Shown piece by piece: positions 1 to 64,000 of a stretch of 64,000 nucleotides of DNA. Numbering within the stretch: position 1 is the first letter of the stretch; each line of letters begins with the position of its first letter. The notes below the pieces were generated by a model. It searched no databases and was not told the origin of the DNA. It worked only from the letters and a program-made list of their open reading frames with translations. Source of the DNA: Tubulanus polymorphus (taxonomy: Eukaryota; Animalia; Nemertea); contig NC_134033.1 in assembly GCF_964204645.1 (NCBI RefSeq), positions 4,116,231 to 4,180,230 on the forward strand. The letters run 5' to 3'. The position numbers were made by a program, and so were the translations under genes.

Positions 1-2659
1 TCTCGGTCGTTTCTAATCGGCGGTAGGCCATAGGGCGATTATTCGGTAACTGCACGTCGTCGTTCTTCCACAGTAGGCTCGTCTCGTATCTGTCACCGAG
101 ACATCTCGTTCTCTCTCGCAGGATCTTATCGGCTCTGATATCTTCTCGGGATTCGGCTACGGGCTTGTCGTACTTCGTTCCGAAAGACTCCGTTGACCAC
201 CATGCATCAAGCGTCTCGTGGATATTATCGGTCGACTTCCCGAGGCACAATACGTTTCTTTCAGTCGTCTGTTCGGTATTCGCCATATTGCCGGTAACGG
301 ACCAGCCAAAATCGGTTCTTACGGCAATCGGTCGGCCGGGCCCTGCTGTTCTGACTTCGTGCTGGATGATGGCTTCGATGACGTTGGCTCCCAGCAGAAC
401 TTCTACTTGCCCGGATGACGTTTCTGGTATACAAATGTCACTGAAGTAGTTTTCGATTATCGTTTTCTTTATCTTCGGCATCGAAACGTTCAATCTGGGT
501 ACAGCCCACGCCTCGTTGACTTCTATGACGTTTTTGACGGCTTCGGGTCCGAGCGGTTTGATTTTCATCTTGAATTTAAGCGTCTTGTACCGTTCACCGT
601 CATTTTCGACATTGCTCAACTTCAGAAATTTTCTCTCGCCGCTGATACCGAGTCGATCAACAAGTCTGCTACAGCACAGTGACGTTTGTGCGCCTGAGTC
701 GAGTAGCGCATAGGTATCTTGGTGCTGACCTCCGTCGCCATAAAGTCTGACTGGAACGACTTGCAGTATGGCGTTTGACACGTTATGCTTCTGGCGGCTA
801 GTAGTGTTGATTTCGGCTTCAGTCTCGTAGTATTCTTGGTTGTTGACGGATGATTCATCTGATAGACACACTGCAGCGACTTCTCTCTTCGGGTACACTC
901 GTTGACTCCCGTGTAGCAGGGGGTGATGTTTCCCCTTGCAGTTTGGCTGGGTACATGTTTTCTTGCCAGGACAGAATCTCACACGATGACCTTCTCCCAA
1001 GCAGCAGAAACATCTCTTTGACTCTGCAATGTACGCTGATCTCTCGTTGACAGACTTCAGCTTAAACGTTCGACATACAGCGAGCTTATGGTCTTCGTTG
1101 CAGAGTGGACATTTAGCTTGATTCTGGGTCGTGAACATCGATCTAGTATTCGGTCGTGGTCGGTCGAAACTTCGAGTTTCTCTTGTTTCAGTCCGCGTGG
1201 CTGGACAGTTCAATGATATCTTCACTTGCTGCGTCAACCATCTACTCAAGTCAGACAGGTTTGGGCGGCGTGGTTCAATCTCAAATACTTTCTTGCCCCA
1301 TTCACGGTTGAGTTCTGGCGGTAGCTTCATTACGATTCGGCGAAGATTCTCTACGCTTGCTAGGTCACCCTGATAGCCGAGATTCTCAAGGGTCGTCACG
1401 GCACAGTGAAGGCTAGCTTGAAATCTTTCGAGCGGTCCTGCATCACAATTCTTCAGCGGGGGCTGTGTGAAAACTTTCTTGAGGCACGCTTTCACGACGT
1501 CTTCTTCTCGGCCGAATCTTTCTTCGAGTGATCTCAGAGCTTGGTGATATAGTCGACCTTCGTACATCATACCGGCAATCGTCTGCTGTGCGACACCGGT
1601 CACGGCTGACTGCAAGTGCGTGATTTTCTCTGTGTTTGTAAGATCTGGTTGGTCGTCGATCAGCGCCTTAAACAAACCATACCATTTCGGCCAATCGCTT
1701 GGATCACCGTCAAACTTGTGCAAATGTATCTTCGGTACGGACTTTGAGAATAGATGGTTCGATCTTCTGCTTTGATTGGTTGGTTGGTTTCGGTTCGGCT
1801 GATATTCGGGTTGATACGACATGGACCAGTCAGGCGGCGGTATAACGGGCTGCATCGGCGGCAGAGTTCTATCGGGCTGTGACATCGGCAGGATTCTATC
1901 GGGCTGCGACATCGGCATGATTCTATCGGTCTGCGACATCGGCAGGATTCTATCGGGCTGCGACATCGGCAGGATTCTATCGGGCTGCGACATCGGCAGG
2001 ATTCTATCGAGCTGCGACATCGGCAGGATCCTATCGGGCTGCGACATCGGCAGGATTCTATCGGGCTGCGACATCGGCAGGATTCTATCGGGCTGCGGCA
2101 TAGGCAGGATTTCGTCGTCGAAGTCACGTAGGCGATCAGCGTTTAAGACATCTGCGTCTTGGAGGCTGGCTTCTAGCGCGGCGGCGTCGGCTTCGTCTTG
2201 AGCCTGGGCTAGCTTGGCTTGACGAGTGAGTTCATCTTGTTGACGTTCTATTTCGAGGCGACGTCTCAGTTGTTTTACTTCAAGGGCCTTCTTCTGCGCA
2301 CGTACGGTGGTTGCTCGTGACGCCGCTGACGAGGCCTTTGACATGACGGATGAGGCGTCGTCAGCTCTTGACTGCAGATAGGTCTTAATGCTAGCGACCA
2401 TCTGTGTGTGCGTCTCTTCGATTTCGGTGACGTATTTCTCTGCGGCGGCTGTCTCAGTTTCATCGTTGAGGCTATCGACGTACGTGTCGTTGGCTATCGC
2501 GACATTTTCTAAGGCGTCTGCTAACTTCTGGACCAGCGACACCAACTGGGTTCGGCTGCCTCGAACTTCGATCAGCGTGGTCACTTGGTTGCAGATCCGG
2601 GTAAACGTTGCTTTTCTGCAGCCTCGGGTGGTCTTCAGTTTTCTGCTTTCTTCGGTCAT
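1..2659 (-). CDS. BEL/Pao Gag-protease polyprotein (open to window edge, absent from ORF track)
   Basis: Hand translation: MTEESRKLKTTRG..., VPKIHLHKFDGDPSDWPKWYGLFKALID (DUF1759-type gag), Cys/His knuckles CPLCNEDHKLAVC, CFCCLGEGHRVRFC and CTQPNCKGKHHPLLH, protease ALLDSGAQTS (~682-710), Pao motifs VLLGAN and AVRTDFGW. Confidence 0.92.
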   Translation of the reverse strand, partial: MTEESRKLKTTRGCRKATFTRICNQVTTLIEVRGSRTQLVSLVQKLADALENVAIANDTYVDSLNDETETAAAEKYVTEIEETHTQMVASIKTYLQSRADDASSVMSKASSAASRATTVRAQKKALEVKQLRRRLEIERQQDELTRQAKLAQAQDEADAAALEASLQDADVLNADRLRDFDDEILPMPQPDRILPMSQPDRILPMSQPDRILPMSQLDRILPMSQPDRILPMSQPDRILPMSQTDRIMPMSQPDRILPMSQPDRTLPPMQPVIPPPDWSMSYQPEYQPNRNQPTNQSRRSNHLFSKSVPKIHLHKFDGDPSDWPKWYGLFKALIDDQPDLTNTEKITHLQSAVTGVAQQTIAGMMYEGRLYHQALRSLEERFGREEDVVKACLKKVFTQPPLKNCDAGPLERFQASLHCAVTTLENLGYQGDLASVENLRRIVMKLPPELNREWGKKVFEIEPRRPNLSDLSRWLTQQVKISLNCPATRTETRETRSFDRPRPNTRSMFTTQNQAKCPLCNEDHKLAVCRTFKLKSVNERSAYIAESKRCFCCLGEGHRVRFCPGKKTCTQPNCKGKHHPLLHGSQRVYPKREVAAVCLSDESSVNNQEYYETEAEINTTSRQKHNVSNAILQVVPVRLYGDGGQHQDTYALLDSGAQTSLCCSRLVDRLGISGERKFLKLSNVENDGERYKTLKFKMKIKPLGPEAVKNVIEVNEAWAVPRLNVSMPKIKKTIIENYFSDICIPETSSGQVEVLLGANVIEAIIQHEVRTAGPGRPIAVRTDFGWSVTGNMANTEQTTERNVLCLGKSTDNIHETLDAWWSTESFGTKYDKPVAESREDIRADKILRERTRCLGDRYETSLLWKNDDVQLPNNRPMAYRRLETTE
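1855..2112 (-). repeat. 27-bp in-frame tandem repeat in gag, (ILPMSQPDR)n, ~9 copies
   Basis: Plus-strand unit gacatcggcaggattctatcgggctgc. Confidence 0.95.
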
Positions 2660-2673
2660 CTTTGTTGTCTTCT

Positions 2674-2691
2674 ATCCGGTTCGAGGGACCA
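2674..2691 (-). promoter_or_regulatory. Primer binding site, tRNA-Tyr-like
   Basis: Minus strand TGGTCCCTCGAACCGGAT lies between the LTR and the gag ATG and resembles the complement of the tRNA-Tyr 3' end. Confidence 0.8.
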
Positions 2692-2696
2692 GTTAA

Positions 2697-3347
2697 TGTT
2701 GGGAGAGTTCTCGGTCCAACACCACGGGGTTTCGGGCTCACTCCACTGACAGGCGATGGGAGTGAGGAAGCGAGCGAGGAGGACTGTATAGGTTCTCGGA
2801 CAGAAGCAAAGCAAAGGCCGGGCAGAAGCAGAAGCCAGGCGGGTCGACAAGGCAGAAGCAAAGCCAGGCGGGTCACCAGACAGAAGCAAATTTAGCGAGT
2901 CGGCCAGAGTCACGTCCCCTGGTTGAAGCAGCAAGGCAGAGTCGTCGTCCTGTCCCTTGAAGCAGCCGTTCCTTTCGTCATGAAAATGACTAACTTTAAG
3001 ACTTTCTTCAGACTATAGCGATTTATTTAGCGGAGAGATGTGTACAGTCAGGCTTGCATAGATGAACTGATTTTACAGGATATTTGTTGCGGCCTTTATA
3101 CAAAATCAGGCTGGGAACTAATTATGATTACAATCTGTTGAGAATGTTACAAACTGTCAAAATGTTACTATAAAAAGGATTAAAATATACAAACGAGAGA
3201 ACAGGCACAGTCTTAAACTAGTTAGAAACAAAATAATACACGTGTTATAGATTATGAAACGCGAGTTCACACGGGATCTCGGTGGTAACCAGGTCCACGG
3301 GCACTATAGCCATCTGGCTTTGATAAACTGTTGTAACGGTTACAACA
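2697..3347 (-). repeat. 5' LTR of the BEL/Pao element (651 bp)
   Basis: Minus strand begins TGTTG and ends CAACA. TATAAA at 3100-3095, AATAAA at 3027-3022. PBS follows 5 nt later. Confidence 0.88.
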
Positions 3348-6300
3348 AGATTAGAAAACGCGTTTGGAACGATGTAAGACAAATTATTTCCCGAAATATC
3401 GAGAAAACGAAGATAAATGAAAGAGTTGAACGTCGACTCGTTAAATACGACTCGATTATTAGACAAAATCAAAACCCGAGTTGATTCTATAAAACGATCA
3501 GTGATATCTGATAAAAGAGCATTTTCACAATCGATGAAATGACCCCGGCAATTACAACGCTCAGGACACGTGACCTTACAGAATGACTCGTCATCCGAGT
3601 TATGTTTACAATTTACGACTCCGTCGCAAACTTCAGATTGCGGAATACATCGGTTTTCCTGGCCACATTTAAACATTCCCGGACACGACCAAGTCTCGCA
3701 GTTTCGTTCATCTTCTGAATTAGGACAATCGGATCGACCGTCACAAACGTGTCTGATCGGTATACAGTAAGATGCCGGACATTTTACAGTACCAGCCGCG
3801 CATTCGAAGTCATTACACGCGAGTATATGTTCAAGATTTCTACATACCGGGAAACCAATCGGCATCCTTTCTAAAATACACCTTTCGTGTCGGGAATAAC
3901 AGCGAAGAGAATTGAACGAACATCTTTGTTCATCCGATTCCTTACACAGATCTGTGAAACGAGTCGAACATTGATTGTCATCATTACAGTAAACCTCGGG
4001 ATTCACTGTCATATTAGTAACCAATTCGTCTTCTTCGAGACTTCCGCTACAATCCACGACACCATCCCGATACAACTGAAAACTAATACATTCACCGTCC
4101 GCGCACGAGAACCCCTGACAAAGTTCGGAAGTACATCCAACCTCATCGGAACCGTCTTTACAGTTGGCTAGTCCGTCACATCGTTTATAACTATCGATGC
4201 ATTGGTGATTGGAACAGCGATATTGCGTAGATAAACACGGTGGATGATAGCACGAGTTCTCATCCGAGCCATCGACGCAATCTCTCATAAAGTCACAGAA
4301 ACCGCTTATCGATATAACCTGTCCATCGTTACAGCGGAACTGACTGTGTAAATTGATATCCGTACAATCGAGTTCATCTTCACCGTGTTGACAGTCGTGT
4401 CTGGTATCACATACGCGATGGTCGCTGATACATCTTTGATCGTTACATTCAAACTGCCACGATTTACAACCGCTTATAGAAGCCAACTCTTCACCAGTTA
4501 CATTATAGGTACACAACACGGAATGTACTTTATCATTGAAGGCAGTCACTGACCATTTAACCGATTGAATATAAGTAATTTCATTTCTGGTCACCAGTGG
4601 TTTGATAACTTTAAATCCATCGAGGCCCATTGTCAGTATAGCGCCATATTGATGACGATATTGAAATTCGCTGACCAAGTTTTTCACGTCACTTTCTGTA
4701 TTTGAGGTGATTTTTACTATTTCGGCGCGGAAACTGTGACACATTTCTCTAGCACTCCGAATATTCAAACCTCGATTGTTTTTCCAGTCGGTTAGTATTT
4801 GAAAACATTGTCCCGAAATAGTTACCCAACCTCTTGGACAGGTTGAATTTATTAAAGTAATATCGGGAATCGTTTGATCTATTGTTTTATTTAAGTCTGT
4901 ATTTGATGAATTGTTCGCATCGTTTATCGTTGAATTGTGTTTGTTTTTGATGTCGATTCTCTCAGATTCACAAATGAATGTCGTGTGCGTCTCCTCGATT
5001 TGACACGGGAATCGAACCCAGTTCGCCGATCCTCGTGGATTATTCAGTATCATCGCCGTACACGGCATATTGACGTCATTTATCGGTTGTTTTCTTAGCG
5101 GAGATATCAATCCTCGAATAACTTCTGGTATCGTTTCATTAATAACAGGTTTATACCACTCTGTGTAGCTCAATGGTTTACCGTCAGTCCACGTGTAATA
5201 ACCATCATTCTGTTTCGCGAAGAAAATGAAATATATCACTTCTTTAAAAATCATTAGATTTTAATTTATATTAGAATGCATTAGTCTTACCTTCCATTTT
5301 AATCCAATCATCATTATGAGTGCTTTTAATGTATAAGCCATTCGGAGAAGTTCTGTAGCGAAAATTCTTTTGACGGAAATCATTTCCTGTTCTGAGTTGA
5401 TACTGAGTAGATGTCCCGCGTACTTCTGTCTACAGTATATTTCAGCGTTCTCCCAATTCAGACGTTCATCTCTGATGAATTTGATGCAGGAAATTCCGGA
5501 ATCCAGAAATCCTTGTTTACAGTAGAAATTATCGAAATGTTTAATCGGTAACGACTCGTGTAAAGTGTATTGTATTTGAAATGTCGGAATATAATTCTTT
5601 ACTTCAAAACGCAGAGTATTATCTCTTATACTATGAAATATAAGTCCACGAACCGCGTTATTTTCACATATTAAAGTTTCGTGTTGGGTACTAATAATTT
5701 TGATCAGTTTTCCATTTTGGAAGAGGTTGTACTGTATCCGCTGTATCAAGATTATTGGATCATTCTCACGTATGCTGTTTGTTTCGCATGAAACTGATCC
5801 AATAAATTTGACAATGAATCTGTAATATTGAAATATATTTTGTTCCATATGGTTTTCAAATTTATATGAAATAGATTCTGATGTAAGTCCTGCCCAACCC
5901 GGGTAGTTCGGTGACTGGACGAGTCCACATTTATCTTTAGTAGTAACTGGGAGATGGGATCCAAGAAATCCAGAACTATCAGATTTTTTCACTCCTAGAC
6001 ATTTACGACGTAGTTGAACTATTAGTGGATACTGCCAGAACCCAAACTCATTAACTGTGAAATCTACAGTGTTTAGTACGAGACTGTTATTAAGAAACTG
6101 ATTACTCAAACTCAGAAACTGATCACATGACCATGACATCTTGAAAAAACATTTATCATTTTGATATTCGTGTTCTGATAATATGTGAATATTTTTCAAG
6201 CGAAGGCGTCGATTTTCAGGTGTAATCACGAGACAGTGTGACGTCATATTGATCTGACGTTCTTCTTCCTGTAGAACATAACCATCACAATCAGTAGGAG

Positions 6301-8296
6301 CAAATTGTAGAGATGACCAGACAGGATCACCAACTGTTAACTGATTGTTATAGTAATAAGCGTATGCTACTACAGTAACCGGTCCACCTGATGTAATCAG
6401 GCTGACGACAGATCGACCGTAGTATGAACCAGGACAATACGGACCATTGCGTCTAACTGTGAAATTACTACCATCAAATATAAAAAAACCAGCTCGATCA
6501 CAGTTTTCTGATAGCACTGTTAGTTTCAAATGTTCTTCATACATGTTCACTTTCCAGTTTAGTTGTAATGTAGTTACACGATACAATGTATTCTTTGATC
6601 TCGGGAACAAGTGACCACCTGTTATTGTCACGCCTACATCAATCTGAAATATAAGGAAATTGATAACAACATTGAACGTTTACAATAAATTTTTACGTTT
6701 ACAATCCTCCCCCCGTAATGACATTTTGTCCCTGTACATTTCCTCTCTGGTCAATATCACCTAGTTTTTATGTGCTATAGTGTTTGTCGTTCTTGCTTGA
6801 TATATGTACTGTGTAATGCCATACTTTTAGTCACTCTTGAAAATGGTTTTTAGCATAAGACCGAAAATTCGAGGTTTTAATAGATTTAGATAGTTTTGAT
6901 GTTTTAAAATCTTTATCGATCCTGTGATTGTGGGACTCATATTTCATTCGTCTCTCGCGATTTATTGCGTAGTTTTATCACGTTGAACAATACAACAATT
7001 TCAAATTCCCTATTACAATGATTCTATTACACGAACCCAATTTACAAATCACTGTTATAAACTTACCCTTATCCTTGGCTTGTTGACGTAGACGTCTGAT
7101 ATTGTCATCGATTTCACTTCAAATTCTATTTTCAAATTCGATCTTAAAAAATCCGATGTCGTTAAAACGCACAGAATCACGAGAAATCCGTCTGATTTTA
7201 CACTCAGAGATTTAAGATGGTTAAAACTGAGTAAAATATCAATTCTCACAATACGTAACCCTTCCTGTTTATATACACCAACGACACCTGGTGACGAGAC
7301 GAGATCACGTGTCCAGTTGAAGACGACGTACTGCAGAACATCGACTGTGATAGACCAGCAGTATAAGTGTTTAGACTGAGTTACTATATGTGGTATTCCA
7401 TCAATTGTAGTGAGCAGTCCTGATTTATTATAGACTTGAATTAACGGGTTAGAGACTTTCCAATCTGATATTTTGTAAACTTGCACGAGTAACTGCGACT
7501 TAACTCTACTTGAAAAAAAATCAATACGTGCTCTTTTAGTTTTAGTATAAAACGATGAAGGTGGATGTCCGGTTTGTTCTCGTATAAGAGCTATAGGTTC
7601 ACTGGTGCTGTTCCATCCGTCGTAAATTTGAGGACGAGTTTTCATTGGATCCTCACCTGGTCTTAATCTGAAATCTATCCGTATGAACGTTAAATTCATT
7701 GCAAACCCGTCTGGCATCCCGATCCATTCAAATTTTAACTGCAATTTACATAGCAGGGTAGAAATCGCGAATTTATAACCTGTTTGAGTTGGTAATTCTT
7801 CTACTGCACCTTTGAAAATGCATTTATATTCGATTTTCAAACGACTCTGTTCTTCAAAACGATATATAATATAAACCCGACTACCTCGCGCTCCATCGAC
7901 GTTACTCCTAAACAACAACGAAATCAAATCGCTACTGCGGATATCTAGTTGTTTTCTTCCGGTAGCGCAGAGTTTGTTGTCGGACTCACCGACGAGAAGG
8001 TAGTTTTCGTTACAGAATATCGACGGCTCGATGTCGTAGTAAACTTGAACGAGAAAACTTCCCGGTAAAGAGCTGTTGACGAACCAACGACATTCAACAC
8101 CGCGAACTAACGACGGATAGTTCGGTGAAACGATGTAACCAGACGTAGAATCGACGGAGTATTGAGTGTTGCTACAAGATGAACTGACTGTAACAGACGC
8201 GGCTTCCTCGACAGAGTTTGCGCGATCAGCCCGCGTAAATATACTATCTCCGCAAGCGATCAGTAAAACTACGAACAACGCTTTCATTCGCTGCAT
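3348..8296 (-). pseudogene. GRL101-like CUB/CTLD-LDLa-LRR GPCR, copy A, interrupted in the LRR region by the BEL/Pao element
   Basis: Exons 8296-7067, 6643-5291 and 5209-3348 with phase-0 GT-AG introns. The frame runs NAFSNL| into LTR sequence where copies B and D continue NNLY.LDL. Confidence 0.9.
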
Positions 8297-11200
8297 ATTG
8301 AACACAATTCACGCTTCAAAACAAACACATTTCTAACTATTTCCAAATTTGCGCGATATTTCTCTAAAGAGTCGCTGCAAAGTAATGACGAATTCGCAAA
8401 TGGCAGAAGTTGACGAATTGATCGAGTCCAATTATTTTGTAAAAAAATCCGCCCATCAAACTGGCGCCAGTCTCGTATTTGTAAAACTTTAATCTGCTCT
8501 CGGTTTCGCTGTAATTACCGCGGTTTCTAAATTTAGACGTGTTTCAATATATCTTGTTTATAATCATGTGCAATTATTTCTCTAAAAATATTTACAGTCG
8601 CTCCCGAACTGCGTTCAGTTTGTGATAATATTCGATGACATTTTCTATCTATACTGCAAAATATTCTGCGTCTCTGTAAAACACTTCGTCAATATCTGTT
8701 TCGACAATTCACACTCTACAGTCAATATAATAACTGAGTTGAAGCTAAGTGAAGCGCGTGGATATCTGATTGTGGTGAGTAATAGGTCTTGTTTGGTACA
8801 GATTGTTTTGAAGAAACAACAGCAACCAAGTAAGGGGATGACAGCGGTAGAGAAATGTTCAGAATCTTTAGTTAGGAAACAGTGACAATAACCGCGGCGA
8901 GAATCTGACTCGCGCACTCTGATTCGGTCCGTTCTAAATTTGTCCCGTTCCGGACCCGTTTTGAACGGTCTAACTGGTTCGTAGTTTGAACGCGACGAAA
9001 GTCCAACCAATAATAAATGAGGTGAATTAATAATTCCGAAACTTATGATCATTATTTAAAAACGTTTGATTTGTCTCAATCTATGTACATTACAGTCCGT
9101 TTGGCATTTTACTTGACACGGATCAGTAAAATTCATCGCACTGAATTGTTTTTATTCCTCCTTCCTCTTTTCGGCACAATTTTTCAACAAAAGAAAATTC
9201 TGTTATTCCTTTCCAGGTTTCAATCCAGTTACTTATAAAAGTTATGTTCATCTTAATATTCAATCTCATGATTTGCGAAAAATAGCTCTTTTTTTCATTT
9301 TTCCCATTATTTGAATCAACTTAATCATGATTTCCAATTATTTTCGTTTTTTGCGGTCCTTTGAGGTTTTTTGTGTTGAATACTCTAATGATAAAACAAA
9401 TTAATTTTCGTTTTTCCCATTTGTCTCCCTCTGTTTTGGAACGCCTACACGTATGATGGCAAAAATGATGATCTGATATGTTCGGTCACCGATAGTTGGG
9501 GAAATGTTTGTGTGTCTAAATAATTATTATTGAGAATAAGTTGGCGCCAGCGGTAGATTCAACTTTTAAGTATCTGATATAATTTGTTCTTCTGGTACGA
9601 AATTATCATCGGTTGATAATAGTTTTAATTCAGATATATTAAAGAACTTTAAAATATTGTATTATTTCAACACTGGTGTATATTCGGTCCGTGAAAAAGA
9701 ACATATTTCAATATTCCCCAATCAACTGTGTTTATGCATTATGATGTTATATTTTTGGTGGGAGGTGCTTCGTCTTTCAGAGACTGTTATATTGATAAAT
9801 CTAACTAACAACGACCTCGCGGGAAACATGAATTTTTAATCCGTATCATTTTCATCGAGTGATTAAATCATTGTTAAACTCAATTCTTCTTTCGGAACTA
9901 AATGACAATACTTCATAGATTTTTGAGGGTTGAATCGTAGATTACTATTTAGAAATATAACGCCTTCAAATTAGGGGAATTTTATATCCATGAAACCCTA
10001 AATCCTAGTTTCAAACGGATGATTCCCTCTCGCTCCATCAAACCCGCTTATATTTACGCAAGAATCTTGGGGATATAGATGTTAGAGAATTAGATATTAA
10101 TGTAAGCTTAATCCTTCACAGTTAGAAATAATATTGAAGGTTTTTTACGAGTTAGTAATTCGGAAAACACGACTCCGGTAAAATTTCTACCAATTCCAGC
10201 AAGTTTTGAGTTAGATATAACTAAAAACCAAAATTAACGGTAGTTATGGTAATCGGGGTAATTATGCCCTGCTGTTAACTTATCTCATAGTATTCGTTCA
10301 TCTAATGCGGTCACGTGACTCCAAACAAACTCAACCAAGTTTTAGGATTTCGAGGTTCAAGCCGGGGCTGATTATCCGTAGAATTGTCACCGGTTGTGGT
10401 ATTTGTCTAAAAATACACTTATAAACTAGTTTATACGTCCACGATTGAATGTAATTTCGACGATTCAATTCATACGACAAACTATTTTCGCATTTCATCA
10501 TTTCTCTGGTTTTCAATGTTGTGGTTTTCAGTGGTTCATAAAATACCGATCTGATTAAGGTCCTGTCTAATATAGATGAGCTGTTCCTTGATAAATGAGG
10601 AATATATGAACATATGTGTTAATTAGTAAATTGTCCTATAGTATACGCCCCATGGTTGGGCTGTTTTTGAAATAGAACCCAAATGTTAGAAGAACTTATA
10701 ATTCTTTGAGCACTCACCTGGCATTTTGTATTAATTGTTTTAGGGGTACTCTGGTGAATAAAATCGGGTTGATACTATTTATACGAATGTAAAACAGTCA
10801 TAAACTTAAAATCATCGATATCATTGTTTATTTTTCATTGATAGTATAATTATTTTTTTATGTTTTTCAAAGCTGGAAGAAAAAACGTCAGAATATTTAT
10901 TTCAAGCGAATCTATTATGTTTGAAAATCTTTGTTAAGACGAGGTAAAGTTTGCAAAACAATATTTTTCTAATAGAAATAATGTTATTAAAGAAATAAAA
11001 GATGGATGTGTTTGATCATGATGAACTTTGATATATGATAAATTCTTTGAGTACAATACCTATCATTTAGCAACGTATAATAGTTGTCATAAGAATAAAA
11101 CGACATACATTCATCATCATGTTATTACTCTTCAATTGTTAATAAGTTTAGTTTATAGCAACCTTTTCACCGTTGTATGGAATTCAGTGGTTCATGTGAT

Positions 11201-12899
11201 AGCGATTTAATTAAGGTCCTATCGTAAAATAGAGTAGAGTTTCTTACAGAGAGACTTACATTATAATTCCTCAAGCACGTAATCTGGCATTTTCTATAAT
11301 TGTTGAATGAAAATAAATACGATTCACATAAAAACCTTTCGATCGTTTCATGAAGTTTTTAGCAACAATTAAAGGTTGATTCAAATGAAGCCCTTTGGGC
11401 TTGGCCCTGCTTTGTTTATTTCATCGTTGTTTCTATCATGAGTTTTCTTCGAATAAATGATATTGACTTTTATCACTTGTGGTGACTCTTTCTCATAGTC
11501 GAGAAGTTTGAATTGGTCAGTGTGGACGGTTTATGAATTTACACGCGCCAATTCGCTGTACTTGGAAAAATCCGACATGATTGCAAAAATAAGGATTCGA
11601 GCATGCAAGCACTGGACCCTAACACCTTTGGTCCCTCTAGACCCATAACTGTAAACCTCGCGATTGAAAAAGCTGCCATTTGGTTCACAGAAACGACACT
11701 ATACCTCGGTGGCAGCACCGTACGGTCTAATTCAATGCAAATGTACTATATTGATAAAGACGAATAGAAGCAAGCGGGTTCGTAATGGGAGATTTTCCGA
11801 GTTTTTGAGCTGGTAAGTGATTTAGATATTCATTCATTACAATAAAAATTATAATAAATTTCTCTAGATGTTATTAAACATCGAAGTTCCTAATTTACAT
11901 AAACTTCATAGAATCTACTGAAAACGCTCTTGAAGATTTTTCATCGAATTAACATGGATGATAATTCGGGTTATAGACAATGAAAATTCGATTTAATGAA
12001 AGTATTGCAAACTAGTGTTTCATCTAATTCATGTTATTTTCAAAAGGATTTGAGGCGTTGCATAAACATATCATTTCAACGCGATCTACTTCATACAGTG
12101 AAATATTCGCTAAGATATTGAAGTTAAGATGTACAGAGTCAGTCCGGTATCATATCTAGCCAATGGTGGTCGTCGTGTCCATTGAACCATGGCGTAATCT
12201 GTTTATATCGTGTCCTGTTATTATTGTCCTCGGTCTTTGAAATCACGAAATTAAATTGAATTGTAAAACGTTCGATTCGAAGTGAATCAGTTCGAGGATC
12301 AATTCTTGTAACATTGGTCAAATCCAGCATACAATTATGTGTAGCCCATACGAGCACTTTGACCACAATCTAAAGCTTAGCGGATACTGACGTATTCAGC
12401 ATTTCTACATGAACGTCCTTGAGATCACTCGCTGGTCTAACACGCTTTGAATCGTCCAGTAGAATTTAAAGTATTTGTATTTTTTTCTATGTCGCCCTTT
12501 CGCAATTGCTCTGATTGCTACCATGCCGATTAAACCAACCCAAATCGACCGGAAGACTCAAAATCTTCCGGAATAAACTAAGAAGCTCCACACGTCACAT
12601 GATTCATGGCGAGTAGACATTTTGTGGAGTCAAATGTATAATCATCATGATTTAATTTCAATACACTGCAGAGCTATGTGATGTCCATTCAAAACTTATG
12701 TTTCAAAAATGAGCGCAAATTATCGCAACAATGGGGACCTCGGGGAATCGCCACAAAATGGCGCCTAGAAACTGGAAACTTATTTAATGTGAATCATTGT
12801 ATTCGTTCATCTAATGCGGTCACGTGCCTCAGGATTCGAGGTTCAAACCCGATTTATAGATAGGCAAACATTATACAGGGACTCGTGTCAAACTGTGGT

Positions 12900-15800
12900 T
12901 TATTTACTGGATGTCGTCAATCCTAGTCGTCGTTTATTGCGTTCACGAATAGATTTCATATCGATATTTAGTATTGTATAAAGCAGCGGATTCAGAGACG
13001 AGTTGATCGGTAAAAATAGAACGGCCAGCCAAGCGGCCACCTGGTTCGGTATCTCGACCGAAAATACGGCGCAAAACTGAACGGTTATTATCGGTAGCCA
13101 GCAAAATAAATTACAAAGATTGATTACTAAACTCCTTCGAGCTAAAACCAGTTCGGTAGGATCGGCTCTACCCGAGCCCGACCTACTTCCAGATACGAGT
13201 CTATACATCTGGGCGTACGTCGTCATTATCGTAGCCAATATGGCCGAATTAAACAAGGCAAAAATAGCGAATGAATAGTGCCAGCCATCGACGTCGATCG
13301 TCAGTAAATTCATAGGCAAACAAACTCCAGTTGTACCGTAAAAATTGTCTCCGAAGTAAGACGACGATGACAGCGGTAGAATAGAAACTGTGCTTATAAC
13401 GAGCCAACAAATGCTGCAAATACCGATAACGTATTTCGGAGTTATAATCGCACTTCTAGAAAACGGGTTGACGATATTTGAATATCTCTGACGTGTTAGA
13501 AATAAGAGAAAAGTCAAGGAACCTTCGCACGAAACGGTGACAATAACCCCGGCGAGACGACATAATGAGCTATCCGTCCAGGTTTCAGAATTCAGATAAT
13601 AAACGCCTTTGAACACGTAGTCAGCTCCTGCGATCAAAAACAAATAGACCGACATCAGAAAATCACAACCGGCAATATTTATGATGAGGTTATCCGAAGA
13701 TGTGTTACGTGTTCCGGCGGATTCCATCCGCAAAGCATGAACGCGAAATATAATAACGATACTGTTAGCGAGAAAACTGAAAGATGCGATCATCCAGATG
13801 ATGGCTCTCAGTACAGCGTTACCCATCAGGTCAGAGCAGGTCGAAAATTGATCAGCTTCGGGAAGACATCGGTCAACATTCGGTGCCATGCAGCAAAATT
13901 TGTAAGCATCCGAAGCGAGGTATTTCAATGATGTAAGATCGCCAAGGACGTTTCTTTGTACGGATATTACTTCAAAATTGTTGACAAGGTTTAAAATTTC
14001 AAGTCGAACCAATCCAGAAAAAGCATTAGCTGGAAATATATTGGATTCTGTTACTACTGATATTTAACGACTGTAATGCGGATAAACCTTTAAATACATT
14101 TTCACCGAGAACCGATATAGAAAGTCCGTGAAGATCGAGAACAGTTAGTGACGTCAGACCTCGGAAACTACCGTCTTCTAAATGTTGCAGCGGATTTCCG
14201 ATAAGAAATAGTTGTTTTAAACCGATCAAACCTGCGAATGTATTAGCAGATAACGATGTTATGCGGTTGTGTGTAAGGTCTAATGCGTATAGATTATTTA
14301 GATTAGAAAACGCGTTTGGAAGGATGTAAGACAAATTATTGCCCGAAATATCGAGAAAACGAAGATAAATGAAAGAGTTGAACGTCGACTCGTTAGATAC
14401 GACTCTGTTATTCGACAGAATCAAAACCCGAGTTGATTCTATAAAACGACCAGTAATATCTGATAAAAGAGCATCTTCACAATCGATGAAACGACCCCGG
14501 CAATTACAACGTTCAGGACACGTGACCTTACAGTATGACTCGTCATCAGAGTTATGTTTACAATTTACGACACCGTCGCAGACTTCAGATTGCGGAATAC
14601 ATCGATTTTCCTGGCCACATTTAAACATTCCCGGACACGACCAAGTCTCGCAGTTTCGTTCATCTTCTGAATTAGGACAATCGGATCGACCGTCACAAAC
14701 GTGTCTGATCGGTATACAGTAAGATGCCGGACATTTTACAGTACCAGCCGCGCATTCGAAGTCATTACACGCGAGTATATGTTCAAGATTTCTACATACC
14801 GGGAAACCAATCGGCATCCTTTCTAAAATACACCTTTCGTGTCGGGAATAACAGCGAGGAGAATTGAACGAACATCTTTGTTCATCCGATTCCTTACACA
14901 GATCTGTGAAACGAGTCGTACAGTGATTGTCATTATTACAGTAAACCTCGGGATTCACTGTCATATTAGTGACCAATTCGTCTTCTTCGAGACTTCCGCT
15001 ACAATCTACAACACCATCCCGATACAACTGAGAACTAATACATTCACCGTCCGCGCACGAGAACCCCTGACAAAGTGCGGTAGTGCATCCGATCTCATCG
15101 GAACCGTCTTTACAGTCGGCTAGTCCGTCACATCGTTTATAACTATCGATGCATTGGTGATTGGAACAGCGATATTGCGTAGATAAACACGGTGGATGAT
15201 AGCACGAGTTCTCATCCGAGCCATCGACGCAATCTCTCATAAAGTCGCAGAAACCGCTAATCGATATAACCTGTCCATCGTTACAGCGGAACTGACTGTG
15301 TAAATTGAGATCCGTACAATTGAGTTCATCTTCACCGTGTTGACAGTCGTGTCTGGTATCACATACGCGATGGTCGCTGATACATCTTTGATCGTTACAT
15401 TCAAACTGCCACGATTTACAACCGCTTATAGAAGCTAACTCTTCACCAGTTACATTATAGGTACATAACACGGAATGTACTTTATCTTTCGTATCATCGA
15501 AAGGTTTTAATAACCATTTAATTGATTGAATATGAGTAATTTCATTTCTGGTCACCAGTGGTTTGATAACTTTGAATCCGTCGCGGTCCATTGTCAGAAT
15601 AGCGCCATATTGATGTCGATATTGAAATTCGTTGATCAAATTTTTCAAGTCGCTCTCTGTATTTGAGGAGATTCGTACTATTTCGGCGCGGATGCTGTGA
15701 CACATTTCTCTAGCACTCCGAATATTCAAACCTCGATTGTTTTTCCAGTCGGTTAGTATTTGATAACATTGTCCGGTAATTGTTACCCAACCTCTTGGAC

Positions 15801-18800
15801 AGGTTGAATTAATCAAAGTAATATCGGGAATCATTTGATCTATGGTTTTATTTAATTCTGTATTTGTTGAATTGTTCGCATCGTTTATCGTTGAATTGTG
15901 TTTGTTTTTGATGTCGATTCTCTCAGATTCACAAATGAATGTCGTGTGCGTCTCCTCGATTTGACACGGGAATCGAACCCAGTTCGCTGATCCTCGGGGA
16001 TTATTCAGGATCATCGCCGTACACGGCATATTGACGTCATTTATCGGTTGTTTTCTCAGCGGAGATATCAATCGTCGAATAACTTCTGGTATAGTTTCAT
16101 TAATAACAGGTTTATACCACTCTGTTTAGCTCAATGGTTTACCGTCAGTCCACGTGTAATAACCATCATTCTGTTTCGTGAAGAAAATGAAATATATCAT
16201 TTCTTTAAAAATCATCCTATTCTAATTCATTTTTGTATACATTAGTCTTACCTTCCATTTTAATCCAATCATCATTATGAGCGCTTTTAATGTGTACGCC
16301 ATTCGGAGAAGTTCTGTAGCGAATAATCTTTTGATGGAAATCATTTCCTGTTATGAGTTGATACTGAGTAGATGTCCCGCGTACTTCTGTCTACAGTATA
16401 TTTCAGCGTTCTCCCAATTCAGACGTTCATCTCTGATGAATTTGATGCAGGAAATTCCCGAATCCAGAAATCCTTGTTTACAGAAGAAATCATCGAAATG
16501 TTTAATCGGTAACGACTCGTGTAAAGTGTATTGTATTTGAAATATCGGAATGAAATTGTTTACTTCAAAACGCAGAGTATTATCTGTTAAACTATAAAAT
16601 ATAAGTCCACGAACCGCGTTATTTTCACATATTAATGTTTCGTGTTGGGTCCTAATAATTTCGAACAGTTTTCCATTTTGGAAGAGGTTGTACATTATCA
16701 GCTGTATCAAAATGATTGGATCATTCTCACGCGCGTTGTTTGTTTCACATGAAACTGATCCAACAAATTTGACAATAAATCTGTAATATTGAAATATATT
16801 TTGTTGTATCGGGTTTTTAAATACATAGGGAATAGATTTTGATGTACGTCCTGCCCAACCCGGGTAGTTCGGTGACTGCACGAGTCCACATTTATCTTTA
16901 GTAGTAACTGAAAGAAATGAACTGTCAAATCCATAACTATCTGCTTTTTTCACTCCTAAACATTTACGACGTAATTTAACTATAAGTGGTCCTTGCCAAA
17001 ACCCAAACTCATTAACTGTGAAATCAACAGTGTTAAATACGAGACTGTTTTTAAGAAACCGATCACTCAAACTCAGAAACTGATCACATCGCAATGAAAT
17101 CATGAGAAAACATTTATCAGTTTGATATTCGTGTTCTGATAATATGTGAATATTTTTCAAGGGAAGGCGTCGATTTCCAGGTGTAATCACGAGACAGTGT
17201 GACGTCATATTGATCTGACGTTCTTCATCCTCTAGAACGTAACCGTCACAATCAGTAGGTGCAAATGTAAGATATGACCGGTCAGAACGAACAAATGTTA
17301 ACTGATTGTTATAGTAATAAGCGTATGCTACTACAGTAACCGGTCCACCTGATGTAATCAGGCTGACGACTGATCGACCGTAGTATGAACCAGGACAATA
17401 CGGACCATAGCGTCTAGCTGTGAAATTACTACCATCAAATATATAAAAACCAGCTCGATCACAGTTTTCTGATAGCACTGTTAGTTTCAACTGTTCTTCA
17501 TAGATGTTCACTTTCCAGTTTAGTTGTAATGTAGTTACACGATACAATGTATTCTTTGATCTCGGGAACATGTGAGCAATTATTAATGGTTCTACAGTCT
17601 TTCTTGCCTAAAACACATAACGATATTGATAATAGTATTGAGTATTACCTTTAAAGTCAAATGCAAAGTTAGAAAAACTGAATTTACAAATCATTGTTAT
17701 AAACGTACAGATATCCTTTTCTTGTTGACGTAGACGTCTGATATTTTCATTGATATCACTTCAAATTCTATTTTCAAATTCGATCTTAAAAAATCCGATG
17801 TCGTTAAAACGCACAGAATCACGAGAAATCCGTCTGATTTTACACTCAGAGATTTAAGATGGTTAAAACTGAGTAAAATATCAGTTCTCACAATACGTAA
17901 CCCTTCCTGTTTATATACACCAACGACACCTGGTGACGAGACGAGATCACGTGTCCAGTTGAAGACGACGTACTGCAGAACATCGACTGTGATAGACCAG
18001 CAGTATAAGTGTTTAGACTGAGTTACTATATGTGGTATTCCATCAATTGTAGTGAGCAGTCCTGATTTATTGTAGACTTGAATTAACGGGTTAGAGATGT
18101 TCCAATCTGATATTTTGTAAACTTGCACGAGTAACTGCGACTTAACTCTACTTGAAAAAAAATCAATACGTGCTTTATTAGCTTTATTAGTTTTAGTATA
18201 AAACGATGAAGGTGGATGTCCGGTTTGTTCTCGTATAAGAGCTATAGGTTCACTGGTGCTGTTCCATCCGTCGTAAATTTGAGGACGAGTTTTCATTGGA
18301 TCCTCACCTGGTCTTAATCTGAAATCTATCTGTATGAACGTTAAATTCATTGCAAACCCGTCTGGCATCCCGATCCATTCTAACAACAATTTACATCGCC
18401 GGGTAAAAATCATGAATTCATGACCTGTTTGAGTTGGTATTTCGTTAACTGCATGTTTTGAACATGTATGTACGATTTTCAAGCGACTCTGTTCCTCAAA
18501 ACGGTATATAATATAAACCCGACTACCTCGCGCTCCATCGACGTTACTCCTAAACAACAACGTAATCAAATCGTTACTGCGGATATCTAGTCGTTTTCTT
18601 CCGGTAGCGCAGAGTTTGTTGTCGGACTCACCGACGAGAAGGTAGTTTTCGTTACAGAATATCGACGGCTCGATATCGTGGTAAACTTGAACGAGAAAAC
18701 TTCCCGGTAAAGAGCTGTTGACGAACCAACGACATTCAACACCGCGCTCTAACGACGGATAGTTCGGTGAAACGATGTAACCGGACGTAGAATCGACGGA

Positions 18801-18938
18801 GTATTGAGTGTTGTTACAAGATGAACTGACTGTAACAGACGCGGCTTCCTCGACAGAGTTTGCGCGATCAGCCCGCGTAAATATACAGTCTCCGCAAGCG
18901 ATCAGTAAAACTACAAACAACGCTTTCATTCGCTGCAT
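12900..18938 (-). pseudogene. GRL101-like GPCR copy B (two nonsense codons plus a frameshift)
   Basis: Exons 18938-17709, 17607-16252, 16170-12900. TAA at 16353-16351 (Glu in paralogs), TAA at 16128-16126 (Tyr in paralogs), and a +1 base at ~14026. Confidence 0.92.
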
Positions 18939-19465
18939 ATTGAACACAATTCACGCTTCAAAACAAACACATCTCTAACTCTTTCCAAGTTTGCACGACC
19001 TTTCTCTAAAGAGTATGTGCAAAGTTATGACGAATTCGTAAATGGCAGAAGTTGACGAATTGATCGAGTCCAACTATTTCGTAAAAAATCCGCCCAATAA
19101 ACTGGCGCCAGTCTCGTATATGTGAAACTTTCATCTGTTCTCGGTTTCGCTGTAATTACCGCGGTTTCTAAATTTAGACGTGTTTCAATATATCGTGTTT
19201 ATCATCGTGTGCAATTATTTCTCTATAAAATTTTTCAGTCGCTCCCGAACTGCGTTCAGTTTGTGATAATATTCGATAATATTTTCTATCTATACCTCAA
19301 AATATTCTGCGTCTCTGTAAAACACTTTGTCAATATCGGTTTTGACAATTCACACTCTACAGTCAATATAATAACTGAGTTGAAGCTAAGTGAAGCGCAT
19401 TGATATCTGATTGTGGCGGGTAAGGATTTGTTCGGTACTGACTTTTCGGAGAACCAACGCCAACC

Positions 19466-19620
19466 AAGTAAGACGACGATGACAGCGGTAGAATAGAAAC
19501 CGTGCTTATAACGAGCCAACAAATGCAGCAAATGCCGATAACGTATTTCGGTGTTATAATCGGACTTTTAGAAAACGGGTTGACGATATTTAGATATTTA
19601 CGATATTTAGAATTAAGAGA
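19466..19620 (-). pseudogene. Isolated TM3-TM4 fragment of the receptor upstream of copy B
   Basis: aagtaagacgacgatgacagcggtaga...gaaaacgggttgacgatatt closely matches the 7TM coding region (e.g. 24439-24565). Confidence 0.9.
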
Positions 19621-19954
19621 TAGTTAGATAGTTCTAAGACATTTCTTCGAATTCAGTGATAATTCGAGTTACAGACAATGGACATTTGATTAATTGAATT
19701 TATTGCATATTTCCTATGATGATATCATCTTAGTTTATCTTATCTAATAAGCAATTGCAAATAGCTCTAAGATTCGTGCTTGATTCCTGTGAAAATTCGA
19801 GTGACAATTCAATAATGGAAATGTGATTGATAAATTGTGTTGCAAATCGATATTTCTTTTAATTCGATTTTGAAATGATTTAAATTACTGCATAGAACTA
19901 TCATTTTAACGAGGACTGTTAGAGAATATCTGATATTATATCTACTTCATATAT

Positions 19955-22290
19955 TCTACTTCGAAACTCGGAATTGCACTTGCGCGAAACGACGCAAAAT
20001 CGTTCTGGCGTATTCTAAAATCCACCCAGGAAAAAAAAACGAAAGAAAGGGTAATAAACCGACATTAAATGAATTCGAAACTTATTTTGCCGGCCTGGGT
20101 GAATCCGTGAACAATGCTACTATTGATCCCGACCTCGAACTTAATAATCAAGACCAATTAAAGTCGCAGGAGCCACGTGATTTAGATTTTCCTGTTACGA
20201 TAGAGGAATTTGTAATAAAAAAACTGAAACGCGGAAAATCGCCTGGATTAGATAATATACTTTCTGATATGTTTGCGGCTACCCTGACTATATATTTTAA
20301 TGCCATTTTAGAAACCGGTTTGTACCCAAGCGACTGGTGTGAGGGTTGTATCACTCCGATCTATAAAAAGGGCTCCGTATCAGATCGCAATAACTATACA
20401 GGGATAACTGTGCTAAGCTGTTTCGGAAAGGTCTTTTCTACCATTATTAACACTCGTAAAATTCAGTGGACAGAAACATATATCATATCATAAACGAATG
20501 TCAGGCTGGCTTTAGGCCAAACAAAGGTACTACGCAACAATCGTTTGTGATATCATCCTTAATTAACCATTGTCTTCAGTCGAAAATGAAAGGTGTGTTC
20601 TTTGCGTTTATCGATTTCTCTAAGGCCTTCGATGTTCTAAATCATGAGATATTATGAAAGAAATTAATCCAATCGGGAATTACAGCCAAAGTTTATAATA
20701 TTTTGCGCTCGATGTATGCTGGTAATAGATCCTGTGTAAAAAGTGATGGTTTCCTATCTGGGTTTTTTAACTCTGATACTGGAGTGAGACAGGGGCGGAA
20801 TGCATTTCACCAGCTCTTTTTAATCTCTATATAAATGATATGGAAAATTTCTTTATTGAAAACGGTCACACTGGTGTAGATTTTGAATTCTTTAGAATAT
20901 ACCTCTTGCTCTATGCTGATGACACTGTCATCGTGGCTAAATCACCCACAGAGCTGCAGAGATCTCTAGATATACTTAACCAATATTGTACAAAAAGGAA
21001 ACTATCAGTTAACACTGAAAAAACCAAAGTCATGAAAGTATGCTATCGTAGGTCTGCATTGCAACCACCAGGTGTGTCAACGATGGTAATCAGCTTGACG
21101 AGGTATCTATGTTTAAATATCTAGGATTAATTACACAGGGTAATGGCTGTCTCAGACATTCAATAAAATCTTTAGCTGATCAAGGATTAAATGCTATGTT
21201 TGCAATGAAGAAGTATTTGCCAAGTGCAAGACTCTTGACCCCAAAGGTAAAGGGGGATATTTTTGATAAACTTGTAAAATCAGTCTTAATGTATAGTTCT
21301 CCGGTATGGGCATTCCAGAACTTAGAAGCTATTGAATCTGTACACCTTAAATTTTGTAAATATGTGCTAAGACTAAGACGTTCTACTCCTAATGTAATGG
21401 TCTATGGAGAACTGGGCAGGTATCCCATTAGCGTTGACGTTACTATTTATGTTTGTAAGTTTTGGGTAAAAATATTCCCCTGCCTGGACAAGCTTGAGAA
21501 AAACTTACTCTCTGTTACTAATGGACTCGAATAATGTTCCAAATGCAAAAAACTGGGCAACAGATATGCGAGATTTGTTGAACCGCCTAGGTTTAGGTAA
21601 TTTTTGGCTAGATTAGGCTATATACAATAAAACTCTGTTCTTAAAATTAGTGGAACAGAAAGTTAAAGAAATGTTTATCCAGAACTGGTACGGCTCAATG
21701 GAGAATAGCTCCAAATGTATCTATTATAAAAATTTCAAAACTATGTTCAAATATGAGGGATATTTAGATATCAGCGATCATCATTTGGTTAAAATTTTAA
21801 GTAAATTTAGGTGTAGTAATCATAACCTGCATGTTGAAACTGGAAGATGGGCCCGACCCATCACACCCAGAGAACAGCGTATATGTAGCATTTGTAACAC
21901 TGACCAAGTAGACGATGAGTACCACGTATTGCAATGCTTACAGTGCCCTGAGAAGCAATCTTCTTTCGAACTATTATGTTCACCATCCATCTGTCTTCAA
22001 ATGTATTATCTTCCAACTCTCCTGCCACCATTATAAAACTAGGCAAGTGTTTAGATCAATTATTTAAAAGAAGAAAATTGCTACTCAGGGACGATAATCA
22101 CTAAATCGCATAAACCGTCATATGTATAATTATCTTTTATTTATTGTCATTACAAGTTTGTAAACTACTTTGACAGAAATAAATACTATACTATACTATA
22201 CTATACTATACTATACTATACTATACTATACTATACTATACTATACTATACTATACTATACTATACTATACTATACTATACTATACTATA
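19955..22290 (+). mobile_element. 5'-truncated, frameshifted non-LTR retrotransposon, RTE-X-like
   Basis: RT motifs across broken ORFs: KSPGLDNI, PIYKKG..NNYTGIT, QAGFR, FIDFSKAFD, LLYADD, FKYLG. C-terminal HNLHVETGRW..RICSIC..DEYH. Ends with AATAAA and a (CTATA)n tail. Confidence 0.9.
22184..22290 (+). repeat. (CTATA)n microsatellite, LINE 3' tail
   Basis: About 21 perfect units directly after AATAAA. Confidence 0.95.
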
Positions 22291-22294
22291 TCAG

Positions 22295-23480
22295 TTAGGG
22301 AATTGAAGTTGACTTATTAACACGGTCAGTCCGGTATTATTTAGCCAGTGCTTCTCGTGTCCATTGAACCCCATTATGCCAAACTCAGTTCATATTGTGT
22401 CCAGTTATTGTCCTCGGTTTTTGAAATAATTGAATACTTATTCGTAACATACGTTGAATTCACTATACACGCGCATATATGTCCAGTCCTTACGTGAGGT
22501 TAGGTTAGTAAAAAGGGGGAGATCTATAAGCTTTTTATCAATTATTAGGTCCACTAATTTAAATACTAATTTGCGAAGTTGCCGAGGGATGCTTTCGACA
22601 GTTCACATCTCGTGGATAAATTAGTCTAGTTGACTCTCTGTCTCTGGGATCTCACTCGGGAATCCAACCTAAACTTAAACATTGATTCTACCAGTCAGAA
22701 CTGAAATATGAAATTGTTGTTTTTCAGATCAGCCATTGCTCACTCAGAAACTGCAGTCATACCGCTGCCAATAACGCTGGGCTGACTAAACCAATGCTGT
22801 GGACTCCAAGCCTTTATAGATAATCCATGATGCTCCGCACAGAAATAGGTGGTGAGTAGATTTGTTGTTGTTTATTACTGGATATAACAGATTACAATGT
22901 ACATGTATCGAGTCGAATTAAAAATTATCATTGAGATCAATATTCTTTTTTAGGTAAGCTCATCTTCTCTCAGGACCTGATTGCTGTCAATGCTTGCTGA
23001 ATAAACCAACAACGGACAGATATTATTCCTGTTGCTTGGGTGTCACATCTCCCAATTAAACGATAACTGATCGAAAAAATTCATGAAGTTCCACTCACGA
23101 ATCGGTAAGAGACATTTCAATTTCAATTCTAAATGTCAAACTTAAGTTACGTCGGATTTAAGCTGATTCAAGTCTCATTAAACACTTTAAGTTGCTTTTT
23201 CAGAGAAGACCTTCCTGTGCAGGATCTGATCGCTGCCAATGCGTGTTGACTAAACCGACAAATACAGTTTCCAGATTCCAGACCTTCCTCACTTCATCAG
23301 GACCTGATTGCATCAAGTGTGTGCTGACTAAAAAAACCTGGTCTGGTATAGGACTCCTGTGAGCTGAATGATAAATCTCTTCGAGGAAAAGATAATCGAA
23401 AAACTGCTCACATAAATCGGTGAGTAGAAATTTTAAATTTTTTCTCTATAGGAATCTGAGGTTAGGTAAGGTTTTATTTC
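22295..23480 (+). ncRNA. Family X copy 1: candidate multi-exon non-coding gene or repeat
   Basis: Homologous to the reverse complement of 53900-54790. AG...GT(G/A)AG-bounded segments at 22728-22851, ~22954-23104 and 23204-23419. Recurrent motif GGACCTGATTGCTGTCAATGC..GACTAAACCAAC. No conserved ORF. Confidence 0.45.
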
Positions 23481-23984
23481 AATTTTAACAGGACATTTCG
23501 TGTTCACTCACGCGTGACGAGGGTGGATATGCAAACTACCCTCGTCACGCATTGAATCATCCAGTAGAATTTCAAATATTGGTTTTTTAAATGATGCACT
23601 TTCACCATTTCTCGGGATCAACCCAAATCGCGACCGGTAGACTCAAACTCTTCCGGCTACGGATCTCCACACGTCACATGAATCTAATGTCTAATCACCA
23701 TGATTTCAATTCAATAAACTGAAGCTTATATATTATTGAATAACAACTTATGTTTCAAAAATGAGCGCAAATTATCGCAACAATGGGAACCTCGAGGGAC
23801 CGCCACAAGATGGCGCCTAGAAACTGGAAACTTCTTTATTATGAATGATACAATGAATCATTGTATTCGTTAAACTTATCAGGTCGTGACCCCAAACGAA
23901 CTCAACCAAGTTTTAGGATTTCGAGGTTCAAATCCAATTTATAGATAGGCAAATATTATAAAGTGACTCTTGTCAAACTGTTGT

Positions 23985-26900
23985 TTATTTACTAGATGTC
24001 GTCAATCCTAGTCGTCGCTTATTGCGTTCACGAATAGATTTCATATCGATAGTTAGTATTGTATAAAGAAGCGGATTCAGAGACGAGTTGATCGGTAAAA
24101 ATAGAACGGCCAGCCAAGCGGCCACCTGGTTCGGTATCTCGACCGAAAATACGGCGCAAAACTGAACGATTATTATCGGTAGCCAGCAAAATAAATTACA
24201 AAGATTGATTACTAAACTCCTTCGAGCCAAAACCAGTTCGGTAGGATCGGCTCTACCCGAACCCGACCTACTCCCAGATACGAGTCTATACATCTGGGCG
24301 TACGTCGTCATTATCGTAGCCAATATGGCCGAATTAAACAAGGCAAAAATAGCGAATGAATAGTGCCAGCCATTGACGTCGATCGTCAGTAAATTCATAG
24401 GCAAACAAACTCCGGTTGTACCGTAAAAATTGTCTCCGAAGTAAGACGACGATGACAGCGGTAGAGTAGAAACGGTGCTAATAACGAGCCAACAAATGCA
24501 GCAAATACCGATAACGTATTTCGGAGTTATAATCGGACTTCTAGAAAACGGGTTGACGATATTAGAATATCTCTGACGCGTTAGAATTAAGAGAAAAGTC
24601 AAGGAACCTTCGCAGGAAACGGCGACAATAACCCCAGCGAGACGACATAATGAGCTATCCGTCCAGGTTTCAGAATTCAGATAATTAAACGCCTTTGAAC
24701 GCGTGATCAGCTCCCGCGATCAAAAACAAATAGACCGACATCAGAAAATCACAACTTGCAATATTTATGATGAGGATATCTGAAGACGTGTTACGTGTTC
24801 CGGAGGATTCCATCCGTAAAGCTTGAACGCGAAATAAAATAACGATACTGTTAGCGAGAAAACTGAAAGATGCGATCATCCAGATGATGGCTCTCAGTAC
24901 AGCGTTACCCATCAGGTCAGAACAGGTGGAAAATTGATCAGCTTCGGGAAGACATCGGTCAACATTCGGTGCCATGCAGCAAAATTTGTAAGCATCCGAT
25001 GCGAGGTATTTCAATGATGTAAGATCGCCAAGGACGTTTCTTTGTACGGATATTACTTCAAAATTGTTGACAAGGTTTAAAATTTCAAGTCGAACCAATC
25101 CAGAAAAAGCATAGCTGGAAATATAATGGATTCTGTTACTGCTGATATTTAACGACTGTAATGCGGATAAACCTTTAAACACATTTCCACCGAGAACCGA
25201 TATAGAAAGTCCGTGAAGATCGAGAACAGTAAGTGACTTCAGACCTCGGAAACTACCGTCTTCTAAATGTTGCAGCGGATTTCCGATAAGAAATAGTTGT
25301 TTTAAACCGATCAAACCTGCGAATGTATTAGCAGATAATGATGTTATGCGGTTGTGTGTAAGGTCTAATGCGTATTGATTATTTTGATTAAAAAACGCGT
25401 TTGGAACGATGTAAGACAAATTATTGCTGGAAATATCGAGAAAAAGAAGATAAATGAAAGAGTTGAACGTCGACTCGTTAAATACGACTCGGTTATTCGA
25501 CAAAATTAAAACCCGAGTTGATTCTATAAAACGACCAGTAATATCTGATAAAAGAGCGTTTTCACAATCGATGAAATGACCCCGGCAATTACAACGTTCA
25601 GGACACGTGACCTTACAGTATGACTCGTCATCCGAGTTATGCTTACAATTTACGACACCGTCGCAAACTTCAGATTGCGGAATGCATCGGTTTTCCTGGC
25701 CACATTTAAACATTCCCGGACACGACCAAGTCTCGCAGTTTCGTTCATCTTCTGAATTAGGACAATCGGATCGACCGTCACCAACGTGTCTGATCGGTAT
25801 ACAGTAAGATGCCGGACATTTTACAGTATCAGCCGCGCATTCGAAGTCATTACACGCGAGTATATGTTCAAGATTTCTACATACCGGGAAACCAATCGGC
25901 ATCCTTTCTAAAATACACCTTTCGTGTCGGGAATAACAGCGAGGAGAATTGAACGAACATCTTTGTTCATCCGATTCCTTACACAGATCTGTGAAACGAG
26001 TCGTACAGTGATTGTCATTATTACAGTAAACCTCGGGATTCACTGTCATATTAGTGACCAATTCGTCTTCTTCGAGACTTCCGCTACAATCCACGACACC
26101 ATCCCGATACAACTGAGAACTAATACATTCACCGTCCGCGCACGAAAACCCCTGACAAATCTCGGAAGTGCATCCGATCTCATCGGAACCGTCTTTACAG
26201 TTGGCTAGTCCGTCACATCTTTTATAACTATCGATACATTGGTGATTGGAACAGCGATATTGCGTAGATAAACACGGTGGATGATAGCACGAGTTCTCAT
26301 CCGAGCCATCGACGCAATCTCTCATAAAGTCACAGAAACCGCTAATCGATATAACCTGTCCATCGTTACAGCGGAACTGACTGTGTAAATTGATATACCT
26401 ACAATTGAGTTCATCTTCACCGTGTTGACAGTCGTGTCTGGTATCACATACGCGATGGTCGCTGATACATCTTTGATCGTTACATTCAAACTGCCACGAT
26501 TTACAACCGCTTATAGAAGCTAACTCTTCAACAGTTACATTATAGGTACATAGCACGGAATGCACTTTATCTCCTGTATTATCGAAAGGTTTCAATAACC
26601 ATTTAACCGATTGAATATAAGTAATTTCATTTCTGGTCACCATTGGTTTGGCAACTTTAAATCCGTCGTGGCCCATCGTCAGAATAGCGCCATATTGATG
26701 TCGATATTGAAATTCGCTGACCAAATTGTTCATATCGCTTTCAGTATTTGAAGTGAGTCTTACTATTTCGGCGCGGATGCTGTGACACATTTCTCTAGCA
26801 CTCCGAATATTCAAACCTCGATTGTTTTTCCAGTCGGTTAGTATTTGATAACATTGTCCGAAAATAGTTACCCAATCTCTTGGACAGGTTGAATTTATCA

Positions 26901-29900
26901 AAGTAACATCGGGAATTATTTGATCTATGGTTCTATTTAATTCTGTATTTGTTGAATTGTTCGCATCGTTTATCGTTGAATTGTGCTTGTTTTTGATGTC
27001 GATTCTCTCAGATTCACAAATGAATGTCGTGTGCGTCTCCTCGATTTGACACGGGAATCGAACCCAGTTCGCCGATCCTCGTGGATTATTCAGTATCATC
27101 GCCGTACACGGCATATTGACGTCATTTATCGGTTGTTTTCTCAGCGGAGATATCAATCCCCGAATAACTTCTGGTATCGTTTCATTAATAACAGGTTTAT
27201 ACCATTCGTTGTAGCTCAATGGTTTACCGTCGGTCCACGTGTAATAACCATCATTCTGTTTCGTGAACAAAATGCTAAATTATTTAACAATTTTTCATTA
27301 AAAGTCTTACTTTTCTAATATATATTTGCCAACATTAGTCTTACCTGCCATTTCAATCCAATCATCATTATGAGCGCTTTTAATGTGTACGCCATTCGGA
27401 GAAGTTCTGTAGCGAATAATCTTTTGATGGAAATCATTTCCCGTTCTGAGTTGATACTGAGTAGATGTCCCGCGTACTTCTGTCTACAGTATATTTCAGC
27501 GTTCTCCCAATTCAGACGTTCATCTCTGATGAAATTGATGCAGGAAATTTCGGAATCCAGAAATCCTTGTTTACAGTAGACATCATCGAAACCTTTAATC
27601 GGTAACGACTCGTGTAAAGTGTATTGTATTTGAAATGTCGGAATGAAATTGTTTACTTCAAAACGCAGAGTATTATCTGTAAAACTATGAAATATAAGTT
27701 CACGAACCGCGTTATTTTCACATACTTTAGTTTCATGTTGAGTTTCTATGGTTTTGAAATATTTTCCATTAAGAAAGTGTTCGTAATTGATTGATTGTAT
27801 CAAAATGATCGGATCATTCTCAAGCATGTTGTTTGTTTCCCATGAAACTGATCCAATAAATTTGACAATAAATCTGTAATATTGAAATATGTTTTCTTGT
27901 ATCGGGTTTTCAAATTTATATGAAATAGTTTTTGATGTACTTCCAGCAAAACCCGGGTAGTTCGGTGACTGCACGAGTCCACATTTATCTTTAGTAGTAA
28001 CTGGAAGACGGGAACCGGCGAATCCAAAACTATCCGCTTTTTTCACTCGTAGACATTTACGACGTAGTTCAACTATTAGTGGATACTGCCAGAATCCAAA
28101 CCCACCTTTGAAATCTACAGTGTTTAATACGAGACTGTTATTAAGAAACTGATTACTCAAACTCAGAGACTGATCACATGACAATGACATCTTGAGAAAA
28201 CATCGGTCAATTTGATATTCGTGTTCTGATAATATGTGAATATTTTTCAAGCGAAGGCGTCGATTTTCAGGTGTAATCACGAGACAGTGTGACGTCATAT
28301 TGATCTGACGTTCTTCATCCTGTAGAACGTAACCGTCACAATCAGTATGAGCAAATTTAAGATATGACCGGACAGAACGATCAACTGTTAACTGATTGTT
28401 ACAGTAATAAGCGTATGCTACAACAGTAACCGGTCCACCTGATGTAATCAGGCTGACGACAGATCGACCGTAGTATGAACCAGGACAATACAGACCATAG
28501 CGTCTAGCTGTGAAATTACTTCCATCAAATATATAAAAACCAGCTCGATCACAGTTTTCTGATAGCACTGTTAGTTTCAACCAATCTTCATAGATGTTCA
28601 CTTTCCAGTTTAGTTGTAATGTAGTTACACGATACAATGTATTCTTTGATCTCGGGAACAATCGATAAGCTGATATTGAGTTTCTGTATGAATGCTGAAA
28701 TATAAGAGAATTGATTACAGTATTGAACGTTTACAATACAATAATTTAAAATCTTTACGACCTCGATTTATTGATTTATCGATTTATTGAAAAGTTCAAA
28801 ATGCTGCAATCAAAACTTAACTGCTTCCACAAATCATCATAATTAGTCATGGCAAAAAACATGTGCGTCCGAATATATTGAAATTTGGGTCACACATAAC
28901 GTTGTTATTCCAAGTTTCTCGGTAAAGTTTCACTGGTCAAAATCGCCATCAAAATCATAGATTATTACAATGATTCCATTAACCGAACCTAATTTACTAA
29001 TCATTATAATAAACTTACCGATATCTGTGGCTTGTTGACGTAGACGTCTGACATTGTCATTGATTTTACTTCAAATTCTATTTTCAAATTCGATCTTAAA
29101 AAATCCGATGTCGTTAACACGCACAGAATGACGAGAAATCCGTCTGATTTTACACTCAGAGATTTAAGATGGTTAAAACTGAGTAAAATATCAGTTCTCA
29201 CAATACGTAACCCTTCCTGTTTATATACACCAACGACACCTGGTGACGAGACGAGATCACGTGTCCAGTTGAAGACGACGTACTGCAGAACATCGACTGT
29301 GATAGACCAGCAGTATAAGTGTTTAGACTGAGTTACTATATGTGGTATTCCATCAATTGTAGTGAGCAGTCCTGATTTATTATAGACTTGAATTAACGGG
29401 TTAGAGACGTTCCAATCTGATATTTTGTAAACTTGCACGAGTAACTGCGACTTAACTCTACTTGAAAAAAAATCAATACGTGCTTTATTAGTTTTAGTAT
29501 AAAACGATGAAGGCGGATGTCCGGTTTGTTCTCGTATAAGAGCTATAGGTTCACTGGTGCTGTTCCATCCGTCGTAAATTTGAGGACGAGTTTTCATCGG
29601 ATCCTCACCTGGTCTTAATCTGAAATCTATCTGTATAAACGTTAAATTCATTGCAAACCCGTCTGGCATCTCGATCCATTCAAACAACAATTTACATCGC
29701 CGGGTAGAAATCATGAATTCATAACCTGTTTGAGTTGGTAATTCTTTTACTGCATGTTTGTAACATGTATGTACGATTTTCAAGCGACTCTGTTCTTCAA
29801 AACGATATATAATATAAACCCGACTACCTCGCGCTCCATCGACGTTACTCCTAAACAACAACGAAATCAAATCGTTACTGCGGATATCTACTTGTTTTCT

Positions 29901-30239
29901 TCCGGTAGCGCAGAGTTTGTTGTCGGACTCACCGACGAGAAGGTAGTTTTCGTTACAGAATATCGACGGCTCGATGTCGTAGTAAACTTGAACGAGAAAA
30001 CTTCCCGGTAAAGAGCTGTTGACGAACCAACGACATTCGACACCGCGAACTAACGACGGATAGTTCGGTGAAACGATGTAACCAGACGTAGAATCGACGG
30101 AGTATTGAGTGTTGTTACAAGATGAACTGACTGTAACAGACGCGGCTTCCTCGACAGAGTTTGCGCGATCAGCCCGCGTAAATATACAGTCTCCGCAAGC
30201 GATCAGTAAAACTACGAACAACGCTTTCATTCGCTGCAT
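23985..30239 (-). pseudogene. GRL101-like GPCR copy C (frameshift after TM2)
   Basis: Exons 30239-29019, 28694-27345, 27255-23985. A +1 base at ~24685 (ataattaaac vs ataataaac) gives FKGV*. Also an LDLa Cys>Gly change (RHVGDG). Confidence 0.85.
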
Positions 30240-30694
30240 ATTGAACACAATTCACACTTCAAAACAAACACATTTCTAACTATTTCCAAATTTGCACGAC
30301 ATTTCTCAAAAGTGTCGCTGCAAAGTAATGACGAATTCGCAAATGTCAGAATTTGACGAATTGATCGAGTCTAATTATTTTGTTAAAGAAAAATCTCCCA
30401 TCAAACTGGCGCCAGTCTCGTATTTGTGAAACTTTCATCTGTTCTCGGTTTCGCTGTAATTACCGCGGTTTCTAAATTTAGACGTGTTTAAATATATATC
30501 GTGTTTATAATCATGTGCAATTATTTCTTTCAAAATATTTACTGTCGCTCCCGAACTCCGTTCAGTTTGTGATAATATTCTATGAAATTTTCTATCTGTA
30601 CCTCAAAATATTCTGCGTCTCTGTATAACACTTCGTGGTGTGTCGGGTATGGCCTTGTTCGGTACTGACTTTTTTAAGAATCAACACCAACCAT

Positions 30695-30860
30695 GTAAGG
30701 CGACAATGACAGCGGTAGAAAAGAAACAATACTTATAACGAGCCAACAAATGCAGCAAATACCGATAACGTATTTCGGAGTTATAATCGGACTTCTAGAA
30801 AACGGGTTGACGATATCAAAATATCTCTGATGTGTTAGAATTAAGTGAAAAGTTAAGGCA
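30695..30860 (-). pseudogene. Isolated TM3-TM4 fragment upstream of copy C
   Basis: Matches coding 33340-33505 (IVNPFSRSPIITPKYVIGICCICWLVIS) and has the same left breakpoint as the 19466 fragment. Confidence 0.9.
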
Positions 30861-31859
30861 GCCGTTAGGCATTGCTATTGATTACTTGAAGAACGAATCC
30901 GCGCCAACAATTCAGCAAAGTTCCTCAAACTGAATTGTGTTTTATTCCCCCTTCATCTTTTCGGTACAATTTTTCAACAAACAAAAAATTCCGTAATGCC
31001 CATCTGATTTTTAATCCAATAATTCGTAAAAGTTATGTTCATCTAAATTTTCTATGTCGTTTTTTGCCGAACCATTTTTTTTAAATTTTTCCCATCATAT
31101 GAATCAAATTCATCACAATTTCCAATCATTTTCGATTCTTTTTTCTGCGGTCCTTTGAGGTATCGTTTGTGTTAAATATTCAAATGATAAAATAAATTCA
31201 TTTTTTCTCCTGCCTCCTTCCGTTTTGGAACGCCTGCATAAACGATCGACAATGATGATTACCTAATATATTCGGTCACCGATATTGGGGAGATGTTAGT
31301 GTGTTTTATAGATATGTTTTAATGAGAATAAGGTGGCGCCAGCTGGCGAACAAACAATTCAACACATAAATAACCGTAAACCAGCGATCAGTAGTCAGCA
31401 ATTGGTAAATGACATTTGGCAACGAGCAACTGTCATGGTGATCTGGGAATTGCGTAGAAAAGAAACATATTTCAATAATCGTCAATTAATCGGTTTTTAA
31501 ACCGCTTGTTGTTTCTGATGAGATTCGTCTTTACAATCGTAAGGAATCATTTGAAGCAATCTCAGCGTCGAAAATCATATAGATTGAAAAAGACCTAGAA
31601 AAGACATTTCGAAACGATGAAATAATATCTTTGCGAATGTCACTGTGAGAAGAAAAACGAATGTCGAAATTTCCAAATCATGAAATTAACAACAATAAAG
31701 TAGATTCTACTTTTAAGTATTTGATATAATTTGTTCTTCTACTACGAAATTGCCATCTTTTGATAATAATTCATTTTCTTGATATGGCGAATTATCTACA
31801 TAGTAATCTTTGCAATTTACATTAGATTAGAAAAAAGAAAATTGAAAATACAATTCACG

Positions 31860-32110
31860 GTAAAATGCAAAACTTTGAGATAACTAAAATTGACGATTCG
31901 TTAACATAAACATTAAGACAAATAGGTTCGTTTTAAAAAGAATGTTTTGAGGTTTGATATAAAAGTTTCGACTGTAGAACTAGATCTAATATGAATAGGA
32001 TGAACATTCCAAAGTTCAGGAGTAGCAAATTTAAAAGCTCTCTCAGTAATTTTTCTATGTACCATAGGTTTCACTAGTTGTTTAAAATATAAATATAAGG
32101 TTTTACGTAA
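31860..32110 (-). mobile_element. L2/CR1-group LINE 3' fragment
   Basis: ERAFKFATPELWNVHPIHIRSSSTVETFISNLKTFF matches the L2 ORF2 C-terminal pattern RAF.AP.LWN.LP..IR...S...FK..LKT. Absent from the paralogous spacer near 9630. Confidence 0.75.
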
Positions 32111-32883
32111 ATATATCAAAGAACTATAATTCATAAACGGTCAGTGAAAAAGAACATATTTCAATATTCCCCAATCAACTGTGTTTATGCATTATGATGT
32201 TATATTTCTGGTATGAGGTGCTTCGTCTCTCGTGGTAGAAACAGTTATATTGATAAATCTAACTATCAGCGTCCTCACGGGAGACATGAATTTTTACTCC
32301 GTTTTATTTTTATCGAGTGACTCAAATCATTGTTATACTAAATTCTTCTTTCGGAACTAAATGACGAATATTCATAGATTATTCAAACGTTTGAGGGTTG
32401 AATCGTGGATTACTATTTAGAAATATAACGCCTTCAAATTAGGGTTAATTTTATATCCATGAAACCCTAAATCCTAGTTTCAAACGGATGATTCCCTCTC
32501 GCTCCATCAAACCCGCTTATATTTACGCAAGAATCTTGGGGATATAGATGTTGAAGTATTAGATATTAAGTGTAATATTAATCCTTCTCAGTTAGAAATA
32601 ATTTTAAAGGTTTTTACGAGTTAGTAATTCGGAAAACACGACTCCGGTAAAATTTCGACCAATTCCAGCAAGTTGTGAGTTAGATATAACAAATACCAAA
32701 ATTTACGGTAGTTATGATAATCGGGGTAATTTTGCTCTGCTGTAAACTTATCTCATAGTATTCGTTCATCTGATGCGGTCACGGGACTGCAAATGAACTC
32801 GAAACCAAGTTTTAGGATTTCGAGGTTCAAACCCGATTTATAGATAGGCAAACATTATAAAGTGACTCCTGTCAAACTATTCT

Positions 32884-35800
32884 TTATTTACTGGATGTCG
32901 TCGATCCTAGTCGTCGTTTATTGCGTTCACGAATAGATTTCATATCGATTGTAAGTATTGTATAAAGAAGCGGATTCAGAGACGAGTTGATCGGTAAAAA
33001 TAGAACGGCCAGCCAAGCGGCCACCTGGTTCGGTATCTCGACCGAAAATACGGCGCAAAACTGAACGATTATTATCGGTAGCCAGCAAAATAGATTACAA
33101 AGATTGATTACTAAACTCCTTCGCGCTAAAACAAGTTCGGTAGGATCGGCTCTACCCGAGCCCGACCTACTTCCAGATACGAGTCTATACATCTGAGCGT
33201 ACGTCGTCATTATCGTAGCCAATATGGCCGCATTAAACAAGGCAAAAATAGCGAATGAATAGTGCCAGCCATTGACGTCGATCGTCAGTAAATTCATAGG
33301 CAAACAAACTCCGGTTGTACCGTAAAAATTGTCTCCGAAGTAAGACGACGATGACAGCGGTAGAATAGAAACTGTGCTCATAACGAGCCAACAAATGCAG
33401 CAAATCCCGATAACGTATTTAGGAGTTATAATCGGACTTCTAGAAAACGGGTTGACGATATTTGAATATCTCTGACGCGTTAGAATTAAGAGAAAAGTCA
33501 GGGAACCTTCGCACGAAACGGTGACAATAACCCCTGAGAGACGGCATAATGAGCTATCCGTCCAGGTTTCAGAATTCAGATAATAAACGCCTTTGAACGC
33601 GTGGTCAGCTCCTGCGATCAAAAACAAATAGACCGACATCAGAAAATCACAACCGGCAATATTTATGATGAGGATATCTGAAGATGTGTTACGTGTTCCG
33701 GTGGATTCCATCCGCAAAGCTTGAACTCGAAATGCAATAACGATACTGTTAGCGAGAAAACTGAAAGTTGCGATCATCCAGATGATGGCTCTCAGTACAG
33801 CGTTACCCATCAGGTCAGAGCAGGTCGAAAATTGATCAGCTTCGGGAAGACATCGGTCAACATTCGGTGCCATGCAGCAAAATTTGTAAGCATCCGAAGC
33901 GAGGTATTTCAATGATGTAAGATCGCCAAGGACGTTTCTTTGTACGGATATTACTTCAAAATTGTTGACGAGGTCTAAAATTTCAAGTTGAACCAATCCA
34001 GAAAAAGCATAGCTAGAAATATAATGTATTCTGTTACTGCTGATATTTAACGACTGTAATGCGGATAAACCTTTAAATACATTTTCACCGAGAACCGATA
34101 TAGAAAGTCCGTGAAGATCGAGAACAGTAAGTGACGTCAGACCTCGGAAACTACCGTCTTCTAAATGTTGCAGCGGATTTCCGATAAGAAATAGTTGTTT
34201 TAAACCGATCAAACCTGCGAATGTATTAGCAGATAATGATGTTATGCGGTTGTGAGTAAGGTCTAATGTGTATAGATTGTTTAGATTAGAAAACGCGTTT
34301 GGAACGATGTAAGACAAATTATTGCCCGAAATATCGAGAAAACGAAGATAAATGAAAGAGTTGAACGTCGACTCGTTAAATACGACTCGGTTATTCGACA
34401 AAATCAAAACCCGAGTTGATTCTATAAAACGACCAGTAATATCTGATAAAAGAGCATTTTCACAATCGATGAAATGACCCCGGCAATTACAACGTTCAGG
34501 ACACGTGACCTTACAGTATGACTCGTCATCTGAGTTATGTTTACAATTAACGACACCGTCGCAAACTTCAGATTGCGGAATACATCGATTCTCCCTGCCA
34601 CATTTAAACATTCCCGGACACGACCAAGTCTCGCAGTTTCGTTCATCTTCTGAATTAGGACAATCGGATCGACCGTCACAAACGTGTCTGATCGGTATAC
34701 AGTAAGATGCCGGACATTTTACAGTACCAGCCGCGCATTCGAAGTCATTACACGCGAGTATATGTTCAAGATTTCTACATACCGGGAAACCAATCGGCAT
34801 CCTTTCTAAAATACACCTTTCGTGTCGGGAATAACAGCGAGGAGAATTGAACGAACATCTTTGTTCATCCGATTCCTTACACAGATCTGTGAAACGAGTC
34901 GTACAGTGATTGCCATTATTACAGTAAACATCGGGATTCAATGTCATATTAGTGACCAATTCGTCTTCTTCGAGACTTCCGCTACAATCCACGACACCAT
35001 CCCGATACAACTGAGAACTAATACATTCACCGTCCCCGCACGAGAAACCCTGACAAAGTTCGGCAGTGCATCCGATCTCATCGGAACCGTCTTTACAGTT
35101 GGCTAGTCCGTCACATCGTTTATAACTATCGATACATTGGTGATTGGAACAGCGATATCGCGTAGATAAACACGGTGGATGATAGCACGAGTTCTCATCT
35201 GATCCATCGACGCAATCTCTCATAAAGTCGCAGAAACCGCTAATCGATATAACCTGTCCATCGTTACAGCGGAACTGACTGTGTAAATTGATATCCGTAC
35301 AATTGAGTTCATCTTCACCGTGTTGACAGTCGTGTATGGTATCACATACACGATGGTCGCTGATACATCTTTGATCGTTACATTCAAACTGCCACGATTT
35401 ACAACCGCTTATAGAAGCCAACTCTTCACCAGTTACATTATAGGTACATAACACGGAATGCGCTTTATCTTTTGTATCATCGAAAGGTTTTAATATCCAT
35501 TTAACCGATTGAATATACGTAATTTCATTTCTGGTCACCAGTGGTTTGATAACTTTAAATCCGTCGCGGTCCATTGTCAGTATAGCGCCATATTGATGTC
35601 GATATTGAAATTCGCTGACCAAATTGTTCATATCGCTTTCAGTATTTGAAGTGAGTCTTACTATTTCGGCGCGGATGCTGTGACACATTTTTCTAGCACT
35701 CCGAATATTCAAACCTCGATTGTTTTTCCAGTCGGTTTGTATTTGATAACATTGTCCGAAAATAGTTACCCAACCTCTTGGACAGGTTGAATTAATCAAA

Positions 35801-38800
35801 GTAATATCGGGAATCATTTGATCTATGGTTTTATTTAGTTCTGTATTTGTTGAATTGTTCGCGTCGTTTATCGTTGAATTGTGTTTGTTTTTGATGTCGA
35901 TTCTCTCGGATTCACAAATGAATGTCGTGTGCGTCTCCTCGATTTGACACGGGAATCGAACCCAGTTCGCCGATCCTCGTGGATTATTCAGTATCATCGC
36001 CGTACACGGCATATTCACGTCATTTATCGGTTGTTTTCTTAGCGGAGATATCAATCCTCGAATAACTTCTGGTATCGTTTCATTAATAACAGGTTTATAC
36101 CACTCTGTGTAGCTCAATGGTTTACCGTCAGTCCACGTGTAATAACCATCATTCTGTTTCGTGAAGAAAATGAAATATATCACTTCTTTATAAATCTTTC
36201 TATTTTAATTAATATTTGAATACATTAGTCTTACCTTCCATTTTAATCCAATCAACATTATGAGCGCTTTTAATGTGTACGCCATTCGGAGAAGTTTTGT
36301 AGCGAATAATCTTTTGATTGAAATCATTTCCTGTTCTGAGTTGATACTGAGTAGATGTCCCGCGTACCTCTGTCTACAGTATATTTCAGCGTTTTCCCAA
36401 TTCAGACGTTCATCTCTGATGAATTTGATGCAAGAAATTCCGGAATCCTGAAATCCTTGTTTACAGTAGAAATCATCGAAATGTTTAATCGGTAACGACT
36501 CGTGTAAAGTGTATTGTATTTGAAATGTCGGAATTCTATTGTTTACTTCAAAACGTAAAGTATTATCTGATATACTATAAAATATAAGTCCACGAACCGC
36601 GTTATTTTCACATATTAAAGTTTCATGTTGAGTTTCAATGGTTTTGAAATATTTCCCATTAAGAAAGGGTTCGTAATTGATTGATTGTATGAAAATGATC
36701 GGATCTTTTCGACCGAATCTGTCTGTTTCACATGATACTGATCCAATAAATTTCACAATAAATCTGTAATATTGAAATATATTTTGTTGTATCGGGTTTT
36801 CAAATCTATATGAAATCGACTTTGATGTACTTCCTGCCGAACCCGGGTAGTTCGGTGACTGCACTAGTCCACATTTATCTTTAGTAGTAACTGGAAGAAA
36901 TGAGCTGTCAAATCCAAAACTAACCGCTTTTTTCACTCCTAGACATTTACGACGTAGTTTAAATATTAGTGGATACTGCCAGAATCCAAACCCATCGACT
37001 GTGAAATCTACAGTGTTTAATACGAGACTGTTATTAAGAAACTGATTACTCAAACTCAGAAACTGATCACATCGCCAAGACATCTTGAGAAAACATTTAT
37101 TAATTTAATATTCGTGTTCTGATAATATGTGAATATTTTTCGAGCGAAGGCGTCGATTTTCAGGTGTAATCACGAGACAGTGTGACGTCATATTGATCTG
37201 ACGTTCTTCATCCTGTAGAACGTAACCGTCACAATCAGTAGGAGCAAATCGAAGAGATGATCTGAAAGGATCACCATCTGTTAACTGATTGTTATAGTAA
37301 TAAGCGTATGCTACTACAGTAACCGGTCCACCTGATGTAATCAGGCTGACGACAGATCGACCGTAGTATGAACCAGGACAATACGGACCATAGCGTCTAG
37401 CTGTGAAATTACTACCATCAAATATATAAAAACCAGCTCGATCACAGTTTTCTGATAGCACTGTTAGTTTCAACAGTTCTTCGTAGATGTTCACTTTCCA
37501 GTTTAGTTGTAATGTAGTTACACGATACAATGTATTCTTTGATCTCGGGATCAATTGATTAGCTGTTAAACCATTCGCGCCCACATCATTCTGAAATATA
37601 AGAGAATCGATTACAACATTGAACGTTTACAATACGACAATTCTAAACTCCTTACGACTTAGAATTAGATAAATATATCAATAACAGTTCAAGATGTTCC
37701 AAACTTAACCCAAATTCTCAACACCCATCATAATTAGTGTCTGCGCAAACAACATGTGTTTTGGGTCACATTGCGTTATTATTCCAAGTTTCTCGGTATA
37801 GTTTCACTGGTCAAAATCGCCATCAAAATATATGTAATTACAATGATTTTATTACACGATCCAAACTTACAAATCATTATAATACACTTACCGATATCCT
37901 TGGTTTGTTGACGTAGACGTCTGATATTGTCATTGATTTCGCTTTAAATTCTATTTTCAAATTCGATCTTGAGAAATCCGATGTCGTTAAAACGCACAGA
38001 GTCACGAGAAATCCGTCTGATTTTACACTCAGGGAATTAAGATGGTTAAAACTGAGTAAAATATCAGTTCTCACAATACGTAACCCTTCCTGTTTATATA
38101 CACCAACGACACCTGGTGACGAGACGAGATCACGTGTCCAGTTGAAGACGACGTACTGCAGAACATCGACTGTGATAGACCAGCAGTATAAGTGTTTAGA
38201 CTGAGTTACTATATGTGGTATTCCATCAATTGTAGTGAGCAGTCCTGATTTATTGTAGACTTGAATTAACGGGTTAGAGATGTTCCAATCTGATATTTGG
38301 TAAACTTGCACGAGTAACTGTGACTTAAACGACAGTTTATTTGAAATGAATTCAATACGTGCTTTATTAGTTTTAGTATAAAACGATGAAGGCGGATGTC
38401 CGGTTTGTTCTCGTATAAGAGCTATAGGTTCACTGGTGCTGTTCCATCCGTCGTAAATTTGAGGACGAGTTTTAATCGGATCCTCACCTGGTCTTAATCT
38501 GAAATCTATCTCTATAAACGTTAAATTCATTGCAAACCTGTCTGGCATCTCGATCCATTCAAACAACAATTTACATCGCCGAGTAGAAATTGTGAATTTA
38601 TAACCTGTTTGAGTTGGTAATTCGTTTACTGCACGTTTTGAGCATTTATGTACAATTTTCAAACGACTCTGTTCTTCAAAACGATATATAATATAAACCC
38701 GACTACCTCGCGCTCCATCGACGTTACTCTTAAAAAACAACGAAATCAAATCGTTACTGCGGATATCTTGTTGTTTTTTTCCGGTAGCGCAGAGTTTGTA

Positions 38801-39118
38801 GTCGGACTCACCGACGAGAAGGTAATTTTCGTTACAGAATATCGACGGCTCGATGTCGTAGTAAACTTGAACGAGAAAACTTCCCGGTAAAGAGCTGTTG
38901 ACGAACCAACGACATTCAACACCGCGAACTAACGACGGATAGTTCGGTGAAACGATGTAACCAGACGTAGAATCGACGGAGTATTGAGTGTTGTTACAAG
39001 ATGAACTGACTGTAACAGACGCGGCTTCCTCGACAGAGTTTGCGCGATCAGCCCGCGTAAATATACAGTCTCCGCAAGCGATCAGTAAAACTACGAACAA
39101 CGCTTTCATTCGCTGCAT
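32884..39118 (-). pseudogene. GRL101-like GPCR copy D (~1,950 aa apart from one nonsense codon in exon 2)
   Basis: Exons 39118-37892, 37590-36235, 36153-32884. TAA at 37107-37105 where paralogs have CAA. Exon 3 is fully open: CTLD end, second CTLD-like unit, ~7 LDLa, CPERCNC cap, LRRs, FCC...CSDLM hinge, 7TM with CWLP and NPLLY. Confidence 0.88.
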
Positions 39119-39675
39119 TTTGAACACAATTCACGCTTCAAAACAAACACATTTCTAACTATTTCCAAGTTTGCGCGATATTTCTCATAAGAGTCGCTGC
39201 AAAGTAATGACAAGTTGTCAGAATGTTAGAAGTTGACGAATTGATCGAGTCCAATTATTTTGTAAAAAGATCTCCCATCAAACTGGCGCCAGTCTCGTAT
39301 TTCTGTTACTTTCACCTGCGCTCGGTTTCGCAGTAATTACCGCGGTTTCTAAATTTAGACGTGTTTCAATATATCGTGTTTATAATCACGTGCAATTATT
39401 TCTCTAAAAATATTTACTGTCGCTCCCGAACTGCGTTCAGTTTGTGATAATATTCTATGACATTTTCTATCTTTACCTCAAAATATTCTGCATCTCTGTA
39501 AAACATTTCGTCAATATCTGTTTTGACAATTCACACTCTACAGTCAATATAATAACTGAATTGAAGCTAAGTGAAGCGCATTGATATCTGATTGTGGTGA
39601 GTAATAGGTCTTGTTTGGTACAGATTGTTTTGAAGAAACAATAGCAACAAAGTAAGACGGGGATGACAGCGGTAG

Positions 39676-40186
39676 ATCCGGAATCTACACCTCGGAATAC
39701 ATCTTCCTACCAAGTTTAGAAGGAATCAGAGAAAAAAAATTTTTCGCCGAAAAAAAACTCCTGGACTTACACCTTAGATTTTTGCCGTTTTTGGCCAAAA
39801 AATCGAATCTCTTCGATTTGCTTAAAATTTTAGTCCTAAATATTTTCGGGGTGCTGATTCCAAATCTGCAATCTCAAAAACCCTGGGGTCTAGGGCCTTT
39901 TTAAAATTTAAGGGGTACCCCTAAGAATTCGAATTTCTCATTTTTGAGGCCTCGGATCCTAAGAATTCTTTCAGATTTGTGATCAGCACCCCAGAATACA
40001 TGTCTATACTAAATTTCTCCGAAATTGGAGACAAAAAATATTTGACCCCTAACCCTCGTTTTAAGGGGTACCTTAGATTGCCATTTCTATGATACACCAG
40101 TAACTAGACTTAACTCTAACATAAGTCAAATTTATTAAGTTTCATGTATATTTTTAGGATGTTTGTCATCAATATGGTGGAACTAT
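39676..40186. repeat. Truncated copy of the repeat at 43998-44526
   Basis: Aligns from atccggaatctacac to aatatggtggaactat with high identity. Confidence 0.9.
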
Positions 40187-40277
40187 TGACGGATGTTATG
40201 GTGGTGACGATTCCCCCTTTACCTACAATCAGTAGAGAATTGATTTGAACATTATACAGACATTGATGCAGTGGAGC

Positions 40278-40360
40278 AGATGGACCAAGATGAACCAGGA
40301 CGAGCCCCAATAAACCAGGATGAACCAGGACGAACCCAGATAAACCAAGATGAACCAAGT
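40278..40360. repeat. Degenerate 10-bp tandem repeat (agatgaacca-like)
   Basis: Directly visible. Confidence 0.75.
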
Positions 40361-40594
40361 AGAGTTGTGACTTGGAAGAAATGTTAGAAATTGATGTCTC
40401 ATTTCAATAGTTATCAATAGGTACGTAGGCAATCGAGGCTGGAGACATGCTAGTACATAGGAATAGGGATTTCTATTCTTAAGCCTAGTTACTGTGTGAA
40501 ACTCCCTGGCCCTGCTCCCTCTCTCTATCAATCCCTAGCCTAGCATCTAGAATGATGTTACATTGTTTACAATGTTATTACATGTATATTGTAG

Positions 40595-41213
40595 ATAACA
40601 ATGATCTGTACGTGTGGGGTAGAAATAAACATGGCTCCTTAGGTTTAGGAAACATGGACGATCAATTCTTTCCGTTTAAGGTAAGTCTCAATTTCTCTAG
40701 ATTTAAAACACTCCTAAAGCACCACTCACTCAAAATGTTTGGTTTATTTCTACTAGACGGTGCAAAGAGTTGTCGGCTTTTAACTCAAAAACAGTAAACC
40801 TTGTCTTACTGAAATGGAGACTTGCAAAATTTATACTTGCGAAGCAAAAATCTGAGTTGAGGATCAGAAAATTCCATTAGAAAGTCAGAAAATTTCATTT
40901 CCGTCTGAATTCGACAAAAGTCCAGGAGTTTTTAGACATTTCCGAGTTAGATTGCTAGGTTTTAATTCTCGACCACAGAACTTGAATCATCAGTCAATGG
41001 GATATCACTGGTATCACATTGATTCAAGTTAGGAACAGACTCTACTGTACTGTAATAACATAGCGCACCAGAAACAACATGTGTGATACTGATGCATCAT
41101 AAATCTGATGTCTGATATTGTAAATATGATTTCAGGTTTCGATTCCTGGGTTAGTTCAGTCAGTTCATTGCGGAGTTGATCACATGTTCGCTTTATGCAA
41201 GACTTTTATTTGA
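40595..41213 (+). CDS. RCC1L: RCC1-like protein (WBSCR16), last two coding exons (40595-40680, 41136-41213)
   Basis: Spliced NNDLYVWGRNKHGSLGLGNMDDQFFPFK|VSIPGLVQSVHCGVDHMFALCKTFI* parallels the human RCC1L C-terminus as I recall it (LFVWGKN..GCLGIG..DQYFP...CGVDHMVTLAKSFI). Canonical AG/GTAAGT sites. AATAAA at 41248 and 41260. Confidence 0.88.
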
Positions 41214-41832
41214 TATTTAACTCTGATGCACATTTTTCACTGAAAGAAATAAATTTCACAATAAATTGATTATTCACTAATTTTGTGGTGGTTGTAACTG
41301 ATTTTCTGTTCTAGTTTAAGTGGAATCTCGTTGATATGAATCTTGTGGGATGCAATTGTTGAATCAAACTGGTTTCGTCTTTACACAGATTTGTCGTATT
41401 AACGAGGTTCAACTGAAGTTTTTCCAGTTGTTTGCGCCAATTTGTGGTTGGGAGAGTTTGATTTTAACCCTGACCAAGAAGGGTCGACCTTAATAGGAGG
41501 TTTAATGGTTCACGTGCTGCAACTTTGATGATAGCGTTGGATGAATGCACTTTTTTGGAGAATAAAATTTAATTTGCTTTAGATTCTGTCTGTGGCATGT
41601 GAGTCTACCTCTTTACCGCTTTATGCAATTAGATTCCGTTGACAGAAGAGTTCTATCAAAAATGGCTTGAAAATCGTTTCAAAAAGAAGATCCCCTTTCC
41701 AAAAGCTTAAAAAATAATTGAATTATTCATAGAAAACGGAATCGTGGTGAATAATGAACGAAATTCGGCTAAAATAATATCTGTATTACTTGCATGCCAC
41801 AGTAAGATTGCGAGGCTGGGTTAGATATCAAC

Positions 41833-42446
41833 CGTACAGTGCTGCCCCTATGAATAACGACAGCGGAATTTCTGTGAACTAAAATAGCGCCGCCGGAATA
41901 TGAATTTCCCAATTACGTACAATACGGACCAGTGTGGCACCTAATTCTATTAAATATTAAACTATGAATACTCTATAATTTTTTAATGAAATTTTCTTAT
42001 TTTTTAGGTAACGATATTCAATTTTGATAGCTAAAATTCACTTTCTTATCAATTAATTAGTATTTATATTCAGAATAGGTTATTCATTTATGTTTTTGAA
42101 TGATAATTTATCCTCTGAATTGACAAAATTTCCATATTTTTTCTTCGATATATTTTAATTGCGCGCAAATAATCAGGGAACATTCAAACACCTGTCGCTC
42201 TCTGCCAGACGATACTAGAAATATCCCGATTCAAATTTACTCTTTTAAGGTTAATTCTCTTATAGAATGATTGTTTGGTTCAAACGTTTCAGAGCAGTTG
42301 AAAGATTTTGAGAATTCCCTCGGAATCCGGCCCGCAAATCGGTAATTAGTTCGTCCACTACGGCTGTCCGAAGACTCTGGCAAGCGAGTATTAAGTTAGT
42401 TCACGTTTTCCCCGCTATCGTTATATGCAGGGGCAGCACTAGACGG
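41833..42446. mobile_element. MITE / non-autonomous DNA transposon with ~45-bp imperfect TIRs
   Basis: ccgtacagtgctgcccctatgaataacgacagcgg..gtgaact versus the reverse complement of agttcac..ccgctatcgttatatgcaggggcagcactagacgg. TSD unclear. Confidence 0.7.
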
Positions 42447-43239
42447 TCGACATGGAAATCGCGCACTGTGGAGCTCGCTCAATTCAATCTCTTAATTCTT
42501 TATTTACAATGAAACTAAGTCTCTCAATTGATAAAGACTTTAAAGCCACAATGATTCCCAACGTACGAGCTTTGATATTGGTTTAAAAGATAAGAATTCA
42601 TGAGATTTCGTGCCCTCACAGACACTCGGACTTTACAGACACGTCCACCACAGGGACTTGGAGTCAAGTGTTTAACGGTAACCTTGTCCTTGCTGTGGTC
42701 ACTTTCACTTGGCCGTTTAAAGTAAGACATACGTAAGAATAAGAATTCACAAGATTTCATGTCCTCAGGGACACACAGGGGGACCTCACAGACACAGGGA
42801 CCTCGGCACTCAGTGTCAATAACCACTTTCACTAGCCAGGCGGCGCCGCATGCACGACATGGTGCAGGTGATAGTTTCACAAATCTTGATGAGCTGTTGT
42901 TACAATTCCTGTTAATTCCTCCTCTTTTCCACATGTTCAGCAGGTTACCATCACCAGCTGAATCGACCAGTTTCACCATCTTACTCCCACAGTGGCCGAG
43001 TATATCAGTTACGTAAAAACAATCTGTTAATCCAGTAAAGTTGTGAAAACTTTTGCATAAGCCTTTACTAGTATGTCTGAGAGTTTGAGTTTGAGTTTGT
43101 TAATGTGTTTTTCTAGAGACTGTTTCAGTTTCATATTTCAGGTTTTCCTCTCTGGACTGTCATTGCTAAACTTCATCACAAATACTGGATATGGACTTCA
43201 ACTGAAATTCTTCAGTTTTACTTCTTCAGTCAACTTCTT

Positions 43240-43396
43240 TCGGACTAGTGAACTTACCGGACTACTAGTGAACTAACCGTACTGTATGTGAACTTACCGG
43301 ACTACATGTGAACTATATTTGCACTAACCGGACTACTAGTGAACTAACTGGACTACATGTGAACTTACCGAACTACATGTGAACTAACTGGACTAA
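43240..43396. repeat. ~20-bp minisatellite (ggactactagtgaactaacc-like)
   Basis: About 8 degenerate units. Confidence 0.85.
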
Positions 43397-43719
43397 AAGT
43401 CGATTGATACTCGTAAAAAATAATCAGTGGTTGACTCCTGAAGGTGTGGAACTCTGTATGTGGAATTGTGGAACTCAGTGGACTATTATTACTGCTAGAC
43501 AAGGGAGGAGAGACTTGTGTGAGTAGAATTTCTTTTATGTTTCAAAAACAATTATGAGAGAGCAGTTTATCTGTAAACATAGTGTTTACTGAGTGTCATA
43601 AGAATTGTCAATGGAGTTATTTATAGCAGCCTGTAATTGTGTGGCAGGAATTATAATTCAGGGTTTTAGTGAGAGTATCAATTTCTGCCTTAAAAATTAA
43701 TTGAATACTTGGCTCAATA

Positions 43720-44526
43720 GATAAAATTGTATTTTTGGACCAAATTTCATCAAAATTTGTGACGAAAATAAGGGTCAAAACACAAAATCCTGAATATCTC
43801 ATTTTAGAGGCCTCAGATCCAAAAACTAACTTCATATTCGTGATCAGCACACCAAAAAACATGTCTGTACCAAATTTTATTAAAATTGGGCCAAAAAAAT
43901 ATTTTGATTTTGTACCCCATTTTTGGGGTGCATATTTTGGGCATTAAAACCCTTATTTGCCAATGAAGATGAATTCCGATTCAAAATCTGATTGCATATC
44001 CGGAATCTACACCACAGAATACATCTTCCTACCAAGTTTACAAGGAATCAGAGAAAAAAAATTTTTCGCCGAAAAAAAACTCCTTAGATTTTTGCCGTTT
44101 TTGGCCAAAAAATCGAATCTCTTCGATTTGCTTAAAATTTTAGTCCTTACTATTTTCAGGGGCGCTGATTCCAAATCTGCAATCAGATTTTGAATATCTC
44201 GAAAATTCTGGGGTCCAAGGCCTTTTGACAATTTAGGGGTCCCCCCAAAAATTTGAATTTCTCATTTTTGGGGCCTCGGATCCGAAAAATTCTTTCAGAT
44301 TTGTAATCAGCACCCCAGAATACATGTATATACTGAATTTCATCGAAATCGGAGACAAAAAATATTTGACCCCTGACCCTCATTTTGGGGGTACCTTAGA
44401 TTGCCATTTCTCTGATACACCGGTAACTAGACTTAACTCTAACTCTGTATGTTTGATTGATGGCCTTAAATCTATTAAGTTTCATGTATATTTTTAGGAT
44501 GTTTGTCATCAATATGGTGGAACTAT
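43720..44526. repeat. Dispersed repeat with internal direct subrepeats (non-autonomous transposon-like)
   Basis: Subrepeat ggcctc(a/g)gatcc..atcagcac..aaaaaatattt at ~43809 and ~44272. A second copy lies at 39676-40186. Confidence 0.7.
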
Positions 44527-44754
44527 GATCAGGACTACATCAGATGGTGTGGGCAGTGTTCAAACTCAGCGACAGGATAAACAAACAAACGAACTCATAT
44601 TGGGAGAACTTGACTTCAGTTATAGTGAACTTTATGTCCACGAGGACAAAATAATAACATTACTGCTGATGGGATAAATATCTGTTTGAACTAGAAACTG
44701 TAAACGGCATTCTAGATAGAAAACAAGAGGAACATAAGTTCAGGTGATATGCCA

Positions 44755-44945
44755 TCCTATCCTCTCTATCTCTTTCTATCCTCTCTCATTCTCACTCTCT
44801 CCTCACTCTGTTTCACTCTCATCTCTCCTCACTCTGTCTCATTCTCACTCTCTCCTCACTCTGTTTCACTCTCATCTCTTCTCACTCTCTCATCTCTCCT
44901 CCTTTCTCTTACTCTGTCTCTGCCCACTCTTGTCTCATTCTCTAT
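44755..44945. repeat. CT-rich low-complexity repeat
   Basis: Reiterated ctctctcctcactctg. Confidence 0.9.
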
Positions 44946-45066
44946 TACCATCTACCGGGTTGAAATGGGAACTAGTTCCTGTCTCGCCCGGTAGATGGCA
45001 TTATTTTTTTGATAAAATTTGCTTAAGCAATGGATAAATATGAGTTCCTCTGTGTGCTGCCAGCAC

Positions 45067-45125
45067 GTCCCTATAGCGTAGTGGCTGGACTGCTAGTCGA
45101 ATGGTTGGTGGTTCAAATCCCATTT
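45067..45125 (+). mobile_element. Degenerate tRNA-derived SINE head
   Basis: A box TAGCGTAGTGG and B box GGTTCAAATCC, without a full cloverleaf. Confidence 0.5.
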
Positions 45126-45430
45126 TAGTTGATATTAAATATTGATGTTTCAATAAAATGTTGAATTTTACTTTTGCAAACAAGCTGTAAGAAATTCCTA
45201 CTTTTCTTTGATTTGTACTTTGCGTTTGTCCTTTCCTATTTGACTTTGTCCTTTCCTTGATTGTGTAAGCGGAAGAGTTCTTTCCGGAGCAGTGTCGAGT
45301 ATGAAGTTGTGAGGGGAAGAGTCCTTTCCGGAGCCCGAGACAGATATTTTTAGTAAGACGAGCATTTTATGTAGATGGACGTTTATTTATTTACGTTACT
45401 TTATAACATGCGGCAAAACGAAATAATGAC

Positions 45431-45779
45431 GGAGTAGAGTCTGCGTCTCGAGGTTTGGAGATGGTGCTTTAGTCGGAGTAGAGTCTGCGTCTCGAGGTTT
45501 GGAGATGGTGCTGTAGTCGGAGTAGAGTCTGCGTCTCGAGGTTTGGAGATGGTGCTTTAGTCTGAGTAGAGTCTGCGTCTCGAGGTTTGGAGATGGTGCT
45601 TTAGTCGGAGTAGAGTCTGCGTCTCGAGGTTTGGAGATGGTGCTTTAGTCGGAGTAGAGTCTGCGTCTCGAGGTTTGGAGATGGTGCCTTAGTCGGAGTA
45701 GAGTCTGCGTCTCGAGGTTTGGAGATGGTGCTTTAGTCGGAGTTGAGTCTGCGTCTCGAGATTTGAAGATGTTGCTGTA
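45431..45779. repeat. 44-bp minisatellite x8
   Basis: Unit ggagtagagtctgcgtctcgaggtttggagatggtgctttagtc, near-perfect, no spacers. Confidence 0.97.
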
Positions 45780-47134
45780 ACTCAAATATAGCCGGCTGAA
45801 AAACAAATCGGATAATCGTCAAGCTATTGAAGATTGAATATGCAAAATGTAAGGATGGGTGTAGTTTAATATAATTACCTTATCTTAATGTAAAGATACC
45901 GAAACAGCAAAATGTGGGTTGATGCGGTTCCCAATGCAGCAGCAGCAGCAGACTAGTTAGGACGTTGCGACAAACGAGTTGTGTACATGTAGTTGTCAGT
46001 AGTAGCGAACTGGTTTCGGTTTAACCCTAAAAAGACACAATATTCATAATGTATGAATGTGCGCGAAATAGAACATCGGAAATCAGCGACAACAGCAACT
46101 CGTCTTCATCAGCAAATTAGCCGTCATCTGTTTGTAGTTGAAATCAGACATCAACAGCAGCAGCAGCAGTATCGGGATCTCCACCGCAATCATCAGCATC
46201 AACAGCCGCCAGTCTCATCTTGCGTTCTCAATCGCTAGGCGTCACAAATTCCTTCACGTTCCAGTCTCTCCTAACATCATCAGCCGCTTATCAGTAGGTT
46301 GTTTGCTTAAAGCCACACGTTCTTCACGCCTTGTTGCAGAGCTCTTATAGGTCGACCTTCATCACTGGACATCGGTTCTCGGACTGGCGCCGGGCGGCTC
46401 GAACCGCGCTTCTAATACCTACGTCAACCAATCAACGACGGTGCAGCATCGATGCGACCGGAATGGGTCAATCAGAAAGCTCGATCGCGCATTCCTGTGA
46501 CAGACCCGAGTCCGTGACGCTAATCCGAAAGAACTATTCAATTCGTGCCAAACATTTTCAATGGGGCTTACAGGTCATCGAGTTTAATTCGACTATTCAT
46601 AGAGGCACATATTGTTTAAGATAGAAATATCGAATGCTACGATTTTTGCCTAAAATTGTAAGCTGAAATTTTATCTAAACTATCCAACAAACTTTAGTGT
46701 AGATTTCCCTTCTATTTACGTCTGGTTTTGAACTATAATACCGGCTCAATTTTACTATTTTCGAGTTTTGCTTTAGGATATCGAAGTTTGCTTAAGGGTT
46801 TGTGCAGTGACGCGGCACTATTGTGTAGTAGAGCGTATGGCAGGTCTCCAGTGAGTGATTCTCTATTGGATAGAGTCGTTTTCAATCCGAATTTATACAC
46901 AAGTTCACCAGACATCGCCGCGTACACTTCTTTAACCGAAATCTGGTGAAGTTAAAAAAATTATCAAAGTTTTATCATCAGTTGAGAAAGAACTGTGATT
47001 GATCACCGCGTGCGCTGCTTGTACCGAATAGTCGCTTGGATTTCTTCAGTTCGAGGAATTGAATAAATATAAAAAAATTTCCCAAACCCTCACCACTAAA
47101 CTTAAAATAACAAACTAATATTGTAAAAAAGTCG

Positions 47135-47410
47135 AAGGTCCCTGGGGGAATTACTCCGCAGCCTGGACCGGTATTGTGGGATAAATAAATAATTCAGCCA
47201 GAAACGACTGAATTAAACATAATTTACCCCACACCAGTTATTTTGTAGGACTCACGCATTAGCAACCTCATTCCAGGGAGGACAGTACTCTCGACTCGCC
47301 CGCTTACCGGAGATCATTTGCCACATCCTGACCCGCCTCCTCCGAGACTCGAACCCGGGCCACAGCGGTGACACGCTAGTCGCCGACCGACTAAGCCATC
47401 CGGTCCGCCC
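47135..47410 (-). mobile_element. tRNA-derived SINE
   Basis: A box TGGCTTAGTCGG (47398-47387) and B box GGTTCGAGTCT (47355-47345), followed by a non-tRNA body. The 3' limit is approximate. Confidence 0.65.
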
Positions 47411-47763
47411 GATTGTGATTGGAAAACATTCTAACATGTAACTACGTGTAACCATGTTACATGTACATGTACCATGTACATGTAACCATCGATTTCAAAT
47501 TTGATTCATGCAACTGATTTCATGATGCTGTATTTTGTCGAGATACATTTGGAAAAGTGGCTTAATTACATCAGCAAACTGCAGAATTTCTTTTCTATTG
47601 CGTCTGGCAAATCCGGTAAAATCCACCGAATTACTCATTAATTCGTTTAATTTGTATTTATCTCGGATTTAGCTTTAACTCACAACTGTGCCACCGGGTC
47701 CGGCATGTTTATCCCCGTATCAACGCGGCGAACCATTCGTTTCGGGATTCGAACCCAACGGCA

Positions 47764-48675
47764 GAGTAGAAATTTTGAATTATTTCTGTTTAGGAAATTA
47801 AGGTTAGGTTAGGTTTAAGCTAAGTCGAACAGATGACGGACCCTAGTTATAGCAAACTGAAAAACAGTAGACTCAATCTTAACTCGAATCGATTGTGATC
47901 TCAGTGATTTGTGTTTGAATTTCCAATTAACGGAAATCAGATTGCCAACATTGAATGTAATGATTCCAATATTTGTTTTCGGAGTTTCAATGCTTATTCG
48001 ACTTGAAGAGATTCGAGTTACGAGTAATCTAACGATTTATCAGATATAAACAATCGAAAACATTTGCTTCATTGCATATTGGGTCATACAATCCACATCG
48101 TATCGTAACCCGCTTTAATCGCCTGAGACTAAAACCATTCTAGATTCTGTATTTAGACGCGAGACAAATATGAAAATTATTGAGAAATAACTAAAATTGT
48201 GGCTTTGTCACTTGACGCTCAATAACACAAAACTTTTGCAGGGATTTACTGAAACTGAAGTGTCCGTTCAAACTTTTAAATTGGCTTTAAGTGCAAAATA
48301 TAAAACCAATTCTAAACAACATTTGACCTGGTCCAGAGTTGATACGGGCAATTCGGCAGTATAGGAAGGTGGGCTAGACTATAACGGGCACCGAGGAGTC
48401 GAGTTAAGGTTTGTGAAAGGTTGCCAATATAAATATATATTTGAATGAAGTGTGGGTTTGACTATTTCACGGAATGGCTTCTTATTGTAATAATGTTATA
48501 AATGTGTAAGTCACCGGTTCCGGAGATTGTGGTTCTAAACAACGCAACAGATGTCGCCTTCGCTAATTTACACTTGTCGTAGAGTTTTCTCAGGAGACTC
48601 AGGAGATTAGCTCGGTGGGCACAGGACGGCGCTCCGGCCCACAGACTGATGGAGGTTAGAAACTGACTTTCACTG
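47764..48675 (+). repeat. Family X copy 3 (3' part), inverted relative to 53195-53960
   Basis: Collinear diverged match, e.g. gggtttgactatttcacggaa and agctcggtgggcacaggacggcgctccggcccac. Confidence 0.85.
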
Positions 48676-50299
48676 TGATGGTTATTGCGCTTTGCGTCCT
48701 GTCAGACGTCAACTTCGCTTACAAATCCTCAAGCTCGTGCCACTAATTTCCCTATTAACTGAATTACTGTAGAGATTGATTTAAAAGTTGAAATAATGTG
48801 CCTTTAACCGGTATCTGGCTGATGAATGGAGATGTCATTAACTTTAGCAAGCAGAGCCTCATCAGAAATGATTTTGTCCCAGAAACCGTTTTTACATTCG
48901 AATAAACTTTGTACAATTTTGAATAAAAGTCATGTAGGAATCAGGGTTTCAAATTGGTCACTTTATTTAAATCTGCAACAAGTGTAAATTACGAGTCTCC
49001 TTTATTTTAATAATTCTTGCTCAGTCACACGTATAAAAACAATAAACCAAATACAATACTTCGGAATAGTGAAGCTGATCTTTGAGTGAATACCTGGCTT
49101 AGTTGAATAAAAAGTTTTATAATCAGATTTATAATCTTTGGTTATAAATATATCCGAAAAATGACATCTGTTGCGTTTTCTAAGAACCACCCAGTAGAGT
49201 TTGGATGCTGTAACGACGCTTTGCTCATATGCTGGTGCTGTATAAGGACTTCTCTCCGCTGCTGGTTCAAGGTTCCGATAACGATATACATTTGACAATG
49301 TCGCGTTCCTCTAGGTAAGTGAAGTGTTTAGCGATTTGAAATAGTCAAAACCAAGATAGACACTTTCGAAATAATGCATTTATCTATAACCATTTCGAAT
49401 TCTCTTGAACTTCGAGTGTTTGGTGTGTTGACGAAACCCGTTATTTCGGTATTTCTATGAAAAGTTCTTAAACCCGACCTAAATTGCAGAAATCGAATCC
49501 TTTATTTCAAACACTTTATTTTCATTGAACACACACGCAATGAATTTCAGTATTTACACCTCGCATATCTTCAGGTATTCCACCTCCTCACAGCGTTATT
49601 CACTTATACTAGGACACCCTACAAAACAAATAGCATCAACATTTTAAAAATATGCAGGGCATATTTATGAAAAGGTGGTTGTGGTTGTTAGGCTTTAGAC
49701 ACGTCAGTGATACCTTTTCAACGTGTATTTCTAACTCAAATTCGTTTTAACAGTGTCTTAATCTCTAAACCTAACCCTAAGCAGAACGCCGTCCCCAAAT
49801 ATGTGGAACTGTATCACGAAACGGCCTAGATAGTGGAAGGCTATGGAGGGAGACGTGTTCGCGCCGGTGGAGGGAGACTCCGACTATTTCGTGTTCACTC
49901 AAGGAACAACTCGAAAAAACTTTGTATCAATTGCATCAAGCTTCACTTCAATGTATTTTACTGTTTTTACACGTGTGACTGAGCAAGAACAATAAGAGAA
50001 TAAGTAATTTACACTTGTCGCAGATTCAACCAAAATTACAAACTTAAAACAGAACACAATAACATGATATGATTTATTTTTCACTTAAAGATAACAATGA
50101 AATAAAGAATGCCGAGTTAACATCAATAAGTGAGGGTGCAGTCACAGCGCTCACAGGCTGTAACAACTTTGGACCAAGCCAAGTGGTTTCCGCAATGGTT
50201 TCCACGATAATGTTATTCAAAATCTGCCATCATTTTTCCAAGAACCAGGAAGGGCCATCACAAAATAGCTATGTCTTCATTCATTCGGCTCGGAGAAAG

Positions 50300-52959
50300 C
50301 GGTTCCTGAACTTCGCTGAAAAAGCTGAAACACTGAAAAGCTGAAACGCTGAATTAAAAACGCTGAAATTTCAGGGAATTTCCGAAAAACGCCGAAATTT
50401 CAGGGAATTCCCGAAAAACGCTGAAATCGTGCTAGGTACCGACAATACACGTTTTGAAATTCTTTCCGGGCCGGTGTCCGCTTCCGAGTCCTGAACCGTC
50501 TTTTAGACTCTTCCCTCGGTTACAGAGACATGCCTTGAGGTCGTCGTCATGTTCGACTTGATCGATTGCGGATTGCGTGGATTGTTAGATGTGTTTTTTG
50601 TTTTATGCGCATATACCGGTACGATCTAATAATGAAATTATCACTTCATTTGAATAAATTCTTAATTACAGTAATATTAATTCTCAATATTTTTTCTTAT
50701 ATTTGGTGATTTCTTCCAACTTATCATTGCCAAGTCTCATACAAAAGTAGTAGCTGAATGAAAGTACAGCTAGTAAGGCTGAACCTGATAACCCAAATTA
50801 AGTGCTATCATGGAACTTATGACTACTTTGATTCTATTTTGGTGTGAATAAAGGTTCAACCGTCATAGTATACTGTACTTAGCATTACTACGATTGGGTG
50901 CCATATTTCTACAATCTCTTCAAGGAAGGAGTCTTGGAGTGTCTTTCGTTCCCGGGTGGGCATCCTCGCTTGCCAGGAGACCAGTATCGCTCCCAAACTC
51001 GCTTCCACCTGCCCCCTGGCCTCACGACGCGCGATTTCATTACCGGCGTTTTAGCGAATGACGTCATATATCAACACGCGACAATACTTCCGTTTTCGCT
51101 ACGTGTTCGCTGATTGGTCCATTTACCGGGAAATTCCATAGATGCCAAATGTCGTTTGTAACAAGCGCTGTGATTGGCCCGACCTGATTCTGGTCGGCTA
51201 GTGACGACTCGAGGTCAAACGGTTCGGAGAACAGCTTTAGTGTAGTGGGTTCGAATCCCTTGACAGGTGAAGATGCCGGGTAGGGTACGGGGTAAAACCT
51301 GGTTTACTTTCTCTGTCTACTTGCTGGAGACTACTATCTGCAATGTATTGCAAGTTTTTGATTTGTCTGGCTTATGAGAGTCGAACAACGTTTTCCCATA
51401 CACAGGCTTGGCTTTAGTACTAGATGAAGGCTAGGCACTGCACATTGTGGATTGACTGGAACTCTAAACTCATAAAATTAAACGAGTCAACAAGAAAGAT
51501 CCAATAATTTGACGTTTGTCTAATTATATTATTTAACAGCTTAAAATAATACTTAACACATTCTACAAGAATACACAAAAGAAATCAGTTCTTACATTAT
51601 ATCAGAATCAATAGTTCGCTTAACTCGGGCTTGAATTCTGGTTCCATTGCTTTATATTCTAATGAAATTCACTAGCATACCTTAGAATATTGCTTAGCTT
51701 AAGATAAAAAATTTGGTACCAGGAAAACGGGGAAGTAAAGTGGGTGTACTGTACATCCCCAATTGACTTATTTCTCTCTGGTTGAATCAAGTTATTACTG
51801 AAATAGCATTCGAATAGCCATTTTGTTTTTAAAAATTGTGTCGTTCAGCTATCCTGCTGCAAATTTCGCAGTTCAAGTTAACTAGTGCCATCTGATTTCT
51901 CAGTATCTCAAATTTGCACATTCTTAGCCCGAGTCTAAAAATAGAAAAAAAGTGCATTTAAAGTAGGAAATAAAAGAATAGTGGCTAACACACTCTGGAG
52001 ATATAGCCTATGGGGTGGGCCTAGTTTGAAAGCACTGAGGTCCGAGGGAACAGCACTTACTAAATAAATACTGAAATCAAACTTACAAAACACCCAATAC
52101 TTGAGATGATGTACTTGACAAGAAGTGTGTCCAGCTGAGCAAATCAACTTTGTCTATGACTCCTCCTTTTATAGATACCGTAGTAGTCTAAAAATAAGAA
52201 TCGGTACATTTTTCTAACAGTTGGTATGTCATTTAAAAAAAAACAACCTATTATTAACACAGCAAATAAATTACAGTTGTTGAATGGTTTGCCCGATTTA
52301 GATTAATTGGTTGACGCTATATAGTATGACCTATAAGTAGGGGCCTACTGCATGTCATTGGCGTCAATCCATTCCATTCCACGGTGAATTAAAAAGAAAT
52401 TTAGTTAGATCCCTTTTGTTCAAAAGCTGCATCATTTATATAACTAGCTGTCAAATTTAATTTACCTCCTTCATAGAATACCATAGTCCGTCGCCCATCA
52501 ACGTGTTGACAAAAGAAAAGTTGCTTATAATCCTGTTTTATACATGAACGATAGAAGTAAACCATATTCTTGGAATATTGAGCATAGTGTTTAAGTTGGC
52601 TTGCACGGTTTGTGAATGGGTTTTCCTCATCATGCTGCCTGTATGCATTAAAAATCCGGATTTCAAGCGAATTAATTTGTTCAACAAGTTGCCCTCTAGA
52701 AGTATACTCCACACATACTGCCCATGCATGTCTCTGTAACCGAAGGTGGAGACTAAAAGACGGTTCAGGACTCAGCAGCGGACACCGGCCCGGAAATTAT
52801 TTCAAAACTTGTATTGTCGGTACCTAGCACGATTTCAGCGTTTTTCGGAAATTCCCTGAAATTTCGGCGTTTTTCGGAAATTCCCTGAAATTTCAGCGTT
52901 TTTATTTCAGCGATTCAGCGTTTCAGTGTTTCAGCTTTTTCAGCGAAGTTCAGGAACCG
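50300..52959. mobile_element. Non-autonomous Mutator/MULE-like DNA transposon
   Basis: ~235-bp TIRs (50300-50533, 52726-52959) with gctgaaa subrepeats. Perfect 9-bp TSD CGGAGAAAG (50291-50299, 52960-52968). No transposase ORF. Confidence 0.9.
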
Positions 52960-53194
52960 CGGAGAAAGTACAGTCAACATCGCTTAAGTCTTCTTTAGTT
53001 GGGAGAATCGTTAAGATGATGACTTACCGAAAGAACGTATTACAAATTACTCCAGAGAATTGTAATTAGAAATACTGATGTAGTGTGATGATTATCTGAT
53101 AATGACTTAAGCGAGGTTGAGTGTGTAGTGGCAAGGTGTTAGGTCTGGTAAACGAGGGGATCATCTGTTGGTCGGAAATTGAAAAAACCATTTT

Positions 53195-55080
53195 AGTAAA
53201 AAAGTCTATTTCTGTCATGAATTCGCCGGTGGGCCGGAGCGCCGTCCTGTGCCCACCGAGCTTACCTCCTCGGTCTCCTGAGAAAACTATACGACAAGTG
53301 TAAATTAAGCGAAGTAACTCACACATTTATAACATTATTACAATACGAAGCCGTTCCGTGAAATAGTCAAACCCGAACTTCATACCACTCGTCATAACCG
53401 GATTAATCGTCCTTGACCGATCAGAGATTACATTCATAATTCCAGGCAAGCAGACGATCGAAACTAATTTGAATCAATGATTTAGGACAAAATTGCGATC
53501 TATATTTAATAATAGCGACCACCTTCCCAAGCCTATAGCTCGACTACTCTCAGGTGCTGTATAAATGTCTCGGACGATTGAACCGGTTACAAGTTGAATT
53601 TACAAGTAATATTTCATTGTCCAGTTTTATGGAATAAGTTTCTTTTATCTGATAAATGGTTTTACATAGGACTCCTCTTAACTCAAATTTGTCAAAACCG
53701 GCAAGTGGAATTATCATTTCAAACTTTAATACAGATTTAGAACCATTACAACAAAAGAATAATCAAGAATATCAATCAGGTTTTTCTAACACCTCAAACA
53801 TTTAACACTGGTCAGAAATTAATTCGAGTTAAGAGGAATGTTAGGAGTCTAATGTATCTGAAATTGCTGTAACGAGGACCAATCTGTTTGATAGATAGGC
53901 TTAAACCCGACCTAACCTAAGTTTCCTATACGAAAAACTGTTAGAAATTCTACTCACCAATTCATGGATTACTTCGATCAGTCTTCTGTTTGTTACTTAG
54001 AAGATATGACATCCAAACATGCTACAGCACCGAGCTCTGTTGGTCCAGGTTGGTAAAGTCCAGCACGCAGACAGCAATCGGGTCTGGAGTAATCGAGGAA
54101 TGTCTGTATTCCAAATATGCATTTGTTGATTTAGTCCGCAGCAGGTATTGACAGCAAACAGGTCCCGAGTAAGAGAAGAAGGCCTGAAGTCCACTGTGTA
54201 TTTGTTGATTAAGTCCAGCACGCAATGACAGCAATCAGAGGAAGTAGAGCTTCTCTGAAAAAAACGTAATGATCACCGTTATGATTTTTAATTTGACTCC
54301 ATACAATCCGTTATATCCAGTATTAAAAAACCTACAAATCTACTCACCACCAATTCAATTCTGTGTGGAGAATCATAGATTATTTTGAAAACAGCGTTGG
54401 TTTAGTCAGCCCCGCGGTATTGGAAGCAATGAGGTCCTCAATGAGGAATGGCTGATCTGAAAAAGAAAACAATTTCATATTTTACAGGTTTCAATTCTGA
54501 CTGATGAATCAATATTCAAATAAAGAAGCCCGAGCCCTTTTAGCTTATAGATTTACAAAATCCCGTTTAAGATTCAACTCACCTAACCTCACGTAAGGAC
54601 TGGACATATATGCGCGTGTATAGTGAATTCAACGTATGTTACGAATGAATCATCAGAATTGGTTCAATTCAAATCCAACACGTATTACATGATTTTAAAA
54701 ACCGAGGACAATAACAGGACGCAATATGAACTGAGTTTGTCATAATGCGGTTCAATGGACACGAGAACCACTGGCTACAAAATACCACTGAACTACAAAC
54801 GCGTGGTTCTATGATAATACGTACCACACCCTCTGTACTATTCTAACAAACTCAAAAATATTCATTTCAAATACAATGAATAAGAAGTGGACCAGTGGGT
54901 ATCAATAATTCATTAGCTGGATTCATTAGCATCGGTCAAATATAAGAAGTGGACCAGTCCTCATTAGAATGCACAAGAAATATCTTAGAACATTTCGCAC
55001 TACATTTCAAAAAATCAAATATCCATTGTGTATGAATTGTCGCTGAATTCGAAGAAAAATCTTAGAACTATTAGCGATAG
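53195..55080 (-). ncRNA. Family X copy 2 (most complete)
   Basis: Matches 19620-19700, 22340-23480 and 47764-48675 in reverse complement. Several splice-like signals are at equivalent positions. Confidence 0.45.
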
Positions 55081-55094
55081 ACTGTTAACTAATG

Positions 55095-55915
55095 CCAGAT
55101 CTAGCTCATTCCCAGACCTAGCTCATTATCAGACCTAGCTCATTCTCAGAACTAGATCATTCCCGCCAGACCTAGCTCATTCCCAGACCTAGCTCATTCC
55201 CAGACCTAGCTCATTCCCAGACCTAGCTCATTATCAGACCTAGCTCATTCTCAGAACTAGATCATTCCCAGACCTAGCTCATTCCCAGACCTAGCTCATT
55301 CCCAGGCCTAGCTCATTCCCAGACCTAGCTCATTCCCAGACCTAGCTCATTCCCACCACACCTAGCTCATTATCAGACCTAGCTCATTATCAGACCTAGC
55401 TCATTATCAGACCTAGCTCATTCCCGCCAGACCTGGCTCATTATCAGACCTAGCTCATTCCCGACGGACCTAACTCATTCCCAGACCTAGCTCATTCCCG
55501 CCAGACCTAGCTCATTATCAGACCTAGCTCATTCCCGCCAGACCTAGCTCATTATCAGACCAAGCTCATTCCTAGACCTAGTTCATTCTCAGACCTAGCT
55601 CATTCTCAGACCTAGCTCATTCCCGCCAGACCTAGCTCATTATCAGACCTAGTTCATTCTCAGACCTAGCTCATTCTGAGACCTAGCTCATTCCCGCCAG
55701 ACCTAGCTCATTATCAGACCTAGTTCATTCTCAGACCTAGCTCATTCTGAGACCTAGCTCATTCCCGACGGACCTAGCTCATTATCGGACCTAGCTCATT
55801 CCCGTCAGACCTAGCTCATTATCGGACCTAGCTCATTCCCGCCAGACCTAGCTCATTATCAGACCTAGTTCATTCTCAGACCTAGCTCATTCTTAGACCT
55901 AGCTCATCCCGCCAG
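55095..55915. repeat. 17/20-bp minisatellite (ccagacctagctcattc), roughly 45 units
   Basis: Directly visible, with variant units -attat, -attct and -attcccg. Confidence 0.97.
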
Positions 55916-56514
55916 CCCACGAATTGTCATCGCGGGACAAAACGAAAAAATTCCGTTTTATCGCGAAAATGAACCCACAACATTTCGGTTTTTACTGACA
56001 GCCATCATCAGGAATCTGTTAGAAATAAAGAGATGTTGCGCACGTAATGTCGCGCTAGAGAGTCGCCATATACGTAAACAAAAAAAAAGAAGATAACCAC
56101 AGTATTTACGAACGTTCTTAGTTAAGTTCGACTCCCAGAGTAAAGATCAGTATTTCGATACATGGATTGTCAATGTTCGAACTCAGTATGCTCGCGTTCC
56201 CAGCGGTACATGCAGTTCTCAATGTTCTCTGGCGGTTCTCAATGAAAGTTCTGTTCTGATTGGTGTAATAGGCCAAAAACACCGGGGTGCCTTTTGCTCA
56301 AAAGTTGATTACATTTAACCAATGGATAGTCAGGCGTCCCGAGGAATTTTCATAGGGGGTTCAAATTAGCATCGATCCAGCATCCGAGCACAATGTCTGG
56401 TGTTTAGTGGACATCCCCCTCAGTTTACTGGCCCCGGAATGTTCTCTCTCCTCTCCGATGACGAACTAATGAGAAATACACGTCTTGTCTTTCGTAAATT
56501 TGTATTTATTGATA

Positions 56515-57966
56515 TCAGTCAGTATCGGGAGTCCTTTGAATGCAAACTGCTGGCTGCTGAACACCGAAATCTTGGTAATCCAAATCTACAAAAAAAAAAT
56601 CAATTGAAAATCAACATACCGGTACGTGAACTGAACAGAGCAAGGCGCATCTTTGAACGATGGGCGTAGGTCGACCTTGCGATGCGACGCGATCGTCGCG
56701 TTGCGTCACAAGTGGCTGCACAAGTCGGTTGCGACGCGATTGTCAGCGACCGTGTGCGACTAGTTGCTCTCCAGTCGCAAGAGCGCGTTGATCGGTTGCG
56801 ATGGTCGCGTCGCGTCGCAGAAAGTAGAACATGTGCGACTGACTCATTGCGACTGGCGTTGCTGGCAGTCGCAACCCGTCGTTGGCAGTCGCAAGGTAGC
56901 GTAGGTCGGTTGGTCGCTGGCGGTTGCAGTAAGTCGCGTCGCAGTGAGTCGCAAGCCGTCGCAAGGCCGACCTACGCCCGGCTTTAGATAGCTGGGCGTA
57001 GGTCGGTCGTATTTGGCGGCGTAGTAATTAAGAATGGTATTTCCATCGAAATTGTGTTAAATCGGGTGGTAGATTTCTGACGGATCCCTGTAAGATCCGC
57101 CAACACTCACTCCAGCCGGTAGTACGGCCGATGACGTCGTAATTGAAGATGGACTTGACCTTGACCTCGATGACGCCGTCTGCGGGTACGTTCTTCATGA
57201 TGAAGAACGCGCCGTATTTGGCGCGTTCGGTCGTTCGCCACGCCTCTTCTCCCGGCCATCGGTAATTCACTTCGTAAATGGCATTTCTAAAGATAAAAAG
57301 AAAACTGACTTGAAAATTTATTGACGTCTTGAAGAATAACCCACATATTGCTCGATATTGTCGACAACGAATGATATACTATGAATGATATATTATCAAG
57401 GATCAAAAAAGTTATTTCTAATTTGAATATATCGACAATATTGAACGCCAACCAGTCCAGCCCCAATATCAATGACGTAGTACACACATCCACTCCCACA
57501 ATATCCCGATTACCATTAAAATTCGCTATCATAAAGTTCATCTTAGTTCTATAACCAATGCAATAACTTAAGGCTAGTCTCAAGATTTAGGAACACTTGT
57601 ACTCAAGGTACGATGCGCAACTGATCCCGGAACGCCCCAAAACTTTTGTTGTAAAAATCTTCTTTCTTTGAATATGCTTCTACGTAAAAAATAAAACGCA
57701 CAGTTATATGAAGAAAAGTCTATTTTCTAACTGCTTCGGATTACTCCTAAAACTCCATCATCAAAGAAACTAAAAACAAAAATGCTTCTACGTGCATCCC
57801 TCGGAAGAACTATTTCCATACCTGTAATTGTGAAATGTTAATTGCGTCCAGAATTTGTTTTTTTCGGTGAATCGGTACTGTATGTTACCGCGAACAGGAC
57901 ACGGCACCATTTTCCACGAATTCGGGATCCAGCCCGACGGAAGCTGCATCGCGATATCGAAACCAC
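56515..57966 (-). CDS. Expansin-like protein (EXLX/YoaJ type), last three coding exons 57966-57822, 57286-57111, 56585-56515
   Basis: Phase-compatible GT-AG splicing gives GFDIAMQLPSGWIPNSWKMVPCPVRGNIQYRFTEKNKFWTQLTFHNYR|NAIYEVNYRWPGEEAWRTTERAKYGAFFIMKNVPADGVIEVKVKSIFNYDVIGRTTGW|NLDYQDFGVQQPAVCIQRTPDTD*. AATAAA at 56510-56505. Fits the end of a DPBB domain plus CBM63. The acceptor could alternatively be at 57997. Confidence 0.82.
56662..56985. mobile_element. GC-rich palindromic MITE in the last expansin intron
   Basis: TIRs gggcgtaggtcgaccttgcga / tcgcaaggccgacctacgccc with tgcgac/gtcgca subrepeats. An extra TIR stub lies at 56991-57006. Confidence 0.8.
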
Positions 57967-58563
57967 CTTCAACAAAAACGAAATAAACATCATCGATCTA
58001 TAAAACCAGGGACGTCTCATTACATTTCCCTGATAAAACCAACGAGGGATTTCTGGTTAATTTTATGGGCCCAAGAGACCGGTTCCGTAGTCAGGACTTC
58101 AGACCAAAAGTGGTCATAACCCTTTGGTGCCCAACCGTTTTTCCCTCAAAAGGTCTTTTGTGCCCAAGGTATATGGCCGATGCAATTAAACAACGAGCTA
58201 GGATACTACTAAAATCATCATAACTTTTTAAATTATGAAGATAGACAGATAATCTTTACACCAAATGAAAGGTAACTTTCACAGCTATCAGATAATGCAG
58301 AATAACATATTCCATATATATGATTACCCCAAAAATAATGACAAATCACACCTCATAAAAATTTTTAAACTTCATGAAGAAAATACAATATTTTTTGGCA
58401 AAAGTATATCTAAATGTCAAATAAAGAAACAAATCACACAAAATGGTATATTTCCTAAGTTATATCCAAAAATCAAGCCATTTCCTCAATAAAGAAAAGG
58501 GTTAAACCTTAACACTGGTCTTAAATTATTAGATTGGCTATAGAATTAAGTTTGTCTTGGAAC

Positions 58564-61500
58564 TGTTGTGGAGTTGCTTTCGGTTCTCCAACAATGTTGC
58601 GGGGTTGAATTTCTCAACCAATTGTTGTGGGGGCCACGTTGCGTTCTCCCCTCGTGTTGTCGTTGTTGGTTCCGATTAATCCGATAAGTGATATCCCTCT
58701 GACTCCAGAATAATAACAACTCATCTCGTGGGTCTACGTTCTTTCTTTATTTTCCCGCACAATTCTTATTCCTTCCTACAGCTCGTATTTTTAGGCTTCT
58801 TCGCCACTCTCGCATCTCTCTTCCCCTTACTGTGCTGACCCTCCCTTTTAATCTTATTTCATGTTACTCGTGACGTATACTTCTACATATGTTATACGTC
58901 ACGAGTTTATTACTTGTTTACTTCCTAGCCATACCAGAGCTCAAGGCTGCCGCTATAACCAGCAACCCTGCGCAGATACTCACGTCACTTTCACCTATCT
59001 TCTATTCAGTGTCTTGTGTGCGACGTAAGCATCTACGTAGGTTGTTTACTAACTTCAGCCACTGCCCTGAACTCTGGCTTCCCTCCCTCTATGCAAACTA
59101 CTAATTTATCACCCCAATACTATCCTCCTCCCCAGACGATTGGTCCCCAATCGCCAAAAATTCACAAGACCCTATTGTAGTTTCCCAAAAAAAAAAAAAT
59201 CTTTTCAAAAGTGCACAGGCTTCAGAACATCATTTATAAGCAACATCTCTTACAACTTAAAGCCAGCCGCAGGGTAATGAAAATTACACAAAACCTTCAG
59301 AACATCAAGACTAATGATACACAACCACCATTCCGTACATCAATTTACAACACCTGTAAAGTAGACATAAATCACAATTTCTGACCCTTTCCCCTATTAT
59401 CCAATCCTACATCAAACTTCCACCTAAACTAAGCAACACACCCCACTCATCATCAGTTCATCTTATTCATCAACGAGACCTACATGGACCTCATAGAATT
59501 TTAAGATAAGCCAAAAAAATTTCTAAATACTTATAAACTTAACACACGAACTTTATCTAAGGGAAAGCAATCATCTACAAATATCAAATATGAGACTCTT
59601 TTCATCAGTAATATATAACAATTATGAGGCATGTACATCTGTATATTGATCTTACATTTAATGAGAACAAGCCTATACAATTGTAGTCATGCAAAAAAAA
59701 CATATCAAACACAACTTCCCAAATAGCTTTCATAGACAATCACCCATTTCTCTATATCCACATTTATGTAGTCTAATAATTTAACAATATATGACCAACC
59801 ACTTCAACTTTCTGACTCTTCTCGTTCTCGTTATCTTTACCAAAAAAAATAATCAGTGTGTGCAGCCTAATTTGTCTTTAAAATTACCATTGCAAACACG
59901 TCAATTTCCCACTGTCCAAACTATCAGCCGTTACCTTAACCGATATCAGATGATTTGTCAAACCTGTCCCGACCCCAATCAACGACGTAAATTAATACAG
60001 ATGCCAGATACATCATTTAGTTGATTATTATGTGCCCAGCACACGTTGGCAACAGACATGCTCAACAATGAATTCACAAACAATTTCATAATAATTTTTC
60101 TATGTGTACGTAACATAAAGGTAAGCCAAAACATACCAAAAATGAATATACCGCATGCGTACATTCGCATTATTGAGATGTCAGCTGCTAGTCCCCACCC
60201 ATTGCCTCAGAAAGCACATTTATCCGTAGTCTAGGCAGGGATAACATGAACTGCTATTTGCGGCTTGGAACCGTTGAAATAGACAGGCAGGCCGCCATAT
60301 ATTTATGGAAGGATGTCATAAAGTGACCACAAAACTCATTAAGATGCATCACCCAAAAGTTAGGGAAAATTCCTCTGGACACTACTCATTCAGTGCCATT
60401 CAAACAGCCGATTCTCAAAAATTAACTTTAACTCCTGGGCCTATGGTCTTCCAAACCACCCACATCTGATATTCGAATTGTTCTAATTCCTTCCCGCAAA
60501 TCAGGGGATATAACCCCACATGTAAAACGGCCGACGCATCATCCTGTATATAAACCGGTCAGGACGGACTGAAAGTTCGGAAAAAAACATAGCGCTCACA
60601 CATCCTTGCAATCAACGACCATTCAGTTAAGATACCCAATCTACCGAATAATACTTATCATACTTATTGTATTACGCAATGAGCAAACCTTTACTTCTAA
60701 AAACCCAATCCCCTGAATGGCCATTTCAGCATACCTAACAAATAGCTGTATCGTGACATTTCTCATTTCCGTATCATCCCCGATGTCACGCCTTACCGGA
60801 GTAAATAAAATCTATGGATAAATAGGGAACCGGCCGACGAATCACCCATTTGGTATTTCTTGATATTCGACCCTAATTATGCCCAACATATATATCCAAT
60901 CTCTCCCAGAGGCTAGCCACTAAACATTATACTGTTTCAAAGGATCTTCAGAATTCATCCTTCGGGCTCTAATCCCCCGTATTATTCCGGACCACCCCCA
61001 GAGCATCCCTTACTCTTCATCCAGGTCCCTGGTCCACCTTAATTCATCTCATATAAGCAACTCTATTCAAACCCCCTCCGGTAAGATTCACCACTGAGCG
61101 CCCAATCTAACCTTTGCACAATAAACATATTCTATACTAACTCGCGATACTCATTATATTTCTTAAAACCACATAAACACCACAGTTATTTGTTAGGTAT
61201 ATACAGGCAGTGAGCGCTTTCAACTATCGTTACACTGATAACCGAGTGGCTTACCTAGACTATTAAATCATTCTTTCGCGAAATACCATCCAGCAAATTT
61301 AGCAAACTATAAAAGATTTACGTAGTGCATATTTATATCTACGTAGATACAATAACCCAGCACACAAGCAACTTAAAAACGCTGAGTATCATTCTACAAA
61401 AGCAATCAAAACATGCAGAAATACATATCATATTATTTACAATTACTATAAGCCGCAATCGTAGTCCGTTGAACGTCTCCAAGGTCGATTTCCCGTAGCA

Positions 61501-62617
61501 GATCTATGAACTGTCCGATGATGAAATGCGTTTGTATAATGCCTCTAATACTCTACTGTTTTTCATTTATCGCGTTACGATCGCAGAATCGCTTCGTTTC
61601 CGAACGCCATTATGTCCGTTAATTCACACGAATCTAAATTCGGAGTCGTAAATTCAATTTGCTGCTATGTAAAACGTAGTGTCCAAAACACGATCTTACG
61701 AAAACGCCACACCAAATCGGATAATTCAATTAATTTAAATATGGAAAGAAACAACTACTTTCCGCACTGGAAGCTCTATAATTCATTTCAACTGAATCTG
61801 ACGATATGAAGATTACATATTTCTCGAATAAGACAAACAAACAGCTATTAAATCCAGACGGGAATGATTTTTATACACAGATCGAGTTATCCGCAATATT
61901 TCCACTTAACCCGCGGTAGCGGCCCGTATTTCATATAATTATAACGGTTACGGAATGTAACGTTCATCTTACACTTTTACTTCACCCCTGCTCACTCACC
62001 AAATATACACGATCGCTTGGCAGCGAGAGGTGCAGGATACACCACTGTTCTCCACCAATGTTGTGGGGTTGCTTTCGGTTCTCCAACAATGTTGTGGAGT
62101 TGAGTTTCTCAACCAATTGTTGTGGGGGCCACGTTGCGTTCTCCCCTCGTGTTGTCGTTGTTGGTTCCGATTAATCCGATAAGTGATATCCCTCTGACTC
62201 CGGAATAATAACAACTCTTCTCGTGGGTCTACGTTCTTTCTTTATTTTCCCGCTCAATTCTTATTCCTTCCTACAGCTCGTATTTTTAGGCTTCTCCGCC
62301 ACTCTAGCATCTCTCTCCCCCTTACTGTGCTGACCCTCCCTTTTTATCTTATTTCATGTTATTCGTGACGTATACTTCTACATATGTTATACCGTCACGA
62401 GTTAATTATACTTGTTTACTTCCTAGCCATACCAGAGCTCAAGGCTGCCGCTATAACCAGCAACCCTACGCAGATAGTCACGTCACTTTCACCTATCTTC
62501 TATTCAGTGTCTTGTGTGCGACGTAAGCATCTACGTAGGTTGTTTACTAACTTCAGCCACTGCCCTGAACTCTGGCTTCCCTCCCTCTATGCAAACTACT
62601 AATTTATCACCCCAATA
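58564..62617 (-). mobile_element. Non-autonomous LTR retroelement (LARD/TRIM-like)
   Basis: Near-identical ~556-bp LTRs at 58564-59119 and 62059-62617. PBS TGGTGGAGAA (tRNA-Ala-like) at 62057-62048. PPT GGGGAGGAGGATAG next to the 3' LTR. Flanks GGAAC/GAAAC form an imperfect TSD. No internal ORF over 80 aa. Confidence 0.88.
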
Positions 62618-62971
62618 GAAACACATTCAGAAACACTATCTAATTTGTTGGGTTGTTCGGATGAATTCTTCAAATCATGGATAATATATCAATTCGATGA
62701 TAAAATGAATATAGATAATTATGGTGAATACTTTCATATTGATCACGTGTTGCCGATTTCTAAATTTGATATGAGTGATGATTATAATAAGAAGCTAATC
62801 TGGAACTGGAGAAATTTAAGGCCTTTAGAAAAGAAGGAAAACATTATTAAATCCAATAAACTAGATTTACAGTTATATTTAGATCAACTGGATAAAGCAA
62901 AGACATTTGTTGAATTATGGAATAGTATTTCACAGAATCAACCGCATTCTGAGGTTTTGATCAGTGGTTAG
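62618..62971 (+). CDS. HNH / endonuclease VII-like ORF of the large-DNA-virus/Polinton type, 5'-truncated at the LTR
   Basis: LLGC..FFKSWI.YQF...M...NYGEYFHIDHVLPISKF...NWRNLRPL.K.EN..K. Confidence 0.72.
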   Translation, partial: ETHSETLSNLLGCSDEFFKSWIIYQFDDKMNIDNYGEYFHIDHVLPISKFDMSDDYNKKLIWNWRNLRPLEKKENIIKSNKLDLQLYLDQLDKAKTFVELWNSISQNQPHSEVLISG

Positions 62972-63319
62972 AAAGCTGGCAATTCTATTTGAGCTTTGTA
63001 TGTATATAATACATAGCTTTTGCTTACTACTAAAACATATGTTGCCAAATATATCTTGTTTTCAATTCTAAAGAATTAATTAACTTCATCATAAAGAACA
63101 TCTGTGCAGAAGTAATTAGTTTGGTCGAACGTGCGCCACGTTAGCAGTTAGAAATCAACTTTCACATACATGGTACGTATTGGATATTCTCTCTCAAAAC
63201 ACAGTTTACAGTTCTAAATCTAAATGTAAGTACCGTTTTTTGTAGTTATTATGAAGTAGGGAAACCTTTAAACATATTTAAGTATAGTAATTCATTTTCA
63301 CGATATCTTTTAGATTAAA

Positions 63320-64000
63320 ATGGAACACAAAGATCAACCAGAAATTCTAAGCCAACCAACGGATGAGGAACGATTGCTACTGGATAGTGAAACTCAGGAA
63401 TCAATAGAAATGGAGGATGAAACTCTCATAATTGACGAACAAACTTCACAAAAATTACAAGAACATTTGGACTATCATCAAGAAATGGTGAAAATTCTGA
63501 GTGATGTAATACATAATAAACAATTACCGCGCGAACTACAATTACCAAAATTACCAGCAACGCGACTTAAATTGCTGTTGGGACTCAAAGAATCGAAAAC
63601 TAAGAAAATGAGTGGAGAAGAGTTGAACGAGTTTTTAAAATCTAAATTAATCATTGACACAGGACATTTAAACTTTCCGGAAATACAAAGTGTAGAAGTT
63701 ATTTCATTTGCTGAAATTACTGATATCTTAAAAAAAAGTTATAAAACCATATTAAATAGAAAAGCAAATCACCTATGGGACCACATCATTTTCGGGGGTT
63801 ATCTAAATATAGGGTTTTCAATGTTTGATAAAGAAACTGAGGGGATTTCTTGGGGACTGTGGGTTAAAAAGAACATAGATATCAGTGCTGGTTTTGAAAG
63901 AAAACTGAGAAGAGTAGGTAGATTAATGAAATATGAAAAATTCAAAATATTAGGATTAGCATTTAGTGAAGTAGTAAGACATTTACCAGAAATTGAAGAA
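63320..64000 (+). CDS. Intronless ORF of at least 227 aa (open to the right edge), virus/Polinton-accessory-like, unknown function
   Basis: Hand translation MEHKDQPEILSQPTDEERLLL...FGGYLNIGF...SWGLWVKKNIDISAGFERKLRRVGRLMKYEKFKILGLAFSEV. Missing from the ORF track because it has no stop. Confidence 0.65.
   Translation, partial: MEHKDQPEILSQPTDEERLLLDSETQESIEMEDETLIIDEQTSQKLQEHLDYHQEMVKILSDVIHNKQLPRELQLPKLPATRLKLLLGLKESKTKKMSGEELNEFLKSKLIIDTGHLNFPEIQSVEVISFAEITDILKKSYKTILNRKANHLWDHIIFGGYLNIGFSMFDKETEGISWGLWVKKNIDISAGFERKLRRVGRLMKYEKFKILGLAFSEVVRHLPEIEE

Follow-up and report, generated by a model that had tools for sequence, protein, structure and literature searches.

Mosaic variable patches in a tandem array of disabled GRL101-like receptor genes of the ribbon worm Tubulanus polymorphus

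How do short stretches of a receptor gene come to differ sharply among tandem copies that are 93–95% mutually identical? We address this question in a 64,000-nucleotide stretch of the Tubulanus polymorphus genome (contig NC_134033.1 of assembly GCF_964204645.1, positions 4,116,231 to 4,180,230), referred to here as the window, which carries four such gene copies, A to D. The positions of the array, of its genes and of the variable patches are shown in Table 1.

Table 1. Positions in the window of the receptor gene copies, of the inserted retrotransposon and of the exon-2 patches of copy D (omega, ratio of nonsynonymous to synonymous change).
Feature	Position	Strand	Details
Tandem array	3348–39118	minus	four copies, A to D
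BEL/Pao LTR retrotransposon	1–3347 (part in window)	minus	7,236 bp in total; in exon 3 of copy A
Copy A	3348–8296	minus	exon 1 8296–7067; exon 2 6643–5291; exon 3 from 5209 to 3348; from ORFs and alignment to D
Copy B	12900–18938	minus	exon 1 18938–17709; exon 2 ~17607–16252 (shifted acceptor); exon 3 16170–12900
Copy C	23985–30239	minus	exon 1 30239–29019; exon 2 28694–27345; exon 3 27255–23985
Copy D	32884–39118	minus	exon 1 39118–37892; exon 2 37590–36235; exon 3 36153–32884
P1, copy D	37552–37590	minus	first 13 codons of exon 2, length-variable; adjoins intron 1 (37891–37591); 25 haplotypes in 30 copies; omega 1.3–1.5, not significant
P2, copy D	37249–37278	minus	DGDPFRSSLR after NNQLT; 23 haplotypes in 30 copies; omega 1.2–1.45, not significant; codons 109 and 114 flagged by site model
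P3, copy D	36973–37002	minus	17 haplotypes; omega 0.7–0.8
P4, copy D	36892–36927	minus	AVSFGFDSSFLP; omega 0.36–0.57, below 1, p 0.002–0.085
P5, copy D	36826–36843	minus	after SPNYP
P6, copy D	36703–36726	minus	TDRFGRKD after CE; 18 haplotypes; omega 1.3–1.55, not significant
P7, copy D	36616–36687	minus	QSINYEPFLNGKYFKTIETQHETL; deepest block, A+B against C+D; pS 0.47, pN 0.21; omega ~0.5, p<0.004

Gene anatomy, family and lesions

Each gene has three exons, and open reading frames, Pfam matches and homologues together give the predicted domain order CUB, C-type lectin, LDLa, LRR and 7TM. A signal peptide is encoded by exon 1, together with a putative CUB domain and other modules. In exon 2, lineage-specific beta-rich modules take up ∼380 residues alongside the N-terminal half of a putative C-type lectin domain. 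This domain is completed in exon 3, which also encodes the LDLa repeats (six), the LRRs and a 7TM domain of the rhodopsin type. No RNA run containing the array was found, and no splice junctions were seen in the contigs aligned to it. A GRL101-type LDLa-LRR-7TM core had been proposed in a preliminary description of the locus, and it is borne out both by Pfam domains and by named homologues. In exon 3 of copy D the C-terminal 7tm_1 domain (PF00001, E 3.2e-22) spans residues 831–1074, with LRRs immediately N-terminal to it (LRR_8, E 6.7e-31, plus LRR_5, LRR_4 and LRR_1), and six stretches of LDLa (PF00057, E 1.1e-34) N-terminal to these. The top match in the homologue search is itself a T. polymorphus protein; next come GRL101-like proteins at 36% identity (Anneissia, 92% of the query covered) and a Homarus relaxin receptor 1-like protein at 31%, such that the LRR-7TM part is 31–36% identical to these named relatives.

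The extracellular head was searched exon by exon, and profile searches for the C-type lectin domain therefore saw its halves separately; the N-terminal half alone gave a Pfam E-value of 0.036, matched snake-venom CTLD chains at 8e-4 and matched library proteins at values down to 3e-12. Exon 1 of copy D scores 22.9 bits against the CUB profile (Pfam cut-off 21.4 bits), and exon 1 of copy A only 19 bits. The exon-2 modules that bear the patches have no CUB match even at an E-value of 10, and contain merely an SPNYP-like motif; the modules of exons 1 and 2 showed no likeness when their profiles were compared. An HMMER search of 1.84 billion representative proteins found no relatives of the ∼380 exon-2 residues, with the lectin half alone being matched, and a PDB profile search with exon 2 had the same outcome; no relatives were found by word search either. 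Two rows at E ∼2 returned by a PDB search with the module alone are at chance level and were disregarded.

The array is a piece of a very large tandem family of GRL101-like (LGR type C-like) GPCRs. At least 40 copies were scored in the genome, with ∼330 candidates on contigs C9 and C22, and Illumina read depth implies ∼60–80 copies that are at least 95% identical on the scaffold. The family comparisons described below use 30–31 sampled copies, out of the ∼330 candidates.

All four copies in the window are pseudogenes. Copy A was disabled by a young BEL/Pao insertion; the termini of the element are TG..CA, its 651-bp LTRs share 99.5% identity, the 5-bp target site AGATT is duplicated, and one open frame of 1,915 aa encodes Peptidase_A17, RVT_1, rve, Integrase_H2C2, DUF1759 and DUF5641 domains (Pfam). 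The 3′ remainder of copy A lies outside the window, 7.2 kb downstream (C9:4110986–4112341), and is open up to its stop codon. The lesions in the other copies are read from the assembly alone. Copy B has three (a stop at 16353–16351, a TAA at 16128–16126, and a +1 A insertion at ∼14027), copy C has only one, an extra A (+1) within its 7TM part that leads to a TAA at 24687–24685, and copy D has a single nonsense TAA at 37107–37105, where the other copies have CAA. A twin of copy D at C9:3055343 is 99.7% identical, and keeps CAA at this position. In the wider family, lesions are known from 11 of the 31 copies sampled; nine of the 31 are broken inside the 4.3 kb looked at, where most other sampled copies are open. 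The preliminary description took the locus for a receptor repertoire, and while the family and its patches are real, it overlooked that all four copies are disabled. Since A to D are pseudogenes, any recognition role is that of the wider family and not of the window, whose four receptor genes are all broken.

Variable patches and their mosaic relationships

The patch strings from which a hypervariable ectodomain had been proposed were all found in the translated exon 2 of copies A to D. Exon 2 starts with IDVGVTITGGHL in A, ARKTVEPLIIAHM in B, HSYRNSISAYRL in C and NDVGANGLTANQL in D; in the same order, the strings following NNQLT are VGDPVWSSLQ, FVRSDRSYLT, VDRSVRSYLK and DGDPFRSSLR, and those following ET are NSIREN, NNAREN, NNMLEN and DRFGRK. 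Thirty family copies, spanning 2.5 Mb on two contigs, vary at identical patch positions, with 17–25 distinct haplotypes for each patch of 6–24 residues and with invariant flanks. The LDLa, LRR and 7TM parts are near-constant, as had been noticed, with diversities at the three codon positions from 0.02/0.02/0.04 to 0.03/0.02/0.07. Further variable patches, beyond the exon-2 set originally recognized, occur in exon 1 and near the start of exon 3. Intron 1, adjoining the first patch, is the most diverged segment (diversity 0.23–0.33).

An independent Illumina run from the same species has a depth of ∼450–600 over the scaffold as against 8–25 over the patch-rich stretch and intron 1, with the genome at ∼7×. 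Low patch depth beside high scaffold depth in raw reads provides independent support for the patch pattern.

The sharing of patches is incongruent, with A+D, B+C, B+D, A+B and C+D all grouped in one place or another, as first reported. Of 102 four-taxon informative sites, 53 group A+B against C+D, 32 group A+D against B+C, and 17 group A+C against B+D. These signals are clustered, forming 40 runs where 62.5 are expected (none of 10,000 shuffles was as low), and 20 successive sites grouping A+B against C+D fall in one block at D 36700–36625, in P7. Congruent trees along the gene had been named as an outcome that would speak against the proposal; the groupings found are incongruent and lie in blocks. 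Linkage in the sample of 31 falls off over tens of bases, incompatibility between neighbouring sites is far below permuted values, and the four-gamete test gives 31% incompatibility even within 25 bp. Unusually long shared runs were detected in 64 of 465 copy pairs using per-pair permutation p-values, a global threshold having been dropped as it was swamped by the pair of D and its twin. Clustered incongruent sites, linkage decay and long shared runs support well the segmental gene conversion that had been suggested.

Origin of the patch diversity

Diversifying selection in the patches had also been proposed, with dN/dS at or below 1 as the result that would tell against it. The pooled patch piN/piS is 0.85 [0.62–1.14], at or below about 1 and thus largely that contrary result, and diversifying selection is not shown. 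Taken one by one, the patches have an omega of about 1, significantly below 1 in P4 and P7, and these values are biased upward by the picking of patches for their amino-acid variability. Diversity at the three codon positions is 0.241/0.260/0.248 in the patches and 0.040/0.038/0.065 in the scaffold, such that the patches are about four times as diverse at all three positions, in an intron-like manner; over 87 patch codons the three positions are equally diverse (Wilcoxon p 0.8–0.96). The corresponding pS values are 0.277 for patches and 0.087 for scaffold, and introns and flanks have diversities of 0.10–0.33.

A naive comparison of M2a with M1a over exon 2, using five partition trees, gave a likelihood-ratio test (LRT) value of 240 and an omega of 4.8; we set this value aside as evidence, since change in the patches, at silent sites too, runs at 2–5 times the overall rate. 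The signal shrinks once the patches are allowed a rate of their own, and M2a on patches only gives an LRT of 25.6–28.8, with ∼9 codons and an omega of ∼3.1 for 15–17% of patch codons. Nine codons are flagged, at exon-2 alignment columns 2, 109, 114, 251, 254, 292, 293, 303 and 319. In null simulations with recombination, one of 13 reaches the patch-only LRT (empirical p ∼0.1), with null values of up to 27.7 and nine of the 13 above the nominal 5% cut-off. The standard site-model LRT is strongly inflated by recombination in such families.

Gene anatomy, lesions, mosaic and the neutral-like codon pattern of the patches are all shown by the data. The most satisfactory explanation, and one that we consider probable as a whole, is that the patches are mostly old, unconstrained stretches that have been moved between genes by copying, in a family evolving by birth and death together with conversion. 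Birth and death in a tandem family would generate many pseudogenes, and pervasive short-tract gene conversion would operate between the copies. Near-identity of the scaffold would result from purifying selection plus homogenisation, and short segments under weak or no constraint (loops, linkers and intron 1) would drift until every codon position was about as divergent as an intron. Drifted segments would then pass between copies as small cassettes, giving rise to the incongruent mosaic, and we infer that the divergence of the patches could last through their freedom to vary and a less clean conversion of diverged stretches. A handful of patch codons may additionally be under selection for change. 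Several observations count against this explanation: the patches are more diverse than the 5′ flank (0.10), such that a neutral account needs weaker homogenisation of the patches; the patch-only M2a LRT is near the top of the recombination null distribution; and there are multi-allelic codons with little third-position change, together with an excess at positions 1 and 2 in P1, P2 and P5.

An alternative, which is possible albeit rather unlikely, is that the patches are putative ligand-contact loops kept diverse by selection, with conversion recombining loop variants, and that the family is thereby a variable repertoire for recognition, encoded in the germline (immune, chemosensory, or for self or gametes). 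New variants and old cassettes would then both be favoured, and synonymous diversity would arise by tight linkage to selected sites. In keeping with this, the 30 copies are hypervariable at matching short positions, and several codons have 6–10 amino acids at balanced frequencies and an almost fixed third position (exon-2 columns 114, 251, 254 and 292 are examples); however, the three positions are equally diverse over the patch codons as a whole, and intron 1 has diverged as much as the patches. Pairwise omega for P1 and P2 together is 1.63 [1.10–2.51], and P5, with diversities of 0.25/0.25/0.055 at the three codon positions, is the sole patch clearly, if nominally, above 1 (omega 3.3–6.0, p 0.001–0.06 uncorrected for eight tests), but the choice of patches inflates such values, the pooled omega is below 1, and P4 and P7 are significantly so. 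Similarly, the patch-only M2a omega points to selection, but through a test inflated by recombination. A patch nonsynonymous diversity of 0.24, about three times the scaffold synonymous value, also argues for loop selection, as do snail clusters of lectin-headed GRL101-like genes in a hyperdiverse parasite-resistance region (PMC12297450). AlphaFold2 models of the whole of exon 2 (pLDDT 28.9) and of residues 232–372 (pLDDT 41.3) are too poor to place the patches on the surface, and the Foldseek matches of the latter are noise.

Local mutation hot spots, arising from error-prone repair at recurrent breaks or from unstable short repeats and involving neither selection nor the age of segments, are a very improbable source of the patches. 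Diversity is raised equally at the three codon positions, as they would bring about, indels cluster in P1, P2 and P3, and recurrent mutation would also be expected to yield the four-gamete incompatibility within 25 bp; however, long single-grouping runs, such as that in P7, and identical cassettes in distant copies point to inherited old haplotypes, and inspection of the patches revealed neither simple repeats nor a special motif. Least probable of all is an assembly artefact in which mis-joined reads of near-identical paralogues create chimeric copies and false lesions: a scaffold common to tens of copies is hard to assemble and the B and C lesions include single-base insertions, but patch-specific depth in the independent run fits one to two copies, each copy has its own flanks and introns, the retrotransposon insertion is clean with a target duplication, and the same positions vary across both contigs.

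Relationships to other receptor families

Concerted evolution from which diverged segments escape is established in theory and in MHC genes, plant R genes and vertebrate chemoreceptors. The likeness to such families lies in the homogenised scaffold, the short old segments shuffled by conversion, and the many pseudogenes. Variable sites in MHC and R genes have a clear excess of amino-acid change; the T. polymorphus patches, in contrast, are without an established excess at their pooled omega of 0.85. The localised hypervariability on a conserved scaffold that is typical of MHC, R-gene and VLR-like systems is found in this family, and so are the large tandem arrays and many pseudogenes of chemoreceptor-like birth and death.

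GRL101 of Lymnaea stagnalis and the type C LGRs (relatives of relaxin receptors) have the same order of LDLa, LRRs and rhodopsin-type 7TM, to which the T. polymorphus gene adds a head of ∼870 residues with a putative CUB domain, further modules and a putative C-type lectin domain. Tandem GRL101 expansions of 29–132 genes in apple snails have tentacle and labial-palp expression (PMC6573481), and Charonia and Acanthaster have tentacle-specific GRL101-like receptors (PMC13403566, PMC6267866). These are lineage-specific tandem amplifications of the same core, read as a chemosensory repertoire, and the GRL101 passages drawn on here make no mention of patch-wise mosaic evolution (PMC6573481, PMC13403566, PMC6267866). 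Compared with these expansions, the T. polymorphus family belongs to another phylum and has more copies and a larger head. In Biomphalaria sudanica, SudRes2 is a cluster of 12 C-type-lectin-LDL-LRR GRL101-like GPCR genes (PMC12297450); it is lectin-headed, as the T. polymorphus genes putatively are, and likewise densely tandem, with copies that are truncated or variable in presence between haplotypes, and immune recognition has been proposed for it. The snail cluster is small and tied to resistance by association mapping, whereas the T. polymorphus head has CUB-type modules and the four copies described here are broken.

It is conceivable, though we think it unlikely, that the ∼300 intact and broken copies are a germline-encoded combinatorial recognition system, in which a few head-loop codons would be selected for diversity and shuffled by conversion, as a GPCR-based counterpart of MHC or R genes. 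The intact family members probably form a sensor repertoire, most likely a chemosensory one by analogy with the snail GRL101 expansions. If so, it would rank among the largest receptor repertoires with an LGR/GRL101 core, and would provide a concrete candidate set for ribbon worms, in which we know of no chemoreceptor, immune-receptor or recognition repertoire that has been described. The family would also be a clean natural example of how conversion and relaxed constraint can give antibody-like patchiness without demonstrable positive selection.

Gene structure and lesions of copies A to D

The window (G000:C9:4116231-4180230, C9 being contig NC_134033.1) contains a single receptor gene in four head-to-tail copies on the minus strand, A to D, with copies A, B and C sharing 93–95% DNA identity with copy D. 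The RNA runs searched did not include this stretch and reads showed no splice junctions; expression of the gene and both of its introns are predicted from the sequence. Protein searches were run exon by exon. Exon 1 of copy D gives a marginal Pfam match to a CUB domain (22.9 bits, cut-off 21.4), and exon 3 encodes six LDLa stretches, LRRs and a rhodopsin-type 7TM domain (Pfam). Across the junction of exons 2 and 3 the sequence looks like a C-type lectin domain, of which the first half alone was matched. The variable patches lie in the N-terminal ∼380 residues encoded by exon 2, which gave no match in Pfam or word searches and for which a search of 1.84 billion representative proteins and of the PDB yielded no relative. 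In all copies these residues make up beta-rich head modules, and an SPNYP-like motif is the only hint of a CUB origin. AlphaFold2 models of exon 2 and of residues 232–372 reached pLDDT values of 28.9 and 41.3, respectively, which are low because the alignment contained close paralogues only, with no distant relatives to add; a fold search with the model of residues 232–372 recovered only noise.

All four copies in the window are broken, which went unnoticed in the preliminary description. The reading frame of copy A is open throughout, but it is interrupted in the LRR region at window 3348 by an LTR retrotransposon with TG..CA ends, a 5-bp target duplication (AGATT) and a single uninterrupted gag-pol frame of 1,915 aa; the remainder of copy A lies beyond the window, 7.2 kb away. 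Because it encodes Pao peptidase, reverse transcriptase and integrase domains, the element is of the BEL/Pao type, and it is complete and apparently young. The point lesions were called from the assembly sequence. In the family sample, made up of the 31 copies closest to D, nine copies have a stop or frameshift inside the 4.3 kb examined. Over window 33089-34665, in the LRR-7TM part, a few Illumina read pairs carry skips of 37–38 bp and one a skip of 1,357 bp, and these may represent other family copies with deletions.

Features of the receptor array and its surroundings (window coordinates unless prefixed; L031 is a stretch outside the window that holds the rest of copy A)
Feature	Position	Strand	Remarks
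Copy D exon 1	39118-37892	minus	donor TCG/GTAAGT, phase 0
Copy D exon 2	37590-36235	minus	acceptor TTTCAG/, donor AAG/GTAAGA
Copy D exon 3	36153-32884	minus	preceded by 81-nt intron
Exon-2 head modules (example)	5500-6643	minus	
LTR retrotransposon in copy A	1-3347 + L031 6112-10000		7,236 bp; 651-bp LTRs 99.5% identical
27-bp tandem repeat	1859-2111		9.4 copies, inside BEL/Pao element
Copy B lesions	stop 16353-16351; TAA 16128-16126; extra A near 14027	minus	assembly sequence
Copy C lesion	TAA 24687-24685	minus	from one extra A; assembly sequence
Copy D lesion	TAA 37107-37105	minus	CAA in other copies including the twin of D; assembly sequence
Three ORFs between copies B and C	20107-22036	plus	128–141 aa; by eye resembling non-LTR reverse transcriptase fragments; no Pfam match at E 0.001
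(ATACT)21 microsatellite	22183-22290		after the three ORFs
Short dispersed repeat	39676-40186; 43792-44526		79–85% identical; one unit upstream of copy D, another 4 kb further
30-bp tandem repeat	40284-40357		

A mosaic gene family

Using exon 2 of copy D as a query, we recovered from the same genome at least 40 scored copies, out of ∼330 candidates at first look, mostly between 2.27 and 4.8 Mb on C9 with some on another contig, C22; identity between copies is ∼88–95% across the family. Two arrays face each other, at ∼2.79–3.07 Mb (plus strand) and ∼3.80–4.15 Mb (minus strand). The minus-strand array here is connected by an 11.8-kb inverted segmental duplication (window 32753-44499 and C9:3048429-3060180; 97.9% identity overall, 99.7% within the gene) to the plus-strand array 1.1 Mb away, where copy D has a 99.7% identical twin in inverted orientation. 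Window 9685-10360 matches the 3′ flank of copy D (32138-32830) at 91% identity and sits ∼2.5 kb past the end of copy B, not adjoining it, which suggests either that ∼2.5 kb was inserted (10361-12830, lacking ORFs of at least 80 aa) or that the spacer was rearranged. An NCBI protein of Tubulanus polymorphus matches the LRR-7TM part of D at 82% identity, and the next relatives of this part are crinoid GRL101-like proteins (36%) and a lobster relaxin-receptor-like protein (31%). The CUB-LDLa-LRR-7TM architecture is also present in other animals, such as in a 1,642-aa Acanthaster protein.

The patch strings quoted in the preliminary description, and the incongruent patterns in which they are shared, are all present in copies A to D. 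The 102 informative sites among the four copies split 53, 32 and 17 over the three possible groupings and are clustered, forming 40 runs where 62.5 are expected (fewer than in any of 10,000 shuffles), with 20 consecutive AB|CD sites at D 36700-36625. From an alignment of exon 2 in 30 copies we defined seven main patches (P1 to P7) and a 4-codon patch, P1b; the main patches are 6–24 residues long and have 17–25 amino-acid haplotypes each, between invariant flanks. Raw Illumina DNA reads from the same species (∼7.2-fold genome coverage) provide an independent check. Depth is 450–600 over the near-constant scaffold, corresponding to tens of copies within 95% identity, and 8–25 over the patch-rich 36484-37083 and intron 1, corresponding to one or two copies.

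Linkage was analyzed in a 4.3-kb alignment of 31 copies. Mean r2 is 0.148 for sites up to 25 bp apart and declines to 0.043 at distances above 1.6 kb; among pairs of sites no more than 25 bp apart, 31% already have all four gametes. Incompatibility of neighboring sites is 0.359, compared to 0.509±0.008 when shuffled. In 64 of the 465 pairs (∼1.5 expected) the longest shared run exceeds that in all 300 permutations, and the significant pairs include B-C, D-A, D-B and A-C (each p≤0.007). The linkage decay, low neighbor incompatibility and long shared runs uphold the earlier proposal of mosaicism through segmental gene conversion.

Divergence and selection in the patches

The same description also proposed diversifying selection on ligand-facing loops. 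By pairwise counting, 80 patch codons give a pS of 0.277, a pN of 0.243 and an omega of 0.85 (0.62–1.14), a value biased upward by the picking of patches for amino-acid variability; the scaffold gives a pS of 0.087 and a pN of 0.040. What chiefly sets the patches apart is thus that silent divergence rises three-fold along with amino-acid change. In a tree-free test on a wider set of 87 codons, with P3 extended to ten codons and P1b included, the first, second and third codon positions have diversities of 0.241, 0.260 and 0.248 (98, 104 and 101 alleles), against 0.040, 0.038 and 0.065 in the scaffold. Equal diversity at the three positions is exactly the pattern given by an absence of constraint. 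The non-coding DNA of the same genes diverges in the same range as the patches, with diversity of 0.23 in intron 1 across the family (0.33 among copies A to D), 0.125–0.18 in intron 2, 0.16 in the 3′ flank and 0.10 in the 5′ flank.

Codon models were fitted with purpose-written maximum-likelihood code, in which tree shapes were fixed and branch lengths only scaled. With five partition trees for exon 2, M2a fits better than M1a by 120 log units, giving an omega of 4.8 for 8.7% of sites. When each patch was given its own tree and rate, omega did not differ from 1 in P1 (1.3–1.5, on an alignment made uncertain by indels), P2 (1.2–1.45), P3 (0.7–0.8) or P6 (1.3–1.55), and was below 1 in P4 (0.36–0.57) and P7 (0.46–0.53). 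Only P5, with six codons, exceeds 1 (3.3–6.0; p 0.001–0.06 before correction for eight tests). By the measure that the description itself had named, a dN/dS at or below 1, diversifying selection in the patches is mostly refuted, given the pooled value and those of P4 and P7.

A mixture model on the patch codons alone with patch-specific rates yields a class with an omega of ∼3.1 comprising 15–17% of codons (likelihood ratio 25.6–28.8). The flagged exon-2 alignment columns are 2, 109, 114, 251, 254, 292, 293, 303 and 319, and some are striking; at column 114, six amino acids occur with an unchanged third base. We simulated 13 replicates with the same design and pipeline, no positive selection and free recombination between three-codon blocks, obtaining likelihood ratios of 27.7, 16.0, 12.1, 10.5, 10.1, 9.3, 8.7, 8.4, 6.0, 4.2, 3.6, 1.8 and 0.04. 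Nine of these exceed the nominal 5% threshold, and one reaches the observed range, so that the empirical p is ∼0.1; with few replicates and a simple simulation design, this is a calibration and not a proof. Diversity-favoring selection may act on a few of the codons, at odds we consider rather low, and is not demonstrated.

A candidate sensor repertoire

Most of the patch variability is probably of the kind expected where short stretches can vary freely. The constrained parts of the family probably stay alike through purifying selection and copying between genes, and the patches and intron 1 probably keep old, deeply diverged haplotypes, passed around as small cassettes.

Our literature search found no paper on this receptor family in nemerteans. 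The general idea is already known from GRL101 receptors of snails and Acanthaster. One report describes 29–132 tandem GRL101 genes in apple snails, with high expression in tentacles and labial palps (PMC6573481), and others describe GRL101-like receptors expressed in sensory tentacles of Charonia and Acanthaster (PMC13403566, PMC6267866). In Biomphalaria sudanica, schistosome resistance is associated with a hyperdiverse region that contains a cluster of 12 lectin-headed GRL101-like genes (PMC12297450). What is new here is the phylum, the scale, and a large head partly without homologues; by analogy with these systems, the Tubulanus family most plausibly serves as a repertoire of sensors.

Follow-up and report, generated by a model that had tools for sequence, protein, structure and literature searches.

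The locus described here is genuine, but it lacks the 5' part of the ribbon-worm gene for a microbial-type expansin of which it is a copy. It lies in a stretch of 64,000 nucleotides (the window) from the genome of Tubulanus polymorphus, a palaeonemertean, and the gene from which it was copied, hereafter the parent gene, was found elsewhere on the same contig. We consider it likely that the window locus is a truncated duplicate, that the parent gene encodes a secreted, two-headed expansin, and that the family goes back to an early animal ancestor.

Exons and expansin homology of the window locus

The locus consists of three exons on the minus strand. Exon A (57822..57966) corresponds to parent exon 8, with which it is 100% identical. 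It encodes the last strands of domain 1 with the putative Asp82 equivalent (GFD) and then the beginning of domain 2, where an F/W pair takes the place of W125/W126. The first in-frame Met of exon A is at 57949. Exon B (57111..57286, minus strand; parent exon 9, 96.6% identical) encodes the body of the CBM63-like domain 2 including the Tyr157 equivalent, and exon C (56515..56585, minus strand; parent exon 10) the C-terminal tail and a TGA stop, 4 nt past which an AATAAA polyadenylation signal is located (56505..56510, minus strand). The initial annotation had described three minus-strand exons with matching phases, a stop and AATAAA. This was borne out by the GT-AG borders of both introns, the split codons AG|A (Arg) and A|AT (Asn), the TGA and the signal at 56510-56505. 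True spliceosomal introns and an animal nuclear gene, as it had proposed, are supported as well. The RefSeq model XP_074658214.1 (LOC141911141; 124 aa, here P0007) contains the private residues and both junctions of the window copy. Its coding start in RefSeq is an internal Met; its 9-residue hydropathy peak is 0.44, and no signal peptide was found in this model.

Exon A alone matched the solved structures of EXLX1 from Xanthomonas (9ms4, E 3.7e-4) and Bacillus (2bh0, E 0.015), and P0007 matched the same structures with E values of 3.9e-6 and 2.6e-5, respectively. P0007 was also homologous to the NCBIfam profile NF041144 (expansin_EXLX1) with E 5.6e-10. The match covers positions 85-170 of the 194 in the profile, a span formed by domain 2 and the last part of domain 1; its score of 38.8 bits is below the curated cut-off of 100 bits. 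Searches in Pfam with single exons and RefSeq models as queries yielded no expansin match. In alignments to 2bh0, the F/W pair and a Tyr of the window domain 2 fell on W125/W126 and Y157 as had been predicted, and the aromatic binding strip is thus present. The equivalent of Asp82 was mapped by motif spacing across a deletion of ~7 residues, and the structural model was poor (pLDDT 51). Judged from these matches, the EXLX1-type homology claimed for the window exons is beyond chance. The window locus comprises exons 8-10 only and does not encode a complete DPBB domain 1 and a CBM63 domain 2 in one polypeptide.

Truncation and genomic surroundings

Exons A and B occurred nine times in the genome, eight times on contig 9 (2.77-4.17 Mb) and once on a 139-kb contig. 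The blocks around the nine copies were 93-97% alike, and the copies have insertions of their own. When the domain-1 exons were used as genome-wide queries, the sole match was the parent gene (C9:2,772,348-2,778,033), 1.4 Mb from the window copy and on the opposite strand. The expectation that the 5' exons of the window copy would be found beyond 64 kb was not confirmed, as no upstream expansin exon was detected in 26 kb searched, including 20 kb past the window end.

Directly upstream of exon A we found a remnant of parent intron 7 (57967..58566, minus strand) in two pieces, 58566-58502 and 58124-57967, separated by an insertion of ~380 bp. Homology to the parent stops at 58566, which marks the truncation breakpoint. 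This breakpoint is adjoined by an LTR-like element (58564..62617) with direct repeats of ~555 bp (58564-59119 and 62059-62617; 96-99% alike) and an interior of ~2.9 kb without a long ORF; one repeat of this element is left in the copies c2912, c3093 and c22. Homology to the sister copies ends at an AT-rich stretch (62618..64000) that contains no expansin exons and is probably the end of a Polinton/Maverick-type element reaching past the window. Taken together, the end of homology at 58566, the pair of LTR-like repeats and the Polinton without an expansin exon indicate that the missing 5' exons do not lie further upstream. The duplicate probably arose by a break in intron 7 at the LTR-like insertion, after which segmental duplication probably spread exons 8-10 and downstream DNA to eight other places. 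Lacking a signal peptide and nearly all of domain 1, the window copy would encode at most a 124-aa domain-2 binding module starting from an internal Met. Almost all of domain 1, which is needed for loosening (PMC5072189), is missing, and the wall-loosening activity proposed for this locus is not expected.

The intron between exons B and C contains a MITE-like repeat of ~325 bp with terminal inverted repeats (56662..56987), which has many copies genome-wide and is also present in parent intron 9. Several other features were observed in and around the window. The Polinton/Maverick-type element past the window end (L013/L014, C9:4.180-4.197 Mb) encodes integrase-chromodomain, A32 ATPase and type-B polymerase ORFs, and an HNH-like ORF at window positions 62645-62971 had no Pfam match. 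A G-skewed tandem repeat array whose length differs between copies is located downstream of the expansin exons (54000-56000), and a short tandem repeat array near the window start (1660-2127). At positions 3245-39127 (minus strand), a large GRL101-like receptor is represented by four units in tandem, which are nearly free of introns and have CUB-like and C-type-lectin-like ORFs, LDLa repeats, LRR and 7TM; one ORF has 1099 aa (32884-36183), and the others are split into shorter ones.

Anatomy of the parent gene

The parent gene is encoded on the plus strand of a 16.5-Mb contig and consists of 10 exons for a protein of 622 aa. All nine introns are GT-AG with matching phases, and the 622 codons are free of internal stops. 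Comparisons were made exon by exon rather than with a joined 622-aa model, and junction codons were translated for phase only. Exon 1 encodes a hydrophobic leader (hydropathy peak 3.1), exons 2-5 module 1, exon 6 a linker and exons 7-10 module 2. The linker comprises 191 aa of repeats rich in Pro (63), Thr (54), Glu (34) and His (15). In both modules domain 1 is followed by domain 2 in the canonical order and in one reading frame, behind the putative signal peptide of exon 1. The two modules are 33-64% identical exon by exon; two intron positions are exactly common to them, and the phase-1 introns after domain 2 are one codon apart. The common intron positions point to an internal duplication that took place after intron gain. 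By motif spacing relative to EXLX1, Asp71 is kept in both modules, and at position 82 there is an Asn in module 1 and an Asp in module 2. After this position the two modules are, again by motif spacing, ~7 residues shorter than EXLX1. Module 1 is basic (net charge +11) and module 2 nearly neutral (+2), with aromatic strips of W/W/Y and F/W/Y, respectively.

The 5' flank of the parent gene contains an animal TSFM gene (mitochondrial EF-Ts) identical to XP_074658122.1 and, next to it, a GPCR-like ORF. The EF-Ts gene is intronless and arranged head-to-head with the parent gene at a distance of ~1.9 kb; the adjoining GPCR-like ORF is likewise intronless, and the two occupy L011:55-1230 and 3499-4470 (C9:2.766-2.770 Mb).

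In EXLX1 domain 2 binds and loosening requires domain 1 with Asp82, and the exchange D82N abolishes creep (PMC5072189). While the exon structure, the homology, the truncation, three spliced junctions and the common intron positions were observed directly, we infer secretion, binding, loosening, substrate and age. The parent most likely encodes a two-headed expansin that is secreted and acts without hydrolysis. The aromatic strip of either domain 2 would attach to flat surfaces of beta-1,4 glycans. Module 2, which by this mapping keeps the equivalents of Asp71 and Asp82, would be the loosening head. Because of its Asn at position 82 and its basic charge, module 1 is probably an anchor, and the Pro/Thr/Glu/His repeat linker would space the two modules.

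Transcription and splicing

In the RNA-like run X4, contigs were found that skip introns 6, 8 and 9 at GT..AG, with depths of 17.9, 76.4 and 10.1, respectively. Intron 6 exists in the parent only and the exon 9-10 contig has the parent base at L031:7526, so that the parent gene yields a spliced transcript. A join of exons 7 and 8 was not observed in X4, since no contig covered the 3' end of exon 7. The contig spliced from exon 8 to exon 9 carries alleles of the truncated copy at C9:3.038 Mb and starts with 28 letters that were not placed on exon 7. None of the listed RNA contigs had the haplotype of the window copy, for which the junctions 57822/57286 and 57111/56585 had been suggested as a check. 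In runs X2 and X3 there were no joints at GT-AG; both resemble DNA or unspliced RNA and were therefore left out of the expression and copy-number evidence. Run X5 had no contigs placed on the gene.

Constraint among the truncated copies

The eight truncated copies contained no stops, and their variants were 10 synonymous and 10 non-synonymous, corresponding to a pN/pS of 0.27-0.35 (p 0.004-0.02 depending on transition bias). Non-synonymous changes occurred at roughly half the rate of changes in non-coding sequence (p 0.017), and the exons were free of indels where 4.2 were expected (p 0.015); all of these tests are weakened by shared history and gene conversion among the copies, and the exons being richer in GC than the introns may lower the indel rate. 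Coding constraint of the eight copies as a group is not predicted by a pure passenger model, and some of the truncated copies are probably under constraint. The private changes of the window copy (two non-synonymous, one synonymous; alleles L031:6845A, 6895T and 7515G in the parent frame) are uninformative on the constraint of this copy alone, which is more likely a passenger as it has neither leader nor domain 1.

The copy at 3.038 Mb is represented by the RefSeq model XP_074658306.1 (LOC141911224; 158 aa, here P0009), which has a hydrophobic N-terminus of 29 aa encoded by two small exons 43 kb upstream of expansin exon 8. Five copies of these signal-like exons were observed within the same duplicated region, at G000:C9:2994582-2995200 and at 2.844, 3.152, 3.823 and 3.984 Mb. 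None of the five is located upstream of the window copy. The P0009 model and the 28 unplaced letters of the spliced contig fit a chimeric, secreted, domain-2-only product, with the caveat that the RNA sample (S2) may come from a different individual. For the copy at 3.117 Mb (LOC141911226, P0008), the RefSeq model continues into intron 9 instead of splicing it out and has another C-terminal tail of 26 aa, which is either an alternative or a mis-predicted 3' end.

These results raise the question of whether the 3'-only copies, the window copy included, make up a recently formed, functional family of glycan-binding proteins that consist of domain 2 (CBM63-like) alone. At least one member (C9:3.038 Mb) would have acquired its signal peptide through splicing to two exons from a duplicated gene nearby, and the window copy would be driven from its LTR-like repeat and start at the internal Met. 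The low pN/pS and the intact exons of the eight copies, the P0009 N-terminus and the exon 8-9 contig at a depth of 76 speak for such a family, and there is a precedent in the grass group 2 allergens, which derive from a truncated beta-expansin (PMC6264518). Against it stand the lack of signal-peptide exons upstream of the window copy, its absence from the listed RNA contigs and its two non-synonymous versus one synonymous private changes, as well as the non-independence of the copies, the GC content of their exons and the uncertain identity of the RNA donor. On balance we regard a working family that includes the window copy as unlikely, and a truncated duplicate as the better description of this locus.

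Relatives and origin of the family

An exhaustive search of exon 7 against 1.84 billion proteins gave three matches, none of which was a bacterial expansin. One was P0003, a transcript-like eukaryotic protein of 279 aa (run SRR28369062) that is 31-52% identical to the Tubulanus exons, matches EXLX1 with E 3.2e-7 and is classified as an expansin by language-model features. It scored 52.4 bits against NF041144, and since this is a full-length homologue, the low score suggests a divergent subfamily. Another was an exon (P0002/P0005) on contigs of 0.5-1 Mb from another animal. The third, P0001 with cytochrome c repeats, was rejected as a chance match of CxxC. P0003 was modelled twice with AlphaFold, both times at low confidence (pLDDT 43 and 51), and the models were kept out of the residue mapping; Foldseek still ranked expansins first. 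Word-based homologue searches returned only P0003 and the Tubulanus models, and as this method is limited by length and shared words, their otherwise blank outcome says little. A bacterial genome scan with P0007 gave no match, and a plasmid search only weak matches to Clostridium EXLX1.

The exon P0002/P0005 belongs to a spliced EXLX gene on a 559-kb animal contig (L040/L051; NF041144 E 4.8e-8 and 6.6e-11), which lies next to a rhodopsin-family GPCR (7tm_1) and has an in-phase chitin-binding CBM14 exon downstream. The two internal introns of this gene agree in codon and phase with introns 3/7 and 4/8 of Tubulanus; it is likewise shortened in the loop after position 82 and has Asn at 82. We take this animal to be probably an anthozoan, since the layout of expansin and chitin-binding domain matches that of Exaiptasia Expansin-YoaJ, which has a chitin-binding domain and is upregulated in the pedal disc (PMC6626399). 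At L051:9960-20423 the expansin is followed by a CBM14 exon running into a low-complexity ORF of ~980 aa and, further on, by a second CBM14 ORF; these are possibly parts of one large chitin-targeted protein. In the ESM Atlas, a cluster dominated by Hemichordata was a structural match. A giant-virus (Nucleocytoviricota) cluster of 279 aa lay near expansins by features (0.84-0.88) and is a lead only, and domain-2-sized clusters were also seen in Ascomycota and Actinomycetota.

Based on these comparisons we favour an old animal expansin family that was present in an early animal ancestor and retained patchily over a recent transfer, because two intron positions are common to Tubulanus and L040. 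The horizontal acquisition suggested by the initial annotation would require a recent transfer from a bacterium to a nemertean, later intronization and a role in loosening cellulose from algae or plants in the diet. Among solved structures and profiles, the best matches are indeed bacterial EXLX1, and expansins are rare in animals, with annotations in bivalves and Oikopleura (bioRxiv 10.1101/637728). Yet the closest relatives found are spliced or transcript-like eukaryotic sequences, the shortened loop after position 82 is shared with L040 along with the introns, a hemichordate-dominated cluster matches structurally, and expansins have been annotated in an anemone (PMC6626399) and in the sponge Spongilla (yoaJ; PMC10176882). 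Dietary plant use also fits poorly with nemerteans being predators and scavengers (PMC6410017), and we consider this scenario very improbable. Even less credit can be given to contamination or to the nine copies being an assembly artefact. Chase et al. cautioned that animal expansin annotations might be contamination (bioRxiv 10.1101/637728), and one of the nine copies is on a short 139-kb contig, but this explanation is largely refuted by the nine spliceosomal introns, the animal neighbours on a 16.5-Mb contig, the spliced X4 contigs, and the copies being 93-97% alike with insertions of their own.

The diet of nemerteans (PMC6410017) makes chitin or matrix glycans at least as likely a substrate of the parent expansin as dietary algae, and the introns shared with an expansin-CBM14 gene make chitin as plausible a target as algal walls. 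A dietary algal or plant substrate, as originally suggested, thus appears doubtful for an animal that feeds as a predator or scavenger and has anthozoan-type homologues fused to CBM14. From sequence and feeding habit, chitin or similar matrix or prey glycans would be the likeliest substrate, at about an even chance, and microbial or algal walls would come second and be clearly less probable.

Comparison with known expansins

Like EXLX1/YoaJ (2bh0, 9ms4, Clavibacter 4jcw; NF041144), the Tubulanus parent has a DPBB followed by a CBM63-like domain, an aromatic strip and a putative Asp71 equivalent. It shares a D-x-C-x-x-C motif with Clavibacter 4jcw, and module 2 has a putative equivalent of Asp82. 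It differs from these proteins by its tandem modules, mucin-like linker, apparent Asn82 in module 1, ~7-residue-shorter loop and nine introns, and the window copy differs by retaining domain 2 but just the last part of domain 1. Other animal-encoded expansin-like genes with the EXLX domain order are those of Exaiptasia (PMC6626399), Spongilla (PMC10176882), bivalves and Oikopleura (bioRxiv 10.1101/637728) and L040/L051. Unlike the Exaiptasia gene and L051, which combine one module with CBM14, the Tubulanus parent has two modules and no CBM14. Expansin-like proteins of plant-parasitic nematodes are also animal-encoded and have a DPBB domain, but their domain order is reversed, whereas it is canonical in both parent modules. 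The grass group 2/3 pollen allergens (Phl p 2, Phl p 3) are domain-2-only proteins from a truncated expansin gene (PMC6264518) and as such analogous to the truncated Tubulanus copies. The latter arose in an independent event from an EXLX-type parent in the same genome instead of a plant beta-expansin, and the window copy lacks a signal peptide. As anticipated, "expansin-like" labels exist for several animals and we found no functional study in the papers searched; neither did these papers contain a domain-2-only or tandem animal expansin.

Implications

The main survey of non-plant expansins left the animal annotations unconfirmed, as either real genes or contamination (bioRxiv 10.1101/637728). 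For Tubulanus polymorphus this question is settled by the nine introns of the parent gene, its animal neighbours, the spliced transcripts and the shared introns, and the same evidence suggests an old animal family. With its apparent natural Asn/Asp pair at position 82, the parent protein would allow anchoring and loosening roles to be tested directly against each other. The window locus alone, being a partial duplicate, is the least informative of the nine-copy set; the 3'-only copies, with their coding constraint, may document the birth of a new gene. More tentatively, and with less confidence than in the reading given at the beginning, an intron-bearing EXLX expansin acting on chitin or matrix glycans might have been kept in animals since before the split of cnidarians and bilaterians, with this nemertean possessing a two-headed anchor-plus-loosener and a newly arisen, selected domain-2-only family, one member of which would be secretable via exon capture. 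If true, this domain-2-only family would be the counterpart in an animal of the grass group 2 allergens.
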